A stretch of DNA of 64,000 nt from an uncultured Ruminococcus sp. GTDB taxonomy: Bacteria; Bacillota; Clostridia; Oscillospirales; Acutalibacteraceae. The notes below the pieces were generated by a model. That model was not told where the DNA came from. It saw only the letters and a list, made by a program, of their open reading frames with translations, and did no database searches. Below are positions 1-64,000 of this stretch, piece by piece. The position numbers and the translations under genes are program-made. The stretch spans positions 53 to 64,052 of the forward strand of contig CAZPOG010000001.1 of assembly GCA_964588105.1 (NCBI GenBank), written 5' to 3'. How positions within the stretch are numbered: the stretch's first letter is position 1; each line of letters starts with the position of its first letter.

Positions 1-65
1 AAGTTTTTATACTTTCACCTCAAAATCTGTTAAAATAAAAATGATTATCTTTTTTGAGGTGTAAT

Positions 66-974
66 ATGCTATATTATTTTGATTCATCAAATGTGTTTCT
101 CTCAACAATGAGATCCACCAAGAACCTATCAGATAAAACAATCATAGCTTATCATTCAGATTTAATGGATTTTTGCCGGTTTATCGGTGACAGTGATATT
201 GCAGAAGATACCATTCTTGACTATGTGGAGCATCTATGTAACAAGAAGCTAAAGGACAGTACGATTAACCGCAAGCTCATTGTGCTGAAAATGTTCTTTG
301 AATATCTATTTCAAAACCGCTATATCAATCAAAACTATTACTTATCTCATAAGTTCAAGTTCAAGAAAGAACGGAAGCTGCCGAAAACATTGACAGTAAA
401 AGAAGTGACCAAACTCATTGATTATCTAACAAATCAAAAGGAGAATGCATCCACAGTATTCTCTAAGTGGAAAAGCGCTCGCAACTTAGCCTTAATAGAC
501 GTTCTGATTAGCACCGGAATTAGGGTAGCCGAGGCATCCGCAATATCTATTAATGATATTGCCATGACCGAACGAGTGATTCTGATCCATGGTAAGGGGC
601 GCAAGCAAAGACTGATATACATCTCCTGTCAGGAAACATGGGATAATCTGAAAAATTGGATAAAACTCAGAAAGTCAATGAACCTCCCTACCGATAAGCT
701 GTTTCTCAATCGATCCGGAAAACAACTCAGTATCCACGGAATAGAGTATATATTTTACTCTGCAAGAGATTTGTGCGGAATCAATTCAAACGCCACCCCA
801 CATTATTTGCGGCATACATTTGCAACTAATTTATTAGCGAATGGAGCAGATCTCCGTTCAGTACAAGAAATCCTCGGACACAGCAGCATATCCACGACAG
901 AAATCTACACAGAGGTTACAGTTGAAAGAAAAAAGCAAGTTCTGAAAAAGTATAATTATCGAAACAAAATCTAG
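66..974 (+). CDS. XerC/D-like tyrosine recombinase
   Basis: Catalytic set GIRVAE (R), GKG (K), HYLRHTFAT (HxxR), LGH, TEIYT (Y); GAGGT RBS before ATG 66. Confidence 0.93.
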   Translation: MLYYFDSSNVFLSTMRSTKNLSDKTIIAYHSDLMDFCRFIGDSDIAEDTILDYVEHLCNKKLKDSTINRKLIVLKMFFEYLFQNRYINQNYYLSHKFKFKKERKLPKTLTVKEVTKLIDYLTNQKENASTVFSKWKSARNLALIDVLISTGIRVAEASAISINDIAMTERVILIHGKGRKQRLIYISCQETWDNLKNWIKLRKSMNLPTDKLFLNRSGKQLSIHGIEYIFYSARDLCGINSNATPHYLRHTFATNLLANGADLRSVQEILGHSSISTTEIYTEVTVERKKQVLKKYNYRNKI

Positions 975-1203
975 CCAACTGATTATATCAATACAATTTA
1001 TATTATATCACATTAGTTCCCTTTTCGCCATATTATTTTATATACAATTTCAGGATTGCTTTTTGTACATTAAGCACCAAATACTATAAACAAAAAAGTG
1101 AATATGATACCTACGCCTTGAACAAGCCACATCAAACAAGTATCAGTGAATCAAATGTAAATACTCCCAATACATTTGTATAGATTCCTGATTAAATATA
1201 TGG

Positions 1204-1232
1204 TTGCATTGATTCATATTTTATGTTAATAT
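1204..1232 (+). promoter_or_regulatory. sigma70-type promoter
   Basis: TTGCAT (1204-1209), 17 nt, TGt-TAATAT (1227-1232). Confidence 0.5.
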
Positions 1233-1238
1233 TTAATA

Positions 1239-1397
1239 AGCGATATAAATTCCATATAAAACTACTCAGAGCAAGTGTTGATTTCCACTAAAAACACATG
1301 CTCATATTTCATATGCTCTGAAATCCTTGGAATTTGTATCGCTACAAACGAGCAGTGTGTTTTTTAGCACGCAGCTTTTTGTTGCGTGCTTTTTTTA
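1239..1397 (+). ncRNA. candidate structured leader/small RNA ending in an intrinsic terminator
   Basis: 16-nt stem 1239-1254/1328-1343, inner stems, terminator hairpin 1366-1390 plus T-run; family not recognised. Confidence 0.4.
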
Positions 1398-1410
1398 TTG
1401 GGAGAAGCAT

Positions 1411-1914
1411 ATGAAAAAAGAGAATACTGCATTGTTTATTGGAAACAGAGCTTGTTATGGTGTTAATCTTGAAAGCATAAAAGAAGCAATCCTATATGCT
1501 ATCGACTCCGGAATTACTACATTTTTAAGTGGTGGCCAAGGGTATTTTGATGAGGTCTGTGCAAAAACAGTGTACCAGCTAAAAGAATCCTATCCTCATA
1601 TCAAAAACATCCTAATGATCCCATATAAAAACTTTCATATTTTTGATAAAACCATCTTTGATGAAATAGTATATCCTTTTGATGCATATGAATCATCCTC
1701 TTTAACATATAGAAATGCGATTCCGGAGCGCAACAGAGTAATGGTGATGCGATCTACAATGGCAATCAGTTATGTTTATCGAAATGGTGGAGCATCAAAA
1801 ACATTTGATTTAGCACAAGCGAATGGATTAGAAATCATTGATCTCTTTTCATATACTATTAAGGAAAATATTCATATTTTTAACGAGAATACTAATTGCA
1901 AATTCCTCAAATAA
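1411..1914 (+). CDS. SLOG superfamily (YspA/DUF1273-like) protein
   Basis: FIGNR, SGGQGYFD, LMIPY, RNRVMV, GGASKT pattern; GGGAG RBS before ATG 1411. Confidence 0.75.
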   Translation: MKKENTALFIGNRACYGVNLESIKEAILYAIDSGITTFLSGGQGYFDEVCAKTVYQLKESYPHIKNILMIPYKNFHIFDKTIFDEIVYPFDAYESSSLTYRNAIPERNRVMVMRSTMAISYVYRNGGASKTFDLAQANGLEIIDLFSYTIKENIHIFNENTNCKFLK

Positions 1915-2895
1915 TTGTGCTATTCACGGTTTTTTGTGGGGTAAAATTAGAAGACAAAACGTACTCATTTAGCAGCAACTGTCAGAACTTCTTGTTAACC
2001 CACGTAATGCCCGCGCTTGCGGACGACAAGGGAATATAAAACTAGAATTTTTTCTCATCCCACATTTTTCTATATAGAACCAATAATTGACGGCTGCTTC
2101 CTATTGGAAACAGCCGCACCTGTTGTACGCAAAAAAGTTGAATATCGATAATCAGTCAAGTGACCCGATTCTCCATTAGAACGAAATAAGTAAAGTTGCT
2201 TCATCTAACTAAATGATTACGGTGGTTTTGTGTGTCTTTTTTTTTGCCTTTTCTTTTAGGTTTCCTACTTCTTTTTTTCGAAGTAAGAATGTGTAATCTT
2301 GGTTCTTAGGCTCAGGATTCATTTTATAAAAAGCAATTAGTTCATTACTGAGGATTTCAAAATAAAGAACTGTAACTCCACTATAAAATGATAGTATTTC
2401 TCCTGTTACTCCTAGACAGTAAAGAACAAATGGAATTGTAATGCGTGTAAAACTAATTGTATATCCAAGTGATCTTTTTCGGTTACAGAAATAACGGCCA
2501 AGATAATACTTGATTTGATATATCAAATCATCCACAAAGTCGAATATTTCATAAACATAAAAGAAGATTTTACATGTAATCAGATTAACTCTATAATTTG
2601 CTTGATGTAAAACCTCTGAGCATCGTTTGAGGCCAATAATCTCTCCTTCTTTTCGCGCTAATCTTTAATAGCTAAGATTATGCTACGTTATTTGGTTGCA
2701 ACTACCGACTAAAAGAGAAAAGAGCGCACAACTAAAAAACATCCTTAAGATGTACGATATAATACCATCTTTTTCATTAATTCGCAATACGCTAACATCT
2801 ATTTCTATTTTTTGACAGTATTAGGGATATAAGCACTAATAATTTTTGTAAATATTTTTGTTTTTTTGTTCTTGACTATTTACAGTTTATAGACT

Positions 2896-2924
2896 AAAAC
2901 GGGCAGAGTTGTTAACTCCGCCCG
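2896..2924 (-). terminator. intrinsic terminator of the HipA-like operon
   Basis: 11-bp stem 2900-2910/2914-2924 followed by a T-run on the minus strand. Confidence 0.65.
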
Positions 2925-3044
2925 CTCAGAATTTGATCCTTTTTTTGAGTTCTGTTGACAGTCCAGAAAGGAAATGCCAGATTGCAGTTGTACCGTAACA
3001 GAAAAAACTAGTTTTACTGATACTTGAGTTATCACAAAAGTGTT

Positions 3045-3860
3045 CTATTCCCACTCGCGTTGCATAATTTCGTCGCGTAAGAACAGTTTATTCTTTCCAT
3101 AAATTTTTATTGGATGGAGCTTATCTCTTTTAATCAGATCGTCAATGTTTTGTCGCGAACAATTCAATATATCTGCAGCCTCGGTAGAACTAACAACAGC
3201 TTGCTGAACAAAACTCGTAAAGTCATCAATACCTAAAGGTATCGTTTTTCCGGATTCATATATCTGTTCGTCGGTTATATTGATTACACTTCCCCAAGTC
3301 AGCCCATATCCTCCTGGCATAATCTTGACTTGATTAAATAGAGCTTTATCCGCATATCTGCGATTATGTTTAATAATACTTTCGAATTGCCTCTCAGCGT
3401 TATAAACTTTTGTTTTACCATCTCTGAAAAACACAATTATCTTATACGTCTCCAGCGGAACAACATATTCTATCTTTTTTTTATAACGTTTCTTAAAATC
3501 CTTCGGTAACTCAGTTTGTTTTAGCGGAACAAGATAGCAATCATCTTGTTCGCATCTTCCTTGTGATAACATCAGGAGTTCATATTCATCATAGGTTTTC
3601 AGTCCGTTATCCCTTAAGATCTGACCGATATTCTGTCTGTCTGATGGGACAATCCTTTGTTGTACCCAAATTTTACTCCAATATGAATTTACGGTGTATT
3701 GTCCTTCTTTTACAAATGAAGAAAGAATAATCGGAACATCCCAAGGATCGCTGTCTTCCGGCAGCTCAATATAAAACTTTTTTGCCTTTTCATAATAGAT
3801 AAGATAGGCTAAGTTTTTGTTTGTTTGATCATATTCGTCTCGAATTGCAAAAATCTTCGT
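3045..3860 (-). CDS. HipA-partner protein: HipS/Couple_hipA-like N-domain + DUF2442-like + HTH; apparent ACG start
   Basis: Frame is open well beyond the tracked ATG (3572). It reads (M)KIFAIRDE...RIVPSDRQNIGQIL..GLKTYDEYELL; RBS AAGGTGG precedes ACG at 3860; C-terminal HTH STEAADILNCSRQNI. Confidence 0.65.
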   Translation of the reverse strand, partial: TKIFAIRDEYDQTNKNLAYLIYYEKAKKFYIELPEDSDPWDVPIILSSFVKEGQYTVNSYWSKIWVQQRIVPSDRQNIGQILRDNGLKTYDEYELLMLSQGRCEQDDCYLVPLKQTELPKDFKKRYKKKIEYVVPLETYKIIVFFRDGKTKVYNAERQFESIIKHNRRYADKALFNQVKIMPGGYGLTWGSVINITDEQIYESGKTIPLGIDDFTSFVQQAVVSSTEAADILNCSRQNIDDLIKRDKLHPIKIYGKNKLFLRDEIMQREWE

Positions 3861-4647
3861 AATAACACCACCTTTTCCAAATCATATTCCAAATCTTGTT
3901 CTGATAGTTCGCGGGAAGTACATCGTCTAAACCATCAAGAATAATTTGCCGGGCAGATTCCTTTAATTGGTTGATCTTTGGAAGCTTTTCTACAGGGATC
4001 AGTTTAAGATTCTCGTAAGCTGACCTGGATCCGACATAACATTGAACCGGTTTATCTCCCATTACATCAAACTTTTCGAGCAGATCATCCGTCTTAGCAG
4101 AGCACACCAAAGAAAGTCCGTTATCGAATATCGGCGCCAGACGAATGGCTTTTGCTTTTGAATCCTGTAAGACTTCAATATTTGCTCCGTGCCGGTCCCT
4201 GTTCAGTATAAGAAAATCAACAATCAACATTTGATAAATATAGTCTTCCCAACCGTATCTGATACAGAACTCCAGTTTCGTTTCACCATCCACTTTATTT
4301 TTTTCGTAAAAAGTATCAAGAGCCACTTTGGATTCTCCGCGTTTTCTGAAGTTTTCAGATGCACAAAGATAGGTTGAATAAATCTTGGAATCAATTAAAA
4401 CATCTGCATATATCAGTTGATATGGAAGATGTTCTACTCCAAGAATGGTTAACAGCCTGTCTACAATAATCTCGTTAATTGATTCATGACCGATTATCCC
4501 TCTAATTGAATCATAATCCGATAACTTATAATAGGTTTTTTGATTGCCTATTTCTTCATAGGCTTTTAAAAAAGATCCCGCTGTCCCCGATGAATGGCGA
4601 ATCTTACTCCAAGTTAAATATGTTAAATCCTGCTTTTCCAAAGCCAT
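3829..4647 (-). CDS. HipA-like Ser/Thr kinase (C-terminal kinase domain)
   Basis: VDFLILNRDRHGAN catalytic loop and LAPIFDNGLSL Mg-binding motif. Confidence 0.8.
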   Translation of the reverse strand: MALEKQDLTYLTWSKIRHSSGTAGSFLKAYEEIGNQKTYYKLSDYDSIRGIIGHESINEIIVDRLLTILGVEHLPYQLIYADVLIDSKIYSTYLCASENFRKRGESKVALDTFYEKNKVDGETKLEFCIRYGWEDYIYQMLIVDFLILNRDRHGANIEVLQDSKAKAIRLAPIFDNGLSLVCSAKTDDLLEKFDVMGDKPVQCYVGSRSAYENLKLIPVEKLPKINQLKESARQIILDGLDDVLPANYQNKIWNMIWKRWCYYEDFCNSRRI

Positions 4648-4685
4648 TTTAGGAACACATTCCTTTCATATAAAACTATAAACCC

Positions 4686-4714
4686 ATTATATACAAACAC
4701 TTGCTATATGTCAA
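4686..4714 (-). promoter_or_regulatory. consensus sigma70 promoter of the HipA-like operon
   Basis: TTGACA-17-TATAAT on the minus strand. Confidence 0.85.
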
Positions 4715-4786
4715 GTATTATTAAAACGAAAGCTATAAATATGAATAGTCTTATTTTGTTATAAAAGAGTTCTCTTTAAACAGGCT

Positions 4787-7700
4787 TTATGATAGTAAAA
4801 ACTCAACACAATCAAGTAACCGCTCAAACAAGTTAAGCGTTATTGTTTTATTATCAAGCTCACCGTTGATTTTGATTAGCTCACAGAATCCATCATGACC
4901 TCCGCCGCAATCCAATAAATAATTCATCATTTCATTTTTAGATTTTGAATTTTTTAGAGCACATACCGTTGTCATCCAAAAGTATTCGCTGTTGACGCAA
5001 AAATACGTATTGCTTGGATAGTAACATTTTTTCATCTGTTCGATAATTTTGCTGATATCACCACACAGCTCCAGTGACTTATCAATTAACAGTTTATTTA
5101 TTTCAATTGTATCCAGTACGGCAACACTCTTGGTTTTGTCAATGAAATCAAACAGTTCTTCCCTATTGTCAACTGCAGTTAATACTTCAAAACTATTCAT
5201 TCTCTCTTTTTTCACAACCGAATAGGGCAAATACTCTTTTAAATCCACATTCACCTCTTCCCTATTTATCAAACATAGTTTAGCATATACATCATATAAC
5301 TCCTTTGATAAGCTTCTCTCCCATCCTTCTTTTACCATCAGATCAATCTCTTTACGTGCTTTGCGATAGAAACCATTTTTGATAGTTTTCGAATAATAAT
5401 CAGTATCTGCTACCCTCAAAAACAGCTCAATTCTTTTATAATAGTAATCCAATTCCACTCTTTGCTTCATTCTATCAATATCAGGATGAATCCTACTGAT
5501 ACAAGTTTGAACACTTTCGATTTTTCTTCCTCTTTTGATTAATTCCAGAGCAAATTGGAAATGCAGTTGATTATATACAGTATAGATATGACCGATCTGA
5601 TTATAACAGTATTCCGCAGCGTTGAAATCATACTGAAGTAGCAAATCCAATAACTCACCGTATAAATTATTTTCAATATGATATTGAGCCATTGATTTTG
5701 CAAAACTAAGAAGTCTATCAATATAGCTTTTCATTTCTGCCAATGACACCCAATGCTTCCTGAGAACAACTTTAAGCGCTTCAACTATCTGTTGATCACA
5801 AAGTGTATCATTTCTATTATTCAGCCTCATAAAGCTCTTGCTGATACCATCCAGCAAAGTTCTATATGAATATAAGCCGTCTTGATCAGATGTAATATAA
5901 GAAAGCATAAACAACTGATCACCGGTGCTCTCAAAACTACTATCACTAAACGAATGATCCATCAATCCATTGATGACTGATATACTCACTGTTTGATTAA
6001 ATTGATTCGAGCTCAGCCTTTTGAGCACATGAAAAACAACAAGTTGTTTTTCTTTATCCAATCTATCAGTCAAATAGTCTATTACGGAAGTGTGTTCAAC
6101 AGAATCTGTTGATAATACTTTCCCGATAAGAATCAGGATATAATAACTACCTTCTGTTTGTGTCTTCCACTTAAGCAAAGCATACTTAAAAAACTCTTGT
6201 TCAGTAATAACACCCTTTAATAATTTGTAATAACTAATATAAACGCTTGCATATTTTGTGAGTTCTTCATCTACATAGCTTGCATAGTTTTCACAAGTAC
6301 AGATTAGAAAAGATACGAAATCTGAAAGCTCCTTATATAACACCGAATAGCTTTTAAACTCTTTCGCACTTAAGTAGTTATTGAGATACGTAAGTTCTTT
6401 TTCAGACAATTCAATGCCAATCACCCGCTTCAGAGCGATGCATACAACGGCTTCAAATGAATCGTTATCTATCACGCCTAATAAAGCAGACATTAATGCT
6501 TTCTTCACCGGACCTTCCCCGAGAATTACAGATAAGCACTCCGGTCGGCAACAAGAAAAAGCAAATACCGACAATTGATTGATCGATAATCTTCCGATAA
6601 CTTCGGCGCATTTTTGCTGATTATATAATATCAAATTATAAAATAATGCACATGTATAATAAACCTGCGAAGAGATATTCTTTTCCCACTCTGATAATTC
6701 AATTGGCATTCCAAGAATACGGTCTATCACCTGATCTACATTTTGTAATTCAGAAATCAAATCGATATACAATTGACTATACCAGAACAAAAAACTGTCT
6801 TCGTATGAAACATCACGGAAATAATAGCGTTTTTTCGACGCCAATTTCCTAATTAATAAATACTCTTCTTTCAATTGAGGAAACCACTGCAGTTTATTAT
6901 ATTTGCATAACAATGACACCAGAAGAGTCATCATCAAATAATCTCTTCTAAGAGAATTTTTATGATAAGAATTTTCTTTCGGAAGAGTTTCGATGATTCT
7001 TTTCGGAATTTCATAGAAAAACCTATAAATAGGTAACCCCTTGTTCTCCACAGCATTGATCAGTATTTCTTTCGGTAAAGCAGCAATCGCATAGACTATC
7101 CAAGTTGACCAGCAATATAGATCATTGTCGACGCCCCATGCGCTATCTTTTCCCAAGTATACATTGAACAGTCCGCCTTGCATCGCCAAAGAAATATCCT
7201 TTTCCTTCACTGCTTTTCTATGTATGTACGGCATCAGCATACTGTCAAACAGATCATAGTTAATAATGATATTATGCTCCCGTAAATAGCCTGAATTTTG
7301 TTTCATCTGCTCTTCAATGCACAGCATTGTAAAATACTCAGCATATCTTCTGTGTCTATATGAATAAACTATCGCATTGTTAGGAGTATTGGAATCAAAA
7401 AACACATCGACTAAATAAGAAAAAATACGATTTACAGCTTGATAATCACATTTGGGAAACATATGTAATATCAATTCTTCAACCTCCTGCCGTTTAAAGC
7501 TATAGCGATCATTTTCAAATAAGAATAATGATAGAATTTTATTAATTGAAATGATCGATTCACTTATCGGCGCAGGAAGATTCAGAGTTTCAAGATTCTT
7601 TTTATGATTGATATCATTTAATAAAGCGTTGACGCTGATACCTATCAAATCGCTCAAGCCGGTACTGCTGTCTATCTCATTAATATGATTCCATAGTAAT

Positions 7701-8824
7701 ACAAGTGTTAAGACGTCCGAGATTTTTTCATATATACTGCTATCTTTCTTGACAAGCTCATTCAATTTTCTCTTTTTATCGTCATTGTGTTTATTTTTGA
7801 AGTATCCGTCAATTTGCTCCTTGTTAAGCTCGTTAATACTGTATTCCGATATAGAAGGGTACAGTACCTTCAGAGCAGTTTTATGATAGCTGTATAATCT
7901 GGAGGAGATAATCACCTTTTTTGTAGTTTCTTTCTCAACCAACTCTTCGATAAACTGTAACGACGATGTCATTTCACTTTCAGAAATCTCATCCAAACCA
8001 TCCAGCAAATAGATAAAGTTTTGATTTGTTATATCCTTAGTTGCTAAGGCAACTGCATTTCGAATATTCCCGTTGTTTAAATTGATAAACAGACATAATG
8101 CGCCCAACCGTTCAACAGCTGCCTTTTGCTTGATTTCAGTTGGTTCAAAATACCCTCCGAAAACATTCTGAATGTGTCTCATTAACACACTCTTTCCGCT
8201 GCCCGCCACGCCAGATACCAAAAACAGTTTTTCAGCAGAATCTAACACATTCTTGGTATAACTCTCGACGTCTAACTCATTTTCATGATTAGACAAATTC
8301 AGCTTGACATATTCTTTTGATCGGATCAATGTATCTATTTTGATACTCTTGCTGTCCGACAGCTTTTTTATGATATCAACTTCTCCAAAGTACAATTCCG
8401 CCAGATCAAGATTCGACGGTTGATTTAATACTATTCTAAAATGATTAGGTAAAAACCACTTTACGGCAACATTTTTACTCTTGCATATTTCTTCTATGTT
8501 TTGAGCCTGATCAGAAGATGTCTTTGCCTCTAAATTCAAGTAAATGATTATACAATCCAAATTGCTATTGCGATCTAACGCTTTTTCCACAGAAGACCTA
8601 ATGTTTTTATAACTGATTTTCTTGTCAAAGAATTTTGATTGAAAACCGTAGTATTTTCCTCTGTACTTTATTGGTTCTGTTTCCAGACCCACTTGATTAA
8701 AATCCGTTCTTATTCCGTCTTTTTGCTTGTACTTACGGCAGAACAAATGATAGCATAAAGTCTCAAACGCTGCGCTGCAGTCGGTGTGCAACAGTGCAAA
8801 TCGGTTCCAATTAATATCAAACAT
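4787..8824 (-). CDS. Avs-like STAND NTPase with N-terminal Mrr/PD-(D/E)XK-like nuclease (Avs4-like N-terminus)
   Basis: N-terminus NWNRF..AFETLCYHLFC..NQVGLETEPI..GFQSKFF; Walker A GVAGSGKS; Walker B LLDGLDE; long helical C-terminus. GAGGT RBS favours ATG 8824. Confidence 0.8.
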   Translation of the reverse strand: MFDINWNRFALLHTDCSAAFETLCYHLFCRKYKQKDGIRTDFNQVGLETEPIKYRGKYYGFQSKFFDKKISYKNIRSSVEKALDRNSNLDCIIIYLNLEAKTSSDQAQNIEEICKSKNVAVKWFLPNHFRIVLNQPSNLDLAELYFGEVDIIKKLSDSKSIKIDTLIRSKEYVKLNLSNHENELDVESYTKNVLDSAEKLFLVSGVAGSGKSVLMRHIQNVFGGYFEPTEIKQKAAVERLGALCLFINLNNGNIRNAVALATKDITNQNFIYLLDGLDEISESEMTSSLQFIEELVEKETTKKVIISSRLYSYHKTALKVLYPSISEYSINELNKEQIDGYFKNKHNDDKKRKLNELVKKDSSIYEKISDVLTLVLLWNHINEIDSSTGLSDLIGISVNALLNDINHKKNLETLNLPAPISESIISINKILSLFLFENDRYSFKRQEVEELILHMFPKCDYQAVNRIFSYLVDVFFDSNTPNNAIVYSYRHRRYAEYFTMLCIEEQMKQNSGYLREHNIIINYDLFDSMLMPYIHRKAVKEKDISLAMQGGLFNVYLGKDSAWGVDNDLYCWSTWIVYAIAALPKEILINAVENKGLPIYRFFYEIPKRIIETLPKENSYHKNSLRRDYLMMTLLVSLLCKYNKLQWFPQLKEEYLLIRKLASKKRYYFRDVSYEDSFLFWYSQLYIDLISELQNVDQVIDRILGMPIELSEWEKNISSQVYYTCALFYNLILYNQQKCAEVIGRLSINQLSVFAFSCCRPECLSVILGEGPVKKALMSALLGVIDNDSFEAVVCIALKRVIGIELSEKELTYLNNYLSAKEFKSYSVLYKELSDFVSFLICTCENYASYVDEELTKYASVYISYYKLLKGVITEQEFFKYALLKWKTQTEGSYYILILIGKVLSTDSVEHTSVIDYLTDRLDKEKQLVVFHVLKRLSSNQFNQTVSISVINGLMDHSFSDSSFESTGDQLFMLSYITSDQDGLYSYRTLLDGISKSFMRLNNRNDTLCDQQIVEALKVVLRKHWVSLAEMKSYIDRLLSFAKSMAQYHIENNLYGELLDLLLQYDFNAAEYCYNQIGHIYTVYNQLHFQFALELIKRGRKIESVQTCISRIHPDIDRMKQRVELDYYYKRIELFLRVADTDYYSKTIKNGFYRKARKEIDLMVKEGWERSLSKELYDVYAKLCLINREEVNVDLKEYLPYSVVKKERMNSFEVLTAVDNREELFDFIDKTKSVAVLDTIEINKLLIDKSLELCGDISKIIEQMKKCYYPSNTYFCVNSEYFWMTTVCALKNSKSKNEMMNYLLDCGGGHDGFCELIKINGELDNKTITLNLFERLLDCVEFLLS

Positions 8825-8848
8825 ATCATACCTCATATCATTTGATTT

Positions 8849-11740
8849 CTATATTCTGATCTTTCTTTGAAGTAAATCGCGGACTCTCTCGTAATACCGC
8901 ATCAGTATGTCGTTTAGCGGCTTTTGATGATTCAGTATATCGAGCAGAATCATATCTGCATTCAACGCATTATAAGCTTTTATCCATTTACGATAATTGT
9001 AATTCTGCAAACACGGATCTTGATAGGAGTCCAGTAATTCCCAATGAAAGAGTTTTTCATCCGGACCTTCGGGATATCTCAGTGTAAAACATTGCATGAT
9101 ATCTCTGAAATACTTCTTGTCATTTTCATATGGCAGACATTGATGCTCATTTAAAATATAACGCTGATACTGTTCGATTGCTTTATCTAAAAGAATGTTA
9201 CGAAGTTCTGAATTATCCAATCTTTCAGCAACACACAGCAGTAAAGCTGCATTAGTCTTCTTTTCACTCACACGAAGATCATCAAGTATTTTCTTCTGAT
9301 CGTCAAACGGTATCAGACTATTATTACAAATCCTTTCAATGATACCAACCAATGCGGTAAACAGATCCTCCATCTTTTCTTCTTCCATTTTCAGAGGTCG
9401 TGAAAATACAAGTTCCGAAAGAATAAATACTGACTGTTCAAGCTGCGTTTTATTATTTTGCTGCCCGATCATCGCAAGAATGATATCGGCATCTTGCGTA
9501 TCATAAAGGATCTTGGCTCCTAGCTCGTGTAAAAAATCCCATGAAGAGCTGACAAGCTCTTTGTAAAAAATCTCGTCGAATCCCTTATGCGCAGACCTTT
9601 CATAGATGAACGACAGCATCAAAGGAGATTTAACCTCTTCCATTAATTTCAGATAGTATGGAAAGTCCAGATTCAACAGTAACCGATAGATACAAATCCA
9701 AAATCGGTCTCCTTGCTGATAAAACACGCTCTTATCTTTGTGTACGTCACGAAAAGCAGAAACTGATTTTATCTTTTTGTTAAGTAAAGCCCAATAGTAG
9801 TACTCGTCAGAATATATATTTTTATGAGTATGCCGGTTTTCCATATTGGGAGCATCTTCTGTTATCTGCGACTTTATCTTTTCCTTTAATCCCGGAAAAT
9901 TACCGATTAACGGACTCAGATCGGTATAATAATGACAACTGTTGTATAATGCGTCTCCTAACGCAAAAAGCGCTTTTTGAGGATTATCATCCCACCTCTC
10001 CCATATTTCTCTGACAATTTGTTCCCACATTTGATCATTCGTAGTATAATCCGAACTTTCAAGACTCTCAGATGTTATAAATCCTTTCTCCGCACATTTT
10101 TTCAGTGCAAAAGACAAATCATCTTCACCGCTGGCAAACATCGGAAAATAAGCATTATGATCGTTTTTGTCAACGGGATCAGGATGGACTGAAATTTGGA
10201 TATCTGCAGGGAACAGTTCTTGAATAGAGATCATCTCCGTTATTGGAGCATCTTTCTGATACACTTTATTGCTAAGCAGGTAAAGATACTCTTCGACAGA
10301 CTTCAGAACAACATATTCCAACGGAACAACCGCGAACGGAAAAAACTGTCCGGCAGAATTCAATGAGTTGCTGAGCATAAAACCATCCTTCCTATCATTC
10401 TCATAGTACCTAATCAGATATCTATCATGGAACGCTCTGTTCTCACCTCTGTAAACATTGATTATCTCACAGTTTTTATATATCAGATCGGTATTCTTTT
10501 TCAGACAATCCGTAAACTCACTTAGGCTGTTTGTGCCGTCGTCTTTATCCGTTTCCTTTTGCGGGATCGAAGTGATGATTTTTACCTTTGCCTGTGTATT
10601 CCCGATCCTGATAAGCAGCTTCTCTATGGATTCCGACGTAAAGTACGGATCGGCTAAAACAACGCTTTTTATCTCTTTTTCTTCAATATACTCTCTGATT
10701 TTAATGAAGCTGTCTATTTCTCCGCTTTTGTCGGATACTTTAGGAACAAAACAACCTTTGGCAGTTCCATCATAATCCGAAAACAACCTTCTCCCCTGTT
10801 GATAAGAATCATACCAAAAAGGCTCTTCGTTTGAAATAACGGTTTTCTGAACATGGCCGATTGTCGCTGTCTGTTCAAGCTCATCAATACGCTTGACCAG
10901 ACGCTGAGAGCTTCTACGCAGTTTAGCAGTCCACTTATCCCTAACAACACGTTTTTTCTGTGTATAGATATTCAGTAATGAGTTCATGATATAATTCATG
11001 TAGAATTGATATACTGGTCTTCCATCTGAATCCCATATATTTATCTTAAATGCTGAAATAACATCATCACTTTCAAATTCGATTATATCCTGAAAACCTT
11101 TCATCACTTTCAGTTCATTTCGAACAATATGCCCGTAATGGAACAACTCACAATTCACAGATAAATCTTCTGAGATTTTTTCTGTTTTTTCAATCAATAA
11201 GCATATCCCGTTGTTATTTACCCTAAAGCTATTATAGTATTTTAGCGGCTCAAAGAATTCAACGTTCCCTATTCTATCTCCATTTTTCCTAAAATCTATA
11301 CCACACTCCGCCTGAACGACGTCAAGCAACCGATTGACATTACAAAACTCATCTTTGAAATTCTGATACGAAATGCTTTTCTTTAAGGATTCTAAGATTT
11401 CTTCTTTATCAGTCTGCCAGTAGGTTGTACGGTAGAAAGTCTGATCCACCGGAGCGGTTTTAATCAACTCGGACGTTGCAGAGTTAATTAGCGGATTACC
11501 GGGTTGAAGATTTAATTCAATATTGTATCTGCCGGCTTTATAATGATTAAAACTTGTAATAGCACAAATAAAGTCGTCCTTATTCTTTTCATTTACAACA
11601 GTGCAGCAACAAACGATAAACTTTATTTCTGTTTGTGAAGATTTCCAGTCGGAAACATTCTGATCCGTCGGAACACAATAACCATAGATGAGTTTCGTTT
11701 CTTCTTTTGTATTCAAAATAAGTTTCATATAGTAATTCAA
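8849..11740 (-). CDS. large protein with central PLD-like (VPA1262-like) domain
   Basis: LADPYF ... FHDRYLI ... GFMLSNSLN motif set. TTG start at 11740 inferred from GGAGGG RBS and promoter position. Confidence 0.65.
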   Translation of the reverse strand: MNYYMKLILNTKEETKLIYGYCVPTDQNVSDWKSSQTEIKFIVCCCTVVNEKNKDDFICAITSFNHYKAGRYNIELNLQPGNPLINSATSELIKTAPVDQTFYRTTYWQTDKEEILESLKKSISYQNFKDEFCNVNRLLDVVQAECGIDFRKNGDRIGNVEFFEPLKYYNSFRVNNNGICLLIEKTEKISEDLSVNCELFHYGHIVRNELKVMKGFQDIIEFESDDVISAFKINIWDSDGRPVYQFYMNYIMNSLLNIYTQKKRVVRDKWTAKLRRSSQRLVKRIDELEQTATIGHVQKTVISNEEPFWYDSYQQGRRLFSDYDGTAKGCFVPKVSDKSGEIDSFIKIREYIEEKEIKSVVLADPYFTSESIEKLLIRIGNTQAKVKIITSIPQKETDKDDGTNSLSEFTDCLKKNTDLIYKNCEIINVYRGENRAFHDRYLIRYYENDRKDGFMLSNSLNSAGQFFPFAVVPLEYVVLKSVEEYLYLLSNKVYQKDAPITEMISIQELFPADIQISVHPDPVDKNDHNAYFPMFASGEDDLSFALKKCAEKGFITSESLESSDYTTNDQMWEQIVREIWERWDDNPQKALFALGDALYNSCHYYTDLSPLIGNFPGLKEKIKSQITEDAPNMENRHTHKNIYSDEYYYWALLNKKIKSVSAFRDVHKDKSVFYQQGDRFWICIYRLLLNLDFPYYLKLMEEVKSPLMLSFIYERSAHKGFDEIFYKELVSSSWDFLHELGAKILYDTQDADIILAMIGQQNNKTQLEQSVFILSELVFSRPLKMEEEKMEDLFTALVGIIERICNNSLIPFDDQKKILDDLRVSEKKTNAALLLCVAERLDNSELRNILLDKAIEQYQRYILNEHQCLPYENDKKYFRDIMQCFTLRYPEGPDEKLFHWELLDSYQDPCLQNYNYRKWIKAYNALNADMILLDILNHQKPLNDILMRYYERVRDLLQRKIRI

Positions 11741-11791
11741 ATCATTTCCCTCCGTGTGCATTACAAAAACTGTTGGAATATGTTTATATTT

Positions 11792-11820
11792 ATTATACAA
11801 CGCTTTACAACAAATGTAAA
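11792..11820 (-). promoter_or_regulatory. promoter of the PLD-like/STAND operon
   Basis: TTTACA-17-(TG)TATAAT on the minus strand. Confidence 0.75.
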
Positions 11821-11846
11821 CCAAACACTTTCATAGGAGTATATTA

Positions 11847-11887
11847 AACCGCCAGAAATTGTGTTGTCCACACAATTTCTGGCGGTT
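11847..11887 (-). terminator. 18-bp perfect hairpin downstream of the HAD gene
   Basis: AACCGCCAGAAATTGTGT / ACACAATTTCTGGCGGTT with a 5-nt loop. Confidence 0.75.
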
Positions 11888-11977
11888 CATACTATGCAAG
11901 TGCCTTGGTTATAAATAATGTGTTTAATCAAAAATCACGATTCTTTCTAATTATTCCTAAGATTTTTTATATCTGCA

Positions 11978-13159
11978 TCAGTCTTCGGTTTCCAATTCTT
12001 TCTTTATTTCTTCTGCGTAATCGTCCCCAAGCCCGTATTGAGACAGCAAGTTTGTATAGAAGCCGAAAACATCTTCATCCTTTAGGATCCAGTTAACTTG
12101 TGAATTATGTACTCCGATTCTGAATAAAGATTTTGCTTGTTCTTCCGACCAATTGTGGTATTGTTCCATTTCGCTGATAATCGTATGTGTATTGGCAAAG
12201 TTTGCGCTGTTATCCAAAGCGAGAATCAAACTCTCTTTCTTTTTCTCGTCCTCACTCTTAGGATTTTTGATCCCTTCATCTTTCACTTCTTCTTTATTAG
12301 AAAAGTGGATACTCTCGAGCTTTTCGTTGGCAGCTGTCCTATCGATAATCGATTTGACCAATTGATCCAGTTCGCTGCCCTCGGAATAATCGGCCGGAGC
12401 AAAGTATTTGATCCGATTATCGGTTATCATCTTATAAACTTTCTTTTTATCGCACGTCTTGGGATTATATACCCCTATGGAATGTCCTCCATATGTATTT
12501 ACCAACTTCATACAGGGAATATCCGTATCACTGTCACCGATATAAATCATATTTCTGAACGGTACGCGCATCTTCTCCGGAGGAATATATTCATTCACAC
12601 CTTGGTCATTAACATCTAATACACCCTTTTCAATTCTGAACAAAAACTGTGTTTTATTAGTGTAATTGATAACCTGAGCAGGCCAAACGGCTATGCCTCG
12701 ATCGTTGTAATAAAACGAACTTGCATAGATCTTCTTAAAACAACCTTTTTGCGCTACACTTGTTCCCTCTATCATTTCCTTCAATCCTGATGAAATAATA
12801 TAATGCTCAACTATAACGCCTTGTTGATTCCCGTAAAAACGAATTCTGTCAAACCATTCTTCAACACCGGGGAACAATGCAACTTTTGCACCATAGTCCA
12901 TCAGTGTTTCTTTTTTAAATATAACCGCTCCTTCAGCTTCCTGTTTCATTTTGTACATGTATGCAAGGTTTTGGTCCATATCATTATCTTCAGCCAGTTT
13001 ATTTGACTGGGCCCAGAAGTCCTTAACATCAAAACCAACGCTTTGAATATAACCCTGCGCTTGCATATCATCGGGAGAAAGTGTTTTATCAAAGTCATAG
13101 CAAATCGCTAAAACAGGATAGTTTTCTTTTTTCTCTCGCTTAAATGTTTTTGTGCCCAT
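11978..13159 (-). CDS. HAD-family hydrolase with ~90-aa C-terminal extension
   Basis: Motif I CYDFDKT, motif II IISSG, motif IV YIGDSDTD. Confidence 0.85.
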   Translation of the reverse strand: MGTKTFKREKKENYPVLAICYDFDKTLSPDDMQAQGYIQSVGFDVKDFWAQSNKLAEDNDMDQNLAYMYKMKQEAEGAVIFKKETLMDYGAKVALFPGVEEWFDRIRFYGNQQGVIVEHYIISSGLKEMIEGTSVAQKGCFKKIYASSFYYNDRGIAVWPAQVINYTNKTQFLFRIEKGVLDVNDQGVNEYIPPEKMRVPFRNMIYIGDSDTDIPCMKLVNTYGGHSIGVYNPKTCDKKKVYKMITDNRIKYFAPADYSEGSELDQLVKSIIDRTAANEKLESIHFSNKEEVKDEGIKNPKSEDEKKKESLILALDNSANFANTHTIISEMEQYHNWSEEQAKSLFRIGVHNSQVNWILKDEDVFGFYTNLLSQYGLGDDYAEEIKKELETED

Positions 13160-14170
13160 TTTATATCCTCCTCTTTTTTATATTGGTATATTTTAATGAG
13201 ATTAGTTCCCAAAGCTTTTATCGAAATGATAAGTGATAATTATTTTCCAAATCAAAAATACTCCTTGTGTTATTTTAACCCTTAGATACACACAACTCCA
13301 TCGGAGACAATTTATGAAATAATAAAGCTTTCAATAAGACATCTTTATTTGACTAATCGATATACAACCAACGTAACTTTCGATTGTTTTCTACAGCCAT
13401 TTACATTTTATGATATTTACAAAACGTTGTCAACAATTTATAATATGTTTTTAAAATCATTTCACACTTTATCGATACATTATCAATCATAAACTACCAT
13501 CCTTAATATGTTGTTTATGCACGACCTTAGCTTTCCACTATCTGAACTGGGAGTATTTTTTCATCACTCCATAGCGATAAAAAAATGAACTGTCAGTTAC
13601 AACAGTTCCGTTAATAAAGAAGATTAAAAATATGATAATTCTTTTAAATTATAGTACACAATTTCTCCCAATTATTCTTTGTTTGCATATCAAGTGCTGC
13701 AAATGTATCTTTTAGTCTGTCGAGCAAATCGTCACAAGTAAAAATGACAACTATATTTTTATACTGATATTTGATTAATTCAAAATCACTTCTCTGTTGT
13801 GGATTAAAGCTCTAACTTCTTCAGATTAACTGCATCCCTAGAGGATTTATATTATTGGGACAAATTCGTTGAGGTAACTTATTAGATAATAATTGTATAA
13901 ACTTGTCTCTACGTTTATTTAATGCGTTAAAAACAATAGATATTCTTTTCAATCTGTTTTTTTGCTCTGGCAAGTTATCTGATAAAAACACAATTGTTAA
14001 TGTATTTGGGATAGATCAACCTCAGAACACCTTTTATCTTTATCTGCAAAACAATTTCATTTGTAAATGTCCCTGAGTAATTCAGCATATTTTCATCTCA
14101 TTAATTGATGAGCGATATTAATGAATATCAGCCTTCAAATTTATTTTATCTCCAACACAAGTAATAAACA

Positions 14171-14740
14171 AATACAGAAAACGGTTTGAATGAATGGATT
14201 AAACCATCTTTATCCTATTACGGGCCAAAAATTCGTGCATTGTTGGAAAAGATTGCTTCCGTGTTCGATGCAACACTGGTTTAGACTCCTATGGAGATTA
14301 TCAACTTCAAATATGGAGTTTCTGTCAGTTTTATGACTTGTGATCTTTATGACTGGTTTGAAATTGAGATCCCTGCCAGACAAATTGAAGCGGTTTCTCA
14401 ACTGGAAGGAGTATATGGAATCGGCTATAACGGATATGCAGGTTCAACTTCCGATACCGACAGAGTGTTCATTGGTGGAGATCCTGATAAAATCAGAGAA
14501 GAGTATGGTGAACCGGATGAAGACGGCGCCTATACAGTTCCTGTTACACCGTTTGCTTTTGGCGATGCAGACGGCGACGGAGCTGTGACGATCCTTGATG
14601 CAACTGCTATTCAGCGTCATTTAGCATCATTGACTTCAAAAGTTGAAATCGTATCAACTGCTGCAGATATTGACGGCGACGGAGAAGTGACTATCCTTGA
14701 CGCGACCGGCATCCAGCGCGCCCTTGCAGGTTTAGATTGA
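14171..14740 (+). pseudogene. truncated type I dockerin-containing protein
   Basis: Two Ca-binding repeats GDADGDGAVTILDATAIQ / DIDGDGEVTILDATGIQ. The upstream frame continues through an in-frame TAG at 14282; no signal peptide. Confidence 0.7.
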
Positions 14741-14765
14741 CAATTGTATTATTTGCAGATATTAA

Positions 14766-14800
14766 CATTAAAGGCGGAGCTAACCACTCCGCCTTTAATG
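14766..14800 (+). terminator. hairpin after the dockerin gene
   Basis: 14-bp inverted repeat CATTAAAGGCGGAG / CTCCGCCTTTAATG. Confidence 0.65.
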
Positions 14801-14957
14801 CTTGCTTGAATTCTTGAAACTATATCGTTCACAAGTTTGTTTATGAAAATTTGGGTATCATTTACAAATTATCTGTTTATTTTTCTATGTTAGTTTTGCA
14901 ATAAAATATAGCTTTTCTGTCGAATAAGAGTATAATTAATAGTAGAAGGTGATAAAT

Positions 14958-16001
14958 ATGTATAATAAGGGAAAAATCAAAAAGTATAAGGTTTCTACTG
15001 CAACAGTTGTATTATTGGTCATCTTGGTATTGGTTTTTGGATTAGGCTATATTTTTCTTTGTCAATATATGAATGATAATAAGCTAAGAGACGATGCGGT
15101 TCTATTGACTATAAAAGATATATTGATTGTTTTACTTACAATTTGTGGGACAAACTTGTTGGTTTCTGTTATTGTTGAAGTCAAATCTAACAATAAGATG
15201 TTCACAGATTTTTTTAATCAAGATATTATCAGTTCGCCCGAGTTTTATAAGCACTTAAAAACAGACGAGCGGAAGAGCATGCTTAGTACGCTTGAAACAG
15301 TAGAGCTGTATGATGGAAAAGATGAGATATCGGAAATGTATGACAGTATTAAAGAAAAAATGAACCTTCACAAAGAAGATGATTATTATTTTGAGAAATG
15401 TGCTTATAGAATTACTGTAAGTGAGGACGGAAATTACTTTAAAAAAAGAACCTCAAGAACATTAGAGATAAAATCATATAAGGATAAAATTGTTATTCCA
15501 AGATATCTTTTAGCTAGAATTGTTTGTAATGATATTTCAAACTGTTTGGATAAGAATAACATAGAGGTTTTCATTGAAACCGAGAGAGATGGTTCGTTTG
15601 TGAAATTAGATCCTAACAAAGACTTAATTATTAAATCAAATAATAAAGTTAGGGAAATCCAGAGAAAGAATGGATACACAAAAATTATTGATATATATTT
15701 AAAAAAGGATTTAAATCTTAATAATCGAAGATCAAATAAAATAACTATAAACTATGAACTGCTATGCAGTAAAAATGATAAGGTTTCTGTTTACAGAACA
15801 TTGTATCCTTGTAAACAATTTTCAGTACATTATTCTGTTGAGCCCAAAGGAAAGTATAAACTGATAGGGAATGCCTTTGGCTTTCACGAAAAAGCAGCAA
15901 ATCAACCAAATTATAATGATGACAATGAAATTGATGTTGAGCTAAATGATTGGATTTTTACTGATGATGGGATATGTGTTGCTTTAGTGGAAAAAAGTTA
16001 A
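14958..16001 (+). CDS. hypothetical protein, two N-terminal TM helices + soluble domain
   Basis: Long ORF, AGAAGGTGA RBS, two hydrophobic segments in the first ~80 aa. Confidence 0.7.
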   Translation: MYNKGKIKKYKVSTATVVLLVILVLVFGLGYIFLCQYMNDNKLRDDAVLLTIKDILIVLLTICGTNLLVSVIVEVKSNNKMFTDFFNQDIISSPEFYKHLKTDERKSMLSTLETVELYDGKDEISEMYDSIKEKMNLHKEDDYYFEKCAYRITVSEDGNYFKKRTSRTLEIKSYKDKIVIPRYLLARIVCNDISNCLDKNNIEVFIETERDGSFVKLDPNKDLIIKSNNKVREIQRKNGYTKIIDIYLKKDLNLNNRRSNKITINYELLCSKNDKVSVYRTLYPCKQFSVHYSVEPKGKYKLIGNAFGFHEKAANQPNYNDDNEIDVELNDWIFTDDGICVALVEKS

Positions 16002-16256
16002 CAAATAGTTATTGAATTTATATACTTTTCAGTATATAATATAATATAATATAATTAAGCGGAGAAATCACAAAAACAATAGTAGCTTGAGGAGAGGTAA
16101 TTATGGCTTTTGAAGAGAATATGTAGCATTTGATTTTCTCTTGGCTTGCCAATTTCCATTTCATTGAAAGCAAATTGTAAAGCTTAGAAGTATTACAATG
16201 CTAATGATTATCAACAGAACGAATAATAACCAACAAAAAAGATTGAAAAAGACTAA

Positions 16257-16284
16257 CAGGGGCTATCCGAGAGGGTAGCCCCTG
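16257..16284 (+). terminator. GC-rich hairpin
   Basis: CAGGGGCTATCC-gaga-GGGTAGCCCCTG. Confidence 0.5.
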
Positions 16285-16313
16285 AACTTTGAATAATCAC
16301 TCACGCTTACCTG

Positions 16314-16341
16314 TTGACTATATCTCAAAATCGGTTATAAT
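16314..16341 (+). promoter_or_regulatory. promoter of MNT-HEPN
   Basis: TTGACT-16-TATAAT. Confidence 0.6.
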
Positions 16342-16371
16342 AGAATCAGAAACAATAAAGGAGGTAGTCTT

Positions 16372-16710
16372 ATGTGTACACAGAATGAAGCCGTCGTTAT
16401 ACTGCGTGAAGTATACGAGGGCTGTGCAGCCATCTTCGGAAGCATCAAAGAAGCCTATCTCTACGGCTCCTACGCGCGGGGCGATTATCATGAGGAATCC
16501 GACGTCGATATTCTTTTGACAGTCGATCAGCCTCAATTGGTTATCTCGAAGCACCGCATGGATATTGCGCGATTATCCTCAGACCTCAGTTTACAGCATG
16601 ATATCACCGTATCGATCAGCGTCAAGCCCGCTGAACAGTTCGAAAGATATAACACGGTTCTGCCGTTTTATCAGAATGTTGTCAGAGAGGGGATCAAATA
16701 TGCAAGCTGA
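16372..16710 (+). CDS. minimal nucleotidyltransferase (MNT) antitoxin
   Basis: LYGSYARGD...ESDVDIL motif; GGAGG RBS. Confidence 0.9.
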   Translation: MCTQNEAVVILREVYEGCAAIFGSIKEAYLYGSYARGDYHEESDVDILLTVDQPQLVISKHRMDIARLSSDLSLQHDITVSISVKPAEQFERYNTVLPFYQNVVREGIKYAS

Positions 16711-17122
16711 AGATTGGAAAGCGATATCGAAAATCAGACTGGAGCGCGCGATAGAGTTCTACGAGGACGCGGTCGCGCTGTATAACCAAGAAAGATACAG
16801 AAGCGCAGCCAGCAGATTGTATTTTGCTGTATTCCACGCCATGCGCGCGGTACTGGCACTGGACGGAATCGACCGCAAGCACCACAGTGGGATCATCTCA
16901 GAGTTCCGCAGATTGTATGTAAAAACCGGTATCTTTGACAGAGAAGCGTCCGGCATCATCGCATCGGTATCCCTCATGCGCCACGACAGCGACTATGACG
17001 ATTACATCCCGATCGAGAAAGAGGATCTGGAAGAAATGCTTCCCCAAGTCGAAAAGCTGATCACATCGGTCAAGGAGTATCTGGAGCCGATTTTGGCAGA
17101 AGGTAATCAATCTGCCGAATAG
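16700..17122 (+). CDS. HEPN domain toxin
   Basis: ATG 16700 overlaps the MNT stop; SRLYFAVFHA, KHHSGII, RHDSDY typical of HEPN partners. Confidence 0.85.
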   Translation: MQAEDWKAISKIRLERAIEFYEDAVALYNQERYRSAASRLYFAVFHAMRAVLALDGIDRKHHSGIISEFRRLYVKTGIFDREASGIIASVSLMRHDSDYDDYIPIEKEDLEEMLPQVEKLITSVKEYLEPILAEGNQSAE

Positions 17123-17513
17123 ATTATAGTTATTATTATTCTGATTATGTTTCCAAGTCTATGTCTTATACAAATATCGGAAAGCAATTTCACGGAGAGA
17201 GAACCATTTTTAACCATATTGAGTATATAAATGAATTCAGACAGTTCCTGCTCACTACAAGAATAAACTATAATGATAAAGTTAAATCCAAATAAGTATT
17301 TAGCAAATTATATAATATTTGGAGTTATATGATAGTAATTCATGTATAAAATCTTCTGTTAATAAGAAAGTTTATGAGAATCTATTACTACAAGCACAAA
17401 CGGTATATAATAATCCTGAAGATTTTACCACGTTAATCGAAATAGAGTCAAATAAATATCGGAACTAAAGAACCAAAAATATACTATACTCCAACTAAAA
17501 ACACACTCTTAAT

Positions 17514-17550
17514 AATGAAGGCAGAAAGCTAAACGCTCTCTGCCTTCATT
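17514..17550. repeat. 12-bp perfect inverted repeat
   Basis: AATGAAGGCAGA ... TCTGCCTTCATT. Confidence 0.6.
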
Positions 17551-17800
17551 GACTTTTCATATTATTTTTTTAGTAGGATCATCAAAACCATTCAGTAAAA
17601 GAACAAGCCCGAATCCTTCCCCAATCGGGACAAGGTTCAGATTTGTACTGTTTGGTACGAATATTTATAATGGACTTGACAAAATACAAGTATTTATCGG
17701 TGCTGAACATACATATTTAGCCGTATCATTAGAAAAATCGCACATTTTTGTTTTTCCCTCCTTTGCAGTATAATAGACTTGCAAAGGAGGAAATTGCATT

Positions 17801-18097
17801 ATGAAAGATAATTTGGAAAGCGTAGGATTATGGGAACAACTGCATTATCAGCACCTCAAAGAAACAAGACCATCTCTGATTGGCGTCACGCGAATGACCG
17901 GAGAGCTTATCCCTTATCTGCAAGATATCAACGAGCAAGCAGATGAAATGTTTTCTCAGCTCGTAAAACAAATGGCGAAGCAAGAAGGTGTCAATGAAGA
18001 ACTTAAGGCAAAAGATCAAATGGCATGGATAGGAGCGATGAGCAACATTCAAAACAGAGCAAGAGAAGTTGTATTCAACGAAATAATCTATCAATAA
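17801..18097 (+). CDS. tnpV: TnpV family protein (orphan)
   Basis: YLKE.RP...GEL..YL.DINEQA...KQMAKQEGVNEELKA.DQM.W..M.NI.NRA.E pattern. Confidence 0.85.
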   Translation: MKDNLESVGLWEQLHYQHLKETRPSLIGVTRMTGELIPYLQDINEQADEMFSQLVKQMAKQEGVNEELKAKDQMAWIGAMSNIQNRAREVVFNEIIYQ

Positions 18098-18536
18098 TCA
18101 CTTACGAGGCAGGGATAACTAAGTCTCGCCTTACTCTTTTGTCATAAGGAATGAGTCTCATTCTATTATGAGTTGTACTTATTCTGTTGTGTATAAAAAA
18201 GCTAAATCCTTAGTGAAATGATTTGAATTAATAATATGATAAAGTGGGTATTTTCATAATGCATTAAAGGTAAATATACCATTTATATCGATAATCCCAT
18301 ACTCTTTTTTGAATATGAATGATGATATAAACATATACGTAGTTAATTGGAAACACTGACAAAAAGTATTGTAAAAAGAATCATTGTTATGCAACTGAAA
18401 TCATTTAGTGTTTGTTGATAAGTAAATATAAACGCATACGAGAATAGCAAAAAGCTCCTTAAGGTGATAATTGAACCCTTAAAGAGCTTTTGAAATGAAT
18501 ATTAAGTTCTTTTTGTGTATAGCACACAACTCCTAT

Positions 18537-19625
18537 TCAACTTTCGATAGATAATAGCCAGTTTTTAAATATCCTTTTAAATTCGTACTCTTTAGAATAT
18601 GGCTTGTACAAATCTTTAACCAAATCAAACGGTAATTCTTTTAAAGAAGAGTGTTTAAGAATAAGACACTTTTTACCTTGTGTTTGCATGGCCCCTAGTT
18701 CGTAAGCTACATTTGGATTATAGTTTGCTCCTTCTTCTGGCTCATCAAATAAAGCAATACCGTATTTACAACAGTATAGGACAGCCATGGGATTATAAAC
18801 ATTATTGGTAATATTCCATTCCGGGTCATCCGCTCTTATACAATTAAACCCGCTTGAAATCAATTCACTTTTAATAAAATCAGAAAACTCTCGATTGCTT
18901 TCCCTGAATTTCATCATTAAAAAAACGTTCTTATTAAATGAATAATGCTCTAATTTCTTTTCCATAGTCTTTTTATATGGACTAAGCGTATTCAAATTAT
19001 AGTACAAGGTTGGTGAAATATAGAGCCTTTCTGGTTGATCATCTATTGATTGATATTTATCCATTAAGTATTTAATCTTCCTATGCAAATCAGTTGGATT
19101 TGAGCGATTAATAATTACATTTCTATAAATATCATTAGCCAAATATTCTTCAAATATTGATTCCGATCTTTCCATTCGAAATTTTATAGTATCCTCATCA
19201 TATCCATCTTGTTTCAACCGCGATTCAATTAGCCCCATATCAGTATAAATATACACAGGAACTACAAGAACAATCTCTTTATAAACTGAACATAGCTTTT
19301 GTATCAAATCTTGACTTCTTACTATTATAAAAGTACATGAATACTTTTCTATTGCGTAATCTAATTCGGATTTAAAAAAGCCGTAGTTGTGACCTCCATA
19401 TGTATATTTAAAAAAAGTATCATTTTGTTTTGCCTCTAACTCTTTAAACTTAGCTTCAGTGATAAATTTTAAATCAGACTTTGTAGCCTCTTCTGACTGC
19501 CTTCTTTTTCGTGTAGTATATTTATCGATTTTTGTTGCGGTATACCTATACTTGTTTGATATATAGCTTACCAAATCAGACTTTCCGGTTCCAGCTGCTC
19601 CATCAACTAAAAATAATACTTTCAT
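18537..19625 (-). CDS. guanylate-kinase-like domain fused to nucleoside-deoxyribosyltransferase/N-glycosidase-like domain
   Basis: N-terminal GAAGTGKS, YTTR, YGGHNYG; C-terminal VFLMMKF, CIRADD, NPNVAYELG, LPFDL. Confidence 0.7.
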   Translation of the reverse strand: MKVLFLVDGAAGTGKSDLVSYISNKYRYTATKIDKYTTRKRRQSEEATKSDLKFITEAKFKELEAKQNDTFFKYTYGGHNYGFFKSELDYAIEKYSCTFIIVRSQDLIQKLCSVYKEIVLVVPVYIYTDMGLIESRLKQDGYDEDTIKFRMERSESIFEEYLANDIYRNVIINRSNPTDLHRKIKYLMDKYQSIDDQPERLYISPTLYYNLNTLSPYKKTMEKKLEHYSFNKNVFLMMKFRESNREFSDFIKSELISSGFNCIRADDPEWNITNNVYNPMAVLYCCKYGIALFDEPEEGANYNPNVAYELGAMQTQGKKCLILKHSSLKELPFDLVKDLYKPYSKEYEFKRIFKNWLLSIES

Positions 19626-20029
19626 ATTAACCTCCGTTTATTTATTTAAACATCCCATATTAATACTATCACGTTTTCTCCTTTTTCACCATATTTCAAC
19701 ATGTAGATTTTATTGATTTGGTTTTATGCAAATTACACCAAAATCGATAAACAAACTTGTGAACAGCATGGAATATAACCTATCTCTAATTGTTTGATTA
19801 TCTTCGTGTCAAAATAATTAAGATTAATTATTTGAAAAAGTCATAAGTAAGACGGATTAAGCTAAATGATTTTAGATTAATTCACAAATTTGTTTATTAT
19901 TTTTCGTGCCAAATATACAATTTCAGATACATAAGATTTTCACATTAGTCAATATCGTTTTGATTCATAATATGATAAAATAGATGATAATAAGGGCAAT
20001 TTTTTGTAATATAGAGAAGGCTGTTGTTT

Positions 20030-20848
20030 ATGAAAAGAATACCACTTCTTTTTAGAAAAAGCGTCAGTTACGCATTTATAATTATTTCTGGAATAAGCAC
20101 CATAGTTGGACTTTGGGGGTATACGATCAAAGACATTAATCCTCAATGGGCTTGGTGGAAATGGGCATTGGTTTTATTGGGCACTTATTTAGTGGTTTCA
20201 TTAATTATAGGTTTGATTATTAAAGCAAAAGAGCACAAACCACTTACCATTTCAATCAATGGAAAAACTGTTAAGATAAAAGTCGGAAATATTTTCTCCG
20301 AAGAAGGGTATAAAGTTATTCCTTTTAATGAAAGATTTGATACTCAAGTAAACGATATTATTATTGCACATAACACATTAAACGGAAAGCTGATTGACAA
20401 TTATATTGAGGACATTAATGAATTGAAAAATACAATTCTATCTGCTGCTTTTGAAGATTCATATTATAAGCCTACTTTTATTGAAGGAAAAGCAGTATAT
20501 CCTCTTGGTCGTTTAATCCCATATAATGATTATTTATTGTTATCATTTACACATTTCGACGAACATAATCAAGCATATATCAGCGTAGGTGAATACGAAC
20601 AGATATTATTGCGTATGTGGAAAGAAATGAGAAGAGTGTATGCCGCAAAGCATATAGTTATCCCTTTGTTGGGAGCAGGAATTACTACTATTGATGGAAC
20701 TCAGGAAAAGAATTATACCGACTTACTCAAGTGCATTTTATGTACGCTACGTAGTAGTATGTTTCAACCTGAACAAGGCATGACTATAACTCTTACATCA
20801 GATACGATTAAGCAAATCAACATGAACAGTATAAAGGAGGAGTTTTAA
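20030..20848 (+). CDS. thsA: Thoeris type II effector ThsA (2TM + Macro domain)
   Basis: Two TM helices, then VIPFNERFDT, TLNG, YPLG, IPLLGAGI Macro motifs; directly upstream of a TIR gene. Confidence 0.85.
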   Translation: MKRIPLLFRKSVSYAFIIISGISTIVGLWGYTIKDINPQWAWWKWALVLLGTYLVVSLIIGLIIKAKEHKPLTISINGKTVKIKVGNIFSEEGYKVIPFNERFDTQVNDIIIAHNTLNGKLIDNYIEDINELKNTILSAAFEDSYYKPTFIEGKAVYPLGRLIPYNDYLLLSFTHFDEHNQAYISVGEYEQILLRMWKEMRRVYAAKHIVIPLLGAGITTIDGTQEKNYTDLLKCILCTLRSSMFQPEQGMTITLTSDTIKQINMNSIKEEF

Positions 20849-20849
20849 A

Positions 20850-21368
20850 GTGATTTACAGAACAAGGACATACATAGCTGCTGATTATGACAATGCGGAT
20901 GATGTTTCTGCAGTTGAACAGCTTCACAAATGGAATGATAGTTATTACTGGAGTTTATCATTTACTGATGCACATGATTTACAAACATCACGTGATACTA
21001 GTCAATATTGCTCGATAAAGTCATCGCTAAAAGAGCGTATGGATCATTCTAAGCGTTTCATTTTAATTGTTGGCACAAATACTAATACAATTACAAAAGG
21101 CGGTTGTCAATATTGCTCAAGTTATAACAGCTATCTAAAATATTGTACAAAAGGTCACTCTGTCGATTATAGAAGCTACATTAAATATGAATGTGACAAA
21201 GCAATTGAAGCAGATATTGATATTATCGTCCTATATAATGATACTGTTGTTGATAAATCAAAATGTCCACCTGCATTAAGAGATATCGGTATTCACCAAC
21301 CAATGGTATATTTTAAAGATGGAAAAGAGTTTTGGGATTATCAGACAGTAAAGAAATGCTTTACATAA
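20850..21368 (+). CDS. thsB: Thoeris TIR protein ThsB
   Basis: RTRTYIAAD, FTDAHD, IKSSLKERM..SKRFILIVG, YECDKA (catalytic Glu). Confidence 0.88.
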   Translation: MIYRTRTYIAADYDNADDVSAVEQLHKWNDSYYWSLSFTDAHDLQTSRDTSQYCSIKSSLKERMDHSKRFILIVGTNTNTITKGGCQYCSSYNSYLKYCTKGHSVDYRSYIKYECDKAIEADIDIIVLYNDTVVDKSKCPPALRDIGIHQPMVYFKDGKEFWDYQTVKKCFT

Positions 21369-21404
21369 TGTGGGTATTATTGTTTAGATTAAGATTTGAA
21401 GAAG

Positions 21405-21551
21405 ATGCTGTTTATGCGAGTTATTGTTAAAAGGGTTCAAGAGTTTAGATGTGCAAATTGCGGTACGTGGTGTCAAGGCTTTTATGCTCCTGATGGTAAA
21501 CTACTAAGTGCTGACTGTTATTATAAGATTTGGGGTAAATATCCTTGGTGA
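21405..21551 (+). CDS. 48-aa Cys-rich ORF
   Basis: Manual translation MLFMRVIVKRVQEFRCANCGTWCQGFYAPDGKLLSADCYYKIWGKYPW. Confidence 0.35.
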   Translation: MLFMRVIVKRVQEFRCANCGTWCQGFYAPDGKLLSADCYYKIWGKYPW

Positions 21552-21670
21552 ATTTCCTAGTCATTATTCTTGAATTAATAGATAAGGCACAAGAGTGCTT
21601 TTACAGATAGAACAAAAAAACTATCTGGCAAAGAAAAGAGCAGACTCATCCGAACCTGCTCCGATACAAA

Positions 21671-21695
21671 GGTTCAAATCCCGTTATGCGCACCA
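21671..21695 (+). other. tRNA 3' fragment (T-loop to CCA), probable att site
   Basis: GGTTCAAATCCCGTTATGCGCACCA with no matching 5' half (GCGCAT...) upstream; tRNA identity not determined. Confidence 0.75.
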
Positions 21696-21702
21696 TATTA
21701 AG

Positions 21703-21740
21703 ACCATACCATTGATACAATGTCAGTGGTATGGTTTTTC
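21703..21740 (+). terminator. terminator after the tRNA 3' end
   Basis: ACCATACCATTGA / TCAGTGGTATGGT stem plus T-run. Confidence 0.7.
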
Positions 21741-21761
21741 TCATTCCTAAGCCATTTTTAA

Positions 21762-21800
21762 AGATTGTCATTGCGAGGAGCGAAGCGACGCGGCAATCTC
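21762..21800. repeat. REP-like palindromic element
   Basis: AGATTGTCATTGCGAGGAGCGAAGCGACGCGGCAATCT resembles a widespread GTCATTGCGAG...GCAATC palindrome class (from recall). Confidence 0.55.
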
Positions 21801-21885
21801 TACCGATAAAAAACGCCCTGTTCTTCGACTTTCCGAAAGACAGAGCGTTCACTTTTTATTGTTATATTAGAATTATAAACGATAA

Positions 21886-21985
21886 GCGGTCGGTGAGTTG
21901 CGATATGCGGTCGGTCTATAACCCTTTTGCGGTCGGTGAGTTCACCTTTGCGGTCGGTGGCTCACCATATGCGGTCGGTGAGTTA
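21886..21985. repeat. 5 x GCGGTCGGT direct-repeat array
   Basis: Copies start at 21886, 21907, 21929, 21950, 21971 (period 21-22). Confidence 0.9.
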
Positions 21986-21989
21986 AAAA

Positions 21990-23702
21990 TCAGAGGTTTT
22001 CAGCTTGCTTTTCAAGTGCTTTGAAATCCACCTTATTTGCACCGGTAACCGGAACCTCACTCACAAATATAAAGTCTACAGGGACTTCGTATTCAGGCAA
22101 AATCTTTTGACAATAATCCGCTAACTCGCCTTTAACTTCAGCTTCACGTCCAATGTACTCCTCTTTTAGAACAATAAAAGCAAAAGGAGCTTTTCCGGTT
22201 TCGTAATTAGGCTCTTTTGCACCGACGACACAGCAACGCTGAACTGCTTCAACCTGCATAATTGTTTTTTCGATGTATGGTGCAAACACTTTTACGCCGT
22301 CATGTCTGGCAAACATTCTTTTCAGACGCCCGTCAATAAACACGAATCCATCTTCATCAATATGACCAAGGTCTCCCGAGTGAAGCCACATTTTGCCATC
22401 GGAATGTTTTTTGATCATTTCTTCTGTGGCTTCTTTATTGTTGAAATAACCAAGCATCACATTCGGTCCGGAAATACATATTTCACCGGTTTCTCCGTAT
22501 TTCAATTCTTGATTCGTCTCAGGATCAAATGCAGAAATCAGAGTCTCTTTGAAAGGAATACCCACACTGCCCATCTTGTTTAATCGTGTAGAATAATTCC
22601 TGCAAACAGCAGACGCGACTTCGGTCATTCCGTAGCCCTGAGACATAACTGCTTTTGATCCGTGCTCATGGAAAAACGCATTAATCTCATTTTCGAGCTC
22701 CGGGCTCATATAATCTGCGCCGGTTACAGGATCGATGAGTTTTGAGAGGTTCGCATTTTTCGTTGTTTTATCATGAATCAGTATCTCCCAATTCATCGGA
22801 GTAATTGAAACAAAACAGTTTTCGTTAGATGCTATATGCTTTGCAATGCCTTTCGGATCATACATTACAATCTTGCACTCCATGCCGTAAGACAAAGGTA
22901 GATGAGTGGCGTAAATAAGCGTATATGTTATAAATGGTGCGGCTACGCTCTGCCAAGTATATTCACGCTTTAGGTCGAGTAATGAGCAGTTCTGCTGACT
23001 TGATACCGCGTTAACATTTCTATTGGTCAATACAATTCCTTTGGGTTCTCCGGTTGTACCGCCGGAATACATTATCAGCGCAATATCATTTGAATTATTC
23101 TATGTATACTCTGGTTGTGTCTTTTCTCCCAAGCTTAACAACTGATTGTAAGAAATTACAGTTGTTTCAACTTTCGGCATCTTTTTCAGAGAAAACGCCA
23201 GTTTCCCCATAGTGGACATTGAACGAGAAAAGCTGAAAAGATAGACGGAAATGCTTTTATCGTTTTTGAATACATTTGCTTTATCGGCAAAAAGATCCAA
23301 AACAATAATATACTTTGAATTGGTAATCTGCACCTTTGATTTTATAATATCATCGGACATATTCGGATAAAGGCAACTACATACTGCACCGATCCTGTTT
23401 AGAGCATAAATTGCATAAAGAATCTCAGGAGTTGTGATTGCAATAATTGTAACAATATCCCCTTTGCGAACACCGCAAGCCCAGAATGAATTTGATAGTC
23501 TTTCGATTTCTTCAAACATCGTTTTATATGTAATATGTTTGTTAAAGAAATCAATCGCGTTATTCGAAAGATAATCCCGATTACTTTTCCAAATGAGTTC
23601 AAACATATTGTCTTGCGGTATTGACCTGCTAAGGTCTTCTTTGGAATAGTATTTCAGCCACGGTTTGTCGATGGACGGATATCCAGTTAATCCTTTGCTC
23701 AT
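21990..23702 (-). pseudogene. AMP-binding acyl-CoA synthetase interrupted by one in-frame TAG (23100-23102)
   Basis: The two tracked ORFs are in the same frame: ..PEYT*NNSNDIALIMYSGGTTGEPKG; also YGMTE and SGDLG motifs. Confidence 0.88.
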
Positions 23703-23969
23703 TATCGTTTCCCCTTTACAATAAAAAAGACGCACGACCCGCAAGCCGTACGCCAAAAAACACGTTCGCTCCGAATCGTCGCCAAACAATTTCAAGTTAT
23801 CACTAAATACACAACTAATATAGGGATAGCAAAATAAGAGCGTAGTGTTTTTATCAAGATATAAAAACACTATCCCACAAAATAGTTGTGTAAACACAAA
23901 TATTAACTTGAAATTGTTGGCTCTTTTATCGTACCATAACCATCGTACTTTTGCAACCGTTATTTATCA

Positions 23970-24096
23970 AAAATGAACGCACCCCCTGCGAAAGTGAACG
24001 CAGGGGGTAAAATACCGAACGCAGCCTCGAAAAAGTGAACGCAAGCTCCGAAAAGTGAACGCAAGATAGTAGAGCCACTACACACCGACCGCATAT
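23970..24096. repeat. 5 x GAACGCA array plus one ACCGACCGCA copy
   Basis: GAACGCA at 23975, 23996, 24017, 24037, 24057; CACCGACCGCATAT at 24083-24096. Confidence 0.85.
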
Positions 24097-24129
24097 TCTT
24101 ACTGTATCATTTCTATGGTGCAGAGGCAT

Positions 24130-24169
24130 ATCGAGTATTCATAACTCAAGTCCGTTATGAATACTCGAT
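24130..24169. repeat. 16-bp perfect inverted repeat
   Basis: ATCGAGTATTCATAAC-8 nt-GTTATGAATACTCGAT. Confidence 0.75.
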
Positions 24170-24551
24170 TTTCTTTTATCAAATGGTACATTTTCAAAAC
24201 AAAGATATTATGTTTTTTCGACCAAAATTATAATCCAGAATCTCTACCAGTTCAGCCACGTGCCACAATACCTTAACACACAATTTCACGAACATATAAT
24301 CTATGCATGGGAACTCTATTCTAAAAAACTTGATGGTGACAAACTTCTTAGCCTCTTAGTCGAGTAAACGCTGCCAAGCAAACAAGATAAAAAAATGACG
24401 GCAAATAATCTACAGCCATGTTTTTCTCAATCCTATTCGTTCACATCATTAGGAGTATTCAAAAGATTCCCCCCTACTTTAGATGTTTCATTTTTGAACT
24501 CTTGTTCGTTGTAAGCATAATAGTTTTCACCTCTTTAGATTATTTCACAAC

Positions 24552-26384
24552 CTAATACTCTGGAGCTCCGTAGCCTAAAATTTCAAAGCACCCTATGGTA
24601 TAAGTATTCTCTCTGCACGCGTCTCCGGAATTACCTTCAATCGTATAGACACGCCCGTTTTCAATTTTCTCTACGATTCCCGTGTGATCGGCATTGCCGT
24701 CCTGACCGTCATCCTGCCAGTCAAAGAAAATGATCATTCCGGGTGACGGCTCCTCAGAACCGTCAAGCCATTGTCCTTTGTCCTGAAACCAAGTCTGACC
24801 GGTTTCACACATCGCGTATTTGGGAATGACGCCTTCCTCTATATAGCCGCACTCATTGGCACACCAAGAGACAAAGATCGCGCACCACTCAACACGGGAG
24901 CTGAATCCGTACCACGACCAATACGGCTGCCCGCCGACATTACCGAGCTGACTTACGGCGACATTCACAATATCGTCATCACTTGTCGCGATCCCGTGCA
25001 GCACCGCCGTCCATAATTGGTTTTTATCATCAGCGAGAAGCTCTTTGAGCATCTCTCTCTGCTTATCGTTAAACGCATAGCGGTTAGCCATCTCTTCGAT
25101 GGTTTTATGAGTGACGGTGATATGAAGCGTTTTTACGGTGACGGTTTTCTCGGTCGTCACAATATTGCCGTGACCGTCGCCTTCGTCAACCGTTTCCGTT
25201 TTTGTTTCTTCGGTGACGTAAGAAGAGACTTGATTCATTACCCAAAAGATGTTTTTCAGTTCTTTTATTTTGTAATCGGTCATAGTGGCAACCTCCTGAG
25301 GGTTATCGGGATCCATATTCAGCTTTACCGCATAGACGGCGATCACTTCTTTCCACTGCGCTCTGGCTTCCGACATTTCAAGAACATCATAATCGGCAGA
25401 GGCTTTCTTCTCTTCGATCACACGGTTATAATCGTCGTTGATTTCCGCAACAGCGGTTCGCATCGTAATTCCGGTACCGGAATCTTCCCCGGTGTAAAAG
25501 ATACCGAAAGCTGAACAGAGAATAATGGCGATCATCAGTATCAGCAGGATGATAACCAGTACGATCCAGCCTCCCGCAGCACAAGCTGCCGCCAGCGCTT
25601 TGATAGCGGCAATAATCGCCTTGATGATTTTTGCCGCAACCTTCGCCGCTTTTGCGGCAGCCTTTGCCGTTTCTTTTGCTGCTTGCGCCGCTTTCTTAGC
25701 GGCTTTAGCAAAAGCCTTTGCTGTTTTCTGCGCTGCTTTTGCCGCTTGTTTGGACGTCTTGATAGCTGCTTTAGATGTTTGCTGCGCAGAGCGAGCTGTC
25801 CTTTTCGTTGACTTAAACGTAGTTTTCTGTAAAGATCTCACCGTTTCCTTTGAGGAATTCAAAGACTTATGCCTGATTTCCTTTGAAACAGGTTCAACTG
25901 ATTTTACCCGAATAGATCTCGTGCTCTCGGGAATCGAATTTTCGGATGAAGCTTTCGTTTTTCTTACGGCTTCCTTTGCACGTTCCCGTTTGAATCGCTC
26001 TGCTCTCTGCTGCGCAGTATTGGAATAACACGTGGCAGACTTGGGTTTGGGATCGGACGCCTTGTGCCCGTATTCCTCAGCTCTTTGCTGACGATGCTCA
26101 TATATCTTTTGCCGAATCTCCGAAAGATTATCTCGCGTTTTCTCGAAACCTTTTTCTGTCAGCTGTTCTGCTCGATGAACGGTTTCCTGTGCCGTTCGGT
26201 TTGTACCGCTTTCGATCCGGTCAGACGCGTATTCGGCTGGATTGTTCTCTTCGGGCTCGACCGAGTTTTCAGCCTGCTGCTTTGTCCTGATCGTACCGGC
26301 TCTCACTCGGTTCGCAAAGCCCGCTGTTCTGTCAAGTGTTTTGACCGGTGCTTTGAGCGCTTCTTTCGTCCTTATTTCAGCCAT
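24552..26384 (-). CDS. conjugation cell-wall hydrolase with CHAP domain
   Basis: Lys/Ala-rich coiled region, TM helix, WCAIFVSWC ... HTGIVE ... TIEGN. Confidence 0.9.
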   Translation of the reverse strand: MAEIRTKEALKAPVKTLDRTAGFANRVRAGTIRTKQQAENSVEPEENNPAEYASDRIESGTNRTAQETVHRAEQLTEKGFEKTRDNLSEIRQKIYEHRQQRAEEYGHKASDPKPKSATCYSNTAQQRAERFKRERAKEAVRKTKASSENSIPESTRSIRVKSVEPVSKEIRHKSLNSSKETVRSLQKTTFKSTKRTARSAQQTSKAAIKTSKQAAKAAQKTAKAFAKAAKKAAQAAKETAKAAAKAAKVAAKIIKAIIAAIKALAAACAAGGWIVLVIILLILMIAIILCSAFGIFYTGEDSGTGITMRTAVAEINDDYNRVIEEKKASADYDVLEMSEARAQWKEVIAVYAVKLNMDPDNPQEVATMTDYKIKELKNIFWVMNQVSSYVTEETKTETVDEGDGHGNIVTTEKTVTVKTLHITVTHKTIEEMANRYAFNDKQREMLKELLADDKNQLWTAVLHGIATSDDDIVNVAVSQLGNVGGQPYWSWYGFSSRVEWCAIFVSWCANECGYIEEGVIPKYAMCETGQTWFQDKGQWLDGSEEPSPGMIIFFDWQDDGQDGNADHTGIVEKIENGRVYTIEGNSGDACRENTYTIGCFEILGYGAPEY

Positions 26385-26394
26385 AGCACTGACC

Positions 26395-27177
26395 TCAATC
26401 CTGTTTTGCTATCAGCAAAAGCCTCTCGTTATCGCTGTTATACTCCGAAGTGGCAAGGGTAAGCAGCTTATCTGAGTATTCAGCTGTAACCTCCGTATCG
26501 TACTCGGATAACGACTTGCACTTTTCGACGGAGTCGTTGAAGCTTTTCGGATCATAGGCATCTACAAACTCATAAAACCTGAACGAACTCCTGTCATCGG
26601 TGGTATACGGTAAGACAATAAACGCAAGCACGGAATAGTTCTGAATCTCACCGTCAATCTCAAAGTTCACGGTTTTATGCTTTTTATAAAACTCGAAGTC
26701 CTTGTACTGCCGCAGCGGTGCAAACATCGTCCCGTCAGCCATATCGTGGGCATAGATGATGATGTTATCCGAAGGTGTAAGTATGTCGCAGTTTGACTGG
26801 ACATACGGGCAGCCGTAAGACGATGGATTCTGAAAGAAGTCCTTCGTCAGGTATTTGTCGGGATCTTCATAGCTCTGCATAACGGGAAAGTCGATTTCGG
26901 AGTTTGGAATTGTCAGCCACCCGATCATATCGGTGTTACGGCTGTAATCCATATGACTTTTGTCGTTATAGGGATAATATGTTGCGGTTTCTGTCGCCTC
27001 AATCGGTATCTCGGGTGCGGGCTCTGAATTTTCCGTTTCATCTTCCGAGATTTGTTCGGAGACAAAATCAGAGAAGCGGAAAATCAGGAAAAACACACCT
27101 ACGAGAAACGCAATCGTGAAAACGATCAGAAATACAAAAATCAATTTACTTCTCATGGTATTCCTCCAAAAAGCCAA
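26395..27177 (-). CDS. srtB: class B sortase-like protein (catalytic Cys replaced by Ser)
   Basis: N-terminal TM, GWLTIP, IIYAHDM, TLATS in place of TLSTC, followed by R. Confidence 0.8.
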   Translation of the reverse strand: MAFWRNTMRSKLIFVFLIVFTIAFLVGVFFLIFRFSDFVSEQISEDETENSEPAPEIPIEATETATYYPYNDKSHMDYSRNTDMIGWLTIPNSEIDFPVMQSYEDPDKYLTKDFFQNPSSYGCPYVQSNCDILTPSDNIIIYAHDMADGTMFAPLRQYKDFEFYKKHKTVNFEIDGEIQNYSVLAFIVLPYTTDDRSSFRFYEFVDAYDPKSFNDSVEKCKSLSEYDTEVTAEYSDKLLTLATSEYNSDNERLLLIAKQD

Positions 27178-27184
27178 GCGAGAG

Positions 27185-29518
27185 TTATGAACCCTCGCCC
27201 GGCTTGGTTGTCATTAGTTTATATAGATTGGTATCCGCGGGAATGATATTGGAGAAAGGCACCAAGGAGGAGCCGATCTTCATCAATCCGTGTCCCGCTT
27301 CAGCGTTTGTGATATACGAAAGCTGATTGTTAGATATGTTCAATTGCTTCGCCAGCTCCACACGGTCGGTTGACGCCTGATTGAGCATAATCAGGAACTC
27401 AGAGTTCGAAAGCATCGTGCGTGCAGTATGACTTTGCAGCATATCCTCGACATTCTGTGTGATACCGGTAGCAAACGCTCCGTACTTTCTGACACGCTTC
27501 CACAACGTAAACAGGAAGTTGGCGCTGTACTCATTTTGGAAGAGCAGATAGATCTCGTCAATGTAGATATAGGTTCTTCTTCCTTTGACTCTGTTGCGTG
27601 TGATTCGGTTGAGGATACTGTCAAGAACGACGAGCATCCCCATCGGCGTCAGCTGCTTGCCGAGATCGAGGATGTCATAACAAATCATTCTGTTCTGTGT
27701 ATCCACATTGGTTTGCTTTGCAAAAATGTCCAATGAACCGTTAGTAAACAGCTCGATAGAAAGAGCTAACTCGTGCGCCTCAGGTTCAGGCTGATTCAAA
27801 AGCTCCATACGGAAGTCCATCAATGTCGGCAGAGCGCCTCTGAAGCCGCGCTGTAAATAGGAACGGTAGACAGACGCCGTACAGCGGTCGATGATGGATT
27901 TTTCTTTCGGTCCCAATGCTCCAGCACCGATCACCTGTTCAATCAGGGACATAATAAACTCTGATTTCAGAATCATCGGATTCCCGTTCTCACCGTAATC
28001 ACTGTTCAGATCCATAGGATTGATGTGACTCGGAGAGGTGGAAGAAATATAGACGCACTCTCCCCCGAGCGCTCTGACAAGCGGACTGTACTCACGCTCC
28101 GGATCAATGATCATTACATCACAGTCAGGATCAGCCAAGAACCGCGCGGTTAAAATAAACTTTCCTATCATTGACTTACCGCCGCCGGAAACGCCTAAGA
28201 CAACGGAATTACCGTTTAGAAGAAGCCCGACATCAACAATGATCATATTGTTTGAAATGGTATTCTGTCCCAAATAAATTCCTTTCTGATGGAAGGCGTC
28301 CTGCACGCGGAACGTATGAAAAGCGGTCAAAGACTCAGTTGTCATTGTTCTGAAATTCTCTATCTTGCAGACGCCGAACGGAACGACTGTTTTCAGGGCG
28401 TCCATCTGCTGGAATCTCAGAACCGCAAGCTGACAGTGATCTCCCGACGCCGTATTGATAACCGCTTTGGTATCGTTGTCAAGCTGAGTCAAGGTGTCAG
28501 CCGTTAAAACAAATGTCACTACCGCAAGCGTCATGCGGCGATCCTTCATAGTCAGATCATCGAGAAAATCTTTGATCTCCTGACGCTGCTGTTCCAGATC
28601 ATACGGAACAGTCGCAGAAAAATTGTTGTTGTTATTCTGTCTTCGCTGCCAGTTAGCAATCTCGGTTTCGACACCCAAAAGACGGTTCTCCGCTTCTTTC
28701 AGCGCTTCGGATATCGGAACGGGGATGATGTCGATCGACATCATCAGATTACGCTGCAAGGCTGTCAGGTCAGAGGTAATGGAATCCTTGATATAGGAGC
28801 CGTATTCTTTTAAAAACATCACTCTTCCGAAGCGGTCCCCGATTCTGAAGTAATCACTGTAAAACTCAAAAGAGTCGGGACAAATGCTGTCTTTGAAGGT
28901 ATGTCCCTTGCGGCGCTTTTCCTTCACATTAAAGCGGAAGGTGCCGCTTTCCTCGGGACGGAAGAAATCGTGGAATACCCGAAGCCGTTCTTCCAATGTC
29001 GGTTCCGAGCACTTGCATCCGAGCTTCGATAACCGTAAGCTCAGTTCGCCGATCACGCGGGAAAAGTAGGAACGGGCTTCTTCGACGCTTCTTTTATCGA
29101 CTGTCAGCGTGATATACTTGTCCTGAATCATCGAATTTAAACCTGCCGCCTTCTCGAGTATGATACGGTTATACTCATGACGGTACATATCCAGCCCATC
29201 ATCTGCGTCGGGAATCAGGATATCCCGTTCAAAGTCCGATCGCGTCAGTCTGCGTGTGTTGACGGTGATTTTGGTGGTCATACCGGAATCAAGCGCACTG
29301 AGGAAATCGGCGTATTCTTCAAGGATATTCATTTTATCGTCGTCATCGGCAACGGCATAGTTGATATCAGTAAATTTGAAGGTCTTGGAAAACTTGTTCT
29401 TATCCACCATAAAGACACCGTCGTCATAGACCTTTCTGATCGGGATTACATCCTGAACCGATTTCGGTACGACAAACCGTTCTGTATTGGAGCGTAAAAA
29501 CTTAGTTAATGTTTTCAC
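27185..29518 (-). CDS. virB4: VirB4/TraE conjugation ATPase
   Basis: GVSGGGKS, IIDPEREY, IYIDEIY, RVRKYG. Confidence 0.95.
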   Translation of the reverse strand: MKTLTKFLRSNTERFVVPKSVQDVIPIRKVYDDGVFMVDKNKFSKTFKFTDINYAVADDDDKMNILEEYADFLSALDSGMTTKITVNTRRLTRSDFERDILIPDADDGLDMYRHEYNRIILEKAAGLNSMIQDKYITLTVDKRSVEEARSYFSRVIGELSLRLSKLGCKCSEPTLEERLRVFHDFFRPEESGTFRFNVKEKRRKGHTFKDSICPDSFEFYSDYFRIGDRFGRVMFLKEYGSYIKDSITSDLTALQRNLMMSIDIIPVPISEALKEAENRLLGVETEIANWQRRQNNNNNFSATVPYDLEQQRQEIKDFLDDLTMKDRRMTLAVVTFVLTADTLTQLDNDTKAVINTASGDHCQLAVLRFQQMDALKTVVPFGVCKIENFRTMTTESLTAFHTFRVQDAFHQKGIYLGQNTISNNMIIVDVGLLLNGNSVVLGVSGGGKSMIGKFILTARFLADPDCDVMIIDPEREYSPLVRALGGECVYISSTSPSHINPMDLNSDYGENGNPMILKSEFIMSLIEQVIGAGALGPKEKSIIDRCTASVYRSYLQRGFRGALPTLMDFRMELLNQPEPEAHELALSIELFTNGSLDIFAKQTNVDTQNRMICYDILDLGKQLTPMGMLVVLDSILNRITRNRVKGRRTYIYIDEIYLLFQNEYSANFLFTLWKRVRKYGAFATGITQNVEDMLQSHTARTMLSNSEFLIMLNQASTDRVELAKQLNISNNQLSYITNAEAGHGLMKIGSSLVPFSNIIPADTNLYKLMTTKPGEGS

Positions 29519-29876
29519 GGGTTTTCATTACCTCCTTCCTTCGTCTTTCGATGTACGGTTTTGACAGCTCATAATAAAGATTATCTGTCTTATTCACAAG
29601 CTGCCGGGGCGTCAGGATCTCCGATTTGATCCACGCCCAAATGAATTTTTCCGCCGTCATTCCGTTATACTTGACAAAGCCGAGAACCGCAAAGGGCGCC
29701 GCGGCAAGCACGCAGATCCACGATACGGTTTCCGTACCGAGAATATCTTTTAAGGAAAAGAATAGTCCCCCGGCAACCACACAGGCAGCGGCAGAAAAAA
29801 TGAGCTGACGCAAGGTCAGCCCGAAAAACACGGTTTCCGTATAATTACGGATTTCTTTATTGATTTTTATTTCCAT
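29502..29876 (-). CDS. prgI: PrgI family protein
   Basis: INKEIRNYTE.VFFGLTLRQ; two TM helices; upstream of virB4. Confidence 0.9.
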   Translation of the reverse strand: MEIKINKEIRNYTETVFFGLTLRQLIFSAAACVVAGGLFFSLKDILGTETVSWICVLAAAPFAVLGFVKYNGMTAEKFIWAWIKSEILTPRQLVNKTDNLYYELSKPYIERRRKEVMKTRENIN

Positions 29877-29890
29877 AATACTTTCCTTTC

Positions 29891-30727
29891 TTATAGTCCC
29901 ATCATCTCACGGATGATTCGGTCTGACATCTTGACTGTACCGACAAGCACAAGCATATTGAATACCAGTTCAATGATGTATTTCCACACTTGCGTGACAG
30001 CTGACGCCTGTGCGTTGACGACCGGTGGCGTCGCCGCAAACAGCGAAAAGATAATACAGCCGAGAACAATAACCGCGCCTTCCAGACACACAGCGCAGTA
30101 GCTCTTGATAAATGACTTGCCGATATTCTGCGACGGCTCTCCCGCAAAGGTAGAAAGCGGTATCGGAGCGAGCGCGGTATACATAAACAGCTTGAAGAAA
30201 CGGCTGTACACGGTCATAATCAGAATAAATGACATCACCGTGATAAATAATCCTCCGATAAGAGTAACAGCCCATAAGGGAATACTCTCAAAGAATCCGC
30301 ACTTTTCAATGGCGTCAACCATTTCCTGCGGAAACGTCGAGCCGCTCGGCTTCGTGATTCCCGACGATGCCAATATCGTCAGGATCGTGCCTTGAATGAT
30401 CTCATATAACGTCAGCATCAATTCCATACCGTAGGTAATGGCGGCTTTGGCTATAACGAAACGGACAAACAGCTTCAAAGCGTGTTCCGGTTTTTTCACT
30501 TCGGCAAAACTGCCGCAGGTTTTGACCATTCCGACAACAAAGAACAGAACAAGCAGCGCGAGTCCTATTCCCTGCATGGCGCTGTTGATGCTCTGGATCA
30601 CTTTCCATATACCGCCGCCTTTGAAATCCTGAGGCGTCGTCGCAATCAGATTCCAAATCTCCGTCAGATAAACATTCCAAGTTGACAGCGCATTTTCGAG
30701 CAGCTGAACAACCCAGTTATCAGACAT
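29891..30727 (-). CDS. VirB6/TrbL-like membrane protein
   Basis: Multi-TM protein with YSRFFKLFMYTALAPIPL; position between maff2 and prgI. Confidence 0.85.
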   Translation of the reverse strand: MSDNWVVQLLENALSTWNVYLTEIWNLIATTPQDFKGGGIWKVIQSINSAMQGIGLALLVLFFVVGMVKTCGSFAEVKKPEHALKLFVRFVIAKAAITYGMELMLTLYEIIQGTILTILASSGITKPSGSTFPQEMVDAIEKCGFFESIPLWAVTLIGGLFITVMSFILIMTVYSRFFKLFMYTALAPIPLSTFAGEPSQNIGKSFIKSYCAVCLEGAVIVLGCIIFSLFAATPPVVNAQASAVTQVWKYIIELVFNMLVLVGTVKMSDRIIREMMGL

Positions 30728-30750
30728 AGATACACCTCCTTCATAGGTTT

Positions 30751-30780
30751 AGGGGTATGCGATATATACCGCATACCCCT
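30751..30780. repeat. 11-bp hairpin between maff2 and virB6
   Basis: AGGGGTATGCG / CGCATACCCCT. Confidence 0.6.
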
Positions 30781-30786
30781 TTTGGA

Positions 30787-31140
30787 TCAGCCGATAATCA
30801 GGTTGAGGATTTCCTTTGCAAAGGTGATGACCACACCGCCTGCAAGTGTCAGAAAACCGTTAGCTCTCTGTGACGGATCGTGAGACTTGAACGACAAGCC
30901 GACCTGTACAATACCGAGTCCGAGCAGGATCAGTCCGATGGCGCGAATCAGACCGAAAATAAAATCAGACAGATTGTTGATAGCGCTCAGAGGGTCTGAC
31001 GCCGCAAAAGCGGTTACAGAAAAAGCTGAGAGAACCAAGACTGCCGAAATGATCAAGGTGACATAGAGCATAAAGCCTTTTTTCACCCTGCCGGTCATCG
31101 GCAGTCTTTCTCTGACGGTATTCTTTTCGATTTCTTTCAT
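30787..31140 (-). CDS. maff2: Maff2/VirB2-like pilin-like membrane protein
   Basis: AINNLSDFIFG..G....G.VQ.GLS..SHDPSQRANG. Confidence 0.75.
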   Translation of the reverse strand: MKEIEKNTVRERLPMTGRVKKGFMLYVTLIISAVLVLSAFSVTAFAASDPLSAINNLSDFIFGLIRAIGLILLGLGIVQVGLSFKSHDPSQRANGFLTLAGGVVITFAKEILNLIIG

Positions 31141-31158
31141 ATATGCATTTCTCCTTTT

Positions 31159-32979
31159 TTACTCAATGTGAAATTTTTCTTCGAGTTCCTCATTGGTGAG
31201 CAGCTCATAATTAGTTTCGGGTATCGTTTCAAACTTGCCCGAATCATTATTCCGACGAATGGAAAAAACGGTAAAGGAAGCGATATCATCCTTCGTTTCG
31301 CCGTGATAATACGGTTTGACTCCGCCGTCAGCACTCATAGCGATGTTGGGGTGTTTGAGAATATCGTATTTGAGGTCAAGAACCGGACGTTCTCCGCGGA
31401 TAAACAGAATCGCGTGCTGATTATCGAGCAGACGAACTTCATCCGGTGTCATCAGCTCGCGTCCGCTGATCTGATAGTTGGTAGAGTAGTTGCCGTTTCG
31501 TCCCGACGACTTCCCGTAGGTGTTGGTATCTATCGTTTCCTTACCGAGCAGCTTAGACACATATTCGTGTGTCGATTGTTCGTTGCCGCCGAGATAGAGA
31601 AACTCATCACAGTTGCCGACAATGGATTCCCATTGCTTTTCAAACAGTGCTTTGAGCTGAGCTAAGTTCTGCAAAATGATACTGACAAAGACGCCTCGTG
31701 AACGCATAACCGAGAGGATCTTATCAAAATCATCGGGAAGCGATACATTCGCGAACTCATCCATCAGAAAATGGACAGGAACCTTCAACGCCCCGCCGTG
31801 GATATGATCGGCACAGTAGAAAAGCTGTTGAAACAGCTGTGTATAAAGGATAGACACCAAGAAATTGAACGAAGAATCATTGTCGGGGATCAGAGCGAAC
31901 AGCGCGACCTTCTTCTCTCCGAGAGAATCCAGGTCAAGCTCGTCCACCGAAGTCATCGCCGCAAGACTCTCAAGGTTAAACTTTTCCAGTCTTGCCGCCA
32001 GCGTTATCTGAATCGATTTGAGTGTTTTCGGTGAACCGGAGTGATAGTTACGGTAGTATTTGACGGCGATATGCTCAGGATCACGGAATTCCAAGCTGTC
32101 AAACATCAGGTCAATGGCTGATGGGACCGGATTATCCTCGTTTTCGATATTTGCCGCCCGCAGCATTTCCATTACCATCGAAAAGTTCTGTTCATCCTCC
32201 GGCGCTTCATAATGCAGATAATAGATCAAAGCAGAAAGCAGCATCGACGCAGACGTATCCCAGAACGGATCGTTGCTCTGTGCGCCCTTCGGCGTCGTGG
32301 ATTTGAACAGGTTGGTAACGAGCTTCTGAACATCGTTATCGTCGTGAAGATACACAAATGGGTTATAACAATGACTTTTGTCCATGTTGATCAGGTCAAG
32401 CACCCTGATCTCATATCCCTGCTGTTCAAGAAGGTATCCCGTATCACGGATGATCTCTCCTTTCGGATCAAGGATTACAAACGATGTATTTGCCTGCATC
32501 AGATTCGGCTTGCAGTAAAAACGCGTTTTACCAGCGCCCGAGCCGCCGACAACAAGGGTATTGAGATTGCGGCGGTGCTTTTTGGCGTTGATACCGACAC
32601 TGACGTTCTGTGTCATCAGCTTGTTGTTGCAGTAGGGATGCTGATGATAACGTCTGTTGATCTTTCCGCAGTTTCCCCATCTGGCAGAGCCGTGTTCTTC
32701 CCGTTTCCGATAATTCCGTCGGGAGGAAAGAAATATACCGATACCCATACCGTATGCAAAAAGCAATACGAGGACAGTTTTCAGGCTGTCCGAGCAAAGC
32801 TCTATGTAAAACGGATGACTGAAAGCGGTCATAAGGCCTTTGAGTATCTCGGTCAATCCTCCTGAAACGGACGGCGCAATTTTCAAAGCCAGCCACACCA
32901 CGGGAACGACACCGACGAACGATAATATGATAATCGACTTCTTACTGCTATCTCGCACTTGCGTATCCGCCCCGCTCAA
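31159..32979 (-). CDS. virD4: VirD4/TraG type IV coupling protein
   Basis: EEHGSARWG, GGSGAGKT, LDPKGE, LMDEFAN. Confidence 0.95.
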   Translation of the reverse strand: MSGADTQVRDSSKKSIIILSFVGVVPVVWLALKIAPSVSGGLTEILKGLMTAFSHPFYIELCSDSLKTVLVLLFAYGMGIGIFLSSRRNYRKREEHGSARWGNCGKINRRYHQHPYCNNKLMTQNVSVGINAKKHRRNLNTLVVGGSGAGKTRFYCKPNLMQANTSFVILDPKGEIIRDTGYLLEQQGYEIRVLDLINMDKSHCYNPFVYLHDDNDVQKLVTNLFKSTTPKGAQSNDPFWDTSASMLLSALIYYLHYEAPEDEQNFSMVMEMLRAANIENEDNPVPSAIDLMFDSLEFRDPEHIAVKYYRNYHSGSPKTLKSIQITLAARLEKFNLESLAAMTSVDELDLDSLGEKKVALFALIPDNDSSFNFLVSILYTQLFQQLFYCADHIHGGALKVPVHFLMDEFANVSLPDDFDKILSVMRSRGVFVSIILQNLAQLKALFEKQWESIVGNCDEFLYLGGNEQSTHEYVSKLLGKETIDTNTYGKSSGRNGNYSTNYQISGRELMTPDEVRLLDNQHAILFIRGERPVLDLKYDILKHPNIAMSADGGVKPYYHGETKDDIASFTVFSIRRNNDSGKFETIPETNYELLTNEELEEKFHIE

Positions 32980-33147
32980 CCACTTTCATATTCTTGATCG
33001 GCGCTCTTCCGACCTTCAGAATGATCTCGTCCAAGGCGTCGGTTGTCTTGCCTTCTCTGAAAAATTGATTTTCTTCTCATACAACGACTGCAAAATCACA
33101 CGATGCTCATAATCTGTCAGCACAAGGTAATAACGAGGCACTTTCAT
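32948..33147 (-). pseudogene. small ICE gene with a one-base frameshift
   Basis: 200 nt from ATG to TAG. Adding one A to the A4 run (T at 33069-33072) gives one frame MKVPRYYL...KNQFFREGKTTDALDEIILKV. Confidence 0.5.
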
Positions 33148-33158
33148 AGCCGTCACCT

Positions 33159-34082
33159 TTATCGGGCGTCATCACGGGATCGATAGCTTCTGTCCTGATT
33201 CTGCTCCTGACGCTGACGGTAGATCTCATTGGAAATACGGGAATTAATATTTGATGCAGCGAAGCGGATCGACGAAAGCTCCGCACGCACTTCTTTCTCA
33301 TCCTTATTCTTCCACGAATCAGGAAGCTCCTTGATCGTAAAACGCTCGGACGGAACGCCAAACCGCTTGCAGAGCATATTGGCAACGCAGACAGCATCGA
33401 AGGTCATCTCTCTGCGGTCATAAACTTCGCTGTTTACGGAAAGCTCCGCAAACGCCAGCTCAACAGCGACAGACTGGAACAGCTTCACCCCGTCGTTAAC
33501 GTTTCTCCTGACAGAAAGGACACCGGTTTCGTTGTTGTATTCGGCAACAGTATCGGAAAAGCCGAAGCTGTCAACATTCTCGACCTGTACCGGAGCGGTT
33601 TCGAGCATGGCAATCAGAATCTCGCTGGGATTGGTGTTCAGGCTCGGAGCAGTCGGACGTTTAGCGGCAGTAGTCTGGGAGATATCAAACACGGATTTCG
33701 GATTATAGAAAACGCCTTTGGTCCCGTTGGTGCGGGTATATTCAGACGGTTCAAGAATAGAAATATGTTTTTCACCCTTCTTGATGCTGACGCCGTCCTC
33801 TCCCCATCCCGAAAAATCTTTTAAGCGGGAAGCCGAGGGCATCTGTCTGTAAATGAGCAATGCGTTTGAAGCAGAGTATCTGTCGAGCCGCGCCTGTGTG
33901 CTGAGATAATTCTCAAAGCTCTCGGGTCGGTTCATCACTTCCTCTGTTACATCATCGAGCATTTCAAAAAGCTCATTTCGTTCTTGCTCCTTCTTAATTT
34001 TGTATTCTTCCTTTGAAAGCGTCGGCCTTTCATAGGAATCCTTTTTGTAGCCGTTCTTTCTCGGCTGATAATGATCGGTCAT
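33159..34082 (-). CDS. ArdC-like N-terminal ssDNA-binding domain protein
   Basis: RYSASNALLIYRQMP.AS.LK.F.GW...IKKGEK.I.ILEP. Confidence 0.65.
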   Translation of the reverse strand: MTDHYQPRKNGYKKDSYERPTLSKEEYKIKKEQERNELFEMLDDVTEEVMNRPESFENYLSTQARLDRYSASNALLIYRQMPSASRLKDFSGWGEDGVSIKKGEKHISILEPSEYTRTNGTKGVFYNPKSVFDISQTTAAKRPTAPSLNTNPSEILIAMLETAPVQVENVDSFGFSDTVAEYNNETGVLSVRRNVNDGVKLFQSVAVELAFAELSVNSEVYDRREMTFDAVCVANMLCKRFGVPSERFTIKELPDSWKNKDEKEVRAELSSIRFAASNINSRISNEIYRQRQEQNQDRSYRSRDDAR

Positions 34083-34087
34083 AACAA

Positions 34088-34885
34088 TCACCTTTCTTTA
34101 TAATGTTTCTTTTTTGTAGGTTGACGATGAACGGTTTTACCGTTCTTGGATTTGTACGGCTGTTTCATGGGTTCTTTGTACTCTCGTTCGGCGTCCCTGC
34201 TGAGTTTCCTGCTCTGTTCCTTATAGCGTTCAAGCTCTTCTCTCACGGAAGGCTTTTTCTCATCAGAGAATCTTGCTCTACCCTTATCAATGTGCGTATC
34301 TCGCTGCTCTGATGGCTGCCTTGACGGAGGGCTTTTTTCCGTCTTGGCTTCCGTAGGGTTTTTCATAGTGTATTTCTCCTTCTGAACAGGAATTCCCATC
34401 GCTTCCTCATAGATGCGCTGACCTCTGGATTTTACGGGAATATCCCGGACGACCTCCTCACGGTCAGCAATTTCTTTTTCGGATTCGTTGATAATAGACG
34501 CCTTATCGACCTTACCGAGCTCGAAGCGGTCGACGATCCTCTGGATTTTGGAACCGTCTTCTTCACGGACGATGATATCCACATCGGCAGTCTGTGAATG
34601 ATTGGTACGGTCCCGCAGAACATTGTAGAGAACGCCGTAGCGTTTTGCTTGCTGTGTAAACGTCTTGAGATCCTTCTGCGGGATCGAAAACACTTTCAAG
34701 GGTTTGCCCGACTTGATCATATTGGTCAGCCGTGCTTTCCCTTTGGTCTTGTTCTCCTGCTTAAGCACCGTATACAGCAGAGCGCCGATATTCTTGGCAG
34801 CGGAACCTGTGAGTCGTGCTACGACTTCGAAGCCTTCGAGTGACAGACGGACAACCTGTTCCGCCGCATCACCACCGTTGCTCAT
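34088..34885 (-). CDS. pcfB: PcfB family protein
   Basis: MSNGGDAAEQVVRLSLEG..., KGKARL, F...AKRYGVLY; GAGGAGAGG RBS before ATG 34885. Confidence 0.85.
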   Translation of the reverse strand: MSNGGDAAEQVVRLSLEGFEVVARLTGSAAKNIGALLYTVLKQENKTKGKARLTNMIKSGKPLKVFSIPQKDLKTFTQQAKRYGVLYNVLRDRTNHSQTADVDIIVREEDGSKIQRIVDRFELGKVDKASIINESEKEIADREEVVRDIPVKSRGQRIYEEAMGIPVQKEKYTMKNPTEAKTEKSPPSRQPSEQRDTHIDKGRARFSDEKKPSVREELERYKEQSRKLSRDAEREYKEPMKQPYKSKNGKTVHRQPTKKKHYKER

Positions 34886-35846
34886 AAGACCTCTCCTCCT
34901 TTGTCTTGGATTTTTCTTCATCTGCAAGGGCAAGTGAGAGGTTAGAACGTATCTCGTCCGACCTCTCAGCGATCCCGTCGCAGAGTTTTTTCTCCTTGCG
35001 GAGTGTTTTGAGCTTTTCGTTGATTGCTTTGATTTGCTCTTTTGCCTCAGACAGCTCTTTTTCATCTGTTTTTCTTCTGATCTTATTTCGCAGGAGCGTT
35101 CTGTCGGCAATCAGGGTATGGATCTGCGAATCGACCTTTGCTCTGTATGAGAAAAGCTGCTCCAGCGTTGAGATCTTCTCTCTGCCGAGCAGCCTTGTCT
35201 GTGCAGTGATCCTGTCCAGCTTCAGCCAATCCTCACGGAAGATATAGTGAATCTTGGCAGGACTCGTCTGCTTGTAATTCGGAAGATAGCCGAGCTTATA
35301 ACAGTAGTAGAGATACAGACCGTACAGCCCTCCTACTTTCCTGATTTTATCCTCTCTTGTCGGTAGGTTGTAACGGCGAAGAACGATACGCGGTCTCTGA
35401 AACGGCTGTGTTATCATCTTCCGGTAATTCCCGCTCAACCGTTTCATAATGGCGTCGTTTGTATAATCCTCGCCGAGCTTATAAAGACGGATGGGTTTGT
35501 CATATCCTTTCGGGATAACGGTCCAGTATTTCCTGTTCGGATTAAACCGGTATCGGTAACCCATCTGTTCCAGATAGTATTTGAACTCGGATAATCCTCT
35601 GCTTTTTTCAATCGCTTCATTAAGCTGTTCCCTGACGATGCTGTACCAAGTCGTCATACCCTCTTTTTCAAGTTTGTGATAATAATATGAGGTTGGTTTG
35701 ATATACTCCGGATCAGGTTTGTAGTAGATACCATATTCCCGACATACCTCATCAGCGATATGTCGGAATTTGATCCAAGCCTTCTCTTCACCGTGCAAAC
35801 GCTTACCGTCTACAAACGAAATGGAATTGATAACAAAATGACAGTG
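34869..35846 (-). pseudogene. ICE MOBP relaxase, 3' part (from HCHFVINS)
   Basis: Frame reads H-C-H-F-V-I-N-S-I-S-F-V-D-G-K-R up to the junction at 35846. Confidence 0.9.
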
Positions 35847-36245
35847 ATACGTATTTTGTCAAGGGTATTTTCTGCCAAAGTTGTTCTTTCCTTTTCGTAT
35901 AATACGACAAAACCGCCGATAGGTTTTGAAGTGAACCTATCAACGGTTTATTTTTCGTAATGAAATCTATTTTGTTTTCTCTTTTTCAAATCTCTTTACT
36001 ATTTCGTTTGTTGTAGAAAGCTCATATTCTTTTGTAAAAAACTCATCTCTAAAATAACAAATTGTTTTATCAAGGGTATTTGATCCTATAAACAAAACTA
36101 TAAAACTCTGTGCAAAAACAATAGGATTGTACAATAATTAGTTTTCGTATATATGGTTAATAAAGATTATTAATTATATCTTCGACAAGCGTAGTTATTT
36201 TTGCAGATAACTTAAATAGCGAACATATTTTAACTGGCATCTACT

Positions 36246-36761
36246 TTATTCAGTAGTTTTTCTATTATAACTGTCAATAAGATATAGTATGTTAGAAAGC
36301 GTTATAATATCAAGGTTATCTTCACGATCTTTATAATATAATAGAGATCGAAAATCCTCCAGATACTTTTTTTTACTATATATTGCATCTGGAAATTCAA
36401 ATCTAGATATAGGTTTTTCCCCTTTTTTATTTAATTCTTCATTAATTTCATACTGCATAAATGATAGCCCAGCAGATATTGCTAATTCATAATTACTGAA
36501 ATACAATTTTGAATTACTAGCATTATTGCTTTCGATAACTTTCGTTTTTATTACTGAATACATTATTATTGCCGCAACTTTATGAATATCAAGCAGCACA
36601 ACTTCTTTATTCATATATTTTCTTTTTGTTTCACCGTATTTTTCACGAAAGTATTTTAAAAAAGTATCATATTTATTTTTATTAATTATCGAATTATCAG
36701 CGTAATTAGATTGAGCTGATAATATCATTTTTTGCCATAACACTTCTAGTTTCGCAAACAT
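36246..36761 (-). CDS. hypothetical protein
   Basis: 171-aa AT-rich ORF 3 nt downstream of the previous gene. Confidence 0.65.
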   Translation of the reverse strand: MFAKLEVLWQKMILSAQSNYADNSIINKNKYDTFLKYFREKYGETKRKYMNKEVVLLDIHKVAAIIMYSVIKTKVIESNNASNSKLYFSNYELAISAGLSFMQYEINEELNKKGEKPISRFEFPDAIYSKKKYLEDFRSLLYYKDREDNLDIITLSNILYLIDSYNRKTTE

Positions 36762-36764
36762 ATA

Positions 36765-37532
36765 CTAATCACATCCCTTAAAATAATCAATAAACTGTAA
36801 GTCGTGATTATATATCGTATTTAAATCTTTACCGCAATTCATCATCCTAATATTATCAATTTCCTTAATTTCTTTAATTCTATAACTATGTATTCTATTT
36901 TTATAGGATTTTATAATTATAATTAAATTAATGATTATTGCTATTACCAGAATTAGAATTGTAATTATCCACATTACTATATTATAATTTTTATCCATAT
37001 TAATACTTGTGAATAATCCGGCTAACAAAGAGACTACACCAGAGAGAATGCCAAGTAACAATGACATTATACTCATTCCGCTTTTTTTATTAGTTTTTGT
37101 TTCGCTAATAGAAAAACCCTTTTCTTGTACATTTGCTAAATCACTTTCATTATTAAGAGCCTCTAATATCTTATAAATACTATCTTGTTTTATATTATTG
37201 GGAATATACAAGTTTTCTACAAATTCAACTACTAAATCCTCATAAAACATATCTACGGTTTTCATTTCATCAGGAATTATATTATATGTTCTAGCTACTG
37301 ATTTGATTATAACATTAAGTTCTTGCTTAGTAGGCAATCCTGAATTGGCAATATAAGGTCTTAGTATAGTTAATACTTCATTGTTTGCTAAAATAATATT
37401 TCTTTTATAATCATTCTTTTTCTTGCTATCTAAAACTTTATTCGTAATAAAATAAACTATTATTCCACTAATAATACCTCCTACGATACCAATAACCCAT
37501 CCGTTTTGTAAAAAAACAAAAAAATCTTTCAT
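36765..37532 (-). CDS. hypothetical membrane protein (about 3 TM)
   Basis: Hydrophobic helices at the N-terminus and near residues 155-210. Confidence 0.7.
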   Translation of the reverse strand: MKDFFVFLQNGWVIGIVGGIISGIIVYFITNKVLDSKKKNDYKRNIILANNEVLTILRPYIANSGLPTKQELNVIIKSVARTYNIIPDEMKTVDMFYEDLVVEFVENLYIPNNIKQDSIYKILEALNNESDLANVQEKGFSISETKTNKKSGMSIMSLLLGILSGVVSLLAGLFTSINMDKNYNIVMWIITILILVIAIIINLIIIIKSYKNRIHSYRIKEIKEIDNIRMMNCGKDLNTIYNHDLQFIDYFKGCD

Positions 37533-37618
37533 GTTGTATCACCATTTAACATAATTAAGGTACATATTAAATCAAACTAGTAAAATTTTTGCTAATTTAT
37601 CTGTTGAGAAATAATACT

Positions 37619-38380
37619 CTATTCCTTACATTTGTAAACTTTAATAGATTTCGTAGCTGATGCTTTTGTTTCATATTTTTCAGGGAAATTTTCAATAAGT
37701 TTTGTAAGTCGTTCAAAACCAAAAGACCGAACGTCAAAATCAGATTTTACACGTTTTATGTAGAACCCGGCATTACTAATAAAAGCATATCCATCATCAT
37801 CTTGATATGTTTCCCAGGCTAATCGAAGCAATTTGTGTATTTCATCAATCGGATTAATAGGTTGAGTTTCATCGGATTCCTTTCTTATTCTGTCATTGTC
37901 GTCTGATGCGTCCGCATCTTTTGTTTGCACCTTAATTTGCGATTTGTCAATGTTTTCTAACAAAACAAATTCATCACAACTGTTTTTAAAAGCTTCTGGC
38001 GTTTTATTTTCTCCTACTCCAATGACATATACACCAGATTCATGGAGATATATTGCTAATGGAGTATAATCGCTATCACTTGATACAATAACAAATCCAT
38101 CATAAATGCCTTTATGTAATAAATCCATAGCTCCAATAGTTAATGCTATATCCGTAGCATTCTTACCTGTTACATAGTCAAATTGTTGTTCAGGCTTAAT
38201 TGCTAATCTCTTTAATTCTGATTCCCAGTTTTTAAGATTATCCTTTTTCCAATTTGCATAAGCACGTTTAACAACTATGCGACCATGTTTAGATATTTCT
38301 TGAATAACACCTTCCAACTTTGACAACTGAGTATTATCAGCATCTATTAACAAAGCAATATGATCTAAATTGTCCTTCAT
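37619..38380 (-). CDS. NYN (LabA/DUF88) domain + OST-HTH/LOTUS protein
   Basis: LLIDADN, GKNATDI, VSSDSDY, VIGVG; C-terminal FDVRSFGFERLTKL. Confidence 0.9.
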   Translation of the reverse strand: MKDNLDHIALLIDADNTQLSKLEGVIQEISKHGRIVVKRAYANWKKDNLKNWESELKRLAIKPEQQFDYVTGKNATDIALTIGAMDLLHKGIYDGFVIVSSDSDYTPLAIYLHESGVYVIGVGENKTPEAFKNSCDEFVLLENIDKSQIKVQTKDADASDDNDRIRKESDETQPINPIDEIHKLLRLAWETYQDDDGYAFISNAGFYIKRVKSDFDVRSFGFERLTKLIENFPEKYETKASATKSIKVYKCKE

Positions 38381-38407
38381 TTTAATTCCTCTTTTCATAT
38401 ATTAGTT

Positions 38408-39478
38408 TTATATAAATGGAAGATTTGAATAATTTGCAAACTCCTTTTTTAATACTCTCCACTCTTCAATGAGTACTTTCCCATACTCGTCAATACCCAT
38501 AATATCAAAAACGAATTGTATGGCATCGTCATAATCGGTTTCATAATACGCAAAAATGTTCTTCTGTGCAATAATAGCTCCTTTAACTATTTCAATCCAA
38601 TCTTTATCACGTTCTTTACCAAATTGTTTACGTATAACATCCAAAAATAGACTAACTCTAGTGGATGCCGGAGGGTGAGTATAATTTTGTGGTTCTTCTG
38701 TTTTCCAATAATTGTTTTTAATCCCAACTAAATAGAATACACATTGTAACGCACAACCAACTAATCGGTAGATCTGATTCTTATCAAATACAATTATATT
38801 AATCTTTTGGTCGTTTATCAATTCACTTTCTAACACAGACGTAATATGACAAGCCGAGAACTCATCCGCATCAATTTCCATCACCTGAAGAGTCGTGTTA
38901 TCAATTTGTGACATTGTGTTTCCCATTGCAAATGATATAGCAGTTTCTCCATGGCGTTTTCTGTATTCTATATGTCCGCTTAACAGATGTCCAATTTCAT
39001 GAGCAATTATAATTTTCATCGCAATCATTGCGATATAATCTGTAATTATGTTAGTTTCGATAGAATCTGAAATGTAAATTAATGAGCTAATTATTTCCTC
39101 ATCTTTAACACTACGAATATCAAATTTATGAATTGTTTGATATTTAGGTTCTTCTTTCATGAGGATAGTCCGATAAACACAAGATAGAATAGATGCAAAT
39201 CTGTAAATTGATAATACTGTTCCTTCGAGAAAAACAATTTTATTCACTACGCCTTGTGAAAAGCAAAATGCGTCTATCTCTGCATTATAAAGATATTCAA
39301 CATCGCAGTCAATCTTGTGATTTGTTTGAATACATATTTTGTTAAGTAATTCTTTAGTGTATTTTTCGTAATAATCAAAAACAATTACAGGAGTATTTAC
39401 CGACTTAAAGAAACTAAACGGTGTATTACCGACTAATTTATTAAAATAGGTTATATCATCCTCATAATTGGTACTCAT
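38408..39478 (-). CDS. HExxH metallopeptidase, Lit/peptidase U49-like
   Basis: IDAF, AHEIGH...GH, MEIDADEFS, THPPASTR motifs. Confidence 0.7.
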   Translation of the reverse strand: MSTNYEDDITYFNKLVGNTPFSFFKSVNTPVIVFDYYEKYTKELLNKICIQTNHKIDCDVEYLYNAEIDAFCFSQGVVNKIVFLEGTVLSIYRFASILSCVYRTILMKEEPKYQTIHKFDIRSVKDEEIISSLIYISDSIETNIITDYIAMIAMKIIIAHEIGHLLSGHIEYRKRHGETAISFAMGNTMSQIDNTTLQVMEIDADEFSACHITSVLESELINDQKINIIVFDKNQIYRLVGCALQCVFYLVGIKNNYWKTEEPQNYTHPPASTRVSLFLDVIRKQFGKERDKDWIEIVKGAIIAQKNIFAYYETDYDDAIQFVFDIMGIDEYGKVLIEEWRVLKKEFANYSNLPFI

Positions 39479-40055
39479 ATAAATCACCTATTTTTTTAAA
39501 TATGTTTTTATCAGATAAAACGTTAAGAATTCTAGTTATTTGTTTATCTGTGCATGTACATTCTTCATCAATTCTAAACCTACATTTATAATTCTTATTA
39601 CAACACTTACCGTTGTATTTTTCTAACAATTTATCATTAACGTACTTTTCTTTACTACATGCTGATTCTTTAACTATACACTTATGACCTTCTCGTTCGT
39701 TTAGTTTTACAATAACTCGTCCGTTTAATCCGATGGCGTTTACAAATAATTGAGCGAATCCACGAGTTAGTGTTATATCAAGTAGTAAAGCTACAACAAA
39801 AATAGTTGAAAGTTTCAAGTTAATATAAATATTGGTTTGAGGAACCATAAAGTTCATTATCCCTTCTTTACACTCGGGATATACAATAGAAAAATCGATC
39901 TTTTCGTTTTCGTCTAAAAAATCAGTATGGCACTTTATGTATGTTAGTACTTGTTCTGCATCATCCATATTTTCTATACCGTAGTTTGACAATGTATCAT
40001 ATACTTTAGCTTTTGAACCTGAAACCAAAATTCGATTATTAGGGATTTGTTTCAT
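39462..40055 (-). CDS. hypothetical protein with Cys-rich C-terminus
   Basis: GAGG RBS; overlaps the peptidase start; C-terminal CCNKNYKC...ECTC. Confidence 0.65.
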   Translation of the reverse strand: MKQIPNNRILVSGSKAKVYDTLSNYGIENMDDAEQVLTYIKCHTDFLDENEKIDFSIVYPECKEGIMNFMVPQTNIYINLKLSTIFVVALLLDITLTRGFAQLFVNAIGLNGRVIVKLNEREGHKCIVKESACSKEKYVNDKLLEKYNGKCCNKNYKCRFRIDEECTCTDKQITRILNVLSDKNIFKKIGDLYEYQL

Positions 40056-40260
40056 ATATTTTACCTCTTTTTTCACATTATATATAAATTATATCATATA
40101 AAAACGAATAATAAAATGTATTAAACCACAAAATCATAAAGCTACCAATTGTTGAAAGTATCTAAAAAAACACATACAATTTTGTGAACAAAGAATTTAA
40201 TTTATTATATAAAAACTCGCCCTAAATCTTTAGGACGAGATCCTTATAATGTGATTATTA

Positions 40261-41328
40261 TTATATTTTCTTTGCTTTTATAACAAAAGCCGTAGGCAAC
40301 ATCAATGCTTTCTTACCGAAATCCGAATCAGCAGCAATCGCCTTTTCTCTGTCAGTTTCTTCCACAAACTGTTCGATAGCAAATCCGTTATTTGCTAAAG
40401 TATTGATATATGTACTTAACATGCGATTTGAAAGGATTATTTGTTTATCGCTCATATCCGCACGATACCATTCCTCATTGAAATAGGAATTGCTGAAAAC
40501 AAGTTGTCCGTTTTCGATTGACACACACTTGTGGATTGGGTGCGACCAGCCGAAAACAAATATCCCATTATCTTTCAGATATGAGTTGATAAGTTTGAAT
40601 GTAATATCTAAATCTGTACTCCAACCTATTCCGTAAACAGAATAAACAATGTCAAAATAATCTGTCGGCAAACCACATTCCTTTTCCATAGGAGAGCAAA
40701 TAAGTTGAACGGATAAACCTTTGGATTCAAGATATTCGTTTGTTCTTGCAATTTGATTAGCGGAAATATCTATACCCCATAAATCTGTTGCTCCGCATTT
40801 AGCGGCATATTCCAACGAATGACCGTTACCACAACCTATTTCAAGAACTCGTTTTCCCGACAAATCCCCAAGTAAATTAAGCTTATCCTCCGACGGCAAA
40901 AAGCCACCCCAACTCGGCAGAGCAGTTGTACCTAAAAAACCACTTCCAATAGTATTCCAAAACTCAATATTTGTTCGGTGAGCAATTTTTGAATCTATAT
41001 CAACATTCTCAGATTGTCCTAATACCTTACCACCAACAATGTTCTTTTTCGTTGATGTTGCTTCTTTAATCAGTTTCATCATATTTTCCTCAGCTTTCTG
41101 TTTATAGTCAGCGTCGGTCAGTTTCTCGCCCGAAAACAACTCATTAAGATTGATTTTCAGAATATCGCAAATTGGTAGCATAAGAGATATATCCGGCATT
41201 CCATTGCCGCATTCCCATTTACTGACGGATTTATCACTAATACCAAGTAGCTCGGCAAACTCACGTTGAGTTAATCCTTGCTCTTTCCTCATTTCAGCAA
41301 TGAATCTTCCGATTTTTGCCTGATCCAT
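40261..41328 (-). CDS. XRE HTH fused to class I SAM methyltransferase
   Basis: MDQAKIG..RKEQGLTQ..SVSKWECG; VLEIGCGNG. Confidence 0.88.
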   Translation of the reverse strand: MDQAKIGRFIAEMRKEQGLTQREFAELLGISDKSVSKWECGNGMPDISLMLPICDILKINLNELFSGEKLTDADYKQKAEENMMKLIKEATSTKKNIVGGKVLGQSENVDIDSKIAHRTNIEFWNTIGSGFLGTTALPSWGGFLPSEDKLNLLGDLSGKRVLEIGCGNGHSLEYAAKCGATDLWGIDISANQIARTNEYLESKGLSVQLICSPMEKECGLPTDYFDIVYSVYGIGWSTDLDITFKLINSYLKDNGIFVFGWSHPIHKCVSIENGQLVFSNSYFNEEWYRADMSDKQIILSNRMLSTYINTLANNGFAIEQFVEETDREKAIAADSDFGKKALMLPTAFVIKAKKI

Positions 41329-41403
41329 ACCGACACCGCCTTTCTTGATGATATTATATGATAAAATTGTTGTATATCACACCTACTAATAGTAGAGTAA
41401 ATG

Positions 41404-41922
41404 CTAATTCCAATGATTAAAATATGAAGATTCTATTTTCAAAGCGTATTCTTGCTTATTTATGTTTCTATGTATTATTATCATAAATCCTGCTTCATAA
41501 CAGTAATGATAACTATAATCGACAAGGTTTTTTAATCTTTCTTTATCCGAGTCCAAATTGAATCTTTTATAGTCCTTTTTCATTTCAATACATATCAAAT
41601 TGCTAAAGCCATAGTTTTCATCGTAACCTCTCTTATGAACAATTAAGTCGACGACGATTTTTTTATAGTTAAGTATTTTGGGGTTATTCTCAATTCCCTC
41701 GCTGCCACGATTGTATTCGACATCAACCATATAATCTGCAAATCCAAAATTTTTTAACTCATTTTCCAGATAGCGAGCAAAACGAGCACAAATACATCTT
41801 TCACTTAAATCTCTGGATATTAAATATTCTTCTGCTTCATTGAATGTTGAGATTGCTCGTTGAACTAATTCTTTGCATTTCAATTGTCTCTCATTTATAT
41901 CTTGCATTTCATCCTCCGGCAT
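41404..41922 (-). CDS. hypothetical protein, possible PD-(D/E)XK fold
   Basis: SER.....A, VDVEYNR, VDLIVH, IEMKK pattern. Confidence 0.55.
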   Translation of the reverse strand: MPEDEMQDINERQLKCKELVQRAISTFNEAEEYLISRDLSERCICARFARYLENELKNFGFADYMVDVEYNRGSEGIENNPKILNYKKIVVDLIVHKRGYDENYGFSNLICIEMKKDYKRFNLDSDKERLKNLVDYSYHYCYEAGFMIIIHRNINKQEYALKIESSYFNHWN

Positions 41923-41924
41923 AA

Positions 41925-42695
41925 TTACTTGTTTTTCGCCAAATACAAGTCAATCGTATCATATATATTGATTTTGCCGCCAACTTCATCAATCGCTTGT
42001 TTCATTTCCTGCTCAAACGCAAGTCTTTTCTGTTCCGGCAAAGCGTTATGATCAGAATAAGTTCTGATTAGATTCACATATTCCTCACTTGCCAGCGTTC
42101 TTGTGCGCCGATATATTTTTGATTGTATATCAGTGAATCCGAATTGAGCAAGCTCGTTGATTATGACTTGACATTTGGATTCATCAAACTGTATCGGCGT
42201 CTTATCATTTGGTCGGTATTTTTGATAAACCGCTATACTTGCACGATTTGTTTCATCGTTTACATTGCTGACAAACGGGTGATTCCAAAACAAAGCGAGA
42301 ACCCCGTTAGGCTTTATTAATGTTTTGATTTTTGCATAGCCGCTGTCTTTTGGTATCCAGTGAAAAGCAGTTGCGCTGAATATCATATCATAACCGTTTT
42401 CGGGTAAATCTGCTTTGAGAAAATCCGAAATAATGATGTTGAATTTCTCGAATGCAGAAAACTTATGTTTGCAGTACTTAGCTAATCTGTCACCTAATTC
42501 AACAGCGGTTAGGTTGCAACCCTTTTGAAGAAACGGTAAGGTTGCTTGTCCTGTGCCGATACCGATTTCAAGAACAATACTGCCGGAACAAAGGTTTGCA
42601 TAATCAAAAATGTCCTCAAAGAGCTCACTCGGATAATCAGGGCGAGTTTTATCATAGTTGTATTCGTCTTTATTAAAGGTAGTCCGTAAGTCCAT
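41925..42695 (-). CDS. class I SAM methyltransferase
   Basis: RPDYP, VLEIGIGTG, FSATAFHW. Confidence 0.9.
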   Translation of the reverse strand: MDLRTTFNKDEYNYDKTRPDYPSELFEDIFDYANLCSGSIVLEIGIGTGQATLPFLQKGCNLTAVELGDRLAKYCKHKFSAFEKFNIIISDFLKADLPENGYDMIFSATAFHWIPKDSGYAKIKTLIKPNGVLALFWNHPFVSNVNDETNRASIAVYQKYRPNDKTPIQFDESKCQVIINELAQFGFTDIQSKIYRRTRTLASEEYVNLIRTYSDHNALPEQKRLAFEQEMKQAIDEVGGKINIYDTIDLYLAKNK

Positions 42696-42697
42696 CG

Positions 42698-43357
42698 TTA
42701 TCCCTTTAGCTTTCTCATTGCTTTTGCGTGAATCCTATCGTGCCAGATAAATCTGCGAAAGAGTTTACGCAGCGTCCATTGTTTGTTATAGCTTCCGTCA
42801 TAGATAATATTGTCAAGATAATGTGGCGTTTTCTCTAATGCCTCAAACGCTCTTTTCCTGCAACCAAATATATCTCCGTCATTATCAGCTTTAATTCCTA
42901 TTTCACCGAAATAATAATCGTTGACATTCTTAGTGTGTTCATACATTTCATTTGCAGTTCTCGGAACAGCGCCGTAAAAGGTTTCCCTTTGTGGCAAATT
43001 CGAATAGTCTTTATTGGGTATGGAATGATAGAGTTGAAGGAAATCGTGAGCCGATTTTAAGCACAATTCCTTTAGTATTTCATATTCATTTTGAGTAAGC
43101 GATTTTTTCTCGCTCTCAAAAAGCACATCTGTATCAGCGTCACGGATATTTAATTTACAACTATAATCTTCAATTATTTGTATTACAATATCTTTGGGCA
43201 AATTGATGTTTGCCCACTCGCAATAATCATTGATTTCATCAGATACTTTTGAAATTGCAATATCAAGGTTTTCTCCACGAGTAAATGCTCCAACAAAATT
43301 TTCAATATACAACAGCATATCGTTGCCGTTATGTTCCCATATACAATTAATAACCAC
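42698..43357 (-). CDS. hypothetical protein (HicB-like N-terminus, DinB-like C-terminus)
   Basis: GAFTRGENL.IA; WTLRKLFRRFIWHDRIH. Confidence 0.6.
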   Translation of the reverse strand: MVINCIWEHNGNDMLLYIENFVGAFTRGENLDIAISKVSDEINDYCEWANINLPKDIVIQIIEDYSCKLNIRDADTDVLFESEKKSLTQNEYEILKELCLKSAHDFLQLYHSIPNKDYSNLPQRETFYGAVPRTANEMYEHTKNVNDYYFGEIGIKADNDGDIFGCRKRAFEALEKTPHYLDNIIYDGSYNKQWTLRKLFRRFIWHDRIHAKAMRKLKG

Positions 43358-43361
43358 TTCT

Positions 43362-43844
43362 TCACCTTATCTTTGAAATCGTTTCTATTATTTTTGCGAA
43401 AAACAAATCCATATTATTAATGTTTTTCAAAAATGGGATGTGAATAAATACCATTTTTGTTTTCAGATTATACTGCTGAATAAAGTCCAAGCTGTTATAA
43501 TAAAGGCAGTTACAATATGATGTTCCCGTATTATGTGAAATCTTTGATGAGAGTCTATTTGATTCAAATACACTCTGTAATCGTTTACAATCAAAGTTTG
43601 TTTCTATTGCAGTTTTTCCGTTTCTTGCAGTTGTTTCAATATGAACTTTGTTCTTGATGTTCGGTCTTTGTCCAAAACTGAAAATATAGTCATATTTTTC
43701 GTTCGCAATCGCATTAATTAACTTTTCTGAATCCTTAACCTTATTGTTCGGCAAAATTAACGTATCAAATCCATTTGATCTTTCAATTAGCTGTTCTGCT
43801 GAACTTCCCCTAAATACAGTAAGTAATACTTTTGATTCGATCAT
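43362..43844 (-). CDS. pyroglutamyl peptidase I (C15)-like protein
   Basis: VLLTVF, SFGQ, IETTARN, GTSYCN, FIHIP. Confidence 0.7.
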   Translation of the reverse strand: MIESKVLLTVFRGSSAEQLIERSNGFDTLILPNNKVKDSEKLINAIANEKYDYIFSFGQRPNIKNKVHIETTARNGKTAIETNFDCKRLQSVFESNRLSSKISHNTGTSYCNCLYYNSLDFIQQYNLKTKMVFIHIPFLKNINNMDLFFAKIIETISKIR

Positions 43845-43956
43845 TTTTCAATTCATCTTTCAAATAATTTATACTTCAATGATACCATAAAAGCAGAATA
43901 TTAGCAACAAAAAATGCCGCCAAGCAGGAATTATCCTACTTGACGGCGGTATCAAT

Positions 43957-45654
43957 TCATCGCTCCTGCTCGTGCGGCTTTCTGTTTCTCTTCTGTTGTT
44001 GTGCTTGCCTGCGCTGCTGATAAGCGTATTCACGGACGGCTCGCATATCAATATCATCGTCGAGCTTCATATCTGCGTCACGGACGCTGCTGAAAAATGT
44101 GCTGCGGGAGAAATGCTCGCCGTATGAATTTGAAATCTGATTGAGGGCATTGCGTTCTTTATTTGGACGAATATCCAAACGAGCCTTTCCAAATTCGCCT
44201 GCAATGAATTCTTTGGCTTGCTCCTTGTATTCATCGTATTGCTGTAAGGCTTCGTTCAGCTCGGCGGTGTATTTTTCTTCTCGTTTGTCTAACTCTGCAA
44301 GGGCTGATTCCATTCTGTCAAGACTGTCATTGACCGTAGATACATCTTTATCGTCGGTACGTTCCATAGCGATAAGCAAGCGAGCCTTTTCGGATTTCAG
44401 TTCTTCAATTTCTTCTGTCAGCTCAGCGATACGACGAACTAAATCACGGTGAGTGATGACCTTGATAACGGGAGTGGATTTCTTCTCGGCTTGAAGCTCC
44501 TTCCGTTCTTTTTTCTTTACAGCGATCTGCTTAACAATACCTTTGTAGCCTTCATAATTCGCTTTCAATTCCTTAACATAATCGGTAATATTGCGCTTTC
44601 CGATTTTGGTGTGCAGGATATGATAGCTGATAACAATAACCTTCTCACGCAGAGATTCCATCGCTTCGGCAAGAGTGGGCACGGTGTTTTTGACCGCCTG
44701 TGAGATCTTCGCAAACGTAGCTTTCAGCTCTCGGAGCAAAGCGTTGTCTACTTTGATTCGACGGTTGATTTCGCAACGGTCAGCTATCAATCCTTTGTGC
44801 TCCATAGCTTGTGCAACATAACCTTCGTGAATTGTCGGCTGTTCGTATATCCCTCTGGCGGCGTTGCTGCGGTGGTCGATGCGAGCGTCGGAGCGATTTG
44901 CCTCATCAAGATATTTGTTCGTGGTCTGCGCCCAATTCTCACGCCAAGCGATAAGCTGCTCGTCGCTGTTCCAACGGGCGGTGATCGGATTCTGCCGTCC
45001 AAATTTTCTGCTTTTCGGATATTTGTTGGCTCGTTCATAGCCGTGCCGCTCCGCTTCTGATGGTGGCATATACACCTTCTTTTTGCCGACATAATATTGA
45101 TATTGCTTCTCCCAACCCTTTGATTTCGCTTGCAGAAACTCGGCGGCTGTGAAGCCCTTTTCCTCTCCGTTACGCTTGCAAAGGTATTCCTTTTCAGTTT
45201 TATACTGCCACTTGCCTTTATCGTTTAACGGTCTGACAGTCAGCATAATATGAGCGTGAGGATTGTGCCCGTCGGTGTCGTGGATGGCAACGTCTGCGCA
45301 CATTCCGTCCGCAACGAAGTTGCTTTGGATATAACCTGTCAGCAGATTTATCCATTGTTCTTTGCCGAGTTCAACGGGCAGAGCGACAACCAACTCACGG
45401 GCGAGTCGACTGTCCTTTGTCTTTTCGGTACGTTCAACTGCGTTCCATAATTCACTACGATCCTGCCACTCTTGCGGAGCGTTTTCGGGTAAAAAGATAT
45501 GCTCCCATACAAGCCCTTGCTTGCGTGTGAAGTCGTGGAGAACACCGTCATAGTCGTTCAAAATCTTGGAGCAGCTCATATATGCGGAAGCCGCAACAGC
45601 GCTTCTGCCTGTACTGCGGCTGATAACTTTTGCTTCTAAATGGTAAATTGCCAT
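43957..45654 (-). CDS. mobA: MobA/MobL (MOBQ) relaxase
   Basis: MAIYHL, SAVAASAY, LARE..VALP, AIHDTDGHNPHAHIMLT. Confidence 0.95.
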   Translation of the reverse strand: MAIYHLEAKVISRSTGRSAVAASAYMSCSKILNDYDGVLHDFTRKQGLVWEHIFLPENAPQEWQDRSELWNAVERTEKTKDSRLARELVVALPVELGKEQWINLLTGYIQSNFVADGMCADVAIHDTDGHNPHAHIMLTVRPLNDKGKWQYKTEKEYLCKRNGEEKGFTAAEFLQAKSKGWEKQYQYYVGKKKVYMPPSEAERHGYERANKYPKSRKFGRQNPITARWNSDEQLIAWRENWAQTTNKYLDEANRSDARIDHRSNAARGIYEQPTIHEGYVAQAMEHKGLIADRCEINRRIKVDNALLRELKATFAKISQAVKNTVPTLAEAMESLREKVIVISYHILHTKIGKRNITDYVKELKANYEGYKGIVKQIAVKKKERKELQAEKKSTPVIKVITHRDLVRRIAELTEEIEELKSEKARLLIAMERTDDKDVSTVNDSLDRMESALAELDKREEKYTAELNEALQQYDEYKEQAKEFIAGEFGKARLDIRPNKERNALNQISNSYGEHFSRSTFFSSVRDADMKLDDDIDMRAVREYAYQQRRQAQQQKRNRKPHEQER

Positions 45655-45969
45655 TCTTGTAAATCACACCTTTCGGACAGTATTTTTGTTTCTTTTGCAA
45701 CGTGACGTTGCATCCAATCCGCCTTTGAAAAACTGAGATGGATAGATCAAGTTTCTGCAACGGCGGGTCAAAAAGTATTGCGAAAACGGTTGAGCAATAC
45801 AGGGTGTCGCCGCAGCGATACCCACGCTGTCAAGGCTGTGGTACAGCGTTGACAATGCGGTTGTCGGACTGGCAACCGCACGGAAGTTGGCGGCTCTGCG
45901 GCAGCTTCCGCAAGGCTCCGACGGAGCCGCAACCCTCGGAGAGCGCACGGTTTCAACAAATGTTGAAAT

Positions 45970-46022
45970 ACCACCGCTGTCCAAACTTTGCAAGTTTTGG
46001 CAGTGGTGAGTAAGTGCGCCCT
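45970..46022 (+). promoter_or_regulatory. MOBQ-type oriT
   Basis: TAAGTGCGCCCT (46011-46022) immediately after an inverted repeat, matching the RSF1010-family nic consensus. Confidence 0.85.
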
Positions 46023-46075
46023 TCGGGATAAAAGAAGAAACGCTCCGATTACTCGAAGCGTTCCGTTGATAATGA

Positions 46076-46291
46076 TTATTTGATTAGACTGCATAGATAG
46101 CTCTCCAACTGTTCTAATGACATCTCCCGTACTTGTGGAATAGCTTTCTCTAAAATAGCACCCTCTTGGATAAGCCGGTGTGTTCGTGCCGCTCGCTCTT
46201 TCACACGGTTGCGAGCCTGTGCTTCTTCCAGTCGGTGCTTTGCCTGTATGATTTCTTTTTCTGTGTATTTTAACAATTTGTATTCCTCCAA
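46076..46291 (-). CDS. DUF3847-like small protein (mobilisation accessory)
   Basis: ERAARTHRLIQEGAILE motif; upstream of mobA. Confidence 0.7.
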   Translation of the reverse strand: MEEYKLLKYTEKEIIQAKHRLEEAQARNRVKERAARTHRLIQEGAILEKAIPQVREMSLEQLESYLCSLIK

Positions 46292-46293
46292 TC

Positions 46294-46330
46294 AAAAAGG
46301 CGGCTTGTGAAATTGCTCTCACAAGCCGCC
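46294..46330 (-). terminator. terminator after the recombinase
   Basis: GGCGGCTTGTGA / TCACAAGCCGCC plus T-run on the minus strand. Confidence 0.7.
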
Positions 46331-46344
46331 GCAGCGTTAATTGA

Positions 46345-48463
<2,119 letters not shown>

Positions 48464-48611
48464 TGAAAATTGAAATAGATTTGTGTATAATAAAAGTCAG
48501 TCAGTTCCTTGATCAGTAACCCCTAAACTGAAACATTGATAAAAACACCTTAGCTGCGCAAAAATGCTCTCCAAAAGCCGCTTGAACAGTGGCTTTCAGA
48601 GAGCAAAAGCG

Positions 48612-48968
48612 TTACATTTCAGACTTGTTTGCTCGGTGCTTTCTCACACGTTCTGCTGTTTGCCGACGGCGAGCTTCTGCGGCACATTGCTCTGAACAAT
48701 ACGCCTTTCGTCCAACAGAAGCAAAGAGCTTGCCGCATTGTTGGCACTTCTTAGTGGGTATGCCTTTGAACAAAGCGAACAACTCGGCGTCGGTAGGTAA
48801 TACAGCTTGCTCGTAATACTTGCACAGCTTGCTGTCGGTAAAGCCTACGCTGAACATATAGCACTCCGTTTCAAGCGGCAGGCAGCCGTACTCTTTGCTG
48901 TAGTTGGCGCAACATTTAGTAACGTGTTTTCTGATACGGTTTTTATCTCTTTTTGATAATTCTGCCAT
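48612..48968 (-). CDS. cysteine-rich VLP-domain protein
   Basis: CCANY..GCLPL..C...CKYY..AVLP.D; C-terminal Zn finger. Confidence 0.75.
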   Translation of the reverse strand: MAELSKRDKNRIRKHVTKCCANYSKEYGCLPLETECYMFSVGFTDSKLCKYYEQAVLPTDAELFALFKGIPTKKCQQCGKLFASVGRKAYCSEQCAAEARRRQTAERVRKHRANKSEM

Positions 48969-49109
48969 AACGTTTCCTCCTTCTTTATTGATAGAAGTAA
49001 TCTGAAAAAAGGAAAACAGATTACCTCTCCATATATAGGAGAAATTCGGTACGGTTTGCGGAACTGTTTTTGAAAAAAATTTAAGAAATTTTGCGGGAGG
49101 TGATTTGCG

Positions 49110-49826
49110 GTGGATGATTACGAGGATATTTTGTCGGAACAGGAAGAAGAACAGCTCGCCAAAGCGTTAGCCGACGAACATCAGGCTGAATTAGAAGTAC
49201 AGCTCGAACAGGACGAGCAGCCGCCGCAGATTGACGAGCCGCCCGAAACCAAAAAGCTGAAAAGAGATTTACAGCGTGAAGCGCTCGACAGATTGGAGAA
49301 CGCCGCAAGGACAACCGCTGATTTTCAGAATGTGGTATCTTGGTGGAATCGTCTTGACAGTAACCGTGAGCGCAGGGAGCGTTATCACGAAGTCAGCCGG
49401 AGCGGTTTGGATATTCCGCTTGATTACGGTGCCGCGCTTGACGGCGAGGTTATTCCTTACGATGTCAATGATGTGCTGATAAAACAAATCCGCAAGGGCG
49501 ATTATATTGACGCAATCTTTCATTGTCCGTTTGAGATAAACGAATTGGTGACTGACGGCGAACTTTCAAAGATATTGAACAATTTATCCGATGATCACAA
49601 GGAAATTATCTTTAACAATATCGTGCGAGGGACAAGTACAAAAGCTCTCGGCAAAATCAGAGAGCAATCCGACAGAAATATCCGTAAGGTCAGAGCGACC
49701 GCCTTGAAGAAGATAAATAATGCATTACTGAAAGTGTTATTGAGCCGCAAAGAAAAAGGGTTTCCTCTCACGATGGAAGAAAAGCAGTTAATAGAAAAAG
49801 CCCTTGACGGTAGCAAGGGCAGTTAG
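49110..49826 (+). CDS. sigma-70 region 4-like regulator
   Basis: GGAGG RBS; C-terminal LSDDHKEI...STKALG...SDRNIRK HTH. Confidence 0.65.
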   Translation: MDDYEDILSEQEEEQLAKALADEHQAELEVQLEQDEQPPQIDEPPETKKLKRDLQREALDRLENAARTTADFQNVVSWWNRLDSNRERRERYHEVSRSGLDIPLDYGAALDGEVIPYDVNDVLIKQIRKGDYIDAIFHCPFEINELVTDGELSKILNNLSDDHKEIIFNNIVRGTSTKALGKIREQSDRNIRKVRATALKKINNALLKVLLSRKEKGFPLTMEEKQLIEKALDGSKGS

Positions 49827-49832
49827 TATAAT
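49804..49832 (+). promoter_or_regulatory. sigma70 promoter
   Basis: TTGACG-17-TATAAT. Confidence 0.75.
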
Positions 49833-49865
49833 GGTAATATATTATTCTGATTTCAGATTACACTG

Positions 49866-50798
49866 GTGATAGATATGAGCTTTCAATTTGAACATTCTAA
49901 TTCAACTTGGGTAAGGTACAGCGAATACAAATGGAAACAAGCTGAGAACGGCAAGCTGTATTTGACCGCTTGCTCCGACGCTCAGCCTACAATATACGAT
50001 CCGCTGAAAGAATATCAGCAGTTAGTCTTGGACGCTCTGTATATCGGGCGCTTGGGTATGAAGCAGGAGCATGACGATGAAGAAATACAAGCCGAAATAA
50101 AAGCCTTTGCGGAAAAGTATGGGCTGTTCGGATTGATGACAGCGTTACCGACCACACCTTCCTTTATGGACTATGAAGCGGTGTATCTGCCGAAGAATCG
50201 TTTTATCAAAAAGGAAACGATGTCAACCGAGAAATACCTTGCTTTATTTTTCCCATTTGACAAACCTGATGTAGTAAAACGCAGTGTGGAATCGTTATGG
50301 AATATAGAAGGCGACAATATGATGATGGCGCTCGCTATGACAATGAGCGACAGACCGATGGCGGTCAATATGAGCTTTCAGCGTCAGTATGCCGAGAGCT
50401 ACGAGTGGATGAAGCAGGTGTTTACCGATTGGGCGTTTAATGCCACAACAGTGTTTCTGTATTACAATGACTATAATAAGCTGGACGATGACTACAAACA
50501 GCTTATGCGGCAGAGTATCCGTGCGTTTGACGGTAACGCTCCGAGCTATCACATTGAGCTGCTTGAACAGCCTACGCTTGTATGGGATTTCCATTCGCTC
50601 TTGCTCGGCATTCAGATGATGTTGTCCTTTATGCTGACCGATGAACACAACCCTCTCCGATTCTGCAAGCAATGTATGAAGCCGTTTATTGCTTCCAGAC
50701 CAAGCGCTGTCTTTTGCAGCCCTCGATGCAAGAATCAGTATAACGTGTATAAGAACAGGGCGAAAAACAAAATGACTGATGAAGATGAAACGAATTAA
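49866..50798 (+). CDS. hypothetical protein with CGNR-like C-terminal Zn finger
   Basis: FCKQCMKPF...FCSPRCKN. Confidence 0.75.
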   Translation: MIDMSFQFEHSNSTWVRYSEYKWKQAENGKLYLTACSDAQPTIYDPLKEYQQLVLDALYIGRLGMKQEHDDEEIQAEIKAFAEKYGLFGLMTALPTTPSFMDYEAVYLPKNRFIKKETMSTEKYLALFFPFDKPDVVKRSVESLWNIEGDNMMMALAMTMSDRPMAVNMSFQRQYAESYEWMKQVFTDWAFNATTVFLYYNDYNKLDDDYKQLMRQSIRAFDGNAPSYHIELLEQPTLVWDFHSLLLGIQMMLSFMLTDEHNPLRFCKQCMKPFIASRPSAVFCSPRCKNQYNVYKNRAKNKMTDEDETN

Positions 50799-50816
50799 TT
50801 GATAGGGTGATAGATT

Positions 50817-51836
50817 ATGGCAAATGAGATTATCATAAACAACAATAATTCAAAGAGCACATATAATTCCATACGGCGCAGCATTATTTCTGCACAGCAA
50901 AAGGTTTATACTGCGGTCAATTCCGCTATGGTTTTCGCTTATTGGGAAATTGGCGAGCAAATATATAAAGCCTGCGGGGAAAACGAAAGAGCAGAGTATG
51001 GCAAGAATCTTTTGAATTATCTTTCCGACAAGCTGACTGCGGAATTCGGAAAAGGATACAGTGTTCAGGGACTTCGCAATATGCGGCAGTTTTACTGTAC
51101 ATATCCAATTCGCTCCACACTGTGTAGCGAATTGAGCTGGTCGCACTATCGTGTTCTGATGAGAATTCCGGATAAAACCACCCGTGAGTTTTACACGGAA
51201 GAATGCGCTAAATCTATGTGGAGTGTACGGCAGCTTGAAAGACAGATACATACGATGTATTATCAAAGACTGCTTGCGAGCCGTGATAAAGAAAGCGTTG
51301 CGGCAGAGATTCAGACAACAGAGCCTAAGCCCGAATATGAAAAAGCAATCAAGGATCCATATGTAATGGAATTCCTTCAAATCAAGCCCGATACTCATGT
51401 TTATGAAAGTGAAATTGAGCAGGCTTTGCTTAATCACTTGCAGGAGTTTTTACTTGAACTCGGACGAGGGTTTTCATTTGTTGCAAGACAAAAGCGATTT
51501 ACACTTGACGGGCAAGATTTCTTTATCGACCTTGTCTTTTATAACTATATTCTGAAATGCTTTGTCCTTTTCGATCTGAAAACAGGCACATTAACCCATC
51601 AGGATTTGGGACAAATGCAGATGTACGTCAACTACTACACAAGAGAATTGATGAACGAGGGCGACAATCCTCCGATCGGTATTGTTCTCTGTGCCGATAA
51701 GAGTGATGCCGTAGTCAAATACACTTTGCCGGAGGATAACAATCAAATTTTTGCTTCCAAGTACTTTACATATCTTCCCACGGAGGAAGAGTTTAAGAAA
51801 GAGCTTAATCTTGACGATTATGCAAAACTGAATTAA
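50817..51836 (+). CDS. YhcG/DUF1016 PD-(D/E)XK nuclease-domain protein
   Basis: YWEIG, LSWSHY, KDPY..FL, LLELGRGF, IDL.FY, DLK, GQM..Y. Confidence 0.93.
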   Translation: MANEIIINNNNSKSTYNSIRRSIISAQQKVYTAVNSAMVFAYWEIGEQIYKACGENERAEYGKNLLNYLSDKLTAEFGKGYSVQGLRNMRQFYCTYPIRSTLCSELSWSHYRVLMRIPDKTTREFYTEECAKSMWSVRQLERQIHTMYYQRLLASRDKESVAAEIQTTEPKPEYEKAIKDPYVMEFLQIKPDTHVYESEIEQALLNHLQEFLLELGRGFSFVARQKRFTLDGQDFFIDLVFYNYILKCFVLFDLKTGTLTHQDLGQMQMYVNYYTRELMNEGDNPPIGIVLCADKSDAVVKYTLPEDNNQIFASKYFTYLPTEEEFKKELNLDDYAKLN

Positions 51837-51857
51837 ATTTATCTTTGATATTATAAG

Positions 51858-51889
51858 CTCCTGCAAGAACAACAACTTGCAGGAGTTTT
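51858..51889 (+). terminator. intrinsic terminator
   Basis: CTCCTGCAAG / CTTGCAGGAG plus TTTT. Confidence 0.7.
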
Positions 51890-52072
51890 CACTTTTATGA
51901 GTTATATATTACATAATTGAAATTGATATTACGGTGTTCACAAAATTGTATATGTTTTTTCGTGCTTTTTCGACAAGTTTTAGCTTTAAAATTCTATATT
52001 AATAAGCTGTCAAATTATAAAAGAAAATGATATAATAATAATAAATACTTGAAAATATTTATGAGGCATTAA

Positions 52073-52828
52073 ATGAATAATGTTATAGATTATTTCAGCA
52101 AACGTGCATCTGTATATAATAGTAGTGATTGGGTTAACGACAAAGATATTCTCCATACTATTTTAAAGTGTTTGAATTCAACAGAAGCTAGTTTTTTAAA
52201 TATATTAGATTTGGGAGCAGGTACTGGTGCAGTATCAAATTATTTACTATATAATCTCTTATCAGATACAAGAATAGTGGCTTTAGATGTATGTGCGGAA
52301 ATGTTGCAAAAGAATTGTGAGCAAAGAATTCTAAAAATTTTATCGTCGGCAGAAAAAATGCCGTTTATTGATAATAGCTTCGATGTTATTGTGTCTAGAC
52401 AATGTATGCATTACATTGACGATCTGAATAAAGCTATCGATGAAATAAAACGAGTATTAAAATGTGGAGGAATATTCGTCTTATCACAGTTTGTTCCTCT
52501 TGAAACTGAGACAAAGAATTTTTGGATAGATATGATGAAGGTTAGGCAACCATTGCGAAAGAATTTTTATTCAGAAAAAGATTGGATTGAGTTGTTCATA
52601 CAACATGGATTTAGTGTTAATTCAGTTGAAAGATATTCCAAACCATATTCAATTAAAAAATGGGCTCAAACATATAATGTAGAACAAAATGTGGAGATAT
52701 CACCGTATCAGACTATATTAAAAAACGCTCCCATAGAATATATTAAGGAATACGGAGTTAGAGAAAAAAATAACGATATTTTGATTAATAGTTTCGGAGT
52801 TACAATATCTTTTCAAAAAGATAAATAG
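52073..52828 (+). CDS. class I SAM methyltransferase
   Basis: ILDLGAGTG, ALD, AEKMPF.D.SFD. Confidence 0.9.
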   Translation: MNNVIDYFSKRASVYNSSDWVNDKDILHTILKCLNSTEASFLNILDLGAGTGAVSNYLLYNLLSDTRIVALDVCAEMLQKNCEQRILKILSSAEKMPFIDNSFDVIVSRQCMHYIDDLNKAIDEIKRVLKCGGIFVLSQFVPLETETKNFWIDMMKVRQPLRKNFYSEKDWIELFIQHGFSVNSVERYSKPYSIKKWAQTYNVEQNVEISPYQTILKNAPIEYIKEYGVREKNNDILINSFGVTISFQKDK

Positions 52829-52859
52829 TATTGAAAAATTATTGAATTAAGGTGGTATT

Positions 52860-53672
52860 TTGTTATACAAAATTCTTAAAAACATTATCTCTTCTATTAC
52901 AGTAATTGTTGCCATCGGATATTTGGTATATAGCATAATTGTTAATGCAAATTCTCTTTATGAATATATGATATTGTCATTATTGATTCTAATTGCAACA
53001 ACATTTATTATAGAAGGATTAGATGAAAAACGAAAATGGAAAAGCATAGATAATGACATAGTGACTAGAATTTCCAGCATATCTGATTGCCAAATATATA
53101 CTTATAATAATACAAAAGAATGGGTGCAGAAAATAATAGAACTAACGAAGGAAGGTTCACATTCCTTTGATTCCGCTGCACTTGATAGTGCAACAAGAAG
53201 CAAAGCTAAATCACACTATTCTAGCATTTGGAATTATTTAAATATGTGCAGTAAAGAAAAAAGAATTACTTTTAGGCATATTACGCGTGTTAGAAATAAT
53301 AACTTCTTAAATCTGTTATATCGGATTCATTCTGGGAATTCAAAAAATAATAGTTACTTTGCTTATTATGAATTGCCCAATAGCTTTTCGTTTCCAACTT
53401 TTGGAGTAATTGACGGGAGATATATTGCAACTAGAAGTCCATACCAACAAGGAGTTACTCCATGTTATATGATAATTGATAATACAAAGATATCAAAATT
53501 TTTTATCGATTATTTTGAAGACCTTTGGAATAGTTCAAATAAACTTGAAAAGGTTTCTCAATTAAAAGACATATACGAAAAATTTGAATCTGGATATACA
53601 GAAGAAGAAAAAAAGAACTGTCTTGAATTAATCAAAAAAATTGAAAAAGAAGGCATCGTTGATGATATTTGA
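52860..53672 (+). CDS. 2TM membrane protein with PLD/TrmB-like soluble domain (tentative)
   Basis: Two N-terminal TM helices; F.VID ... F..YFEDLW.SS ending. Confidence 0.55.
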   Translation: MLYKILKNIISSITVIVAIGYLVYSIIVNANSLYEYMILSLLILIATTFIIEGLDEKRKWKSIDNDIVTRISSISDCQIYTYNNTKEWVQKIIELTKEGSHSFDSAALDSATRSKAKSHYSSIWNYLNMCSKEKRITFRHITRVRNNNFLNLLYRIHSGNSKNNSYFAYYELPNSFSFPTFGVIDGRYIATRSPYQQGVTPCYMIIDNTKISKFFIDYFEDLWNSSNKLEKVSQLKDIYEKFESGYTEEEKKNCLELIKKIEKEGIVDDI

Positions 53673-54414
53673 TATTTGTGAGTTGAATAAAATATCAGAT
53701 GATACGAATATCTGGGGAGGAAAAGCTGTTTCTATTTGCAAGTTGATGAATAACGGCTTTCGCGTTCCAAAAGGTATCGTTCTCTCAACAAAAGTATTTG
53801 ATAAATATCAAAGCAAAACGCTTATCATTAATTCATTGGAAGAAGAATTGAATAGAATTTGTAAAGACTTTTTTAATTGTAATAATTGTGGATTAATTAT
53901 ACGATCATCTGCAAACATTGAAAGCGGTAAAGAGTACTCATGTTGTGGAATATTTGATACATATGTATATAATCCATCATTTTCAATAACTCATTATGTA
54001 AAAAAAGTCTGGGATTCAGCTTATTCAAATTTTGCTATCGATTATTGTAACAAGATTAATTATCCAAGTTGTAAAATTAAAATGGGAGTAATAATTCAAG
54101 AAATTTATATAGGTGATTATAATGCAGTAATTCAAACACACGATATAGTTAATAACAAGAATCGTATTGTTTTAGAATATAAAAGTGGTGATATTGATAG
54201 CGTTGTAAATGGATTTGTAGATGCAAATACCGTATTTATTGATTATGAACAAAGTAATAGTAAAAGTTTTTCGGATGCGGTTTTGAAAAAGAGAATAATA
54301 TGCCAATTAATCAACGATTGTTATAAAGCTGAAAAAGTTTTCAACTCTCATGTTGAACTTGAAGCACAGATTCATAATAACAATATTTTTTATGTACAAG
54401 CTAGAGAAATATAA
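53662..54414 (+). CDS. PEP/pyruvate-binding (dikinase ATP-grasp) domain protein
   Basis: GGKA..L..GF.VP.G, IIRSSA..E, G.F.T, MGVIIQE. Confidence 0.85.
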   Translation: MIFDICELNKISDDTNIWGGKAVSICKLMNNGFRVPKGIVLSTKVFDKYQSKTLIINSLEEELNRICKDFFNCNNCGLIIRSSANIESGKEYSCCGIFDTYVYNPSFSITHYVKKVWDSAYSNFAIDYCNKINYPSCKIKMGVIIQEIYIGDYNAVIQTHDIVNNKNRIVLEYKSGDIDSVVNGFVDANTVFIDYEQSNSKSFSDAVLKKRIICQLINDCYKAEKVFNSHVELEAQIHNNNIFYVQAREI

Positions 54415-54428
54415 TAGGAAGTGAGTAA

Positions 54429-56150
54429 ATGAAAATCAAAGGATTGTGTGTTAGTTGTGGTACAGCAAAAGGACCGGCTTACATTATAAAAAGCGAGAAC
54501 AAGCAAAGAATAAGTGATATATCCTTATTGCCAAATACAATTCTGGTAATGAAATCATTAGATAGAAGTATTCTAGTTAACCTAAATAAGAATGTTATAG
54601 GTGTTGTAGCAGAACACGGAAACATAGGAAGCCATGGTTCAGGGATACTTCGACAGTTAGGTATACCTTGCGTTCTCAGAATAAACGGAGCAACTGAATT
54701 ACTAAAAAACGGCGAGTTAGTAGAAATCTGTGATGCTGAAAACTGTATTATTTGTTTTGATCAAAAAGGAAATAACGATCAGCAAGAGCTAAGCAAAAAT
54801 ACAGACTTCGAGTACCAATCAATTTCTAAACCACAGTTTAGCATAGATGAGATTCGTCCAGTTGAAAAGTGGATAAAACCAAGGCCTGGAAGAGTGTATC
54901 AAAAGCTACGTTATGATATTATTAGTGATGTATATGTGTCTAGCGTGGAATACATTTATAAAATGCCTTCAGCATTAACAAGGCAAGATAGCAATGGCGT
55001 AATTGAAGTATTCGGCACACCTAGTCTACCAGATTTGTGTAGCTTTGTTTTATGTAATCCTTATTGGCTAATAGAAAAAGCTAAGGAACGCTCCACTGAG
55101 TTTAATAGAATAAAAAATGACATGGCAAATCTTTTGAGATATGACGATTGTAATAGTGTTAATGATATTTGCTATGTTTTTAATGAATCAGTTAGACTAT
55201 ATAAATCAATTTTTAAATACTTATTTCTGTCACAAGTTACATCCGATGAAATGCTTGATATCTATCTTGATTTTTTGAATTTAATCACAGGAAAAGAAAT
55301 GTCAAAGGATGTGTTTAATCTTAGGTCAGATTATGTTGAAAAGAGCTTGTCATCAGGACATGATCCAGGCGGATTTCAAAAATGGGGCGAGAATGTAACA
55401 CCACATATATGGGATGGTGAAATTGATTACACCCCTTTCCCTATAGATAATAGCATCATAGATAAAATAGAAAACTCAGAAGCAGATAATCAGAGATTAA
55501 TGAGAGACTATTCATCCTTTAGAGTTGTTATTCCACTTATCTATCAACTGTCAGAAGAGTTTTTTTATATGTCTAAGAGTATAAACTCTTTCCTAAACTG
55601 GAGTATAGTAAATCTTCACAGATTATTATCTCAGAAGAAACTATTAAATTCCTCACTAAATGATTTTTATAATATACCTCTGAATGAGGTGTTTAAATAC
55701 ATAAAACTATTAAAAGGAGATTATAGTATGGACAACAAATTTATGGAAGCTTTTCATCCTGATGAAACTTTAGTAAAAGATTTTCAACATTGGGTTGTTC
55801 TTGTTAGGGAGAATCAATTAACTCTAGGAAACTGTTATTTTGTATTGAAACGTGAGATTCCGTTTTTTGGTCAAATGAATTCTGAAGAAAGTGCTGAATT
55901 AAGTTGCGTAATGAAATGGTATGAAGAAAAGTGCAGATTATTATTTGGTGCCGAGAAGTTTAATTATGTTGCTGCAATGATGAGGGATAATTTCGTACAC
56001 TTTCATGCTTTTCCAAGATATTCAAAGCCTGTATCAAGATACGGTATTGAGTGGAAAGATGATAGATGGCCCAGATTACTTCAATTTGGTCCAAGTGTAT
56101 GTGAACCAAAGTATTATCAACTGATAAAAGAAGATTTAAAAGAAAACTAA
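54429..56150 (+). CDS. PEP-utiliser phospho-His swivel domain + helical domain + C-terminal HIT-like domain
   Basis: G..KG, GNIGSHGSGILRQLGIPCV; C-terminal QLTLG ... MMRDNFVHFHAFPRY. Confidence 0.8.
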   Translation: MKIKGLCVSCGTAKGPAYIIKSENKQRISDISLLPNTILVMKSLDRSILVNLNKNVIGVVAEHGNIGSHGSGILRQLGIPCVLRINGATELLKNGELVEICDAENCIICFDQKGNNDQQELSKNTDFEYQSISKPQFSIDEIRPVEKWIKPRPGRVYQKLRYDIISDVYVSSVEYIYKMPSALTRQDSNGVIEVFGTPSLPDLCSFVLCNPYWLIEKAKERSTEFNRIKNDMANLLRYDDCNSVNDICYVFNESVRLYKSIFKYLFLSQVTSDEMLDIYLDFLNLITGKEMSKDVFNLRSDYVEKSLSSGHDPGGFQKWGENVTPHIWDGEIDYTPFPIDNSIIDKIENSEADNQRLMRDYSSFRVVIPLIYQLSEEFFYMSKSINSFLNWSIVNLHRLLSQKKLLNSSLNDFYNIPLNEVFKYIKLLKGDYSMDNKFMEAFHPDETLVKDFQHWVVLVRENQLTLGNCYFVLKREIPFFGQMNSEESAELSCVMKWYEEKCRLLFGAEKFNYVAAMMRDNFVHFHAFPRYSKPVSRYGIEWKDDRWPRLLQFGPSVCEPKYYQLIKEDLKEN

Positions 56151-56193
56151 TGCCACGAAATAAATAATATCAAAAAAGTTTTAAACTATATTT

Positions 56194-56229
56194 GCCCGCT
56201 GTCAGCGATCATGCTGATAGCGGGCTTTC
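56194..56229. terminator. hairpin between convergent genes
   Basis: GCCCGCTGTCAGC / GCTGATAGCGGGC. Confidence 0.6.
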
Positions 56230-56230
56230 C

Positions 56231-56608
56231 TTATACATATACAATTTCATTCAATACGATTTCTTCGGCGCGGTTGCGGATATTATTCATACGCTGTACC
56301 CACGCCATTTGGTCGGCAGCTTTGAGTGCTTCGGTAACTCCTTCCTGATTAGCCATAGCTTTTACAAGGCTTTCCATTCGCTCGCTGCATTCTTCATCAA
56401 TTTCCGCTAAATGTTCGGACAGCTTGCAAGATGTAAGCAAGTTGGTATAGAGAATTGGACGATGCTTTTTGAGATAACGCCTGCGGCGCTGTCCCCATAC
56501 GCCGATGTTATACTCCGGCTGTTTCGGCATTTTCAGATTTGGGAGCAAGTAGTCTCCCTTTTGGATGTAAGTACCGCCAAGCTGTTCAAAAATAGTTTTC
56601 TGTTTCAT
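56231..56608 (-). CDS. tnpV: TnpV family protein
   Basis: FEQLGGTY...GDY.LPNL, IG.WG..R..YLK, EGVTE.LKA.DQMAWV.RMN. Confidence 0.92.
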   Translation of the reverse strand: MKQKTIFEQLGGTYIQKGDYLLPNLKMPKQPEYNIGVWGQRRRRYLKKHRPILYTNLLTSCKLSEHLAEIDEECSERMESLVKAMANQEGVTEALKAADQMAWVQRMNNIRNRAEEIVLNEIVYV

Positions 56609-56750
56609 AATAGGCTCCTTTCGTGATAATGGTTTCAACAGTTTGGATGAATATTAAACTCCTTTCCTACAACTGCATTTCAATTCACCACAAATGAGCC
56701 GCAGTCATATGTACTAAGGTAGTAGAAACTACCCTTTACATAATAGCTCT

Positions 56751-57154
56751 TGCAGGTGATGCGTGTTCAAATGGGTAGTAACAACGACCTGAAACCGCTC
56801 GCCCCACACACGGCGGGCAAATTCCATTCCTACCTTCTGAGCAAGCTCAGGAGATATCTTTTGTTCTTTGAAGCTCAGATAACCGTGATACGCCTGTATA
56901 CCATCAGTCTTACCATAGAGCAGCTTAATATTGATAAACTGCTCTCGTGCAAAAGACGCATCACAGTTGATTCCATCAACAAACAGCGTTTTTTCTGTTT
57001 TTTCTTCGTCCTTTGCATAAGCAAGAACATCGGCAAGAGCCTGATATTGTTCTTCGCTATACTGTTGTTTCCTTTTTGTCTTTGCCGGATTCATAGCATA
57101 GTTAATTATTCGGTCAAAAGAATAATTAACTGTCCAAATTTTACTTACTGCCAT
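56751..57154 (-). pseudogene. ICE MOBP relaxase, 5' part (to VVVTTHLNTHHL)
   Basis: MAVSKIW, YAMNP.KT, GINC, AYHGY.SF, VVVTTH; breaks at the TG junction. Confidence 0.9.
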
Positions 57155-57483
57155 TTCAGGTCACTCTTATCCGGACGGATGAAACGGCGCTCCAGATCTG
57201 CCCTGAACCTCTGCCACGCTTCTGCTTCTCTGTACAGCATCGGAGCGTCAATGAAGTTCAGAGAGTTTGCCTTCTTCGCCAGCTGATTGATGTTGCTGCT
57301 GATCAAGGATAGCTTATTCATCGCGTCAAAGAATGACCGGTCAGGTTTTTCCTTGGGGTGATAGCCTCTGAGCAGTAGGCGAATGAGCGCGGCTTCTGAC
57401 ATACAGGCACACTCAGCTTTATGACGGAGATCGTCGGCGTCGTCTTTGGAGAACCAAAACTGTTTTTTGATTCCTTTTCTCAT
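57145..57483 (-). CDS. mobC: plasmid mobilisation relaxosome protein MobC
   Basis: L..KA.C..MSEA.LIR.LL.G, L..I.SNINQLAKKAN; overlaps the relaxase start. Confidence 0.88.
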   Translation of the reverse strand: MRKGIKKQFWFSKDDADDLRHKAECACMSEAALIRLLLRGYHPKEKPDRSFFDAMNKLSLISSNINQLAKKANSLNFIDAPMLYREAEAWQRFRADLERRFIRPDKSDLKWQ

Positions 57484-57504
57484 TATGATCACTTCCTTCT
57501 TCCT

Positions 57505-57590
57505 ATGGGGGTTATTAGGGGACGGCTCCCCTAACGAGCTTTTTACCGTTCGGACTCCTGTGGGAGTACGAAGGATCTGCTTGCTACGAT
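57505..57590. promoter_or_regulatory. putative ICE oriT region upstream of mobC
   Basis: Hairpins TTAGGGGA/TCCCCTAA (57515-57534) and TTCGGACTCC/GGAGTACGAA; position typical for such elements. Confidence 0.4.
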
Positions 57591-57628
57591 TGAACAGAGT
57601 TCTTCCGAAAATCAAATCAAAAGCGTCA

Positions 57629-58381
57629 TCAGCGTGCATCGCCGCGGTCCTGAGGCTTGATCGGGACAGCGAGAATCTCACCGTTCACTCGCATAAAAGT
57701 CTCCAGATATTGGAATCGTTTTGTGTATTTTTTGATCATTTCGGGAGTCAGACTCTCAAAATTCTCCGATTCATACGGTGCGTTTGCCAAGAAGAAATTT
57801 CCGGCGATGATATCAAGCATCGGTCCTCTTTTCCCGTCACTCTCATCATAAATGGCACGGTTAAGAGGCAGGCTGCTGAGCTTCCCTTCCTCATTACAGA
57901 TAATAGCAACCTCGTCATCAAACGGCATCAACTCTTCAATATATCCACCGACGAGCTGCTGCATATCCTTCAACTCAGGCTTGATATACTTCACCTGAGG
58001 AGCCTCACCCGCTGCGATATACAGAACGGCTATTGTGTCGGGAGTCGAGATATCCCGCGTCTTTTCCGGCTCAAATCCGATCTCTTTATATCCGAAAGAA
58101 TCGCAGAAATAGAAGCCGTTTTTCACATTGTCGGCGTCTGATACCTCTACGACGTCTGATACAGATAACGACCTGCCGCGATAACTGTCAGGCTGATCGT
58201 GATTAAATTTCCTGTATACATCTTCAAGGGTTTTGCAGTCGATTTCGCCGCAGAAAACCTTATCATAAAGCTCGCTTTTGATTTCTGTACTACCGAAAAG
58301 ATGCTTCATCTTATCAAGACTCACAAACGCATAGTGTTCAGAATCCCGTTCAGTATTGATCTGATAAATACTGATTTTCAT
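57629..58381 (-). CDS. YodL domain + DUF3846-like protein
   Basis: IYQIN, Y..VF.G, F.....YRGRSLSVSDVV, FCDSFG; Q.LVGG.IE, CNEEGK. Confidence 0.75.
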   Translation of the reverse strand: MKISIYQINTERDSEHYAFVSLDKMKHLFGSTEIKSELYDKVFCGEIDCKTLEDVYRKFNHDQPDSYRGRSLSVSDVVEVSDADNVKNGFYFCDSFGYKEIGFEPEKTRDISTPDTIAVLYIAAGEAPQVKYIKPELKDMQQLVGGYIEELMPFDDEVAIICNEEGKLSSLPLNRAIYDESDGKRGPMLDIIAGNFFLANAPYESENFESLTPEMIKKYTKRFQYLETFMRVNGEILAVPIKPQDRGDAR

Positions 58382-58417
58382 AATGTCTCACCTTCCTTTT
58401 TTATAAAATTTTTTGTT

Positions 58418-61400
58418 TTATCTTTCATCACGGCTGCTTCGGCTGCGGTCGGAAATATCGTCCTCAACCTCGGCAGTCTCGCCGCTGAAGAGCTCAGCGT
58501 CATCCTTTCTGTCCATATCCAGTAAAGCGTTGAGCTCGTTCAAACGGTTGGTTTTTGTCCGCAGTTCTTCTTCCTGCGGAAACGGTTTTTTGACCTCGAC
58601 CTTTGCGGTCTCATACTGCTTTTGGATATTTTCAAGATCGGATTCCATCAGCTCCAGCCGTTTTTCCAAGCCTTCAAGGACATTATCAAGACGGGTGATA
58701 TTGCCGAAAACATCCGTTCCGAGTTCAACATCGTGGCTGATCCTGCCCTTAAGTCTGATCTCATAATGACGGGAGATCGTATCGAAATACAGCTCCATAT
58801 CAAAGCCGCGATAAGAACCGAGATGAAAGGCATCGGATGACTGCATCGCTTTACAGGCGTCAAGAATTGCTTGTCCCGCTTTTGCTTTGTCATCATAAAA
58901 AACGCCCTTGATCTCCATTCCGACGAAAGCGTCGTTGATGGATTTCGGGTACTGCTGTACTATCCGTATATTCTCTTTTAACCCTTCGATCGCTCCTTTT
59001 ACGGATGAGATCTTCTGAGGATAATACTTCAGGATTTTATCCTCGAGATCATACTTTTCCGACAGAAAGCCTGCCTTGATCAACTGCAGCTTCTGAACGT
59101 CGATATCCAGCTCCATCTTCTCCTTGATGAACGGATTACCCGTAGCCAGCATTTTGATTTCGGCATATGACAGTGCCATGAGATCAACATCTTCTGCGGA
59201 GCGCACGGGCGTTTTGGAGGTCATAATCTGAGAACAGAACTTCTGTTTGCTCTCGACGAGCTGATACAGATATGCGTCAAAAGTCTCTTCGGTAACATAA
59301 CGATAGATATCCACTTCATCGTTTTCATTACCCTGACGGATGATGCGGCCTGAACGCTGTTCCATGTCGCTCGGACGCCAAGGACAATCAAGATCGTGCA
59401 TAGAAACAAGCTTATTCTGCGCGTTGGTTCCGGCGCCCATTTTCTGGGTGGAGCCAAGCAGAATCCTCACCTCTCCCCTGCGCACCTTACGGAACAAATC
59501 AAGCTTCTGCGCCTCGGTCTTGGCATCGTGAATAAAGGCGATTTCGTTCTCGGGAATACCGCGTGCGATGAGCTTTTCCCTGATATCCGTATAGACTGAG
59601 AACTCATTTTTCTTCGGTGTGGAAAGGTCGCAGAACAGAAGCTGAGTGAGTTGTTTCTCAGCCGTTTTCTGCCAGATATCATAAACATTCTGCACACAGG
59701 CGTTGACCTTGCTGCCTTCAAAATCAGGCAGAATCGGATTGAGCAGACGCTGGTCCAACGCGAGTTTTCTGCCGTCGTTGGTAATATTGAGCATATTATC
59801 CACGCTGGCGTCGACCATCCTATTACGGATTTTTTCCGCTCTTTTGGCAAGTCCCGCGACCATATCCTTCTGGACCTGAGACGGTTTGACGGCGATATTA
59901 TGGTAGTTTGCTTTCGGAACAGGCAACTCAAGCATATCCGAAGTCTGGATATCTGCCACCTGCCGAAACATTGACATCAACTCGGGAAGATTATAAAAAC
60001 GGGCGAACCGCACCTTGGAACGATAGCCGGTTCCCTCCGGCGTCAGCTCAACTGCCGACACTGTTTCACCGAAGGTTGACGCCCACGCGTCAAAGTGCTG
60101 GAGGTCATTCTTCACAAGCGTTTCATACTGTAAATACCGCTGAATCGTATACAGCTCCACCATAGAATTAGAGATTGGCGTTCCTGTGGCAAACACGGTG
60201 CCGCGGCTGCCTGTCAGCTCATCGAGATACCTGCATTTCATAAAAAGATCAGAGGACTTCTGCGCCTCAGTCTGCGCGATTCCGCCGACATTTCTCATTT
60301 TTGTATACAGATACAGATTCTTATAGTAGTGGCTTTCATCGACAAAAAGGCGGTCGACACCTAATTCCTCGAAGGTGACGACATCATCCTTGTTATCCTG
60401 TGCGTTGAGTTTTTCGAGCTTTGTCCGGATCGCACGGCGGCTCTTTTCGAGCTGCTTTACCGTGAATTTATCACCGTGATTCTCGCTTAATTCAAGAATA
60501 CCGTCGGTGATATCCTCCAGCTGTCTTTTCAGCATTGCCTTCTGACGTTCTATGCTGATCGGGATTTTTTCGAACTGACTGTGACCGATAATCACTGCGT
60601 CATAGTCGCCTGTGGCGATCCTTCCGCAGAACCGGCGTCGGTTTTTCTTCTCAAAATCCTTCTTGGTGGAAACTAATATATTCGCGGCGGGATACAACTG
60701 TAAAAACTCCGCCGCCCACTGTTCCGTCAGGTGATTCGGCACCACAAACAGCGATTTATTGCACAAACCGAGCCTCTTGCTTTCCATTGCCGCCGCAGCC
60801 ATTTCGTAGGTCTTACCGGCGCCTACCGCATGAGCGAGCAATGTATTTCCTCCGTAAAGGATATGAGCCACCGCGTTACGCTGGTGCTCCCGAAGCGTGA
60901 TCTCAGGATTCATACCGACAAAGCTGATATGAGATCCGTCGTATTCTCTCGGACGGTATGTGTTGAATTTATCGTTATACAGACGGCACAGCCGTTCCCG
61001 GCGTGACGGATCAGACCATATCCAGTCCTGAAAGCTCTGCTTGACGTTTTCCTGCTTTGCAAGAGCAAGAGCTGTTTCCTTCTTGTTCAAGACAGGTTTA
61101 CGCTTGCCGTTGGGTTCTTCGATGTAATCGTAGATCCTGACGTCTTTCAAATTGAGCGTCTGTTCAATGATCTGATAAGCGTTGATCCTGTCTGTCCCGA
61201 AGGTGGAATATGCCTTGACATTTGTTCTGTCATATGTTTTGTTTTCTATATTCCATTCTCCTGTCAGCGGCGAAAAATGAACTTTGATTTTCCATCTGGC
61301 GTAGTATGGCGTGTCCAGCAGATCATAGATAAAATCCTGTACATCCTCGATCGGGAGCCACGTTGCGCCGAGACGAACAGATATCTCGGACGCCTTCAGA

Positions 61401-64000
61401 TCTTCGGGCTGTACCTTCTCCAGCATTTCCACATTCACTGCGTAATCCTGTGGATATAACTGAGCAGAACGCCGAGCAGTTTCAAGCTTCTCGCGGACAT
61501 TGCCGGACAAATACTCATCGCTCGTCAGATACTTTTGAGAGCTGCCTTCGCTGCCGTTGCCGTACAAAGGATTCAAAAAGATAACACCTTTCAGATCCTC
61601 GCAGATCTTTTCCTCGGACAATCCCGAGAGCTCGCACATATATCCCATATCTACACGGGCTTTTTCTTCCATAGAGACCGCAAGCGCCTCCGAAGCGGTA
61701 TCCACAGACACGGTCGGGGTATGAGGCTTGATCGTCCTTTTGGTGAAGATATCCGCTTTTCGTTCGAGATTGCCTTCTTCATCCAGTATCTCCAATGCAG
61801 ATATGAGTGAATAGGAGCTGTCCATCGAAAAAGCGGCGGTATTGGCTCTGGAGTTGATCAGACCGTATTTCTTTGTAAACCCATCATAGAGAGCGTTCAG
61901 CCGCCTTTGTTCAGCTTGAACTTCCGTATCCGGATAATCGTTCAACTGCATTTCCAAGAGTGTACGAACGCAGTCGCGGATCGGTATCATCCCTTTGATA
62001 CGGTTCTTTGCTGTCTCGGAGATATCTATCGGCGTCATCCGGCTGTTCTCACGATAGTAGATCTCTCCGTCAAGTATCGTGAAAGAGAAATTCCTGACGT
62101 CGGGATCAGCGGGGATCGAGTTATCTTCCTCAATATCCCCGTCAAGCTCATAATCGACGATCTCTCCGTGGATATTGGCAACAGCTTCATCAAGAAGCTC
62201 TTTGAGATCGGTACCCTCATACGGGACACAATCAGGCGTCATTCCAAAACGTCCCGACACGAGTTTCATCTCGCCGAGAATCATTTCAGGATGCTCAATG
62301 AAATAGCTGTTCATCGTAATACCGTTTTCATCGGTACCGAGATGAACCCACGAAGGCTCTATGTCGATAATACGGTCTCGCTTTTGCAGGATCAGAATAT
62401 CCGACACGGCGTCTGTTCCCGCGTTTCCTCTGAAGGTATTGTTGGGTAACCGGATCGCGCCGAGCAGATCCGCCCGCTGCGCGATATATCTTCGGACAGC
62501 TGGATTTTCTTTATCCATCGTACCGCGTGAGGTCACCAAAGCCATCACTCCGCCCGGACGCAGTTTGTCCAGTGATTTTGCGAAGAAATAGTCGTGAATC
62601 AGAAAATGATGCTTATCGTACCGCTTATCTGAAACACGCAGATCACCGAAAGGAACATTGCCGACGACCGCATCAAAGAAGCTGTCGGGTATTTCTGCCT
62701 GTTCATAAGGCTGTGCCGCTATGGAAGATTTCTGATAGAGCTGCTGGGCAATTCCTGCAGAAACGGTATCGATTTCAACACCGAAAACGCGGCTTTCGCT
62801 CATAGAAGCGGGCAGCATCCCGATAAAGTTACCGATACCGCAGGAAGGCTCCAAAATGTTACCGCGTTGAAAGCCCATATTCTCCATAACCTTGTAGATA
62901 GCTGAAATGACAGCAGGAGGCGTATAAAACGCGGTCAGGGTGCTCGCACGGGCAGAAGCGTATTCTTCCTCTGTCAACCCATTGAGCAGTACATTGTATT
63001 CCGATTCCCACGACGGATTATTCTCATCAAACGCTTCGGGAATACCGCCCCATCCGACATATTTAGAGAGGATGACCTGTTCTTCCGGTGTCGCAAAACG
63101 GTTATCCTTCTGACAGGATTTCAGTGTACGGATTGCGTTTATATTTCGGTTAAAACGCTCTTTCTTTCCGACTGTCTCCACTTCGCTTGAAGCAAGGTCA
63201 AATGTATGGCGCTGAGACATCGGGATTTCGGGATGGAGATCAAAGGTTTGTGCTTTAGTTCTCGGCTGCTGCTCCCAAGCCGGGATCAGTTCGTCAGCAT
63301 TTTGCGTCTGCACAGGTTGTCCTGCGATAGCTCTTCTGACTAAATCCGCTTTTTCTCTGCGAAAAACGGGATATCCGGTCTCTCGTTCAAAGGTGAGATC
63401 TCGCAGTAGTACCTCTCCGCGTTCACTGACGTCCTCGATTTGAAAATCACGGTCGTCGATCTGAACCGTTCTGCCGATGTGTTCTGCTGCGATTACATCA
63501 TCCGGTCTGAGATCGATCACTACGGAACGGAGCTTTATTTCGTCGGAATCGACTTCTTTTTGCTCATCTATTCCCTCGTAAAACGGTGCAAGTTCTTCCT
63601 CGCTGACATAGACAAGATCACCGAATTCCATTTCCTGTAAACCTTGATCCACCAACTCCTGCAAGGAATCAAATGATTCTGTACGAACGACTTGTTCGTC
63701 AACCGTAGTTACGATACTGAAATCCTCAAGATCAGCATAAGACTGTATCTCATGTGATCCGTCCTCGGTTTCGGTATACGCTAAATTTACTTTTGACAGA
63801 TCATCGAAATCAGCGCTGTGGTGAAACTCCCTATGGCAAAACTCGTTGATGAGGTCCTTTGCTCGTTCAAGCATTATGATAAGCTCTGATTGTCCTATTA
63901 TCGGACTGTCTACGATCTCAAAGCTGCGCAGAGGGTGCGGCAGATCATCGACATAGCTGTGCGGAACAACTTTACCGTCTTTGTCCCGATACAGATAAAG
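58418..64000 (-). CDS. SNF2-family helicase fused to N6 DNA methyltransferase (DarB-like), 5' partial
   Basis: LEPSCGIGNF, GNVPFG, AVGAGKT, VDESH, HDLDCPWRP. The frame is open from 63874 to the window edge. Confidence 0.92.
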   Translation of the reverse strand, partial: LYLYRDKDGKVVPHSYVDDLPHPLRSFEIVDSPIIGQSELIIMLERAKDLINEFCHREFHHSADFDDLSKVNLAYTETEDGSHEIQSYADLEDFSIVTTVDEQVVRTESFDSLQELVDQGLQEMEFGDLVYVSEEELAPFYEGIDEQKEVDSDEIKLRSVVIDLRPDDVIAAEHIGRTVQIDDRDFQIEDVSERGEVLLRDLTFERETGYPVFRREKADLVRRAIAGQPVQTQNADELIPAWEQQPRTKAQTFDLHPEIPMSQRHTFDLASSEVETVGKKERFNRNINAIRTLKSCQKDNRFATPEEQVILSKYVGWGGIPEAFDENNPSWESEYNVLLNGLTEEEYASARASTLTAFYTPPAVISAIYKVMENMGFQRGNILEPSCGIGNFIGMLPASMSESRVFGVEIDTVSAGIAQQLYQKSSIAAQPYEQAEIPDSFFDAVVGNVPFGDLRVSDKRYDKHHFLIHDYFFAKSLDKLRPGGVMALVTSRGTMDKENPAVRRYIAQRADLLGAIRLPNNTFRGNAGTDAVSDILILQKRDRIIDIEPSWVHLGTDENGITMNSYFIEHPEMILGEMKLVSGRFGMTPDCVPYEGTDLKELLDEAVANIHGEIVDYELDGDIEEDNSIPADPDVRNFSFTILDGEIYYRENSRMTPIDISETAKNRIKGMIPIRDCVRTLLEMQLNDYPDTEVQAEQRRLNALYDGFTKKYGLINSRANTAAFSMDSSYSLISALEILDEEGNLERKADIFTKRTIKPHTPTVSVDTASEALAVSMEEKARVDMGYMCELSGLSEEKICEDLKGVIFLNPLYGNGSEGSSQKYLTSDEYLSGNVREKLETARRSAQLYPQDYAVNVEMLEKVQPEDLKASEISVRLGATWLPIEDVQDFIYDLLDTPYYARWKIKVHFSPLTGEWNIENKTYDRTNVKAYSTFGTDRINAYQIIEQTLNLKDVRIYDYIEEPNGKRKPVLNKKETALALAKQENVKQSFQDWIWSDPSRRERLCRLYNDKFNTYRPREYDGSHISFVGMNPEITLREHQRNAVAHILYGGNTLLAHAVGAGKTYEMAAAAMESKRLGLCNKSLFVVPNHLTEQWAAEFLQLYPAANILVSTKKDFEKKNRRRFCGRIATGDYDAVIIGHSQFEKIPISIERQKAMLKRQLEDITDGILELSENHGDKFTVKQLEKSRRAIRTKLEKLNAQDNKDDVVTFEELGVDRLFVDESHYYKNLYLYTKMRNVGGIAQTEAQKSSDLFMKCRYLDELTGSRGTVFATGTPISNSMVELYTIQRYLQYETLVKNDLQHFDAWASTFGETVSAVELTPEGTGYRSKVRFARFYNLPELMSMFRQVADIQTSDMLELPVPKANYHNIAVKPSQVQKDMVAGLAKRAEKIRNRMVDASVDNMLNITNDGRKLALDQRLLNPILPDFEGSKVNACVQNVYDIWQKTAEKQLTQLLFCDLSTPKKNEFSVYTDIREKLIARGIPENEIAFIHDAKTEAQKLDLFRKVRRGEVRILLGSTQKMGAGTNAQNKLVSMHDLDCPWRPSDMEQRSGRIIRQGNENDEVDIYRYVTEETFDAYLYQLVESKQKFCSQIMTSKTPVRSAEDVDLMALSYAEIKMLATGNPFIKEKMELDIDVQKLQLIKAGFLSEKYDLEDKILKYYPQKISSVKGAIEGLKENIRIVQQYPKSINDAFVGMEIKGVFYDDKAKAGQAILDACKAMQSSDAFHLGSYRGFDMELYFDTISRHYEIRLKGRISHDVELGTDVFGNITRLDNVLEGLEKRLELMESDLENIQKQYETAKVEVKKPFPQEEELRTKTNRLNELNALLDMDRKDDAELFSGETAEVEDDISDRSRSSRDER

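Follow-up and report, generated by a model that had tools for sequence, protein, structure and literature searches.

Adjacent Juno-family and Avs4-type nuclease-STAND genes in a defense island of an uncultured Ruminococcus are probably two stacked anti-phage systems

Closest described systems

The VPA1262 family was named Juno in a preprint of August 2026 that describes it as a single-gene anti-phage system of Gram-negative genera; VPA1262 from Vibrio parahaemolyticus and a homolog from Pantoea agglomerans each alone gave >100-fold protection in E. coli (bioRxiv 10.64898/2026.08.01.741415). The first of the two genes studied here (gene A), located in the window (the whole 64,000-nucleotide stretch of uncultured Ruminococcus sp. 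DNA that was analyzed), resembles Juno in that it matches the full-length family model, scores above the cut-off of the N-terminal model, is of similar size (~960 aa vs ~1000 aa), and lies, as Juno does, in a mobile defense island. Unlike Juno, it is hosted by a member of the Bacillota, falls under the cut-off of the full-length model NF040699 (236 vs 325 bits), and is followed after 12–24 nt by a STAND gene (gene B). Gene A can also be compared with the PLD nucleases (Nuc/NucT, Tdp1), with which it shares the PLD fold (residues 352–545) and the H-x-[KR] ... S-N motif, although Arg takes the place of the catalytic Lys (H466-D-R468), with one motif copy per protein.

Avs4 (AVAST type 4; EcAvs4, PDB 8DGF) is a single-gene nuclease-STAND sensor of the phage portal protein. 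Gene B has a nuclease homologous to that of Avs4 up to the Walker A motif and the same order of nuclease, STAND ATPase, and (presumed) helical sensor, and its homologs are likewise single-gene. Unlike Avs4, however, gene B is ~220 aa shorter, and its ATPase and C-terminus lack a sequence match to Avs4 and are predicted to fold as near to Avs3 and the eukaryotic NLRC4, NLRP3, and NOD2 as to Avs4. In 2023, Kibby et al. reportedly described bacterial NACHT (bNACHT) proteins, which are NLR-related and anti-phage. Set beside these by description, gene B has a comparable layout (N-terminal effector and C-terminal helical sensor) and a NLRC4/NLRP3/NOD2-like predicted fold, whereas its Pfam NACHT score (22.6 vs 26.7 bits) is below the cut-off.

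Organization of the locus

The two genes correspond to the two long minus-strand open reading frames, 8849..11824 (991 aa from the first TTG) and 4787..8836 (Table 1). They are set in an integrase-linked island, the flanking genes match the PADLOC defense candidates PDC-S34 (1e-197) and PDC-M03A, and other defense-type genes occur in the region. The listed start of gene A, TTG 11824, precedes the −35 box, while TTG 11740 has GGAGGG 7 nt upstream and coincides with the position at which homologs begin (MNYY); judged from the sequence, TTG 11740 is more likely to be the start. The gene A stop (TAG 8849–8851) is separated by 12 nt from ATG 8836 of gene B and by 24 nt from ATG 8824. The latter is preceded by GAGG, fits the M-x-x-INW start of homologs, and appears the likelier start. 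In the relatives L004, L106, and L112 the spacer is 35–37 nt.

The predicted promoter of gene A matches 11/12 positions and ranks second among the sites of the 7.8-kb region, in which promoter-like sites overall are not enriched (32 vs 31.8 expected from shuffles). A scan between genes A and B revealed neither a terminator-like site nor a promoter of comparable quality, and for an internal promoter of gene B only weak sites were found (9123–9096 and 9348–9278), of a kind that occurs at the shuffled-sequence rate. Both genes are probably read from one promoter. The upstream gene stops at 11978 and is followed by a hairpin whose perfect stem of ~18–19 bp encloses a 5-nt loop; UUUAAUAU comes next, and the fold energy is −33.8 kcal/mol (z = −7.5; 0/200 shuffles equally good). 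This hairpin would end the PDC-S34-like upstream gene and insulate the pair. At the other end, a perfect (12/12) promoter, conserved in the relatives L108 and L109 directly after a STAND relic, serves the next operon (a PDC-M03A-like 272-aa gene and HTH/DUF2442); hence, the pair ends there. The preliminary description of this DNA had proposed a promoter of the pair's own, an insulating 18-bp hairpin upstream, and genes ~12–25 nt apart, and the layout found here agrees with it on each point.

Table 1. Features of the locus, in window coordinates
Feature	Coordinates	Strand	Description and basis
Gene A	8849..11740	-	Juno/VPA1262-family protein, ~963 aa from TTG 11740; frame open from 11824
Gene A N-terminal region, two beta-sandwich domains (predicted)	10820..11737	-	Residues ~30–335 (P0001 numbering); AF2, Foldseek
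Gene A PLD-fold domain	10190..10771	-	Residues 352–545; invariant columns, Foldseek
Gene A C-terminal alpha-helical repeat region (predicted)	8855..10156	-	Residues ~557–990; AF2, invariant columns
Gene B	4787..8836	-	Avs-type nuclease-STAND, 1349 aa
Gene B Avs4-type (Mrr-like) nuclease domain	8357..8836	-	Residues 1–160; profile match, invariant columns
Gene B STAND/NACHT-like NTPase module	7157..8269	-	Residues ~190–560; Pfam, invariant columns, AF2/Foldseek
Gene B C-terminal all-helical repeat domain (predicted)	4787..7156	-	Residues 561–1349 and stop codon; AF2 secondary structure
Sigma-70-type promoter (predicted)	11792..11820	-	TTTACA-17-TATAAT; drives gene A, probably gene B as well
Terminator-like hairpin	11841..11892 (core ~11846–11887)	-	RNA fold, sequence reading
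Intergenic spacer	8825..8848	-	Without terminator; sequence reading
Next-operon promoter (predicted)	4686..4714	-	TTGACA-17-TATAAT; boundary element

Gene A: a Juno relative with a PLD-fold core

Gene A scored 192.3 bits against the N-terminal domain model NF040700 (cut-off 80, residues 148–517; 194 bits in a genome-level search) and 235.8 bits (E = 8.3e-70) against the full-length model NF040699. Since the latter alignment is full-length (positions 7–1021 of 1026) yet below the cut-off, gene A appears to be a divergent relative of the VPA1262 family rather than a core member. A homolog search recovered 104 sequences. Neither Pfam nor PADLOC (2023 release, older than Juno) yielded a match, even with all 27 aligned homologs scanned at E up to 5, and when the PDB was searched by sequence, single queries had no match and the full gene A profile returned only noise.

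The AF2 model divides the protein into three parts. Residues ~30–335 (pLDDT mostly 76–91) match Fn3/Ig-like domains in Foldseek with a probability of 1.0. The middle part, the PLD-fold domain, contains the motifs ADPYF, FHDRY, and LSNSLNS, which are invariant in the 27 homologs (ADP-F, 391–395; H466-D-R468; L484-S-N-S-L-N-S490) and represent an HxR variant of the HxK motif. Foldseek matched this domain to the PLD-family nuclease NucT of H. pylori (6EHI; probability 1.00, TM 0.56 on target), a match that ranked 32nd in the search with the whole model, behind uninformative helical-repeat and beta-sandwich matches. A weak profile alignment also placed HDR..SNS on HTK..SNN of yeast Tdp1, at a value that is not significant (E = 0.36). 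The third part (residues ~557–990) is all helical (pLDDT mostly 80–95), contains few invariant positions, and may serve in sensing or regulation. These results confirm the ~960-aa VPA1262-like protein and the ADPY...FHDRY...SNS PLD-like core that had been read from the sequence earlier.

Gene B: an Avs4-type nuclease on a different body

The N-terminus of gene B matches the Avs4 models of PADLOC (3.9e-33) and NCBIfam (1.1e-37), and a profile of the gene B family matches residues 1–249 of EcAvs4 (8DGF) with E = 3.6e-33. GFQSKF of gene B aligns with GWQSKF of Avs4, so that Q66 and K68 correspond to Avs4 Q63 and K65; E52, Q66, and K68 are invariant in 27 homologs. The matches span residues 5–223 of gene B and positions 1–226 (NCBIfam) or 1–229 (PADLOC, out of 1570) of the Avs4 models, and past residue ~225 none of PADLOC, NCBIfam, and 8DGF gave a sequence match to the Avs4 ATPase or sensor. 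An assignment of gene B to Avs4 proper was rejected (NF041815, 128.9 bits vs a cut-off of 1500). Hence, of the Avs4-like nuclease-STAND protein proposed earlier, the Avs4-type nuclease and the STAND ATPase stand, but the likeness to Avs4 in sequence is confined to the first ~225 residues.

The NTPase module has invariant Walker A (G209-x2-GxGKS216) and Walker B (D279/D282/E283) motifs and an invariant R313, and scores above the Pfam cut-off for NPHP3_N (30.8 bits). Homologs of gene B are named "NACHT domain-containing protein" and have NACHT/NPHP3_N-type ATPase matches. Foldseek searches with the AF2 model (pLDDT 85.6, pTM 0.84) returned Avs3 (8DGC, 5.8e-8), NLRC4, NLRP3, and NOD2 at the top, then Avs4 (8DGF, 4.9e-6; TM 0.14). 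Residues 621–1000, within the helical C-terminus that is presumed to be the sensor, vary more than any other part of the protein; for example, identity to the homolog P0007 is 33% here and 62% in the nuclease. A search for the gene B family recovered 124 clusters of proteins, with members in Bacillota, Bacteroidota, Myxococcota, and other groups, indicating a sizeable uncatalogued family of Avs-like sensors in which the Avs4 nuclease is joined to an ATPase and a sensor unlike those of Avs4.

Distribution of the two families

To assess co-occurrence, both families were cross-searched by HMM in 105 fetched loci, and were found together only in the window and L004. A VPA1262-like gene was present at 0/37 other STAND loci with ≥3 kb of upstream flank, and a STAND gene at 0/17 other VPA1262-like loci with ≥1.5 kb of downstream flank. 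Among 400 further genomes from the phylum, 10 encode VPA1262_N proteins, with heterogeneous neighbors and no STAND gene within 8 kb (0/10). Of 301 genomes from the taxonomic family to which the window belongs, a single one, the source of the window itself, carries a VPA1262-like gene, which shows this gene to be rare and horizontally acquired. The preliminary description had suggested a new two-gene STAND architecture with a PLD-like partner and had named co-occurrence across genomes as a check; the two families occur together in one syntenic clade only, and the suggestion is not sustained.

Each family also has a varied neighborhood. Solitary full-length STAND homologs with 39–45% identity (L001–L003) have no VPA1262-like neighbor; the homolog in Petroclostridium adjoins SIR2-HerA and a group II intron, and that in C. 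difficile adjoins Shedu. Homologs of gene A with 26–34% identity are found beside Lit-like, type I R-M, or unrelated genes, never beside STAND, and no recurrent partner was seen for VPA1262-like homologs across 21 fetched loci and 10 further genomes. Literature searches on EruA/NACHT and on Avs4 accessory genes returned nothing relevant.

Retention and loss of the pair within its clade

The pair is present in the window, L004, L106, L107, and L112 (the last three fetched after the 105-locus cross-search), which form one clade with 68–94% identity, the same synteny, and an integrase-linked island. At least five contigs, obtained from different samples, thus retain it with a spacer of 12–37 nt. 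Both proteins have diverged to a similar extent (94/74/73/70% identity for STAND and 91/71/71/69% for the Juno-like protein), as would also be expected of a functional unit, and a within-clade dN/dS of 0.17–0.23 was obtained for gene A.

In two further members of the clade, L108 and L109, a common deletion of ~3.9 kb has removed the STAND gene except for its first ~48 codons, which persist as a 5′ relic. In L108 the Juno-like gene beside this relic is intact (958 aa), while in L109 it carries a nonsense mutation at codon 370, a single case that could hint at dependence. Between L108 and L109 the Juno-like dN/dS is 0.27. A reading of this value as continued selection after STAND loss was set aside: recombination is likely, because the differences cluster in two tracts (codons ~450–550 and ~650–750) while the adjacent relic is nearly identical (3/310 nt differ).

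Interpretation and proposed mechanism

Genes A and B are, in our assessment, very probably two autonomous single-gene anti-phage systems, stacked head to tail and probably co-transcribed, because each family works alone elsewhere. In the structure models, each protein also appears complete in its architecture, combining an effector of its own with a variable helical region. We infer that the two genes lie close together because defense cargo was stacked and passed on jointly within one clade, and not because the partnership is obligate. Tight spacing and a common promoter in a defense island do not in themselves make a system, and comparative data, in which each gene is self-sufficient elsewhere, guard against over-calling.

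It is common for several systems to accumulate in one defense island, and neighboring systems have been reported to act in synergy. The two mechanisms could accordingly be independent but co-regulated in a clade-specific operon whose protection is layered or synergistic; the two genes might, for instance, be directed at different phages or provide mutual backup against anti-defense proteins. Such facultative coupling would fit the operon layout and co-inheritance, but no sequence feature requires synergy and one lineage has lost STAND cleanly; we consider it improbable. Equally doubtful is a welded clade operon acting as a unit, in which one protein gates or amplifies the other or the two give synergistic protection that neither gives alone; it would fit the joint inheritance with a short spacer and the broken Juno-like gene in one of the two contigs lacking STAND, and, if true, would provide the first example of a Juno-type partner for a STAND sensor. 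That the Juno-like PLD protein and the nuclease-STAND protein depend on each other, in a sensor–effector or regulator–effector relationship, is very unlikely. Such an obligate pair is suggested by the common promoter, the short spacer free of terminators, the block kept in the five clade loci, and the nonsense mutation that accompanies STAND loss in L109, but the families are apart outside the clade, Juno protects as a single gene, the nearest outside STAND homologs are solitary, L108 keeps an intact Juno-like gene without STAND, and an effector and a variable helical domain are already present in each protein. A non-defense role of one or both genes, as decaying cargo or in another cellular function, could be argued from the polysaccharide-synthesis surroundings of some VPA1262_N proteins but is extremely unlikely given that both frames are intact, gene A shows low dN/dS, catalytic and ATPase residues are invariant, and the integrase-linked island is full of defense-type genes.

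If genes A and B are two independent systems, then by analogy with Avs3 and Avs4 the variable helical C-terminus of gene B may bind a phage protein, upon which the NACHT-like module would oligomerize in an ATP-dependent manner and bring together the Avs4-type nuclease domains (E52/Q66/K68), leading to DNA cutting and putatively to abortive infection. The PLD-fold domain of gene A is, at the level of fold, a likely effector acting on nucleic acids or phosphodiesters. Triggers, substrates, and an abortive outcome are thus proposals, while the domain architectures, the conservation of catalytic and ATPase residues, and the independent occurrence of the two families were observed. Its invariant HxR-type core provides mutational targets (H466, R468, and N486). 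Clear relatives of the Juno family exist in Clostridia of the gut and rumen type. Some Bacillota proteins with the VPA1262_N domain sit among polysaccharide-synthesis genes.

Organization of the gene pair and its island

The two neighbouring genes are probably autonomous defence genes, a divergent Juno-family (VPA1262-like) gene (gene A) and an uncatalogued Avs-like nuclease-STAND gene (gene B), which are stacked, probably transcribed together and, in one narrow clade, inherited as a pair. The preliminary description had proposed a new two-gene STAND system with gene A as the partner of gene B, a reading that failed the co-occurrence test, as the two families were found together only in that clade.

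Both genes were recovered as long open frames on the minus strand, in agreement with the initial account, and the pair is part of an island in which genes are densely stacked (see table). The listed start of gene A (TTG 11824) was rejected because it lies upstream of the -35 box. TTG 11740 is the likely start, with GGAGGG 7 nt upstream and at the position where close homologs begin with MNYY, giving a protein of ~963 aa. Gene B most likely starts at its second ATG (8824), which is preceded by GAGG and where the M-x-x-INW start of its family matches; the spacer between the genes is therefore 12-24 nt, matching the ~12-25 nt first reported. The promoter and insulating hairpin claimed for the pair were also found. 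The hairpin, directly upstream of the promoter, is a perfect stem of ~18-19 bp (-33.8 kcal/mol, z = -7.5 versus shuffles) that closes the preceding gene, which encodes a HAD-like hydrolase resembling PDC-S34, a PADLOC candidate single-gene defence system. A scan of the intergenic region found no terminator-like site between gene A and gene B, and a perfect sigma-70 promoter, kept in relatives, opens the following operon and sets the boundary of the pair. Behind this promoter sit the gene for a 272-aa protein with no match in Pfam and then an HTH/DUF2442 gene. Elsewhere on the island, a small nucleotidyltransferase-like gene and the HEPN-domain gene that it overlaps look like an MNT/HEPN-type toxin-antitoxin pair.

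Features of the gene pair, its island and the STAND relic in related loci
Feature	Position	Strand	Basis
Gene A frame (P0001)	8849..11824	-	Long open frame
Gene B frame (P0002)	4787..8836	-	Long open frame
Promoter TTTACA-17-TATAAT	11820-11792	-	11/12 positions match
Promoter of next operon	4714-4686	-	Perfect, 12/12
PDC-S34-like gene, 393-aa HAD-like hydrolase	11978-13159	-	PADLOC full-length match, 1e-197
PDC-M03A-like 272-aa protein	3829-4647	-	PADLOC, best 8.8e-13
Nucleotidyltransferase-like gene overlapping HEPN-domain gene	16372-17122	+	PADLOC PDC-S09, 2.8e-21 for nucleotidyltransferase
Integrase	54-974		
STAND relic	L108:10878-11187; L109:9759-10068		DNA comparison

Gene A is a divergent Juno-family protein

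Gene A had no match in Pfam or PADLOC. The VPA1262-like assignment made earlier was borne out by the NCBIfam VPA1262_N_dom model (192 bits; cut-off 80) and by an end-to-end alignment with the full-length VPA1262 family model (236 bits, E = 8e-70), under the cut-off of 325 for that model. Judged from these matches, gene A is a divergent Juno-family protein, Juno being the name given to the VPA1262 family in a preprint of August 2026 (bioRxiv 10.64898/2026.08.01.741415). In that preprint, Juno proteins from Vibrio and Pantoea each reduced plaques more than 100-fold when expressed alone in E. coli, the restricted phages were T4, two BASEL phages and lambda-vir, and the distribution was given as among Gram-negative genera.

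An AlphaFold2 model based on 27 homologs (mean pLDDT 79) comprises two beta-sandwich domains, an alpha/beta domain (~352-545) and a helical-repeat C-terminus. Of the residues invariant among these homologs, almost all fall within the first 540, including A391-D-P-x-F395, H466-D-R468 and L484-S-N-S-L-N-S490. The model matched the PLD-family nuclease NucT (6EHI; Foldseek probability 1.0, TM 0.56 on the target), and the domain profile aligned HDR..SNS with HTK..SNN of yeast Tdp1, although not significantly (E = 0.36). Hence, the proposed PLD-like core is supported at the level of the fold, with Arg (HDR, an HxR-type motif) standing where PLD nucleases have the catalytic Lys (Tdp1 HTK).

Gene B is an Avs-like nuclease-STAND

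Residues 5-223 of gene B matched the Avs4 models of PADLOC (3.9e-33) and NCBIfam (1.1e-37), neither of which matched beyond residue 223, and a profile of 27 homologs matched residues 1-249 of EcAvs4 (8DGF; E = 3.6e-33), confirming the Avs4-like N-terminus noted previously. The GFQSKF motif aligned on GWQSKF of Avs4, and Q66/K68 therefore correspond to Avs4 Q63/K65. Invariant positions are E52, Q66, K68, Walker A (209-216), Walker B (D279/D282/E283) and R313. Membership of Avs4 proper was rejected, as the score of 129 bits fell short of the family cut-off (1500), with residues 5-223 alone matching.

Residues 151-1349 were modelled confidently (pLDDT 85.6, pTM 0.84), and the best Foldseek matches were, in order, Avs3 (5.8e-8), NLRC4/NLRP3/NOD2 and Avs4 (4.9e-6). 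Conservation is highest in the nuclease and lowest across residues 621-1000, where variability would be expected of a sensor. By analogy, gene B may work like an Avs/NLR-type sensor with an Avs4 effector, and its trigger would then be, as for Avs, a conserved structural or packaging protein of the phage. The homologs, which fell into 124 protein clusters, were labelled in their sources exclusively as hypothetical or NACHT domain-containing proteins; gene B is an uncatalogued Avs-like nuclease-STAND.

At two metagenome loci (L089:1027-5769, L101:619-5304), similarity to gene B is limited to the nuclease domain (~36-37% identity over ~160-235 residues), and the encoded bodies are longer (remainder ~1400 aa). 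These loci may represent Avs4 proper or a different family that has this effector.

Co-occurrence of the two families and inheritance of the pair

Co-occurrence across genomes had been named beforehand as the test of the two-gene reading. A set of 105 loci, among them 15 genome loci (VPA1262-like profile) and 80 metagenome loci (STAND profile), was cross-searched with HMMs of both families, which co-occurred in this set only in the window and in one other locus (L004). Outside the clade of the pair, 37 other STAND loci had 3 kb or more of upstream DNA, and none contained a VPA1262-like gene; of 17 other VPA1262-like loci with 1.5 kb or more downstream, none had a STAND. In individual checks, STAND homologs from Petroclostridium (45% identity) and C. 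difficile (42%) are solitary in other defence contexts, and no STAND stands beside VPA1262-like homologs at four loci (34, 31, 31 and 26% identity). Clustering of immediate same-strand neighbours revealed no recurrent partner of either family beyond near-identical lineages. A sample of 400 genomes across the phylum yielded 10 others with a VPA1262_N protein. None of these had a STAND within 8 kb (0/10), and among the neighbours were glycosyltransferases, asparagine synthase, an RNase T-like exonuclease, SIR2 and an M78 peptidase. Within the taxonomic family of the window, the VPA1262-like gene occurs in 1 of 301 genomes, the window's own.

The pair itself is present in the window, the contig of the homologous proteins P0003/P0123, L004, L106/L107 and L112, with all other copies 68-94% identical to the window. 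Every pair shares the same downstream block (a 270-aa PDC-M03A-like gene, DUF2442/HTH, a SLOG/YpsA gene and an integrase), while the upstream cargo varies between PDC-S34 (window), Shedu and others (L004, L112) and proteases (L108); this is a pattern of inheritance of one island end and not of independent assembly. Within the clade, the STAND is missing from L108 and L109/L110. A relic in L108 and L109 retains the ribosome-binding site and ~48 N-terminal codons (FDINWNRFVLLHSDYTKAVEALCYHLFCRK*), with the start codon lost. The ~3.9-kb deletion extends nearly to the stop and has an identical junction in the two loci; directly after it comes the conserved promoter of the next operon. Hence, the clade descends from an ancestor with the pair, and a single loss removed the STAND. 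In L108 the adjacent Juno-like gene remains intact (958 aa); in L109/L110 (L109:6885-9758) it is interrupted by a nonsense codon at residue 370, immediately behind ADPYF.

Facultative synergy between gene A and gene B, with which their operon-like layout and co-inheritance are compatible, is unlikely, the STAND having been lost cleanly in one lineage. An obligate partnership, to which the close spacing and the probably shared promoter would point, is somewhat less likely still, set against the zero counts outside the clade and an intact Juno-like gene next to a deleted STAND in L108.

L108 and L109 differ by ~4% in the Juno-like gene and at 3/310 nt in the relic. A dN/dS of 0.27 was considered as a sign of continued selection on this gene and set aside, since clustering of the differences points to recombination.

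Other Bacillota genomes carry VPA1262_N in different arrangements. In four (L127:7847-11121, L130:6561-9706, L131:7841-11118, L133:5927-9488), it lies on a ~500-555-aa ORF directly followed by an overlapping same-strand ORF of ~510-690 aa, an arrangement that may represent Juno split into two genes. In two more (L126:5451-11202, L129:4005-11564), 1100-aa VPA1262_N proteins are encoded among glycosyltransferase, UDP-glucose dehydrogenase and asparagine synthase genes, settings that are polysaccharide loci and not obvious defence islands.

Follow-up and report, generated by a model that had tools for sequence, protein, structure and literature searches.

A relaxase gene in an uncultured Ruminococcus sp. 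is cut in two within its catalytic histidine motif by 21 kb of DNA, which raises the question of what the inserted DNA is and why it sits at precisely this place. The gene lies in a stretch of 64,000 nt (the window) on contig C1 of a MAG comprising 319 contigs. The reading that we favor, with a probability of about 0.85, is that the insert is an integrative mobilizable element (IME) whose attB is the relaxase catalytic motif, which excises conservatively and which is mobilized via a type IV secretion system (T4SS).

The junctions, read directly on the plus strand, are ...AAAATGACAG-TG-ATACGTATTTTGTC... on the left and ...AATAGCTCT-TG-CAGGTGATGCG... on the right, with TG as the sole sequence common to both. 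A scripted join that removed the insert and one TG produced a single open frame encoding a MOBP-type relaxase of 459 aa, upholding the initial annotation, which had proposed a continuous relaxase from flanks joined at the shared TG. The rejoined minus strand reads ACG CAT CAC CTG CAC TGT CAT TTT, in which the CA of the crossover makes up positions one and two of the codon for His135, and the invariant motif TTHLNTxHL-HCH-FVINS is regained. The rejoined frame matches the full PF03432 Relaxase profile (1-132) and aligns without gaps to intact relaxases of 456-461 aa, among which VVTTHLNTxHLHCH is invariant. As assembled, the profile is broken at positions 90-92 (C1:56805-57071 vs. C1:35779-35904), the only such split of a PF03432 match among approximately 55 relaxase genes in a sample of 81 genomes of the same family. 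The N-terminal frame continues for seven codons inside the element to a stop at 56729. The split leaves an N-terminal fragment of 134 aa that lacks HxH and a C-terminal part with no promoter. For the window's own element we found no empty site of near identity; the best intact relaxase is 78% identical.

Table 1. Coordinates of the inserted element, its ends, the split relaxase, and other host-element genes in the window.
Feature	Position	Strand	Basis or remark
Host-element conjugation genes, downstream of split relaxase	24552..35110	-	all open frames
VirB4, 777 aa	27185-29518	-	
VirB6/TrbL_2-like, 278 aa	29891-30727	-	
VirD4, 606 aa	31159-32979	-	
Split relaxase, C-terminal part, His135 (HCHFVINS...) to stop codon	34869..35844	-	
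Crossover dinucleotide TG, P-end junction (attL-like)	35845..35846	.	CA on relaxase-sense strand
IME, 20,904 bp	35847..56750	-	relatives' shared backbone and boundary homology
attP P arm AATACCCTTGACAAAATACGTAT	35847..35869	-	TTGACA at 35857-35862
Terminator-like 16-bp hairpin followed by UUUUG, within conserved P end	35910..35949	-	folding
Cargo slot 2, GC ~30%	35960..43950	-	contents in text
MobA/MobL (MOBQ) relaxase, 565 aa	43957..45654	-	PF03389, E = 4e-87
oriT nick-region core TAAGTGCGCCCT	46011..46022	+	one exact match in window
DUF3847-like small protein, 71 aa, between recombinase and oriT	46076..46291	-	ORF; L001/L004 equivalents carry PF12958
Large serine recombinase, 634 aa	46345..48249	-	Resolvase, Recombinase, Zn_ribbon_recom, DUF4368
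TnpW-like small protein, 70 aa, directly upstream of recombinase	48251..48463	-	ORF; L001/L004 equivalents carry PF14202
Remaining conserved backbone	48612..51836	.	profile matches and comparison with relatives
Cys_rich_VLP	48612-48968	-	
Two conserved unknowns	49110-49826, 49866-50798	+	
YhcG/DUF1016 PD-(D/E)XK nuclease	50817-51836	+	
Cargo slot 1, GC ~30%	51837..56194	+	methyltransferase, 270-aa unknown, 257-aa unknown, PEP-utiliser-domain protein
TnpV (PF14198), first gene inside TnpV end	56231..56638	-	E = 1e-49
attP P' arm AGAGCTATTATGTAAAGGGTAG	56729..56750	-	TATTAT at 56740-56745
Second TG copy, TnpV-end junction (attR-like)	56751..56752	.	other copies' homology begins exactly here
Split MOBP (PF03432) relaxase, N-terminal part, residues 1-134, ends ...VVTTHLNTHHL	56753..57154	-	ORF and PF03432 match
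NikA-like relaxosome accessory gene, overlaps split-relaxase start	57145..57681	-	

Judged from its sequence, the insert is a single IME of the clostridial TnpV/TnpW/large-serine-recombinase/MOBQ class (Table 1). Homology to other copies ends exactly at 56750, to which L004:5586 and L007:5860 align, and the backbone is 88-92% identical at the nucleotide level among relatives, with differing cargo in the same two slots. The order in minus-strand sense is TnpV end, cargo slot 1, backbone, cargo slot 2, and P end. The element's own MOBQ relaxase, oriT, and serine recombinase, all named at the outset, were confirmed by the PF03389 match, an exact oriT core, and the DUF4368 domain of the recombinase. 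The relaxase begins MAIYHLEAKVISRS...SAY and has a readable HDTDGHNPHAH motif; the catalytic motif of the recombinase is YERLS18RDD. The placement of the recombinase at an end of the element had to be abandoned, as the end-most right ORF (54429-56150) encodes the PEP-utiliser protein and the recombinase is located mid-element, ~10 kb from each end. The probable start of tnpV is the ATG at 56608, and the TnpV of L001 is 125 aa long. Slot 1 holds HD-CE and SLATT genes in L001 and is empty in L012. Slot 2 encodes NYN/OST-HTH, HExxH, HTH-methyltransferase, PD-Lambda-3_A-like, methyltransferase, and Peptidase_C15-like proteins together with unknowns; L001 has a two-component system and an LmuB-like gene set in this slot, and L004 has other genes.

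The oriT core, for which 0.09 matches per window are expected by chance with one mismatch tolerated, agrees with the MOBQ oriT consensus (PMC3832669, PMC10333310), and 55 of 88 loci contain it just once, with unchanged place and strand. At the element ends, a 16-nt repeat (TACCCTTGACAAAATA in the P arm) recurs inverted in the P' arm with 14 of 16 positions matching. Both repeats stand 5 nt from the CA, making the rebuilt attP symmetric about the crossover dinucleotide. L001, L004, L007, and 11 JGI metagenome contigs all share the terminal 29 nt of the TnpV end without a difference, and ~110 nt of end sequence can be aligned as conserved at the P end. The P-end hairpin (-26.8 kcal/mol, z = -5.9) was equaled by none of 200 shuffles; its loop exceeds the length that a simple terminator scan accepts, so the scan missed it. 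On circularization, the two arms would form a putative TTGACA-17 nt-TATTAT promoter pointing at tnpV. The JGI metagenome contigs searched contained no circle junction (joined attP).

Beside the split relaxase, the host element has a conjugation module of DUF3801, ArdC-like, VirD4, TrbC-like, VirB6/TrbL_2-like, PrgI, VirB4, sortase-like, and CHAP hydrolase genes. The frames for VirD4, VirB4, and the TrbL_2/VirB6-like protein are all open, as the initial annotation had stated. No second VirB4/VirD4 set was found in the MAG. Its three other PF03432 relaxases are ~33% identical and adjoin serine recombinases, and their contigs gave no VirB4 or VirD4 match; within this MAG, VirB4 and VirD4 were found on a single element, and it is the relaxase of that element that is the target in the window. 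Neither an integrase nor ends of the host element were found on contig C1, so the host may be an ICE or a plasmid.

Seventeen readable copies of the IME, defined by a recombinase 94-96% identical or by shared end sequence, were available for a survey of target sites. Fourteen are inserted in HxH, at the CA that begins its first His codon (the window, L001/L002, L004/L005 with L086, G001, L007, L090, L092, and L094-L100), spanning at least eight relaxase lineages with 25-52% identity between lineages. This bears out the prediction that homologs of the recombinase would be found at HxH codons of MOBP relaxases. One of the 14, G001, is the complete genome of Ruminococcus sp. JE7B6, in which both junctions were read. 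Specificity is high and not absolute, since L091 is inside a serine recombinase gene, L093 is at an unknown site, and L011 is ambiguous, with only 21 nt of relaxase-like sequence adjoining the element. A single clade (SH-aLRT 100, stem length 0.33) unites the recombinases of this group, and all six of its members with a scored target, counting the ambiguous L011, are at the relaxase HxH site.

Eight of the same-codon copies are in forward (CA) and six in reverse (TG) orientation, the pattern expected were polarity set by the dinucleotide alone. The relaxases that L004 (reverse) and L095 (forward) occupy have N-terminal parts 92% identical, indicating separate insertion events. The uninterrupted ICE L101, with 93% nucleotide identity to the ICE of L001, provides an empty site in which the window's flanks are contiguous (...CATCACTTA-CA-TTGTCAT...). 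These comparisons establish the attB of the recombinase clade as the DNA for the MOBP (PF03432) His motif, (V)TTH-x-NT-xx-L|H-x-H-xVxN, and place the 2-bp crossover on the CA with which the first HxH histidine codon begins, where both bases are fixed as long as the His is kept.

It is scarcely credible that the junctions are chimeras of assembly or binning. The fragmentation of the MAG and the GC mosaic of the window (33%, 47%, and 30%, vs. 49% for the genome) would fit such an artifact, but the P-end junction recurs in a separate assembly (L089, 99.97% identity), a complete isolate genome contains a junction of the same kind, a perfect ORF results from joining the flanks, and the attP formed by the ends is symmetric. 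Also very improbable is a chance insertion by a TnpX-like transposase of low specificity at TG, or a single ancient insertion inherited with the ICE. Tn4451-type recombinases have been described with several target sites, and L001 has the same arrangement in a related ICE. We nevertheless reject both versions on the strength of the target-site survey, in which nearly identical recombinases met divergent relaxases at one codon, the two orientations, the empty site, and the rarity of the 90-92 split in the family.

The initial annotation regarded the IME as a dedicated parasite of a helper ICE, knocking out the relaxase, keeping the mating channel for itself, and switching the ICE back on by excision. 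The split relaxase beside open T4SS and coupling-protein frames, the IME's own relaxase and oriT, the sole T4SS found in the MAG, and the lack of detectable transfer of Tn6103, which carries three such IMEs, all accord with this view, and the host in the window does bear VirB4 and VirD4. The helper framing is not general, however, as the same clade is found inside the relaxase of small MOBP IMEs (JE7B6, L004/L086) whose examined flanks contain no T4SS genes, indicating that the target is the relaxase motif and not the helper as such; searching the complete JE7B6 genome for VirB4 also yielded nothing, a weak negative. The proposed monopoly of the mating channel is logically weak, because the IME can leave alone only by excision, which rebuilds the ICE relaxase gene, so that knockout and independent transfer cannot coincide. 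Moreover, the nearly equal orientations make a fixed transcriptional coupling to the host operon needless, and the P-end hairpin may lower downstream T4SS expression to the detriment of the IME itself. We therefore consider dedicated parasitism quite unlikely. Relaxase replacement is a possibility, if an unlikely one: the IME would stay integrated, MobA/MobL would nick the IME oriT in functional replacement of the split relaxase, and the composite would transfer via the host T4SS, the host element excising or being a plasmid. An intact MOBQ relaxase and conserved oriT core within an otherwise open conjugation module are consistent with this, as is the transfer of ICESp2905 despite IMEs in snf2 and maff2 (PMC5357655). 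Against it, Tn6103 with its nested IMEs showed no detectable transfer, and the clade also occupies IME relaxases with no T4SS to drive.

Under our preferred reading of an IME with a catalytic-motif attB, the integrated IME would keep the host element from nicking its own oriT. Conservative excision would restore every base of the relaxase gene, and the excised circle, with its own MobA/MobL and RSF1010-type oriT core, could be mobilized via a T4SS, assuming that the MOBQ relaxosome is compatible with that of the host. An attB of this kind may offer a landing site wherever a MOBP element exists, at no cost to the host cell. Disablement of the carrier or rival would then be a consequence of the target and not necessarily its selected function.

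The window IME shares TnpV, TnpW, a DUF4368-type recombinase (TnpX in Tn4451/Tn4453), and a 2-bp crossover with these elements, known from Clostridium perfringens and C. difficile, and both need a circular intermediate. Lyras and Rood are said to have described, in 2000, a promoter formed by the circle joint of a Tn4451-type element; the putative joint promoter of the window IME would face tnpV and not the recombinase, unlike that of Tn4451/Tn4453. Tn4451 also differs in its size (~6 kb), its mobilization protein (TnpZ), and the several target sites described for it.

As the initial annotation stated, IMEs are known to target some conserved ICE genes, and serine-recombinase IMEs nested in traG/virD4, maff2, and snf2 have been published (PMC3158075, PMC5357655, PMC5704250). 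The CTn5-like ICE Tn6103 of Clostridioides difficile R20291 harbors Tn6104, Tn6105, and Tn6106, and the annotation of its ORF 1776 is an SSB-like conjugal transfer protein; when Tn6104 excises, the circle and the repaired target each retain its 2-bp repeat. These elements and the streptococcal IMEs of Tn5252-type ICEs resemble the window IME in their large serine recombinase, TnpV, MobA/MobL, 2-bp flanking repeat, cargo, and site-specific insertion within a conserved ICE conjugation gene, and the published hypothesis that IME excision restores ICE genes applies equally here. In contrast, the targets listed for them are traG, maff2, snf2, and rumA and not the relaxase catalytic His motif, and they have the recombinase at one end; the window IME has two cargo slots and belongs to a clade found also in IME relaxases, not just in those of ICEs.

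The MOBQ2 IMEs that encode DUF3847 and PF14198 (TnpV) in gut Clostridia, as catalogued for Faecalibacterium, are likewise similar in having a PF03389 relaxase adjoining a DUF3847 gene, often with TnpV, and are frequent 'matryoshka' guests of Tn1549-family ICEs; the main text of that catalogue names traG, maff2, lysS, and tRNA genes as targets and no relaxase (PMC12084326). Nor did we find any publication in which a serine-recombinase IME targets a relaxase. Tyrosine-integrase IMEs that insert at the nic site within oriT in Tn916- and ICESt3-type ICEs similarly strike at the DNA processing of a conjugative element and bring their own relaxase, but they use a tyrosine integrase, an oriT DNA target, and Rep_trans-type relaxases, whereas the window IME uses relaxase coding sequence (PMC7563843). 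At the level of the motif there is a likeness to the group II introns Ll.LtrB and Ef.PcfG in the relaxase genes ltrB and pcfG, which target the conserved catalytic histidine triad of IncP-type relaxases, a choice explained in the literature by the many unoccupied sites that such a motif provides in orthologous genes, and which reduce relaxase expression and conjugation (PMC7947834, PMC6003770). Those introns are retroelements spliced out of RNA, whereas the window IME is 21 kb of DNA with site-specific recombination and its own relaxase and oriT. The class of nested mobile elements is already known; what appears to be new is the relaxase as the choice of target.

The initial annotation placed an integrative mobilizable element (IME) within the HUH motif of a MOBP relaxase gene, and direct reading of the window confirms both junctions. 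They share a TG dinucleotide and nothing else, and joining the flanks in silico yields the continuous relaxase that had been claimed, an open 459-aa frame on the minus strand reading ...ACG CAT CAC CTG CAC TGT CAT TTT.... The rejoined protein matches positions 1-132 of the Pfam Relaxase profile (PF03432, E = 3e-35), which in the unjoined genome is cut at positions 90-92 into two matches 21 kb apart. The split lies between L134 and H135, the duplicated dinucleotide being the CA of the H135 codon, and leaves an N-terminal fragment without the HxH. Intact homologues are 456-461 aa long and align to the rejoined protein with no gap where the halves meet; all share an invariant VVTTHLNTxHLHCH, and H128, H133, H135 and H137 are likewise invariant in an alignment of eight sequences. 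No empty site of the window's own element was found in the protein collection, where the closest intact relaxase is only 78% identical.

Coordinates of features in the window (and, where stated, on its contig)
Feature	Position	Strand	Remarks
IME	35847-56750	minus (element sense)	20,904 bp
Duplicated TG	35845-46 and 56751-52	+	
P arm	35847-35869		P end
P' arm	56729-56750		TnpV end
Hexamers of the predicted joint promoter	35857-35862 and 56740-56745		
Internal copy of P-arm core	36063-36078		AATACCCTTGATAAAAC
PD-Lambda-3_A-like gene	41404-41922	minus	
oriT core match	46011-46022		TAAGTGCGCCCT
Insert ORFs searched against PADLOC only	52860-53672 and 53641-54414		
Hairpin inside P' arm	~56718-56735	minus	GGTAG-TTTCTA-CTACC
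Low-GC region	1-24000		GC ~33%
1349-aa protein	4787-8836		
TnpV homologue	~17819-18091	+	
TnpV homologue	65992-66330		contig coordinates, outside the window
Thoeris-like ThsA-Macro and ThsB-TIR genes	20024-21368		
AMP-binding enzyme gene	21990-23897	minus	two adjacent ORFs, 265 aa and 360 aa

Read in its own sense, the IME begins with TnpV (PF14198) and a low-GC cargo block, followed by a YhcG-type nuclease, two conserved unknowns, a Cys_rich_VLP protein, a TnpW-like gene, a 634-aa large serine recombinase, a DUF3847-like gene, a 420-bp non-coding stretch, a 565-aa MobA/MobL relaxase and a second low-GC cargo block. The recombinase has Resolvase, Recombinase, Zn_ribbon_recom and DUF4368 domains (Pfam PF00239, PF07508, PF13408 and PF14287) and a readable YERLSRDD motif; the relaxase matches PF03389 (E = 4e-87) and contains HDTDGHNPHAH, of the MOBQ-type HxDx(n)NPHxH form. 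Within the non-coding stretch, TAAGTGCGCCCT is present as a single exact copy, where 0.09 matches would be expected even with one mismatch, and 55 of the 88 loci fetched have it exactly once, with position and strand conserved. This sequence is the core of the published MOBQ (RSF1010-type) oriT consensus (PMC3832669, PMC10333310), and by that match we regard it as the putative oriT core of the element. The MOBQ relaxase, oriT and serine recombinase previously attributed to the insert are thus all found, by Pfam and by the exact oriT core match, with the correction that the recombinase lies mid-element and not at the end. No VirB4, VirD4 or other T4SS family was matched among the insert ORFs searched with Pfam. 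The IME therefore appears to bring its own relaxase and oriT without mating-pore genes, and its recombinase, 2-bp repeat and candidate attP would place it in the Tn4451/Tn6104 class.

The backbone is 88-92% identical at the nucleotide level among relatives, with cargo that differs in the same two slots: locus L001 has HD-CE and SLATT in one and an LmuB-like set in the other, and in locus L012 slot 1 is without cargo. The GC mosaic of the insert is thus attributed to cargo exchange, and nesting of two elements as its source was rejected because relatives swap cargo in these same slots. The sole PADLOC match in the cargo is a protein resembling PD-Lambda-3_A (E = 2e-12), whose gene lies near those of an NYN/OST-HTH protein and an HExxH protein, and the three may form a defence module. 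An Rfam search of the window gave zero family matches.

Joined in element sense, the ends read AATACCCTTGACAAAATACGTAT-CA-AGAGCTATTATGTAAAGGGTAG, with two 16-nt inverted repeats that agree at 14 of 16 positions and are both spaced 5 nt from the CA, a layout that reads as a serine-integrase attP. Homology to other copies begins exactly at 56750. Approximately 110 nt are conserved at the P end, including a strong hairpin followed by UUUUG (folding z = -5.9), which was folded directly and was not called by a simple terminator scan. A degenerate attP-joint pattern for the excised-circle junction had 0 matches in JGI metagenome contigs. The circle joint would create a near-consensus promoter facing tnpV, TTGACA-17 nt-TATTAT, with identical spacing in three copies (the window, Ruminococcus sp. 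JE7B6 and locus L004); in the integrated state the relaxase side gives only a weaker TGAACA-18-TATTAT match. This predicted joint promoter recalls Tn4451, whose circle joint has reportedly been described as a promoter. A second hairpin just inside the P' arm is GGTGG...CCACC in other family members, the pairing being kept despite the changes, and may belong to the recombinase site or act as a tnpV leader structure. The P-arm core recurs internally, ~210 bp in from the P end; this copy is missing from loci L086 and L011 and may be a vestige of an earlier end after cargo exchange.

The virD4, virB4 and virB6 genes said to be intact in the host element are indeed open frames (VirD4, VirB4 and TrbL_2/VirB6-like), as are PrgI and a CHAP hydrolase, and there are also NikA and a weak TrbC-like match; together these families point to a complete T4SS with a coupling protein and a (split) relaxase. 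The metagenome-assembled genome (MAG; 2.44 Mb, 319 contigs, 98.9% complete) has a single VirB4/VirD4 set, on the contig of the window. Three further PF03432 relaxases in the MAG share ~33% identity with the split one; they neighbour serine recombinases, on contigs that gave zero VirB4 or VirD4 matches. Neither an integrase nor the ends of the host element were found on the 72-kb contig, and ParA-, ParB- and initiator-like genes, judged by sequence reading, are present at its right end. The host element could be an ICE or a plasmid.

Further features of this contig and of a second assembly are recorded here as separate observations. Locus L089, from that second assembly, is 99.97% identical to window 24869-36306; there VirD4 is annotated as a pair of ORFs (391 aa and 201 aa, L089 3349-5148) versus one 606-aa frame in the window. 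On the window's contig, a further pair of TnpV homologues, 47% and 50% identical, lack the family end motif, hinting that the host element contains other mobilizable elements, nested or decayed. GC in the left part of the window is low (genome 49%, conjugation module 47%), and with its Thoeris-like genes and a 1349-aa protein with a weak NACHT match beside a 991-aa unknown, this part has the look of a cargo region rich in defence genes. The two ORFs of the AMP-binding enzyme cover profile positions 12-107 and 168-384, probably reflecting a frameshift or other interruption.

To establish where such elements land, copies were gathered as recombinase homologues 94-96% identical and as JGI metagenome contigs matching the 29-nt TnpV end exactly. 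The initial annotation had proposed a survey of homologues for insertion at HxH codons of MOBP relaxases, and 14 of the 17 copies with a readable flank lie at the first His codon of HxH. On the element-sense strand, forward (CA) insertions, with a slash at the insertion point, are those of the window (..TTHLNTHHL/HCHFVINS), L001/L002, L096, L097, L095 (..TTHLNTDHL/), L098 (..ATHLDTQTL/), L099 (..ATHINTKAV/) and the complete genome of JE7B6 (..ATHVNTNAI/HNHLIMNSVNY), and reverse (TG) insertions are L004/L005 with L086 (..TTHLNTANL/HNHLIMNSVSF), L007 (/HNHFVVNS), L090, L092, L094 and L100; both junctions were read in JE7B6 and in L004/L005 with L086. In JE7B6 (NZ_CP162391.1) the element occupies about 812.7-832.7 kb. 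The target relaxases comprise at least 8 lineages with mutual identity of 25-52%. The N-terminal parts of the L004 and L095 relaxases are 92% identical and their inserts lie in opposite orientations, indicating independent insertion events. An empty site is provided by L101, an uninterrupted ICE sharing 93% nucleotide identity with that of L001, in which the window's two flanks adjoin, reading ...CATCACTTA-CA-TTGTCAT.... This lends indirect support to excision that restores the target. The exceptions include L091, in a serine recombinase gene, and L093, at a site of no recognised identity. On this distribution the recombinase clade behaves as site-specific (integrase-like) and not multi-target. 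Across a sample of 81 same-family genomes with ~55 relaxase genes matched, only the window's gene is split at profile positions 90-92, so most potential sites are empty.

Locus L011 was first counted as a relaxase target and then downgraded, only 21 nt of its flank being relaxase-like. There the P end of a copy with a ~95% identical recombinase abuts CA-CTGTCACATCGTGTTAAAT (HCHIVLN; L011 9288-11678), and the flank beyond CTGTCACATCGTGTTAAAT has no relation to any relaxase; the site is what a deletion has left behind or else a secondary site resembling the target.

A tree of 83 recombinases places the relaxase-targeting copies within a single 9-row clade (SH-aLRT 100, stem length 0.33), nested among relatives of 60-71% identity. 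Most of these relatives with a readable flank interrupt the large serine recombinase gene of another element after residue 32 (..GxSNSIxN/Q..), with the crossover on the CA of the Gln codon and in both orientations: forward in L013, L014, L016, L018-L022, L025, L026, L033-L035, L037, L042 and L043, and reverse in L046, L055, L056, L059, L060 and L079. No published description of this target was found in the literature examined. Given relatives in serine recombinase genes and one clade in relaxase genes, the family appears to land habitually on conserved enzyme motifs of other mobile elements, the relaxase clade having apparently switched from integrase to relaxase genes. The central dinucleotide always falls on bases whose change the target protein could not tolerate. 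In serine integrases this dinucleotide alone sets polarity, as work on Bxb1 and phiC31 established, and the CA and TG versions of attP, which match the two insert orientations, fit that rule.

With the IME integrated, the host element would be unable to process its own oriT, and conservative excision would repair the relaxase gene exactly. Excision with target repair has been shown for Tn6104 in Tn6103, and Coluzzi et al. proposed excision-driven gene repair for IMEs in traG, maff2 and snf2 (PMC5357655). The initial annotation went further, casting the host as a helper ICE whose mating channel the IME could monopolise. The helper framing is not general: the JE7B6 and L004 targets are relaxases of small NikA-relaxase-recombinase IMEs, no T4SS genes were seen in the flanks examined (those of L004 being read by walking along its contig), and searching the JE7B6 genome for VirB4 gave zero matches, a weak negative. 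Since relaxases of such small IMEs serve as targets, the target is the motif and not the helper. The monopoly model is also internally inconsistent, because independent transfer needs excision and excision restores the relaxase. Possibly the composite is transferred as a whole by means of the IME's MOBQ relaxase and oriT. The idea that excision must be triggered by read-through of the ICE mob operon into tnpV was set aside, 6 of the 14 copies being in the opposite orientation.

A more far-reaching reading, to which we assign a probability of only about 0.3, is of a clade with a "catalytic-codon attB", possibly acting as a reversible switch. Under it, the recombinase clade would recognise the quasi-palindromic DNA encoding the MOBP relaxase histidine motif and cross over on the unchangeable CA of a His codon, the serine recombinases of the wider family likewise using the CA of a conserved Gln codon (..SNSIxN/Q..) in those of other elements. 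If selected for more than a safe landing, the element would be a reversible switch silencing the DNA-processing enzyme of whichever MOBP element it enters. Such a switch would act on helper ICE and rival IME alike, amounting to inter-element competition for the mating pore, and its orientation would be freely reversible through the CA/TG attP variants.

Gut and rumen Clostridia commonly carry nested "matryoshka" elements, whose landing rules and effects on carriers are largely untested. The present case supplies a sharply defined recombinase clade, a natural attB set of ~90 bp drawn from several families of relaxase, an attP together with naturally occurring CA and TG variants of polarity, and one copy in a cultured isolate, Ruminococcus sp. 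JE7B6. It thereby opens three questions to direct test: how a DUF4368 serine recombinase recognises its target, whether orientation follows the dinucleotide as the rule states, and whether a conjugative element is re-armed when an IME excises, as published work proposes. For annotators, split relaxase genes in such genomes would often be reversible interruptions and not decay.

Serine-recombinase IMEs in conserved ICE genes are well documented (PMC3158075, PMC5357655, PMC5704250), and Tn6104, Tn6105 and Tn6106 nested in Tn6103, like the streptococcal IMEs in traG, maff2 and snf2, are of the same nested kind. In Faecalibacterium, one survey catalogues MOBQ2 IMEs with DUF3847 and TnpV (PMC12084326). 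The relaxase gene is not among the IME targets named in the literature examined, and a literature search for relaxase genes carrying insertions turned up group II introns and deletions and zero IMEs. The nested-IME class being already known, the novelty lies in target specificity for the relaxase gene with family-level retargeting. The same histidine triad is the homing site of the group II introns Ll.LtrB and Ef.PcfG, for which the published rationale is that a conserved catalytic motif offers many free sites (PMC7947834, PMC6003770). The IME and these introns target the same relaxase motif under the same rationale, a convergence of two kinds of element on one relaxase motif.

What the first reader, a model, noticed from the sequence alone, without database searches (positions are those of the whole stretch)
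52073..56150. Methyltransferase - 2TM protein - split PEP-dikinase - HIT operon
Four tightly packed AT-rich genes. The dikinase is split into an ATP-grasp gene and a gene with the phospho-His swivel domain first, then a novel helical domain, then a HIT-like domain (FVHFH; first His of the triad lost, central His kept). No pyruvate-binding barrel is evident, so the acceptor is probably not pyruvate. Precedents are rifampin phosphotransferase and Campylobacter Cj1418, a glutamine kinase working with methyltransferases in phosphoramidate synthesis; HIT enzymes cleave P-N and nucleotidyl bonds. It could be an undescribed small-molecule or nucleotide phosphorylation/methylation pathway for resistance, toxin synthesis or anti-phage signalling via the membrane protein.
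Basis: partly seen in the sequence, partly recalled or inferred. Interest (0 to 1): 0.8.

Follow-up and report, generated by a model that had tools for sequence, protein, structure and literature searches.

The report
Mobile split-dikinase, HIT, membrane-protein cassette
Four tightly packed genes on a mobile element encode a two-part ATP-driven phosphate-transfer enzyme fused to a HIT nucleotide enzyme, together with a methyltransferase and a membrane-anchored ligand-binding protein; the set recurs as a unit on mobile DNA and beside known anti-phage genes, matches no described system, and is a good candidate for a new small-molecule-based bacterial conflict system, though its function is untested.

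Summary
One promoter-to-terminator unit (52007-56225, 30% GC inside about 46% GC mobile DNA) encodes four proteins. M is a class-I SAM methyltransferase. A is a 2-TM protein with a cytoplasmic PLD-like fold that lacks the catalytic His and Lys. B is a stand-alone PPDK_N ATP-grasp. C-D has an RPH-type phosphohistidine swivel (His69), a helical domain with no match in PDB or BFVD, and a HIT fold (F522-V-H524-F-H526).

A-B-C-D occurs in the same order in about 12 diverged lineages. C and D are usually separate genes and fused at least twice independently. M is facultative in this cassette type. Orthologues of M, B and the D-type HIT recur in several other cassette types, with NUDIX, inositol-1-phosphate synthase, extra swivel proteins, membrane proteins or a DUF4062/NIR NADase.

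The cassettes are rare (1% of genomes in the class), sit on mobile elements, and often lie next to defence genes. No PADLOC model, paper or phage record matches them.

Best reading (about 0.45): an undescribed conflict/defence cassette built on a two-component small-molecule dikinase coupled to HIT nucleotidyl chemistry. Rivals are metabolite or envelope biosynthesis and drug inactivation. The substrate is unknown.

The parts
52007..52036 (+). Promoter-like site (CTGTCA, 18 nt, TG-n-TATAAT) about 40 bp upstream of the first gene
   Evidence: 10 of 12 consensus matches with an extended -10. A consensus match only. It lies after a terminator-like hairpin at 51855-51888 that closes the upstream gene.
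52073..52828 (+). M: class-I SAM-dependent methyltransferase (251 aa), small-molecule type; not a DNA N6/N4 methylase family hit
   Evidence: Methyltransf_11 at 7e-22, and BioC/UbiE-like hits all below their family cut-offs; orthologues at 33-59% identity occur in cassette types 1, 3, 4 and 6, whereas another class-I MTase in the same window is only 25% identical.
52860..53672 (+). A: 2-TM membrane anchor plus a cytoplasmic PLD-like domain that lacks the HKD His and Lys (270 aa)
   Evidence: AF2 pLDDT 84. Foldseek hits to TrmBL2/TrmB, Nuc 1byr, Zucchini, NucT, PLD3 and PssA (E 1e-6 to 1e-3); by my own motif comparison (I had no residue-level structural alignment), F178 and T180 occupy the HxK positions and D185 is kept; R113, R192, Y195 and W223 are invariant and there are many conserved Arg. 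No Pfam or PADLOC hit.
53641..54414 (+). B: stand-alone ATP-grasp (PPDK_N) nucleotide-binding subunit of a two-component dikinase (257 aa)
   Evidence: PPDK_N at 5e-19. PEP synthase 9dae/8a8e and the RPH ATP-grasp 5hv6 (E 5e-8 to 3e-6). K28, R88-S-S, Q153, E239, E241 and Q253 are invariant across 14 homologues from five cassette types.
54429..54770 (+). C, N-terminal phosphohistidine swivel domain (residues 1-114), with His69 in G-S-H-G
   Evidence: profile against RPH 5fbs at E 3e-12; rmsd 2.0-2.2 A and 32% identity to RPH-Lm. H69 and its flanking residues are at least 90% conserved.
54786..55706 (+). C, family-specific helical acceptor domain (residues 120-426) with invariant RPxRxYQxLR and YQLSEE motifs
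   Evidence: alignment and invariant residues; no PDB or BFVD match; only 99 clusters among 1.84 billion representatives; fused elsewhere to CTP_transf_like, HD, IMPase or a C-terminal swivel.
55725..56150 (+). D: HIT-fold domain (residues 433-573), F522-V-H524-F-H526-A-F-P-R-Y, fused to C in this window
   Evidence: It is 61% identical to the separate 141-aa gene of L012. It is the most conserved component (51-76% identity to the window's copy across the 10 aligned loci).
56194..56225 (+). Intrinsic-terminator-like hairpin (14-bp stem, 9 GC pairs, T-rich tail) 44 bp after the last stop codon

Best explanation
The four genes form one transcription unit carried as cargo on a mobile element. They belong to an undescribed, horizontally mobile family of cassettes whose engine is a two-component small-molecule dikinase of the rifampin-phosphotransferase (RPH) type, coupled to a HIT enzyme.

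Proposed mechanism, step by step:
1. B binds ATP and loads the beta-phosphate onto His69 of the swivel domain of C-D, releasing AMP and Pi. This is inferred from homology and from conserved catalytic residues.
2. The swivel carries the phosphate to an anionic small-molecule acceptor held in the family-specific helical domain. This is inferred; the invariant Arg, Tyr and Glu motifs suggest a phosphorylated or nucleotide-like substrate.
3. The HIT domain acts on that product through a covalent His524-NMP intermediate. It most likely transfers a nucleotidyl group to give an NDP-linked compound, or else hydrolyses one. This is inferred from three observations: the domain is fused to C here and lies next to it everywhere else; the fusion arose twice; and in sister cassettes HIT is replaced by a HIGH-type nucleotidyltransferase-like protein.
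4. M methylates the substrate or the product. This is inferred.
5. The catalytically dead PLD-like domain of A, tethered to the membrane by two TM helices, binds the product and acts as the membrane output or effector, or else scaffolds the pathway at the membrane. This is inferred.

The biological role I consider most likely is a conflict or anti-phage function based on making or consuming a small phospho- or nucleotidyl-metabolite.
For: Anatomy and conserved catalytic residues.

Obligate co-occurrence: A-B-C-D in the same order in about 12 lineages at 33-68% identity.

C-D coupling: the fusion occurs in two separate clades of the C tree.

Non-orthologous partners of the acceptor domain: HIT, CTP_transf_like NTase (the P0124 fusion; the type-2 N368 protein matches it at BLAST 7e-11), HD and IMPase.

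HIT-dikinase link: 5 of 5 sampled close D-type HITs sit beside a PPDK_N gene, and 4 of those 5 loci also carry an M-type MTase.

Membrane or effector-like partners appear in the cassette types that carry a HIT or NTase-like gene (types 1, 2, 4, 5 and 6). They include a 2-TM protein, a 118-aa multi-TM protein, TM fused to the A6 domain, and a 477-aa protein with C-terminal TMs. They also include a DUF4062-A6 domain-phosphatase fusion. DUF4062/NIR is a defence NADase (bioRxiv 10.64898/2026.05.01.722283, 2026.06.25.731849, 2026.09.04.749371).

Mobile and defence context: the cassette lies in a 30% GC island between a TnpX-like serine recombinase and TnpV, next to a truncated relaxase. The gene directly upstream is PADLOC candidate PDC-S02 (5e-144). 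Thoeris ThsA/ThsB, an Avs4-like N-terminus and PDC-S34 are in the same window. Relatives lie next to PDC-S06, PDC-S02, an ATPase-Toprim protein, a type III R-M system, Cas9 or a TIR protein.

Rarity: the D-type HIT was found in 4 of 399 genomes of the class and in none of 8 same-family genomes.
Against: No experiment exists, and no substrate is known.

Genes 2-4 match no defence HMM, so the defence link rests on context only. Most neighbours of relatives are housekeeping genes.

No component is an obvious phage sensor.

Sister cassettes carry inositol-1-phosphate synthase. On an Arthrobacter plasmid they also carry an APS kinase, a sulfotransferase and a DegT aminotransferase. That composition looks like metabolite (cyclitol) biosynthesis.

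More distant D-like HITs sit in polysaccharide or lipid head-group loci next to cytidylyl- and phosphatidyl-transferases.

I suspected that A's PLD-like domain is equivalent to the A6 domain of sister cassettes, but hhalign does not support this (probability 2%).

HD and IMPase partners are hydrolases, so 'nucleotidyl transfer' is not the only reading of the HIT step.
Confidence: 0.45

Rival explanations
1. Small-molecule or envelope head-group biosynthesis with no role in phage defence. The dikinase phosphorylates a polyol, sugar or amide. HIT (or the NTase in sister cassettes) converts the phosphate ester into an NDP-activated donor. M methylates it. The membrane-anchored PLD-like protein positions or transfers the group at the inner face of the membrane. 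This is the logic of CDP-glycerol, CDP-inositol or Campylobacter O-methyl-phosphoramidate pathways, or of a secondary-metabolite (cyclitol) pathway.
For: MIPS is present in types 4 and 4b. The Arthrobacter plasmid locus combines MIPS, HIT, a C'-like protein, an APS kinase, a sulfotransferase and a DegT aminotransferase. The acceptor domain is fused to IMPase and to CTP_transf_like. Distant D-like HITs lie next to a cytidylyltransferase in a polysaccharide locus and next to a CDP-alcohol phosphatidyltransferase and an NTase. The PLD fold includes PssA, which uses CDP-diacylglycerol.
Against: By motif comparison A lacks the HKD His and Lys, so it is unlikely to be a transferase. Its soluble domain is predicted to be cytoplasmic, and the cassette has no flippase or glycosyltransferase. 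The host genome has no MIPS. The cassette is a rare mobile cargo in defence-rich DNA. A DUF4062 NADase is fused into one sister cassette.
Confidence: 0.27
2. Xenobiotic or antibiotic inactivation, as with rifampin phosphotransferase. B plus C phosphorylate an incoming drug or toxin, and the HIT and MTase process it further. The cassette would then be a resistance cargo of the ICE.
For: The swivel and ATP-grasp are closest to RPH among solved structures. ICE and transposon cargo is the classic place for resistance genes. Two-component relatives phosphorylate phenolic xenobiotics (PMC12167813).
Against: The acceptor domain shows no detectable similarity to the RPH rifampin-binding domain. The invariant Arg-rich motifs suggest an anionic, metabolite-like substrate. 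The obligate HIT and membrane partners have no role in known drug kinases. Sister cassettes make their own precursor with MIPS. NCBIfam resistance models score far below their cut-offs.
Confidence: 0.12
3. An ordinary PEP synthase or PPDK that has been split or degraded, in other words central metabolism or a pseudogene remnant.
For: The top NCBIfam names are 'phosphoenolpyruvate synthase'.
Against: All scores are 10-40 times below the family cut-offs. No PEP/pyruvate TIM barrel is present in the cassette. A bona fide 881-aa PPDK sits beside a relative as a separate gene. The frames are intact and conserved across lineages.
Confidence: 0.01

Closest known systems
Two-component small-molecule dikinases HpeHI, PpsAB (phenylphosphate synthase) and CreHI, and single-chain rifampin phosphotransferase RPH-Lm (PDB 5fbs, 5hv1); PMC12167813, PMC4844700
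   Same: An ATP-grasp on one polypeptide and a phosphohistidine swivel plus acceptor domain on another. No PEP/pyruvate barrel. The swivel is 28-33% identical to RPH at rmsd about 2 A. By homology the expected chemistry is ATP plus acceptor giving AMP, Pi and phospho-acceptor.
   Different: The domain order is reversed: swivel then acceptor, instead of acceptor then swivel. The acceptor domain has no detectable sequence or fold match to the RPH/HpeH substrate domain. A HIT enzyme is an obligate partner, fused here. There is an obligate membrane-anchored partner. The cassette is mobile-element cargo rather than part of a catabolic operon.
Campylobacter jejuni O-methyl-phosphoramidate pathway (Cj1418 glutamine kinase, Cj1416 cytidylyltransferase, Cj1415 kinase, Cj1419/1420 methyltransferases); recalled from my own knowledge, not tested here
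   Same: The same logic of a dikinase-type kinase, then nucleotidyl activation, then methylation. Sister cassettes carry NTase-like, APS-kinase-like or AAA_18 kinases and the same MTase subfamily.
   Different: There are no homologues of Cj1415, Cj1416 or Cj1417 in the window, and no capsule locus or transferases. Nucleotidyl chemistry would come from a HIT fold. The acceptor domain is unrelated as far as the tests show.
HIT superfamily, nearest the 2oik-like bacterial HIT proteins and the Rv2613c Ap4A phosphorylase / Fhit / GalT branches
   Same: The HIT alpha/beta fold. The nucleophile-position His (His524), the following His526 and the Pro-Arg are conserved.
   Different: The first His of the triad is Phe. 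Pfam's HIT model does not detect it. It forms a distinct clade that is always next to a PPDK_N gene in the five loci sampled.
Non-catalytic PLD-fold ligand-binding domains (TrmB sugar-binding domain) and single-HKD PLD nucleases (Nuc, NucT, Zucchini)
   Same: The fold of A's cytoplasmic domain (Foldseek E 1e-6 to 1e-4).
   Different: The HKD His and Lys are replaced by Phe178 and Thr180 (my motif comparison). The domain is tethered by two N-terminal TM helices. The ligand is unknown.
MTase-HIT-4TM-dikinase/MazG cassettes noted earlier in this scan (AI notes e1-2675278, e1-4853569, e1-4023712; unpublished, unchecked)
   Same: The same parts list in outline: methyltransferase, HIT, small membrane protein and an RPH-like dikinase, on mobile DNA, proposed as a defence system.
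   Different: There the MTase is Dam-like (DNA), the dikinase is one 850-890-aa chain fused to MazG, and the membrane protein has 4 TM helices. I could not compare sequences, so homology of the HIT or dikinase parts is untested.

Membership tests
PEP synthase / pyruvate phosphate dikinase | C-terminal PEP/pyruvate-binding TIM barrel (PEP-utilizers_C) | tested here: not met
   no PF02896 hit in any of the four proteins; all PEP synthase and PPDK equivalog scores are far below their cut-offs (for example 78 against 883 bits).
RPH-type / two-component small-molecule dikinases (RPH, HpeHI, PpsAB, CreHI) | PPDK_N ATP-grasp with conserved nucleotide- and Mg-binding residues | tested here: met
   PPDK_N at 5e-19. 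K28, R88-S-S, Q153, E239, E241 and Q253 are invariant in 14 homologues.
RPH-type / two-component small-molecule dikinases (RPH, HpeHI, PpsAB, CreHI) | Phosphohistidine swivel domain with a conserved catalytic His | tested here: met
   His69 in GSHG is at least 90% conserved. Profile E is 3e-12 to RPH 5fbs, with rmsd about 2 A.
RPH-type / two-component small-molecule dikinases (RPH, HpeHI, PpsAB, CreHI) | Acceptor domain homologous to the RPH rifampin-binding / HpeH substrate domain, placed N-terminal to the swivel | tested here: not met
   the profile finds no second stretch on RPH; the Foldseek alignment to RPH covers only the roughly 110-residue swivel. The order here is swivel then acceptor. 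Foldseek reports one local alignment per target, so a weak fold similarity cannot be fully excluded.
RPH-type / two-component small-molecule dikinases (RPH, HpeHI, PpsAB, CreHI) | ATP to AMP plus Pi with transfer of the beta-phosphate to a small molecule | not testable with these tools
   Needs an enzyme assay.
HIT superfamily | HIT alpha/beta fold | tested here: met
   Rv2613c, 2oik, Fhit, GalT and others at E 6e-5 to 1e-3, with TM-score up to 0.74 normalised to the target; profile E 2e-5 to 2oik.
HIT superfamily | H-x-H-x-H-x-x histidine triad with the central nucleophile His | tested here: inconclusive
   the motif is F522-V-H524-F-H526-A-F. The central and third His are invariant and the first His is Phe in all 10 homologues. 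Catalysis was not assayed.
Phospholipase D (HKD) superfamily | PLD fold | tested here: met
   Nuc 1byr (TM-score 0.68 normalised to the target), NucT, Zucchini, PLD3, PssA and TrmB.
Phospholipase D (HKD) superfamily | HxK(x)4D catalytic motif | tested here: not met
   the equivalent stretch is F178-P-T180-F-G-V-I-D185 in all 34 homologues, assigned by my own comparison with the canonical motif because no residue-level structural alignment was available. No His or Lys occupies those positions.
Known or candidate anti-phage systems in PADLOC-DB v2 | HMM match of the component proteins | tested here: not met
   no hit for A, B or C-D. M gives only a generic MTase-domain hit to mad2.
Campylobacter MeOPN (Cj1415-Cj1420) pathway | Presence of the cytidylyltransferase, gamma-glutamyl hydrolase and APS-kinase-like partners | tested here: not met
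   the cassette has only four genes, and none belongs to those families.

The most novel reading that the evidence does not exclude
The cassette represents a new class of bacterial immune system. An ATP-driven phosphohistidine dikinase and a HIT enzyme together make (or destroy) a methylated, nucleotide-linked small molecule. A dead PLD-fold receptor on a two-helix membrane anchor reads that molecule to trigger membrane failure or dormancy. The wider superfamily swaps acceptor modules, precursor-making enzymes (MIPS, NUDIX, P-loop kinases) and outputs (TM proteins, DUF4062/NIR NADase) around a constant core of HIT, ATP-grasp and MTase. That would be analogous to CBASS, Thoeris or Pycsar but with a chemically different signal or antiviral metabolite.
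Probability: 0.3. Interest if true: 0.88.

Novelty: new variant of a known kind. Interest (0 to 1): 0.68.

Why it matters
Phosphohistidine dikinases are known from central metabolism, drug resistance and aromatic catabolism, but not as the engine of a mobile multi-gene cassette. Three features of this cassette are new. The acceptor domain has no structural relative in PDB or BFVD. The dikinase is evolutionarily locked to a HIT enzyme, with two independent fusions. The cassette also has a membrane-tethered PLD-fold protein that has lost its catalytic residues.

If this is a defence system, it adds a new enzymology to bacterial immunity and links it to a superfamily that spans Clostridia mobile elements and Actinomycetota plasmids. 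If it is a biosynthetic pathway, it points to an unknown methylated phospho- or nucleotidyl-metabolite made by gut and rumen anaerobes. Either way the acceptor domain defines a new substrate class for this kinase family, and the cassette is small enough (4 kb) to test directly.

Tried and rejected
**Ordinary PEP synthase.** Rejected: there is no barrel and scores are far below cut-offs.

**Homology of the middle domain to the RPH rifampin-binding domain.** Not found by a whole-protein profile, a domain profile or Foldseek.

**Phage origin.** No relatives in IMG/VR. No tblastn hit in 50,697 phage records. BFVD gave only generic HIT and swivel hits.

**Plasmid backbone.** No DNA match for 46000-58400 in PLSDB.

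**Equivalence of A's PLD-like domain with the 'A6' domain of sister cassettes.** The motifs look similar by eye, but hhalign gives 2% probability, so I do not claim it.

**Weak D-like HITs in three genomes of the class.** None has a dikinase nearby, so only the close D clade is dikinase-linked.

**Endogenous inositol phosphate as substrate in this host.** The genome lacks MIPS.

**Literature.** Five full-text searches found no description of such a cassette.

**Flanking repeats.** No convincing direct or inverted repeats delimit the cassette itself.

Full report
**1. What is in the window**

Four + strand ORFs occupy 52073-56150. The spacing is a 31-bp gap, a 32-bp overlap and a 14-bp gap. A terminator-like hairpin (51855-51888) closes the upstream gene. 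A promoter-like site with an extended -10 lies at 52007-52036, and a strong terminator-like hairpin (14-bp stem) lies at 56194-56225. The genes therefore look like one transcription unit.

The unit is 30.3% GC, inside DNA of 45-47% GC. That DNA is mobile:
- a TnpX-like large serine recombinase with DUF4368 (46345-48249)
- TnpV (56231-56638)
- a relaxase truncated after 141 aa (56729-57154)
- NikA-like and YodL/DUF3846 genes
- a 1818-aa SNF2/N6-methylase protein (58418-63874)
- a complete MobA/MobL relaxase at 43957-45654

**2. The proteins**

*M* (251 aa) is a class-I SAM methyltransferase. Methyltransf_11 scores 7e-22, and the BioC/UbiE-like hits all fall below their family cut-offs.

*A* (270 aa) has no Pfam, NCBIfam or PADLOC family.
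- Its AF2 model (pLDDT 84, 34-sequence alignment) shows two N-terminal helices (2-28 and 33-74, hydrophobic) and an alpha/beta domain.
- Foldseek places that domain in the PLD fold. Hits are the TrmBL2/TrmB ligand-binding domain, Nuc, NucT, Zucchini, PLD3 and PssA, at E 1e-6 to 1e-3.
- By my own comparison with the canonical motif, the stretch that corresponds to HxK(x)4D reads F178-P-T180-F-G-V-I-D185 in all 34 homologues. I had no residue-level structural alignment. The catalytic His and Lys are therefore absent.
- Many Arg, Tyr and Asp residues are invariant.
- I read A as a non-catalytic ligand-binding domain on a membrane anchor. Lys and Arg residues flank the TM pair on the N- and C-terminal sides, so both ends are probably cytoplasmic. 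This is read from the sequence.

*B* (257 aa) is a stand-alone PPDK_N ATP-grasp (5e-19).
- It is closest to PEP synthase and to the RPH ATP-grasp among solved structures.
- K28, R88-S-S, Q153, E239, E241 and Q253 are invariant in 14 homologues drawn from five cassette types.

*C-D* (573 aa) has three parts.
- Residues 1-114 form an RPH-type swivel. Profile E is 3e-12 to 5fbs, rmsd is about 2 A, identity is 32%, and His69 in G-S-H-G is conserved.
- Residues about 120-430 form a helical domain with the invariant motifs RPxRxYQxLR, SxYV, DPGxSQxW and YQLSEE. It has no match in PDB by profile and none in PDB or BFVD by fold.
- Residues 433-573 form a HIT fold. Profile E is 2e-5 to 2oik, and Foldseek hits Rv2613c Ap4A phosphorylase, Fhit, GalT and many HIT proteins.
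- The HIT motif is F522-V-H524-F-H526-A-F-P-R. His524, His526 and most of the surrounding residues are invariant.
- There is no PEP/pyruvate barrel.

**3. Is the association real?**

Yes. Homologues of C-D were found only in gut, rumen and related metagenomes and MAGs (Oscillospiraceae, Lachnospiraceae, a yak-rumen bacterium). In every locus with enough sequence, tblastn finds A, B, C and D in that order, at 33-68% identity.

In most loci C (about 427 aa) and D (about 141 aa) are separate genes. The L012 D gene is 61% identical to window residues 437-572. The fused state occurs in two separate clades of a C-protein tree: window plus L001, and L005, which nests with unfused L027, L012 and L019 at 99/95 support. 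Two independent fusions are strong evidence that C and D act on the same molecule.

M is present in the window clade and in L020, and absent from the other type-1 lineages.

**4. A wider superfamily**

The acceptor domain alone, searched as a profile against 1.84 billion representatives, finds only 99 clusters. Besides stand-alone and swivel-linked forms, it is fused to:
- two tandem CTP_transf_like (HIGH-type) nucleotidyltransferase domains (P0124)
- an HD domain (P0164)
- an inositol-monophosphatase-family domain (P0171)
- a C-terminal rather than N-terminal swivel (P0145, P0176, P0152, P0175)

'Type 2' loci (L008-L011) replace A and D with a 368-aa protein and a 118-aa multi-TM protein. The N-terminal half of the 368-aa protein matches the NTase domains of P0124 (BLAST 7e-11), although its HxGH motif is degenerate.

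'Type 3' loci keep B, C and M but add an 803-829-aa protein, a B12-type radical-SAM enzyme and an MBL hydrolase.

The D-type HIT family is larger, with 399 hits. Five of five close members that I looked up lie beside a PPDK_N gene.
- Four of those five loci also carry an MTase that is 33-43% identical to M. An unrelated class-I MTase in the same window is only 25% identical over 100 residues.
- These cassettes carry distant C-like proteins with the same swivel His motif (SSFATHGANILR, NIFSHSMNVLR). BLAST links them to the C family at 1e-6 to 1e-13.
- They also carry NUDIX, myo-inositol-1-phosphate synthase, an AAA_18 P-loop kinase, a lone 114-aa swivel and Y_phosphatase3 domains.
- They contain a conserved roughly 210-aa 'A6' domain. 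It occurs alone, behind 3-4 TM helices, or between a DUF4062 domain and a phosphatase.
- DUF4062 has recently been shown to be a TIR-like NADase effector of anti-phage systems: NIR, Swarozyc and Evangelion (bioRxiv 10.64898/2026.05.01.722283, 2026.06.25.731849, 2026.09.04.749371). None of those papers mentions a HIT, dikinase or MTase partner.
- The module A6 domain, HIT-D, MIPS and C' also occurs on Arthrobacter plasmid pZXY24, next to an APS kinase, a sulfotransferase and a DegT aminotransferase.

**5. Context**

The gene directly upstream of the cassette (50817-51836, YhcG/DUF1016 PDDEXK) is PADLOC candidate PDC-S02 (5e-144). The same window carries Thoeris ThsA(Macro)/ThsB (1e-73 and 1e-77), a protein with an Avs4-like N-terminus, and PDC-S34.

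Relatives lie next to:
- PDC-S06, an AAA_13 protein (L001)
- PDC-S02 again (L019)
- an ATPase-Toprim OLD-like protein (L027)
- a type III R-M system (L005)
- Cas9 or a TIR protein (L008, L009)
- ParAB, excisionase and Rep genes (L012)
- three serine recombinases (L036)
- a YobI ATPase (L039)

Many other neighbours are housekeeping genes, as expected for islands inserted at varied sites. The D-type HIT occurs in 4 of 399 genomes of the host's class and in none of 8 same-family genomes. No phage copies were found.

**6. How it most likely works**

*Shown by homology and conservation.* B and C form a two-component dikinase of the RPH type. This class is now characterised biochemically for HpeHI, where the ATP-grasp subunit charges a His on the partner, which then phosphorylates a small molecule (PMC12167813; RPH in PMC4844700).

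*Inferred.*
- The acceptor is probably anionic or nucleotide-like, given the invariant Arg cluster.
- The HIT domain handles the phosphorylated product. Three observations make nucleotidyl transfer to a phosphate ester (giving NDP-X) the most economical reading: the recurrent fusion, the alternation with an NTase-like partner, and the structural proximity to nucleotidyl-phosphorylase and -transferase HITs (Rv2613c, GalT).
- The HD and IMPase fusions show that hydrolysis is a live alternative.
- M would methylate the substrate or product.
- A would bind the product and act at the membrane.

*Biological role.* I favour a conflict or anti-phage role (0.45). The grounds are mobility, rarity, defence-rich neighbourhoods, the modular exchange of membrane and NADase partners, and the absence of any housekeeping logic.

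The main rival (0.27) is a biosynthetic or envelope head-group pathway. It is supported by the MIPS, aminotransferase, sulfotransferase and cytidylyltransferase associations of relatives. It is weakened for this window by the missing HKD residues in A, the cytoplasmic topology, and the lack of MIPS in the host genome.

Drug inactivation (0.12) and an ordinary PEP synthase (0.01) are less likely.

**7. Comparison with known systems and novelty**

The enzyme core works like the two-component dikinases. It fails one membership feature: the homologous acceptor domain, in the usual order. It also adds obligate HIT and membrane partners.

It is a HIT-superfamily member by fold, with a variant triad. 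A is PLD-fold but not an HKD enzyme.

No PADLOC v2 model and no paper found in five searches describes the cassette.

Earlier AI notes from this scan describe a thematically similar 'Dam MTase, HIT, 4-TM, dikinase/MazG' cassette. I could not test whether the two are homologous.

I class the finding as a new variant of a known enzyme kind, embedded in an undescribed system.

**8. Limits**

The defence association is contextual and not statistically benchmarked. The substrate is unknown.

Noticed in passing
window 50817-51836 (+): The YhcG/DUF1016 PDDEXK nuclease gene directly upstream of the cassette matches PADLOC candidate single-gene system PDC-S02 (E 5e-144). A homologue (E 1e-134) lies directly downstream of the cassette in the unrelated Lachnospiraceae locus L019 (10120-11142). 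The recurrence may be coincidence or a loose association.
   Followed up: partly
window 20024-21368 (+): A Thoeris pair: a ThsA Macro-domain type (E 1e-73) and a ThsB TIR-like protein (E 1e-77).
   Followed up: partly
window 4787-13159 (-): A 1349-aa protein whose first 223 residues match the Avs4 N-terminal domain (4e-33). It is followed by a 991-aa protein with no PADLOC hit and a 393-aa protein matching candidate system PDC-S34 (1e-197).
   Followed up: no
window 56231-57154 (-) and 46345-48249 (-): TnpV sits against a relaxase (PF03432) truncated after 141 aa. A TnpX-like serine recombinase with DUF4368 lies 8 kb away. This suggests a Tn4451-like element or a deletion that brought the low-GC cassette into an older ICE. 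I did not map the boundaries.
   Followed up: partly
window 36000-43900 (-): A second low-GC (24-39%) cargo block on the opposite strand. It carries an HTH-methyltransferase fusion (40261-41328), another class-I MTase (41925-42695), a Peptidase_C15-like protein (43362-43844) and several ORFs with no family. The three genes at 37619-40076 flagged by another first-reader note gave no PADLOC hit.
   Followed up: partly
L017 2-7309; L032 613-6875; L033: 'Type 3' relatives combine the ATP-grasp, an 803-829-aa unknown protein, a B12-binding radical-SAM enzyme, the swivel/acceptor protein, an MBL-fold hydrolase and the M-type MTase. In L017 they lie next to a LytTR/histidine-kinase pair. They have no HIT and no A protein. 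This looks like a separate small-molecule pathway built on the same kinase.
   Followed up: no
L036 4310-12199; L039 6001-12432; L051; L053 (Arthrobacter plasmid pZXY24, ARZXY2_4903-4908): Cassettes with a D-type HIT, two different swivel-type proteins served by one ATP-grasp, myo-inositol-1-phosphate synthase, NUDIX, the A6 domain and the M-type MTase. They are conserved between Clostridia mobile elements and an actinobacterial plasmid, and are often preceded by a DUF4062 (NIR NADase) gene.
   Followed up: partly
L040 6677-8524: A single 615-aa protein joins DUF4062 (a TIR-like NADase defence effector), the A6 domain of the HIT/dikinase cassettes and a Y_phosphatase3 domain. A second Y_phosphatase3 gene follows it.
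   Followed up: no
P0124 (863 aa), P0164, P0171 (representative-library proteins): The otherwise orphan acceptor domain is fused to two tandem HIGH-type nucleotidyltransferase domains (one with an intact WHFGH motif, one degenerate), to an HD domain, or to an inositol-monophosphatase/CysQ-family domain. I could not look up their genomic contexts.
   Followed up: no
L046 9782-10702 (genome G045); L054 (Roseomonas plasmid): More distant D-like HIT genes sit immediately beside a TagD-like cytidylyltransferase in a polysaccharide locus. On Roseomonas plasmids they sit beside a CDP-alcohol phosphatidyltransferase, an acylglycerol kinase and a nucleotidyltransferase. This hints that the HIT subfamily deals with NDP-alcohol compounds.
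   Followed up: partly
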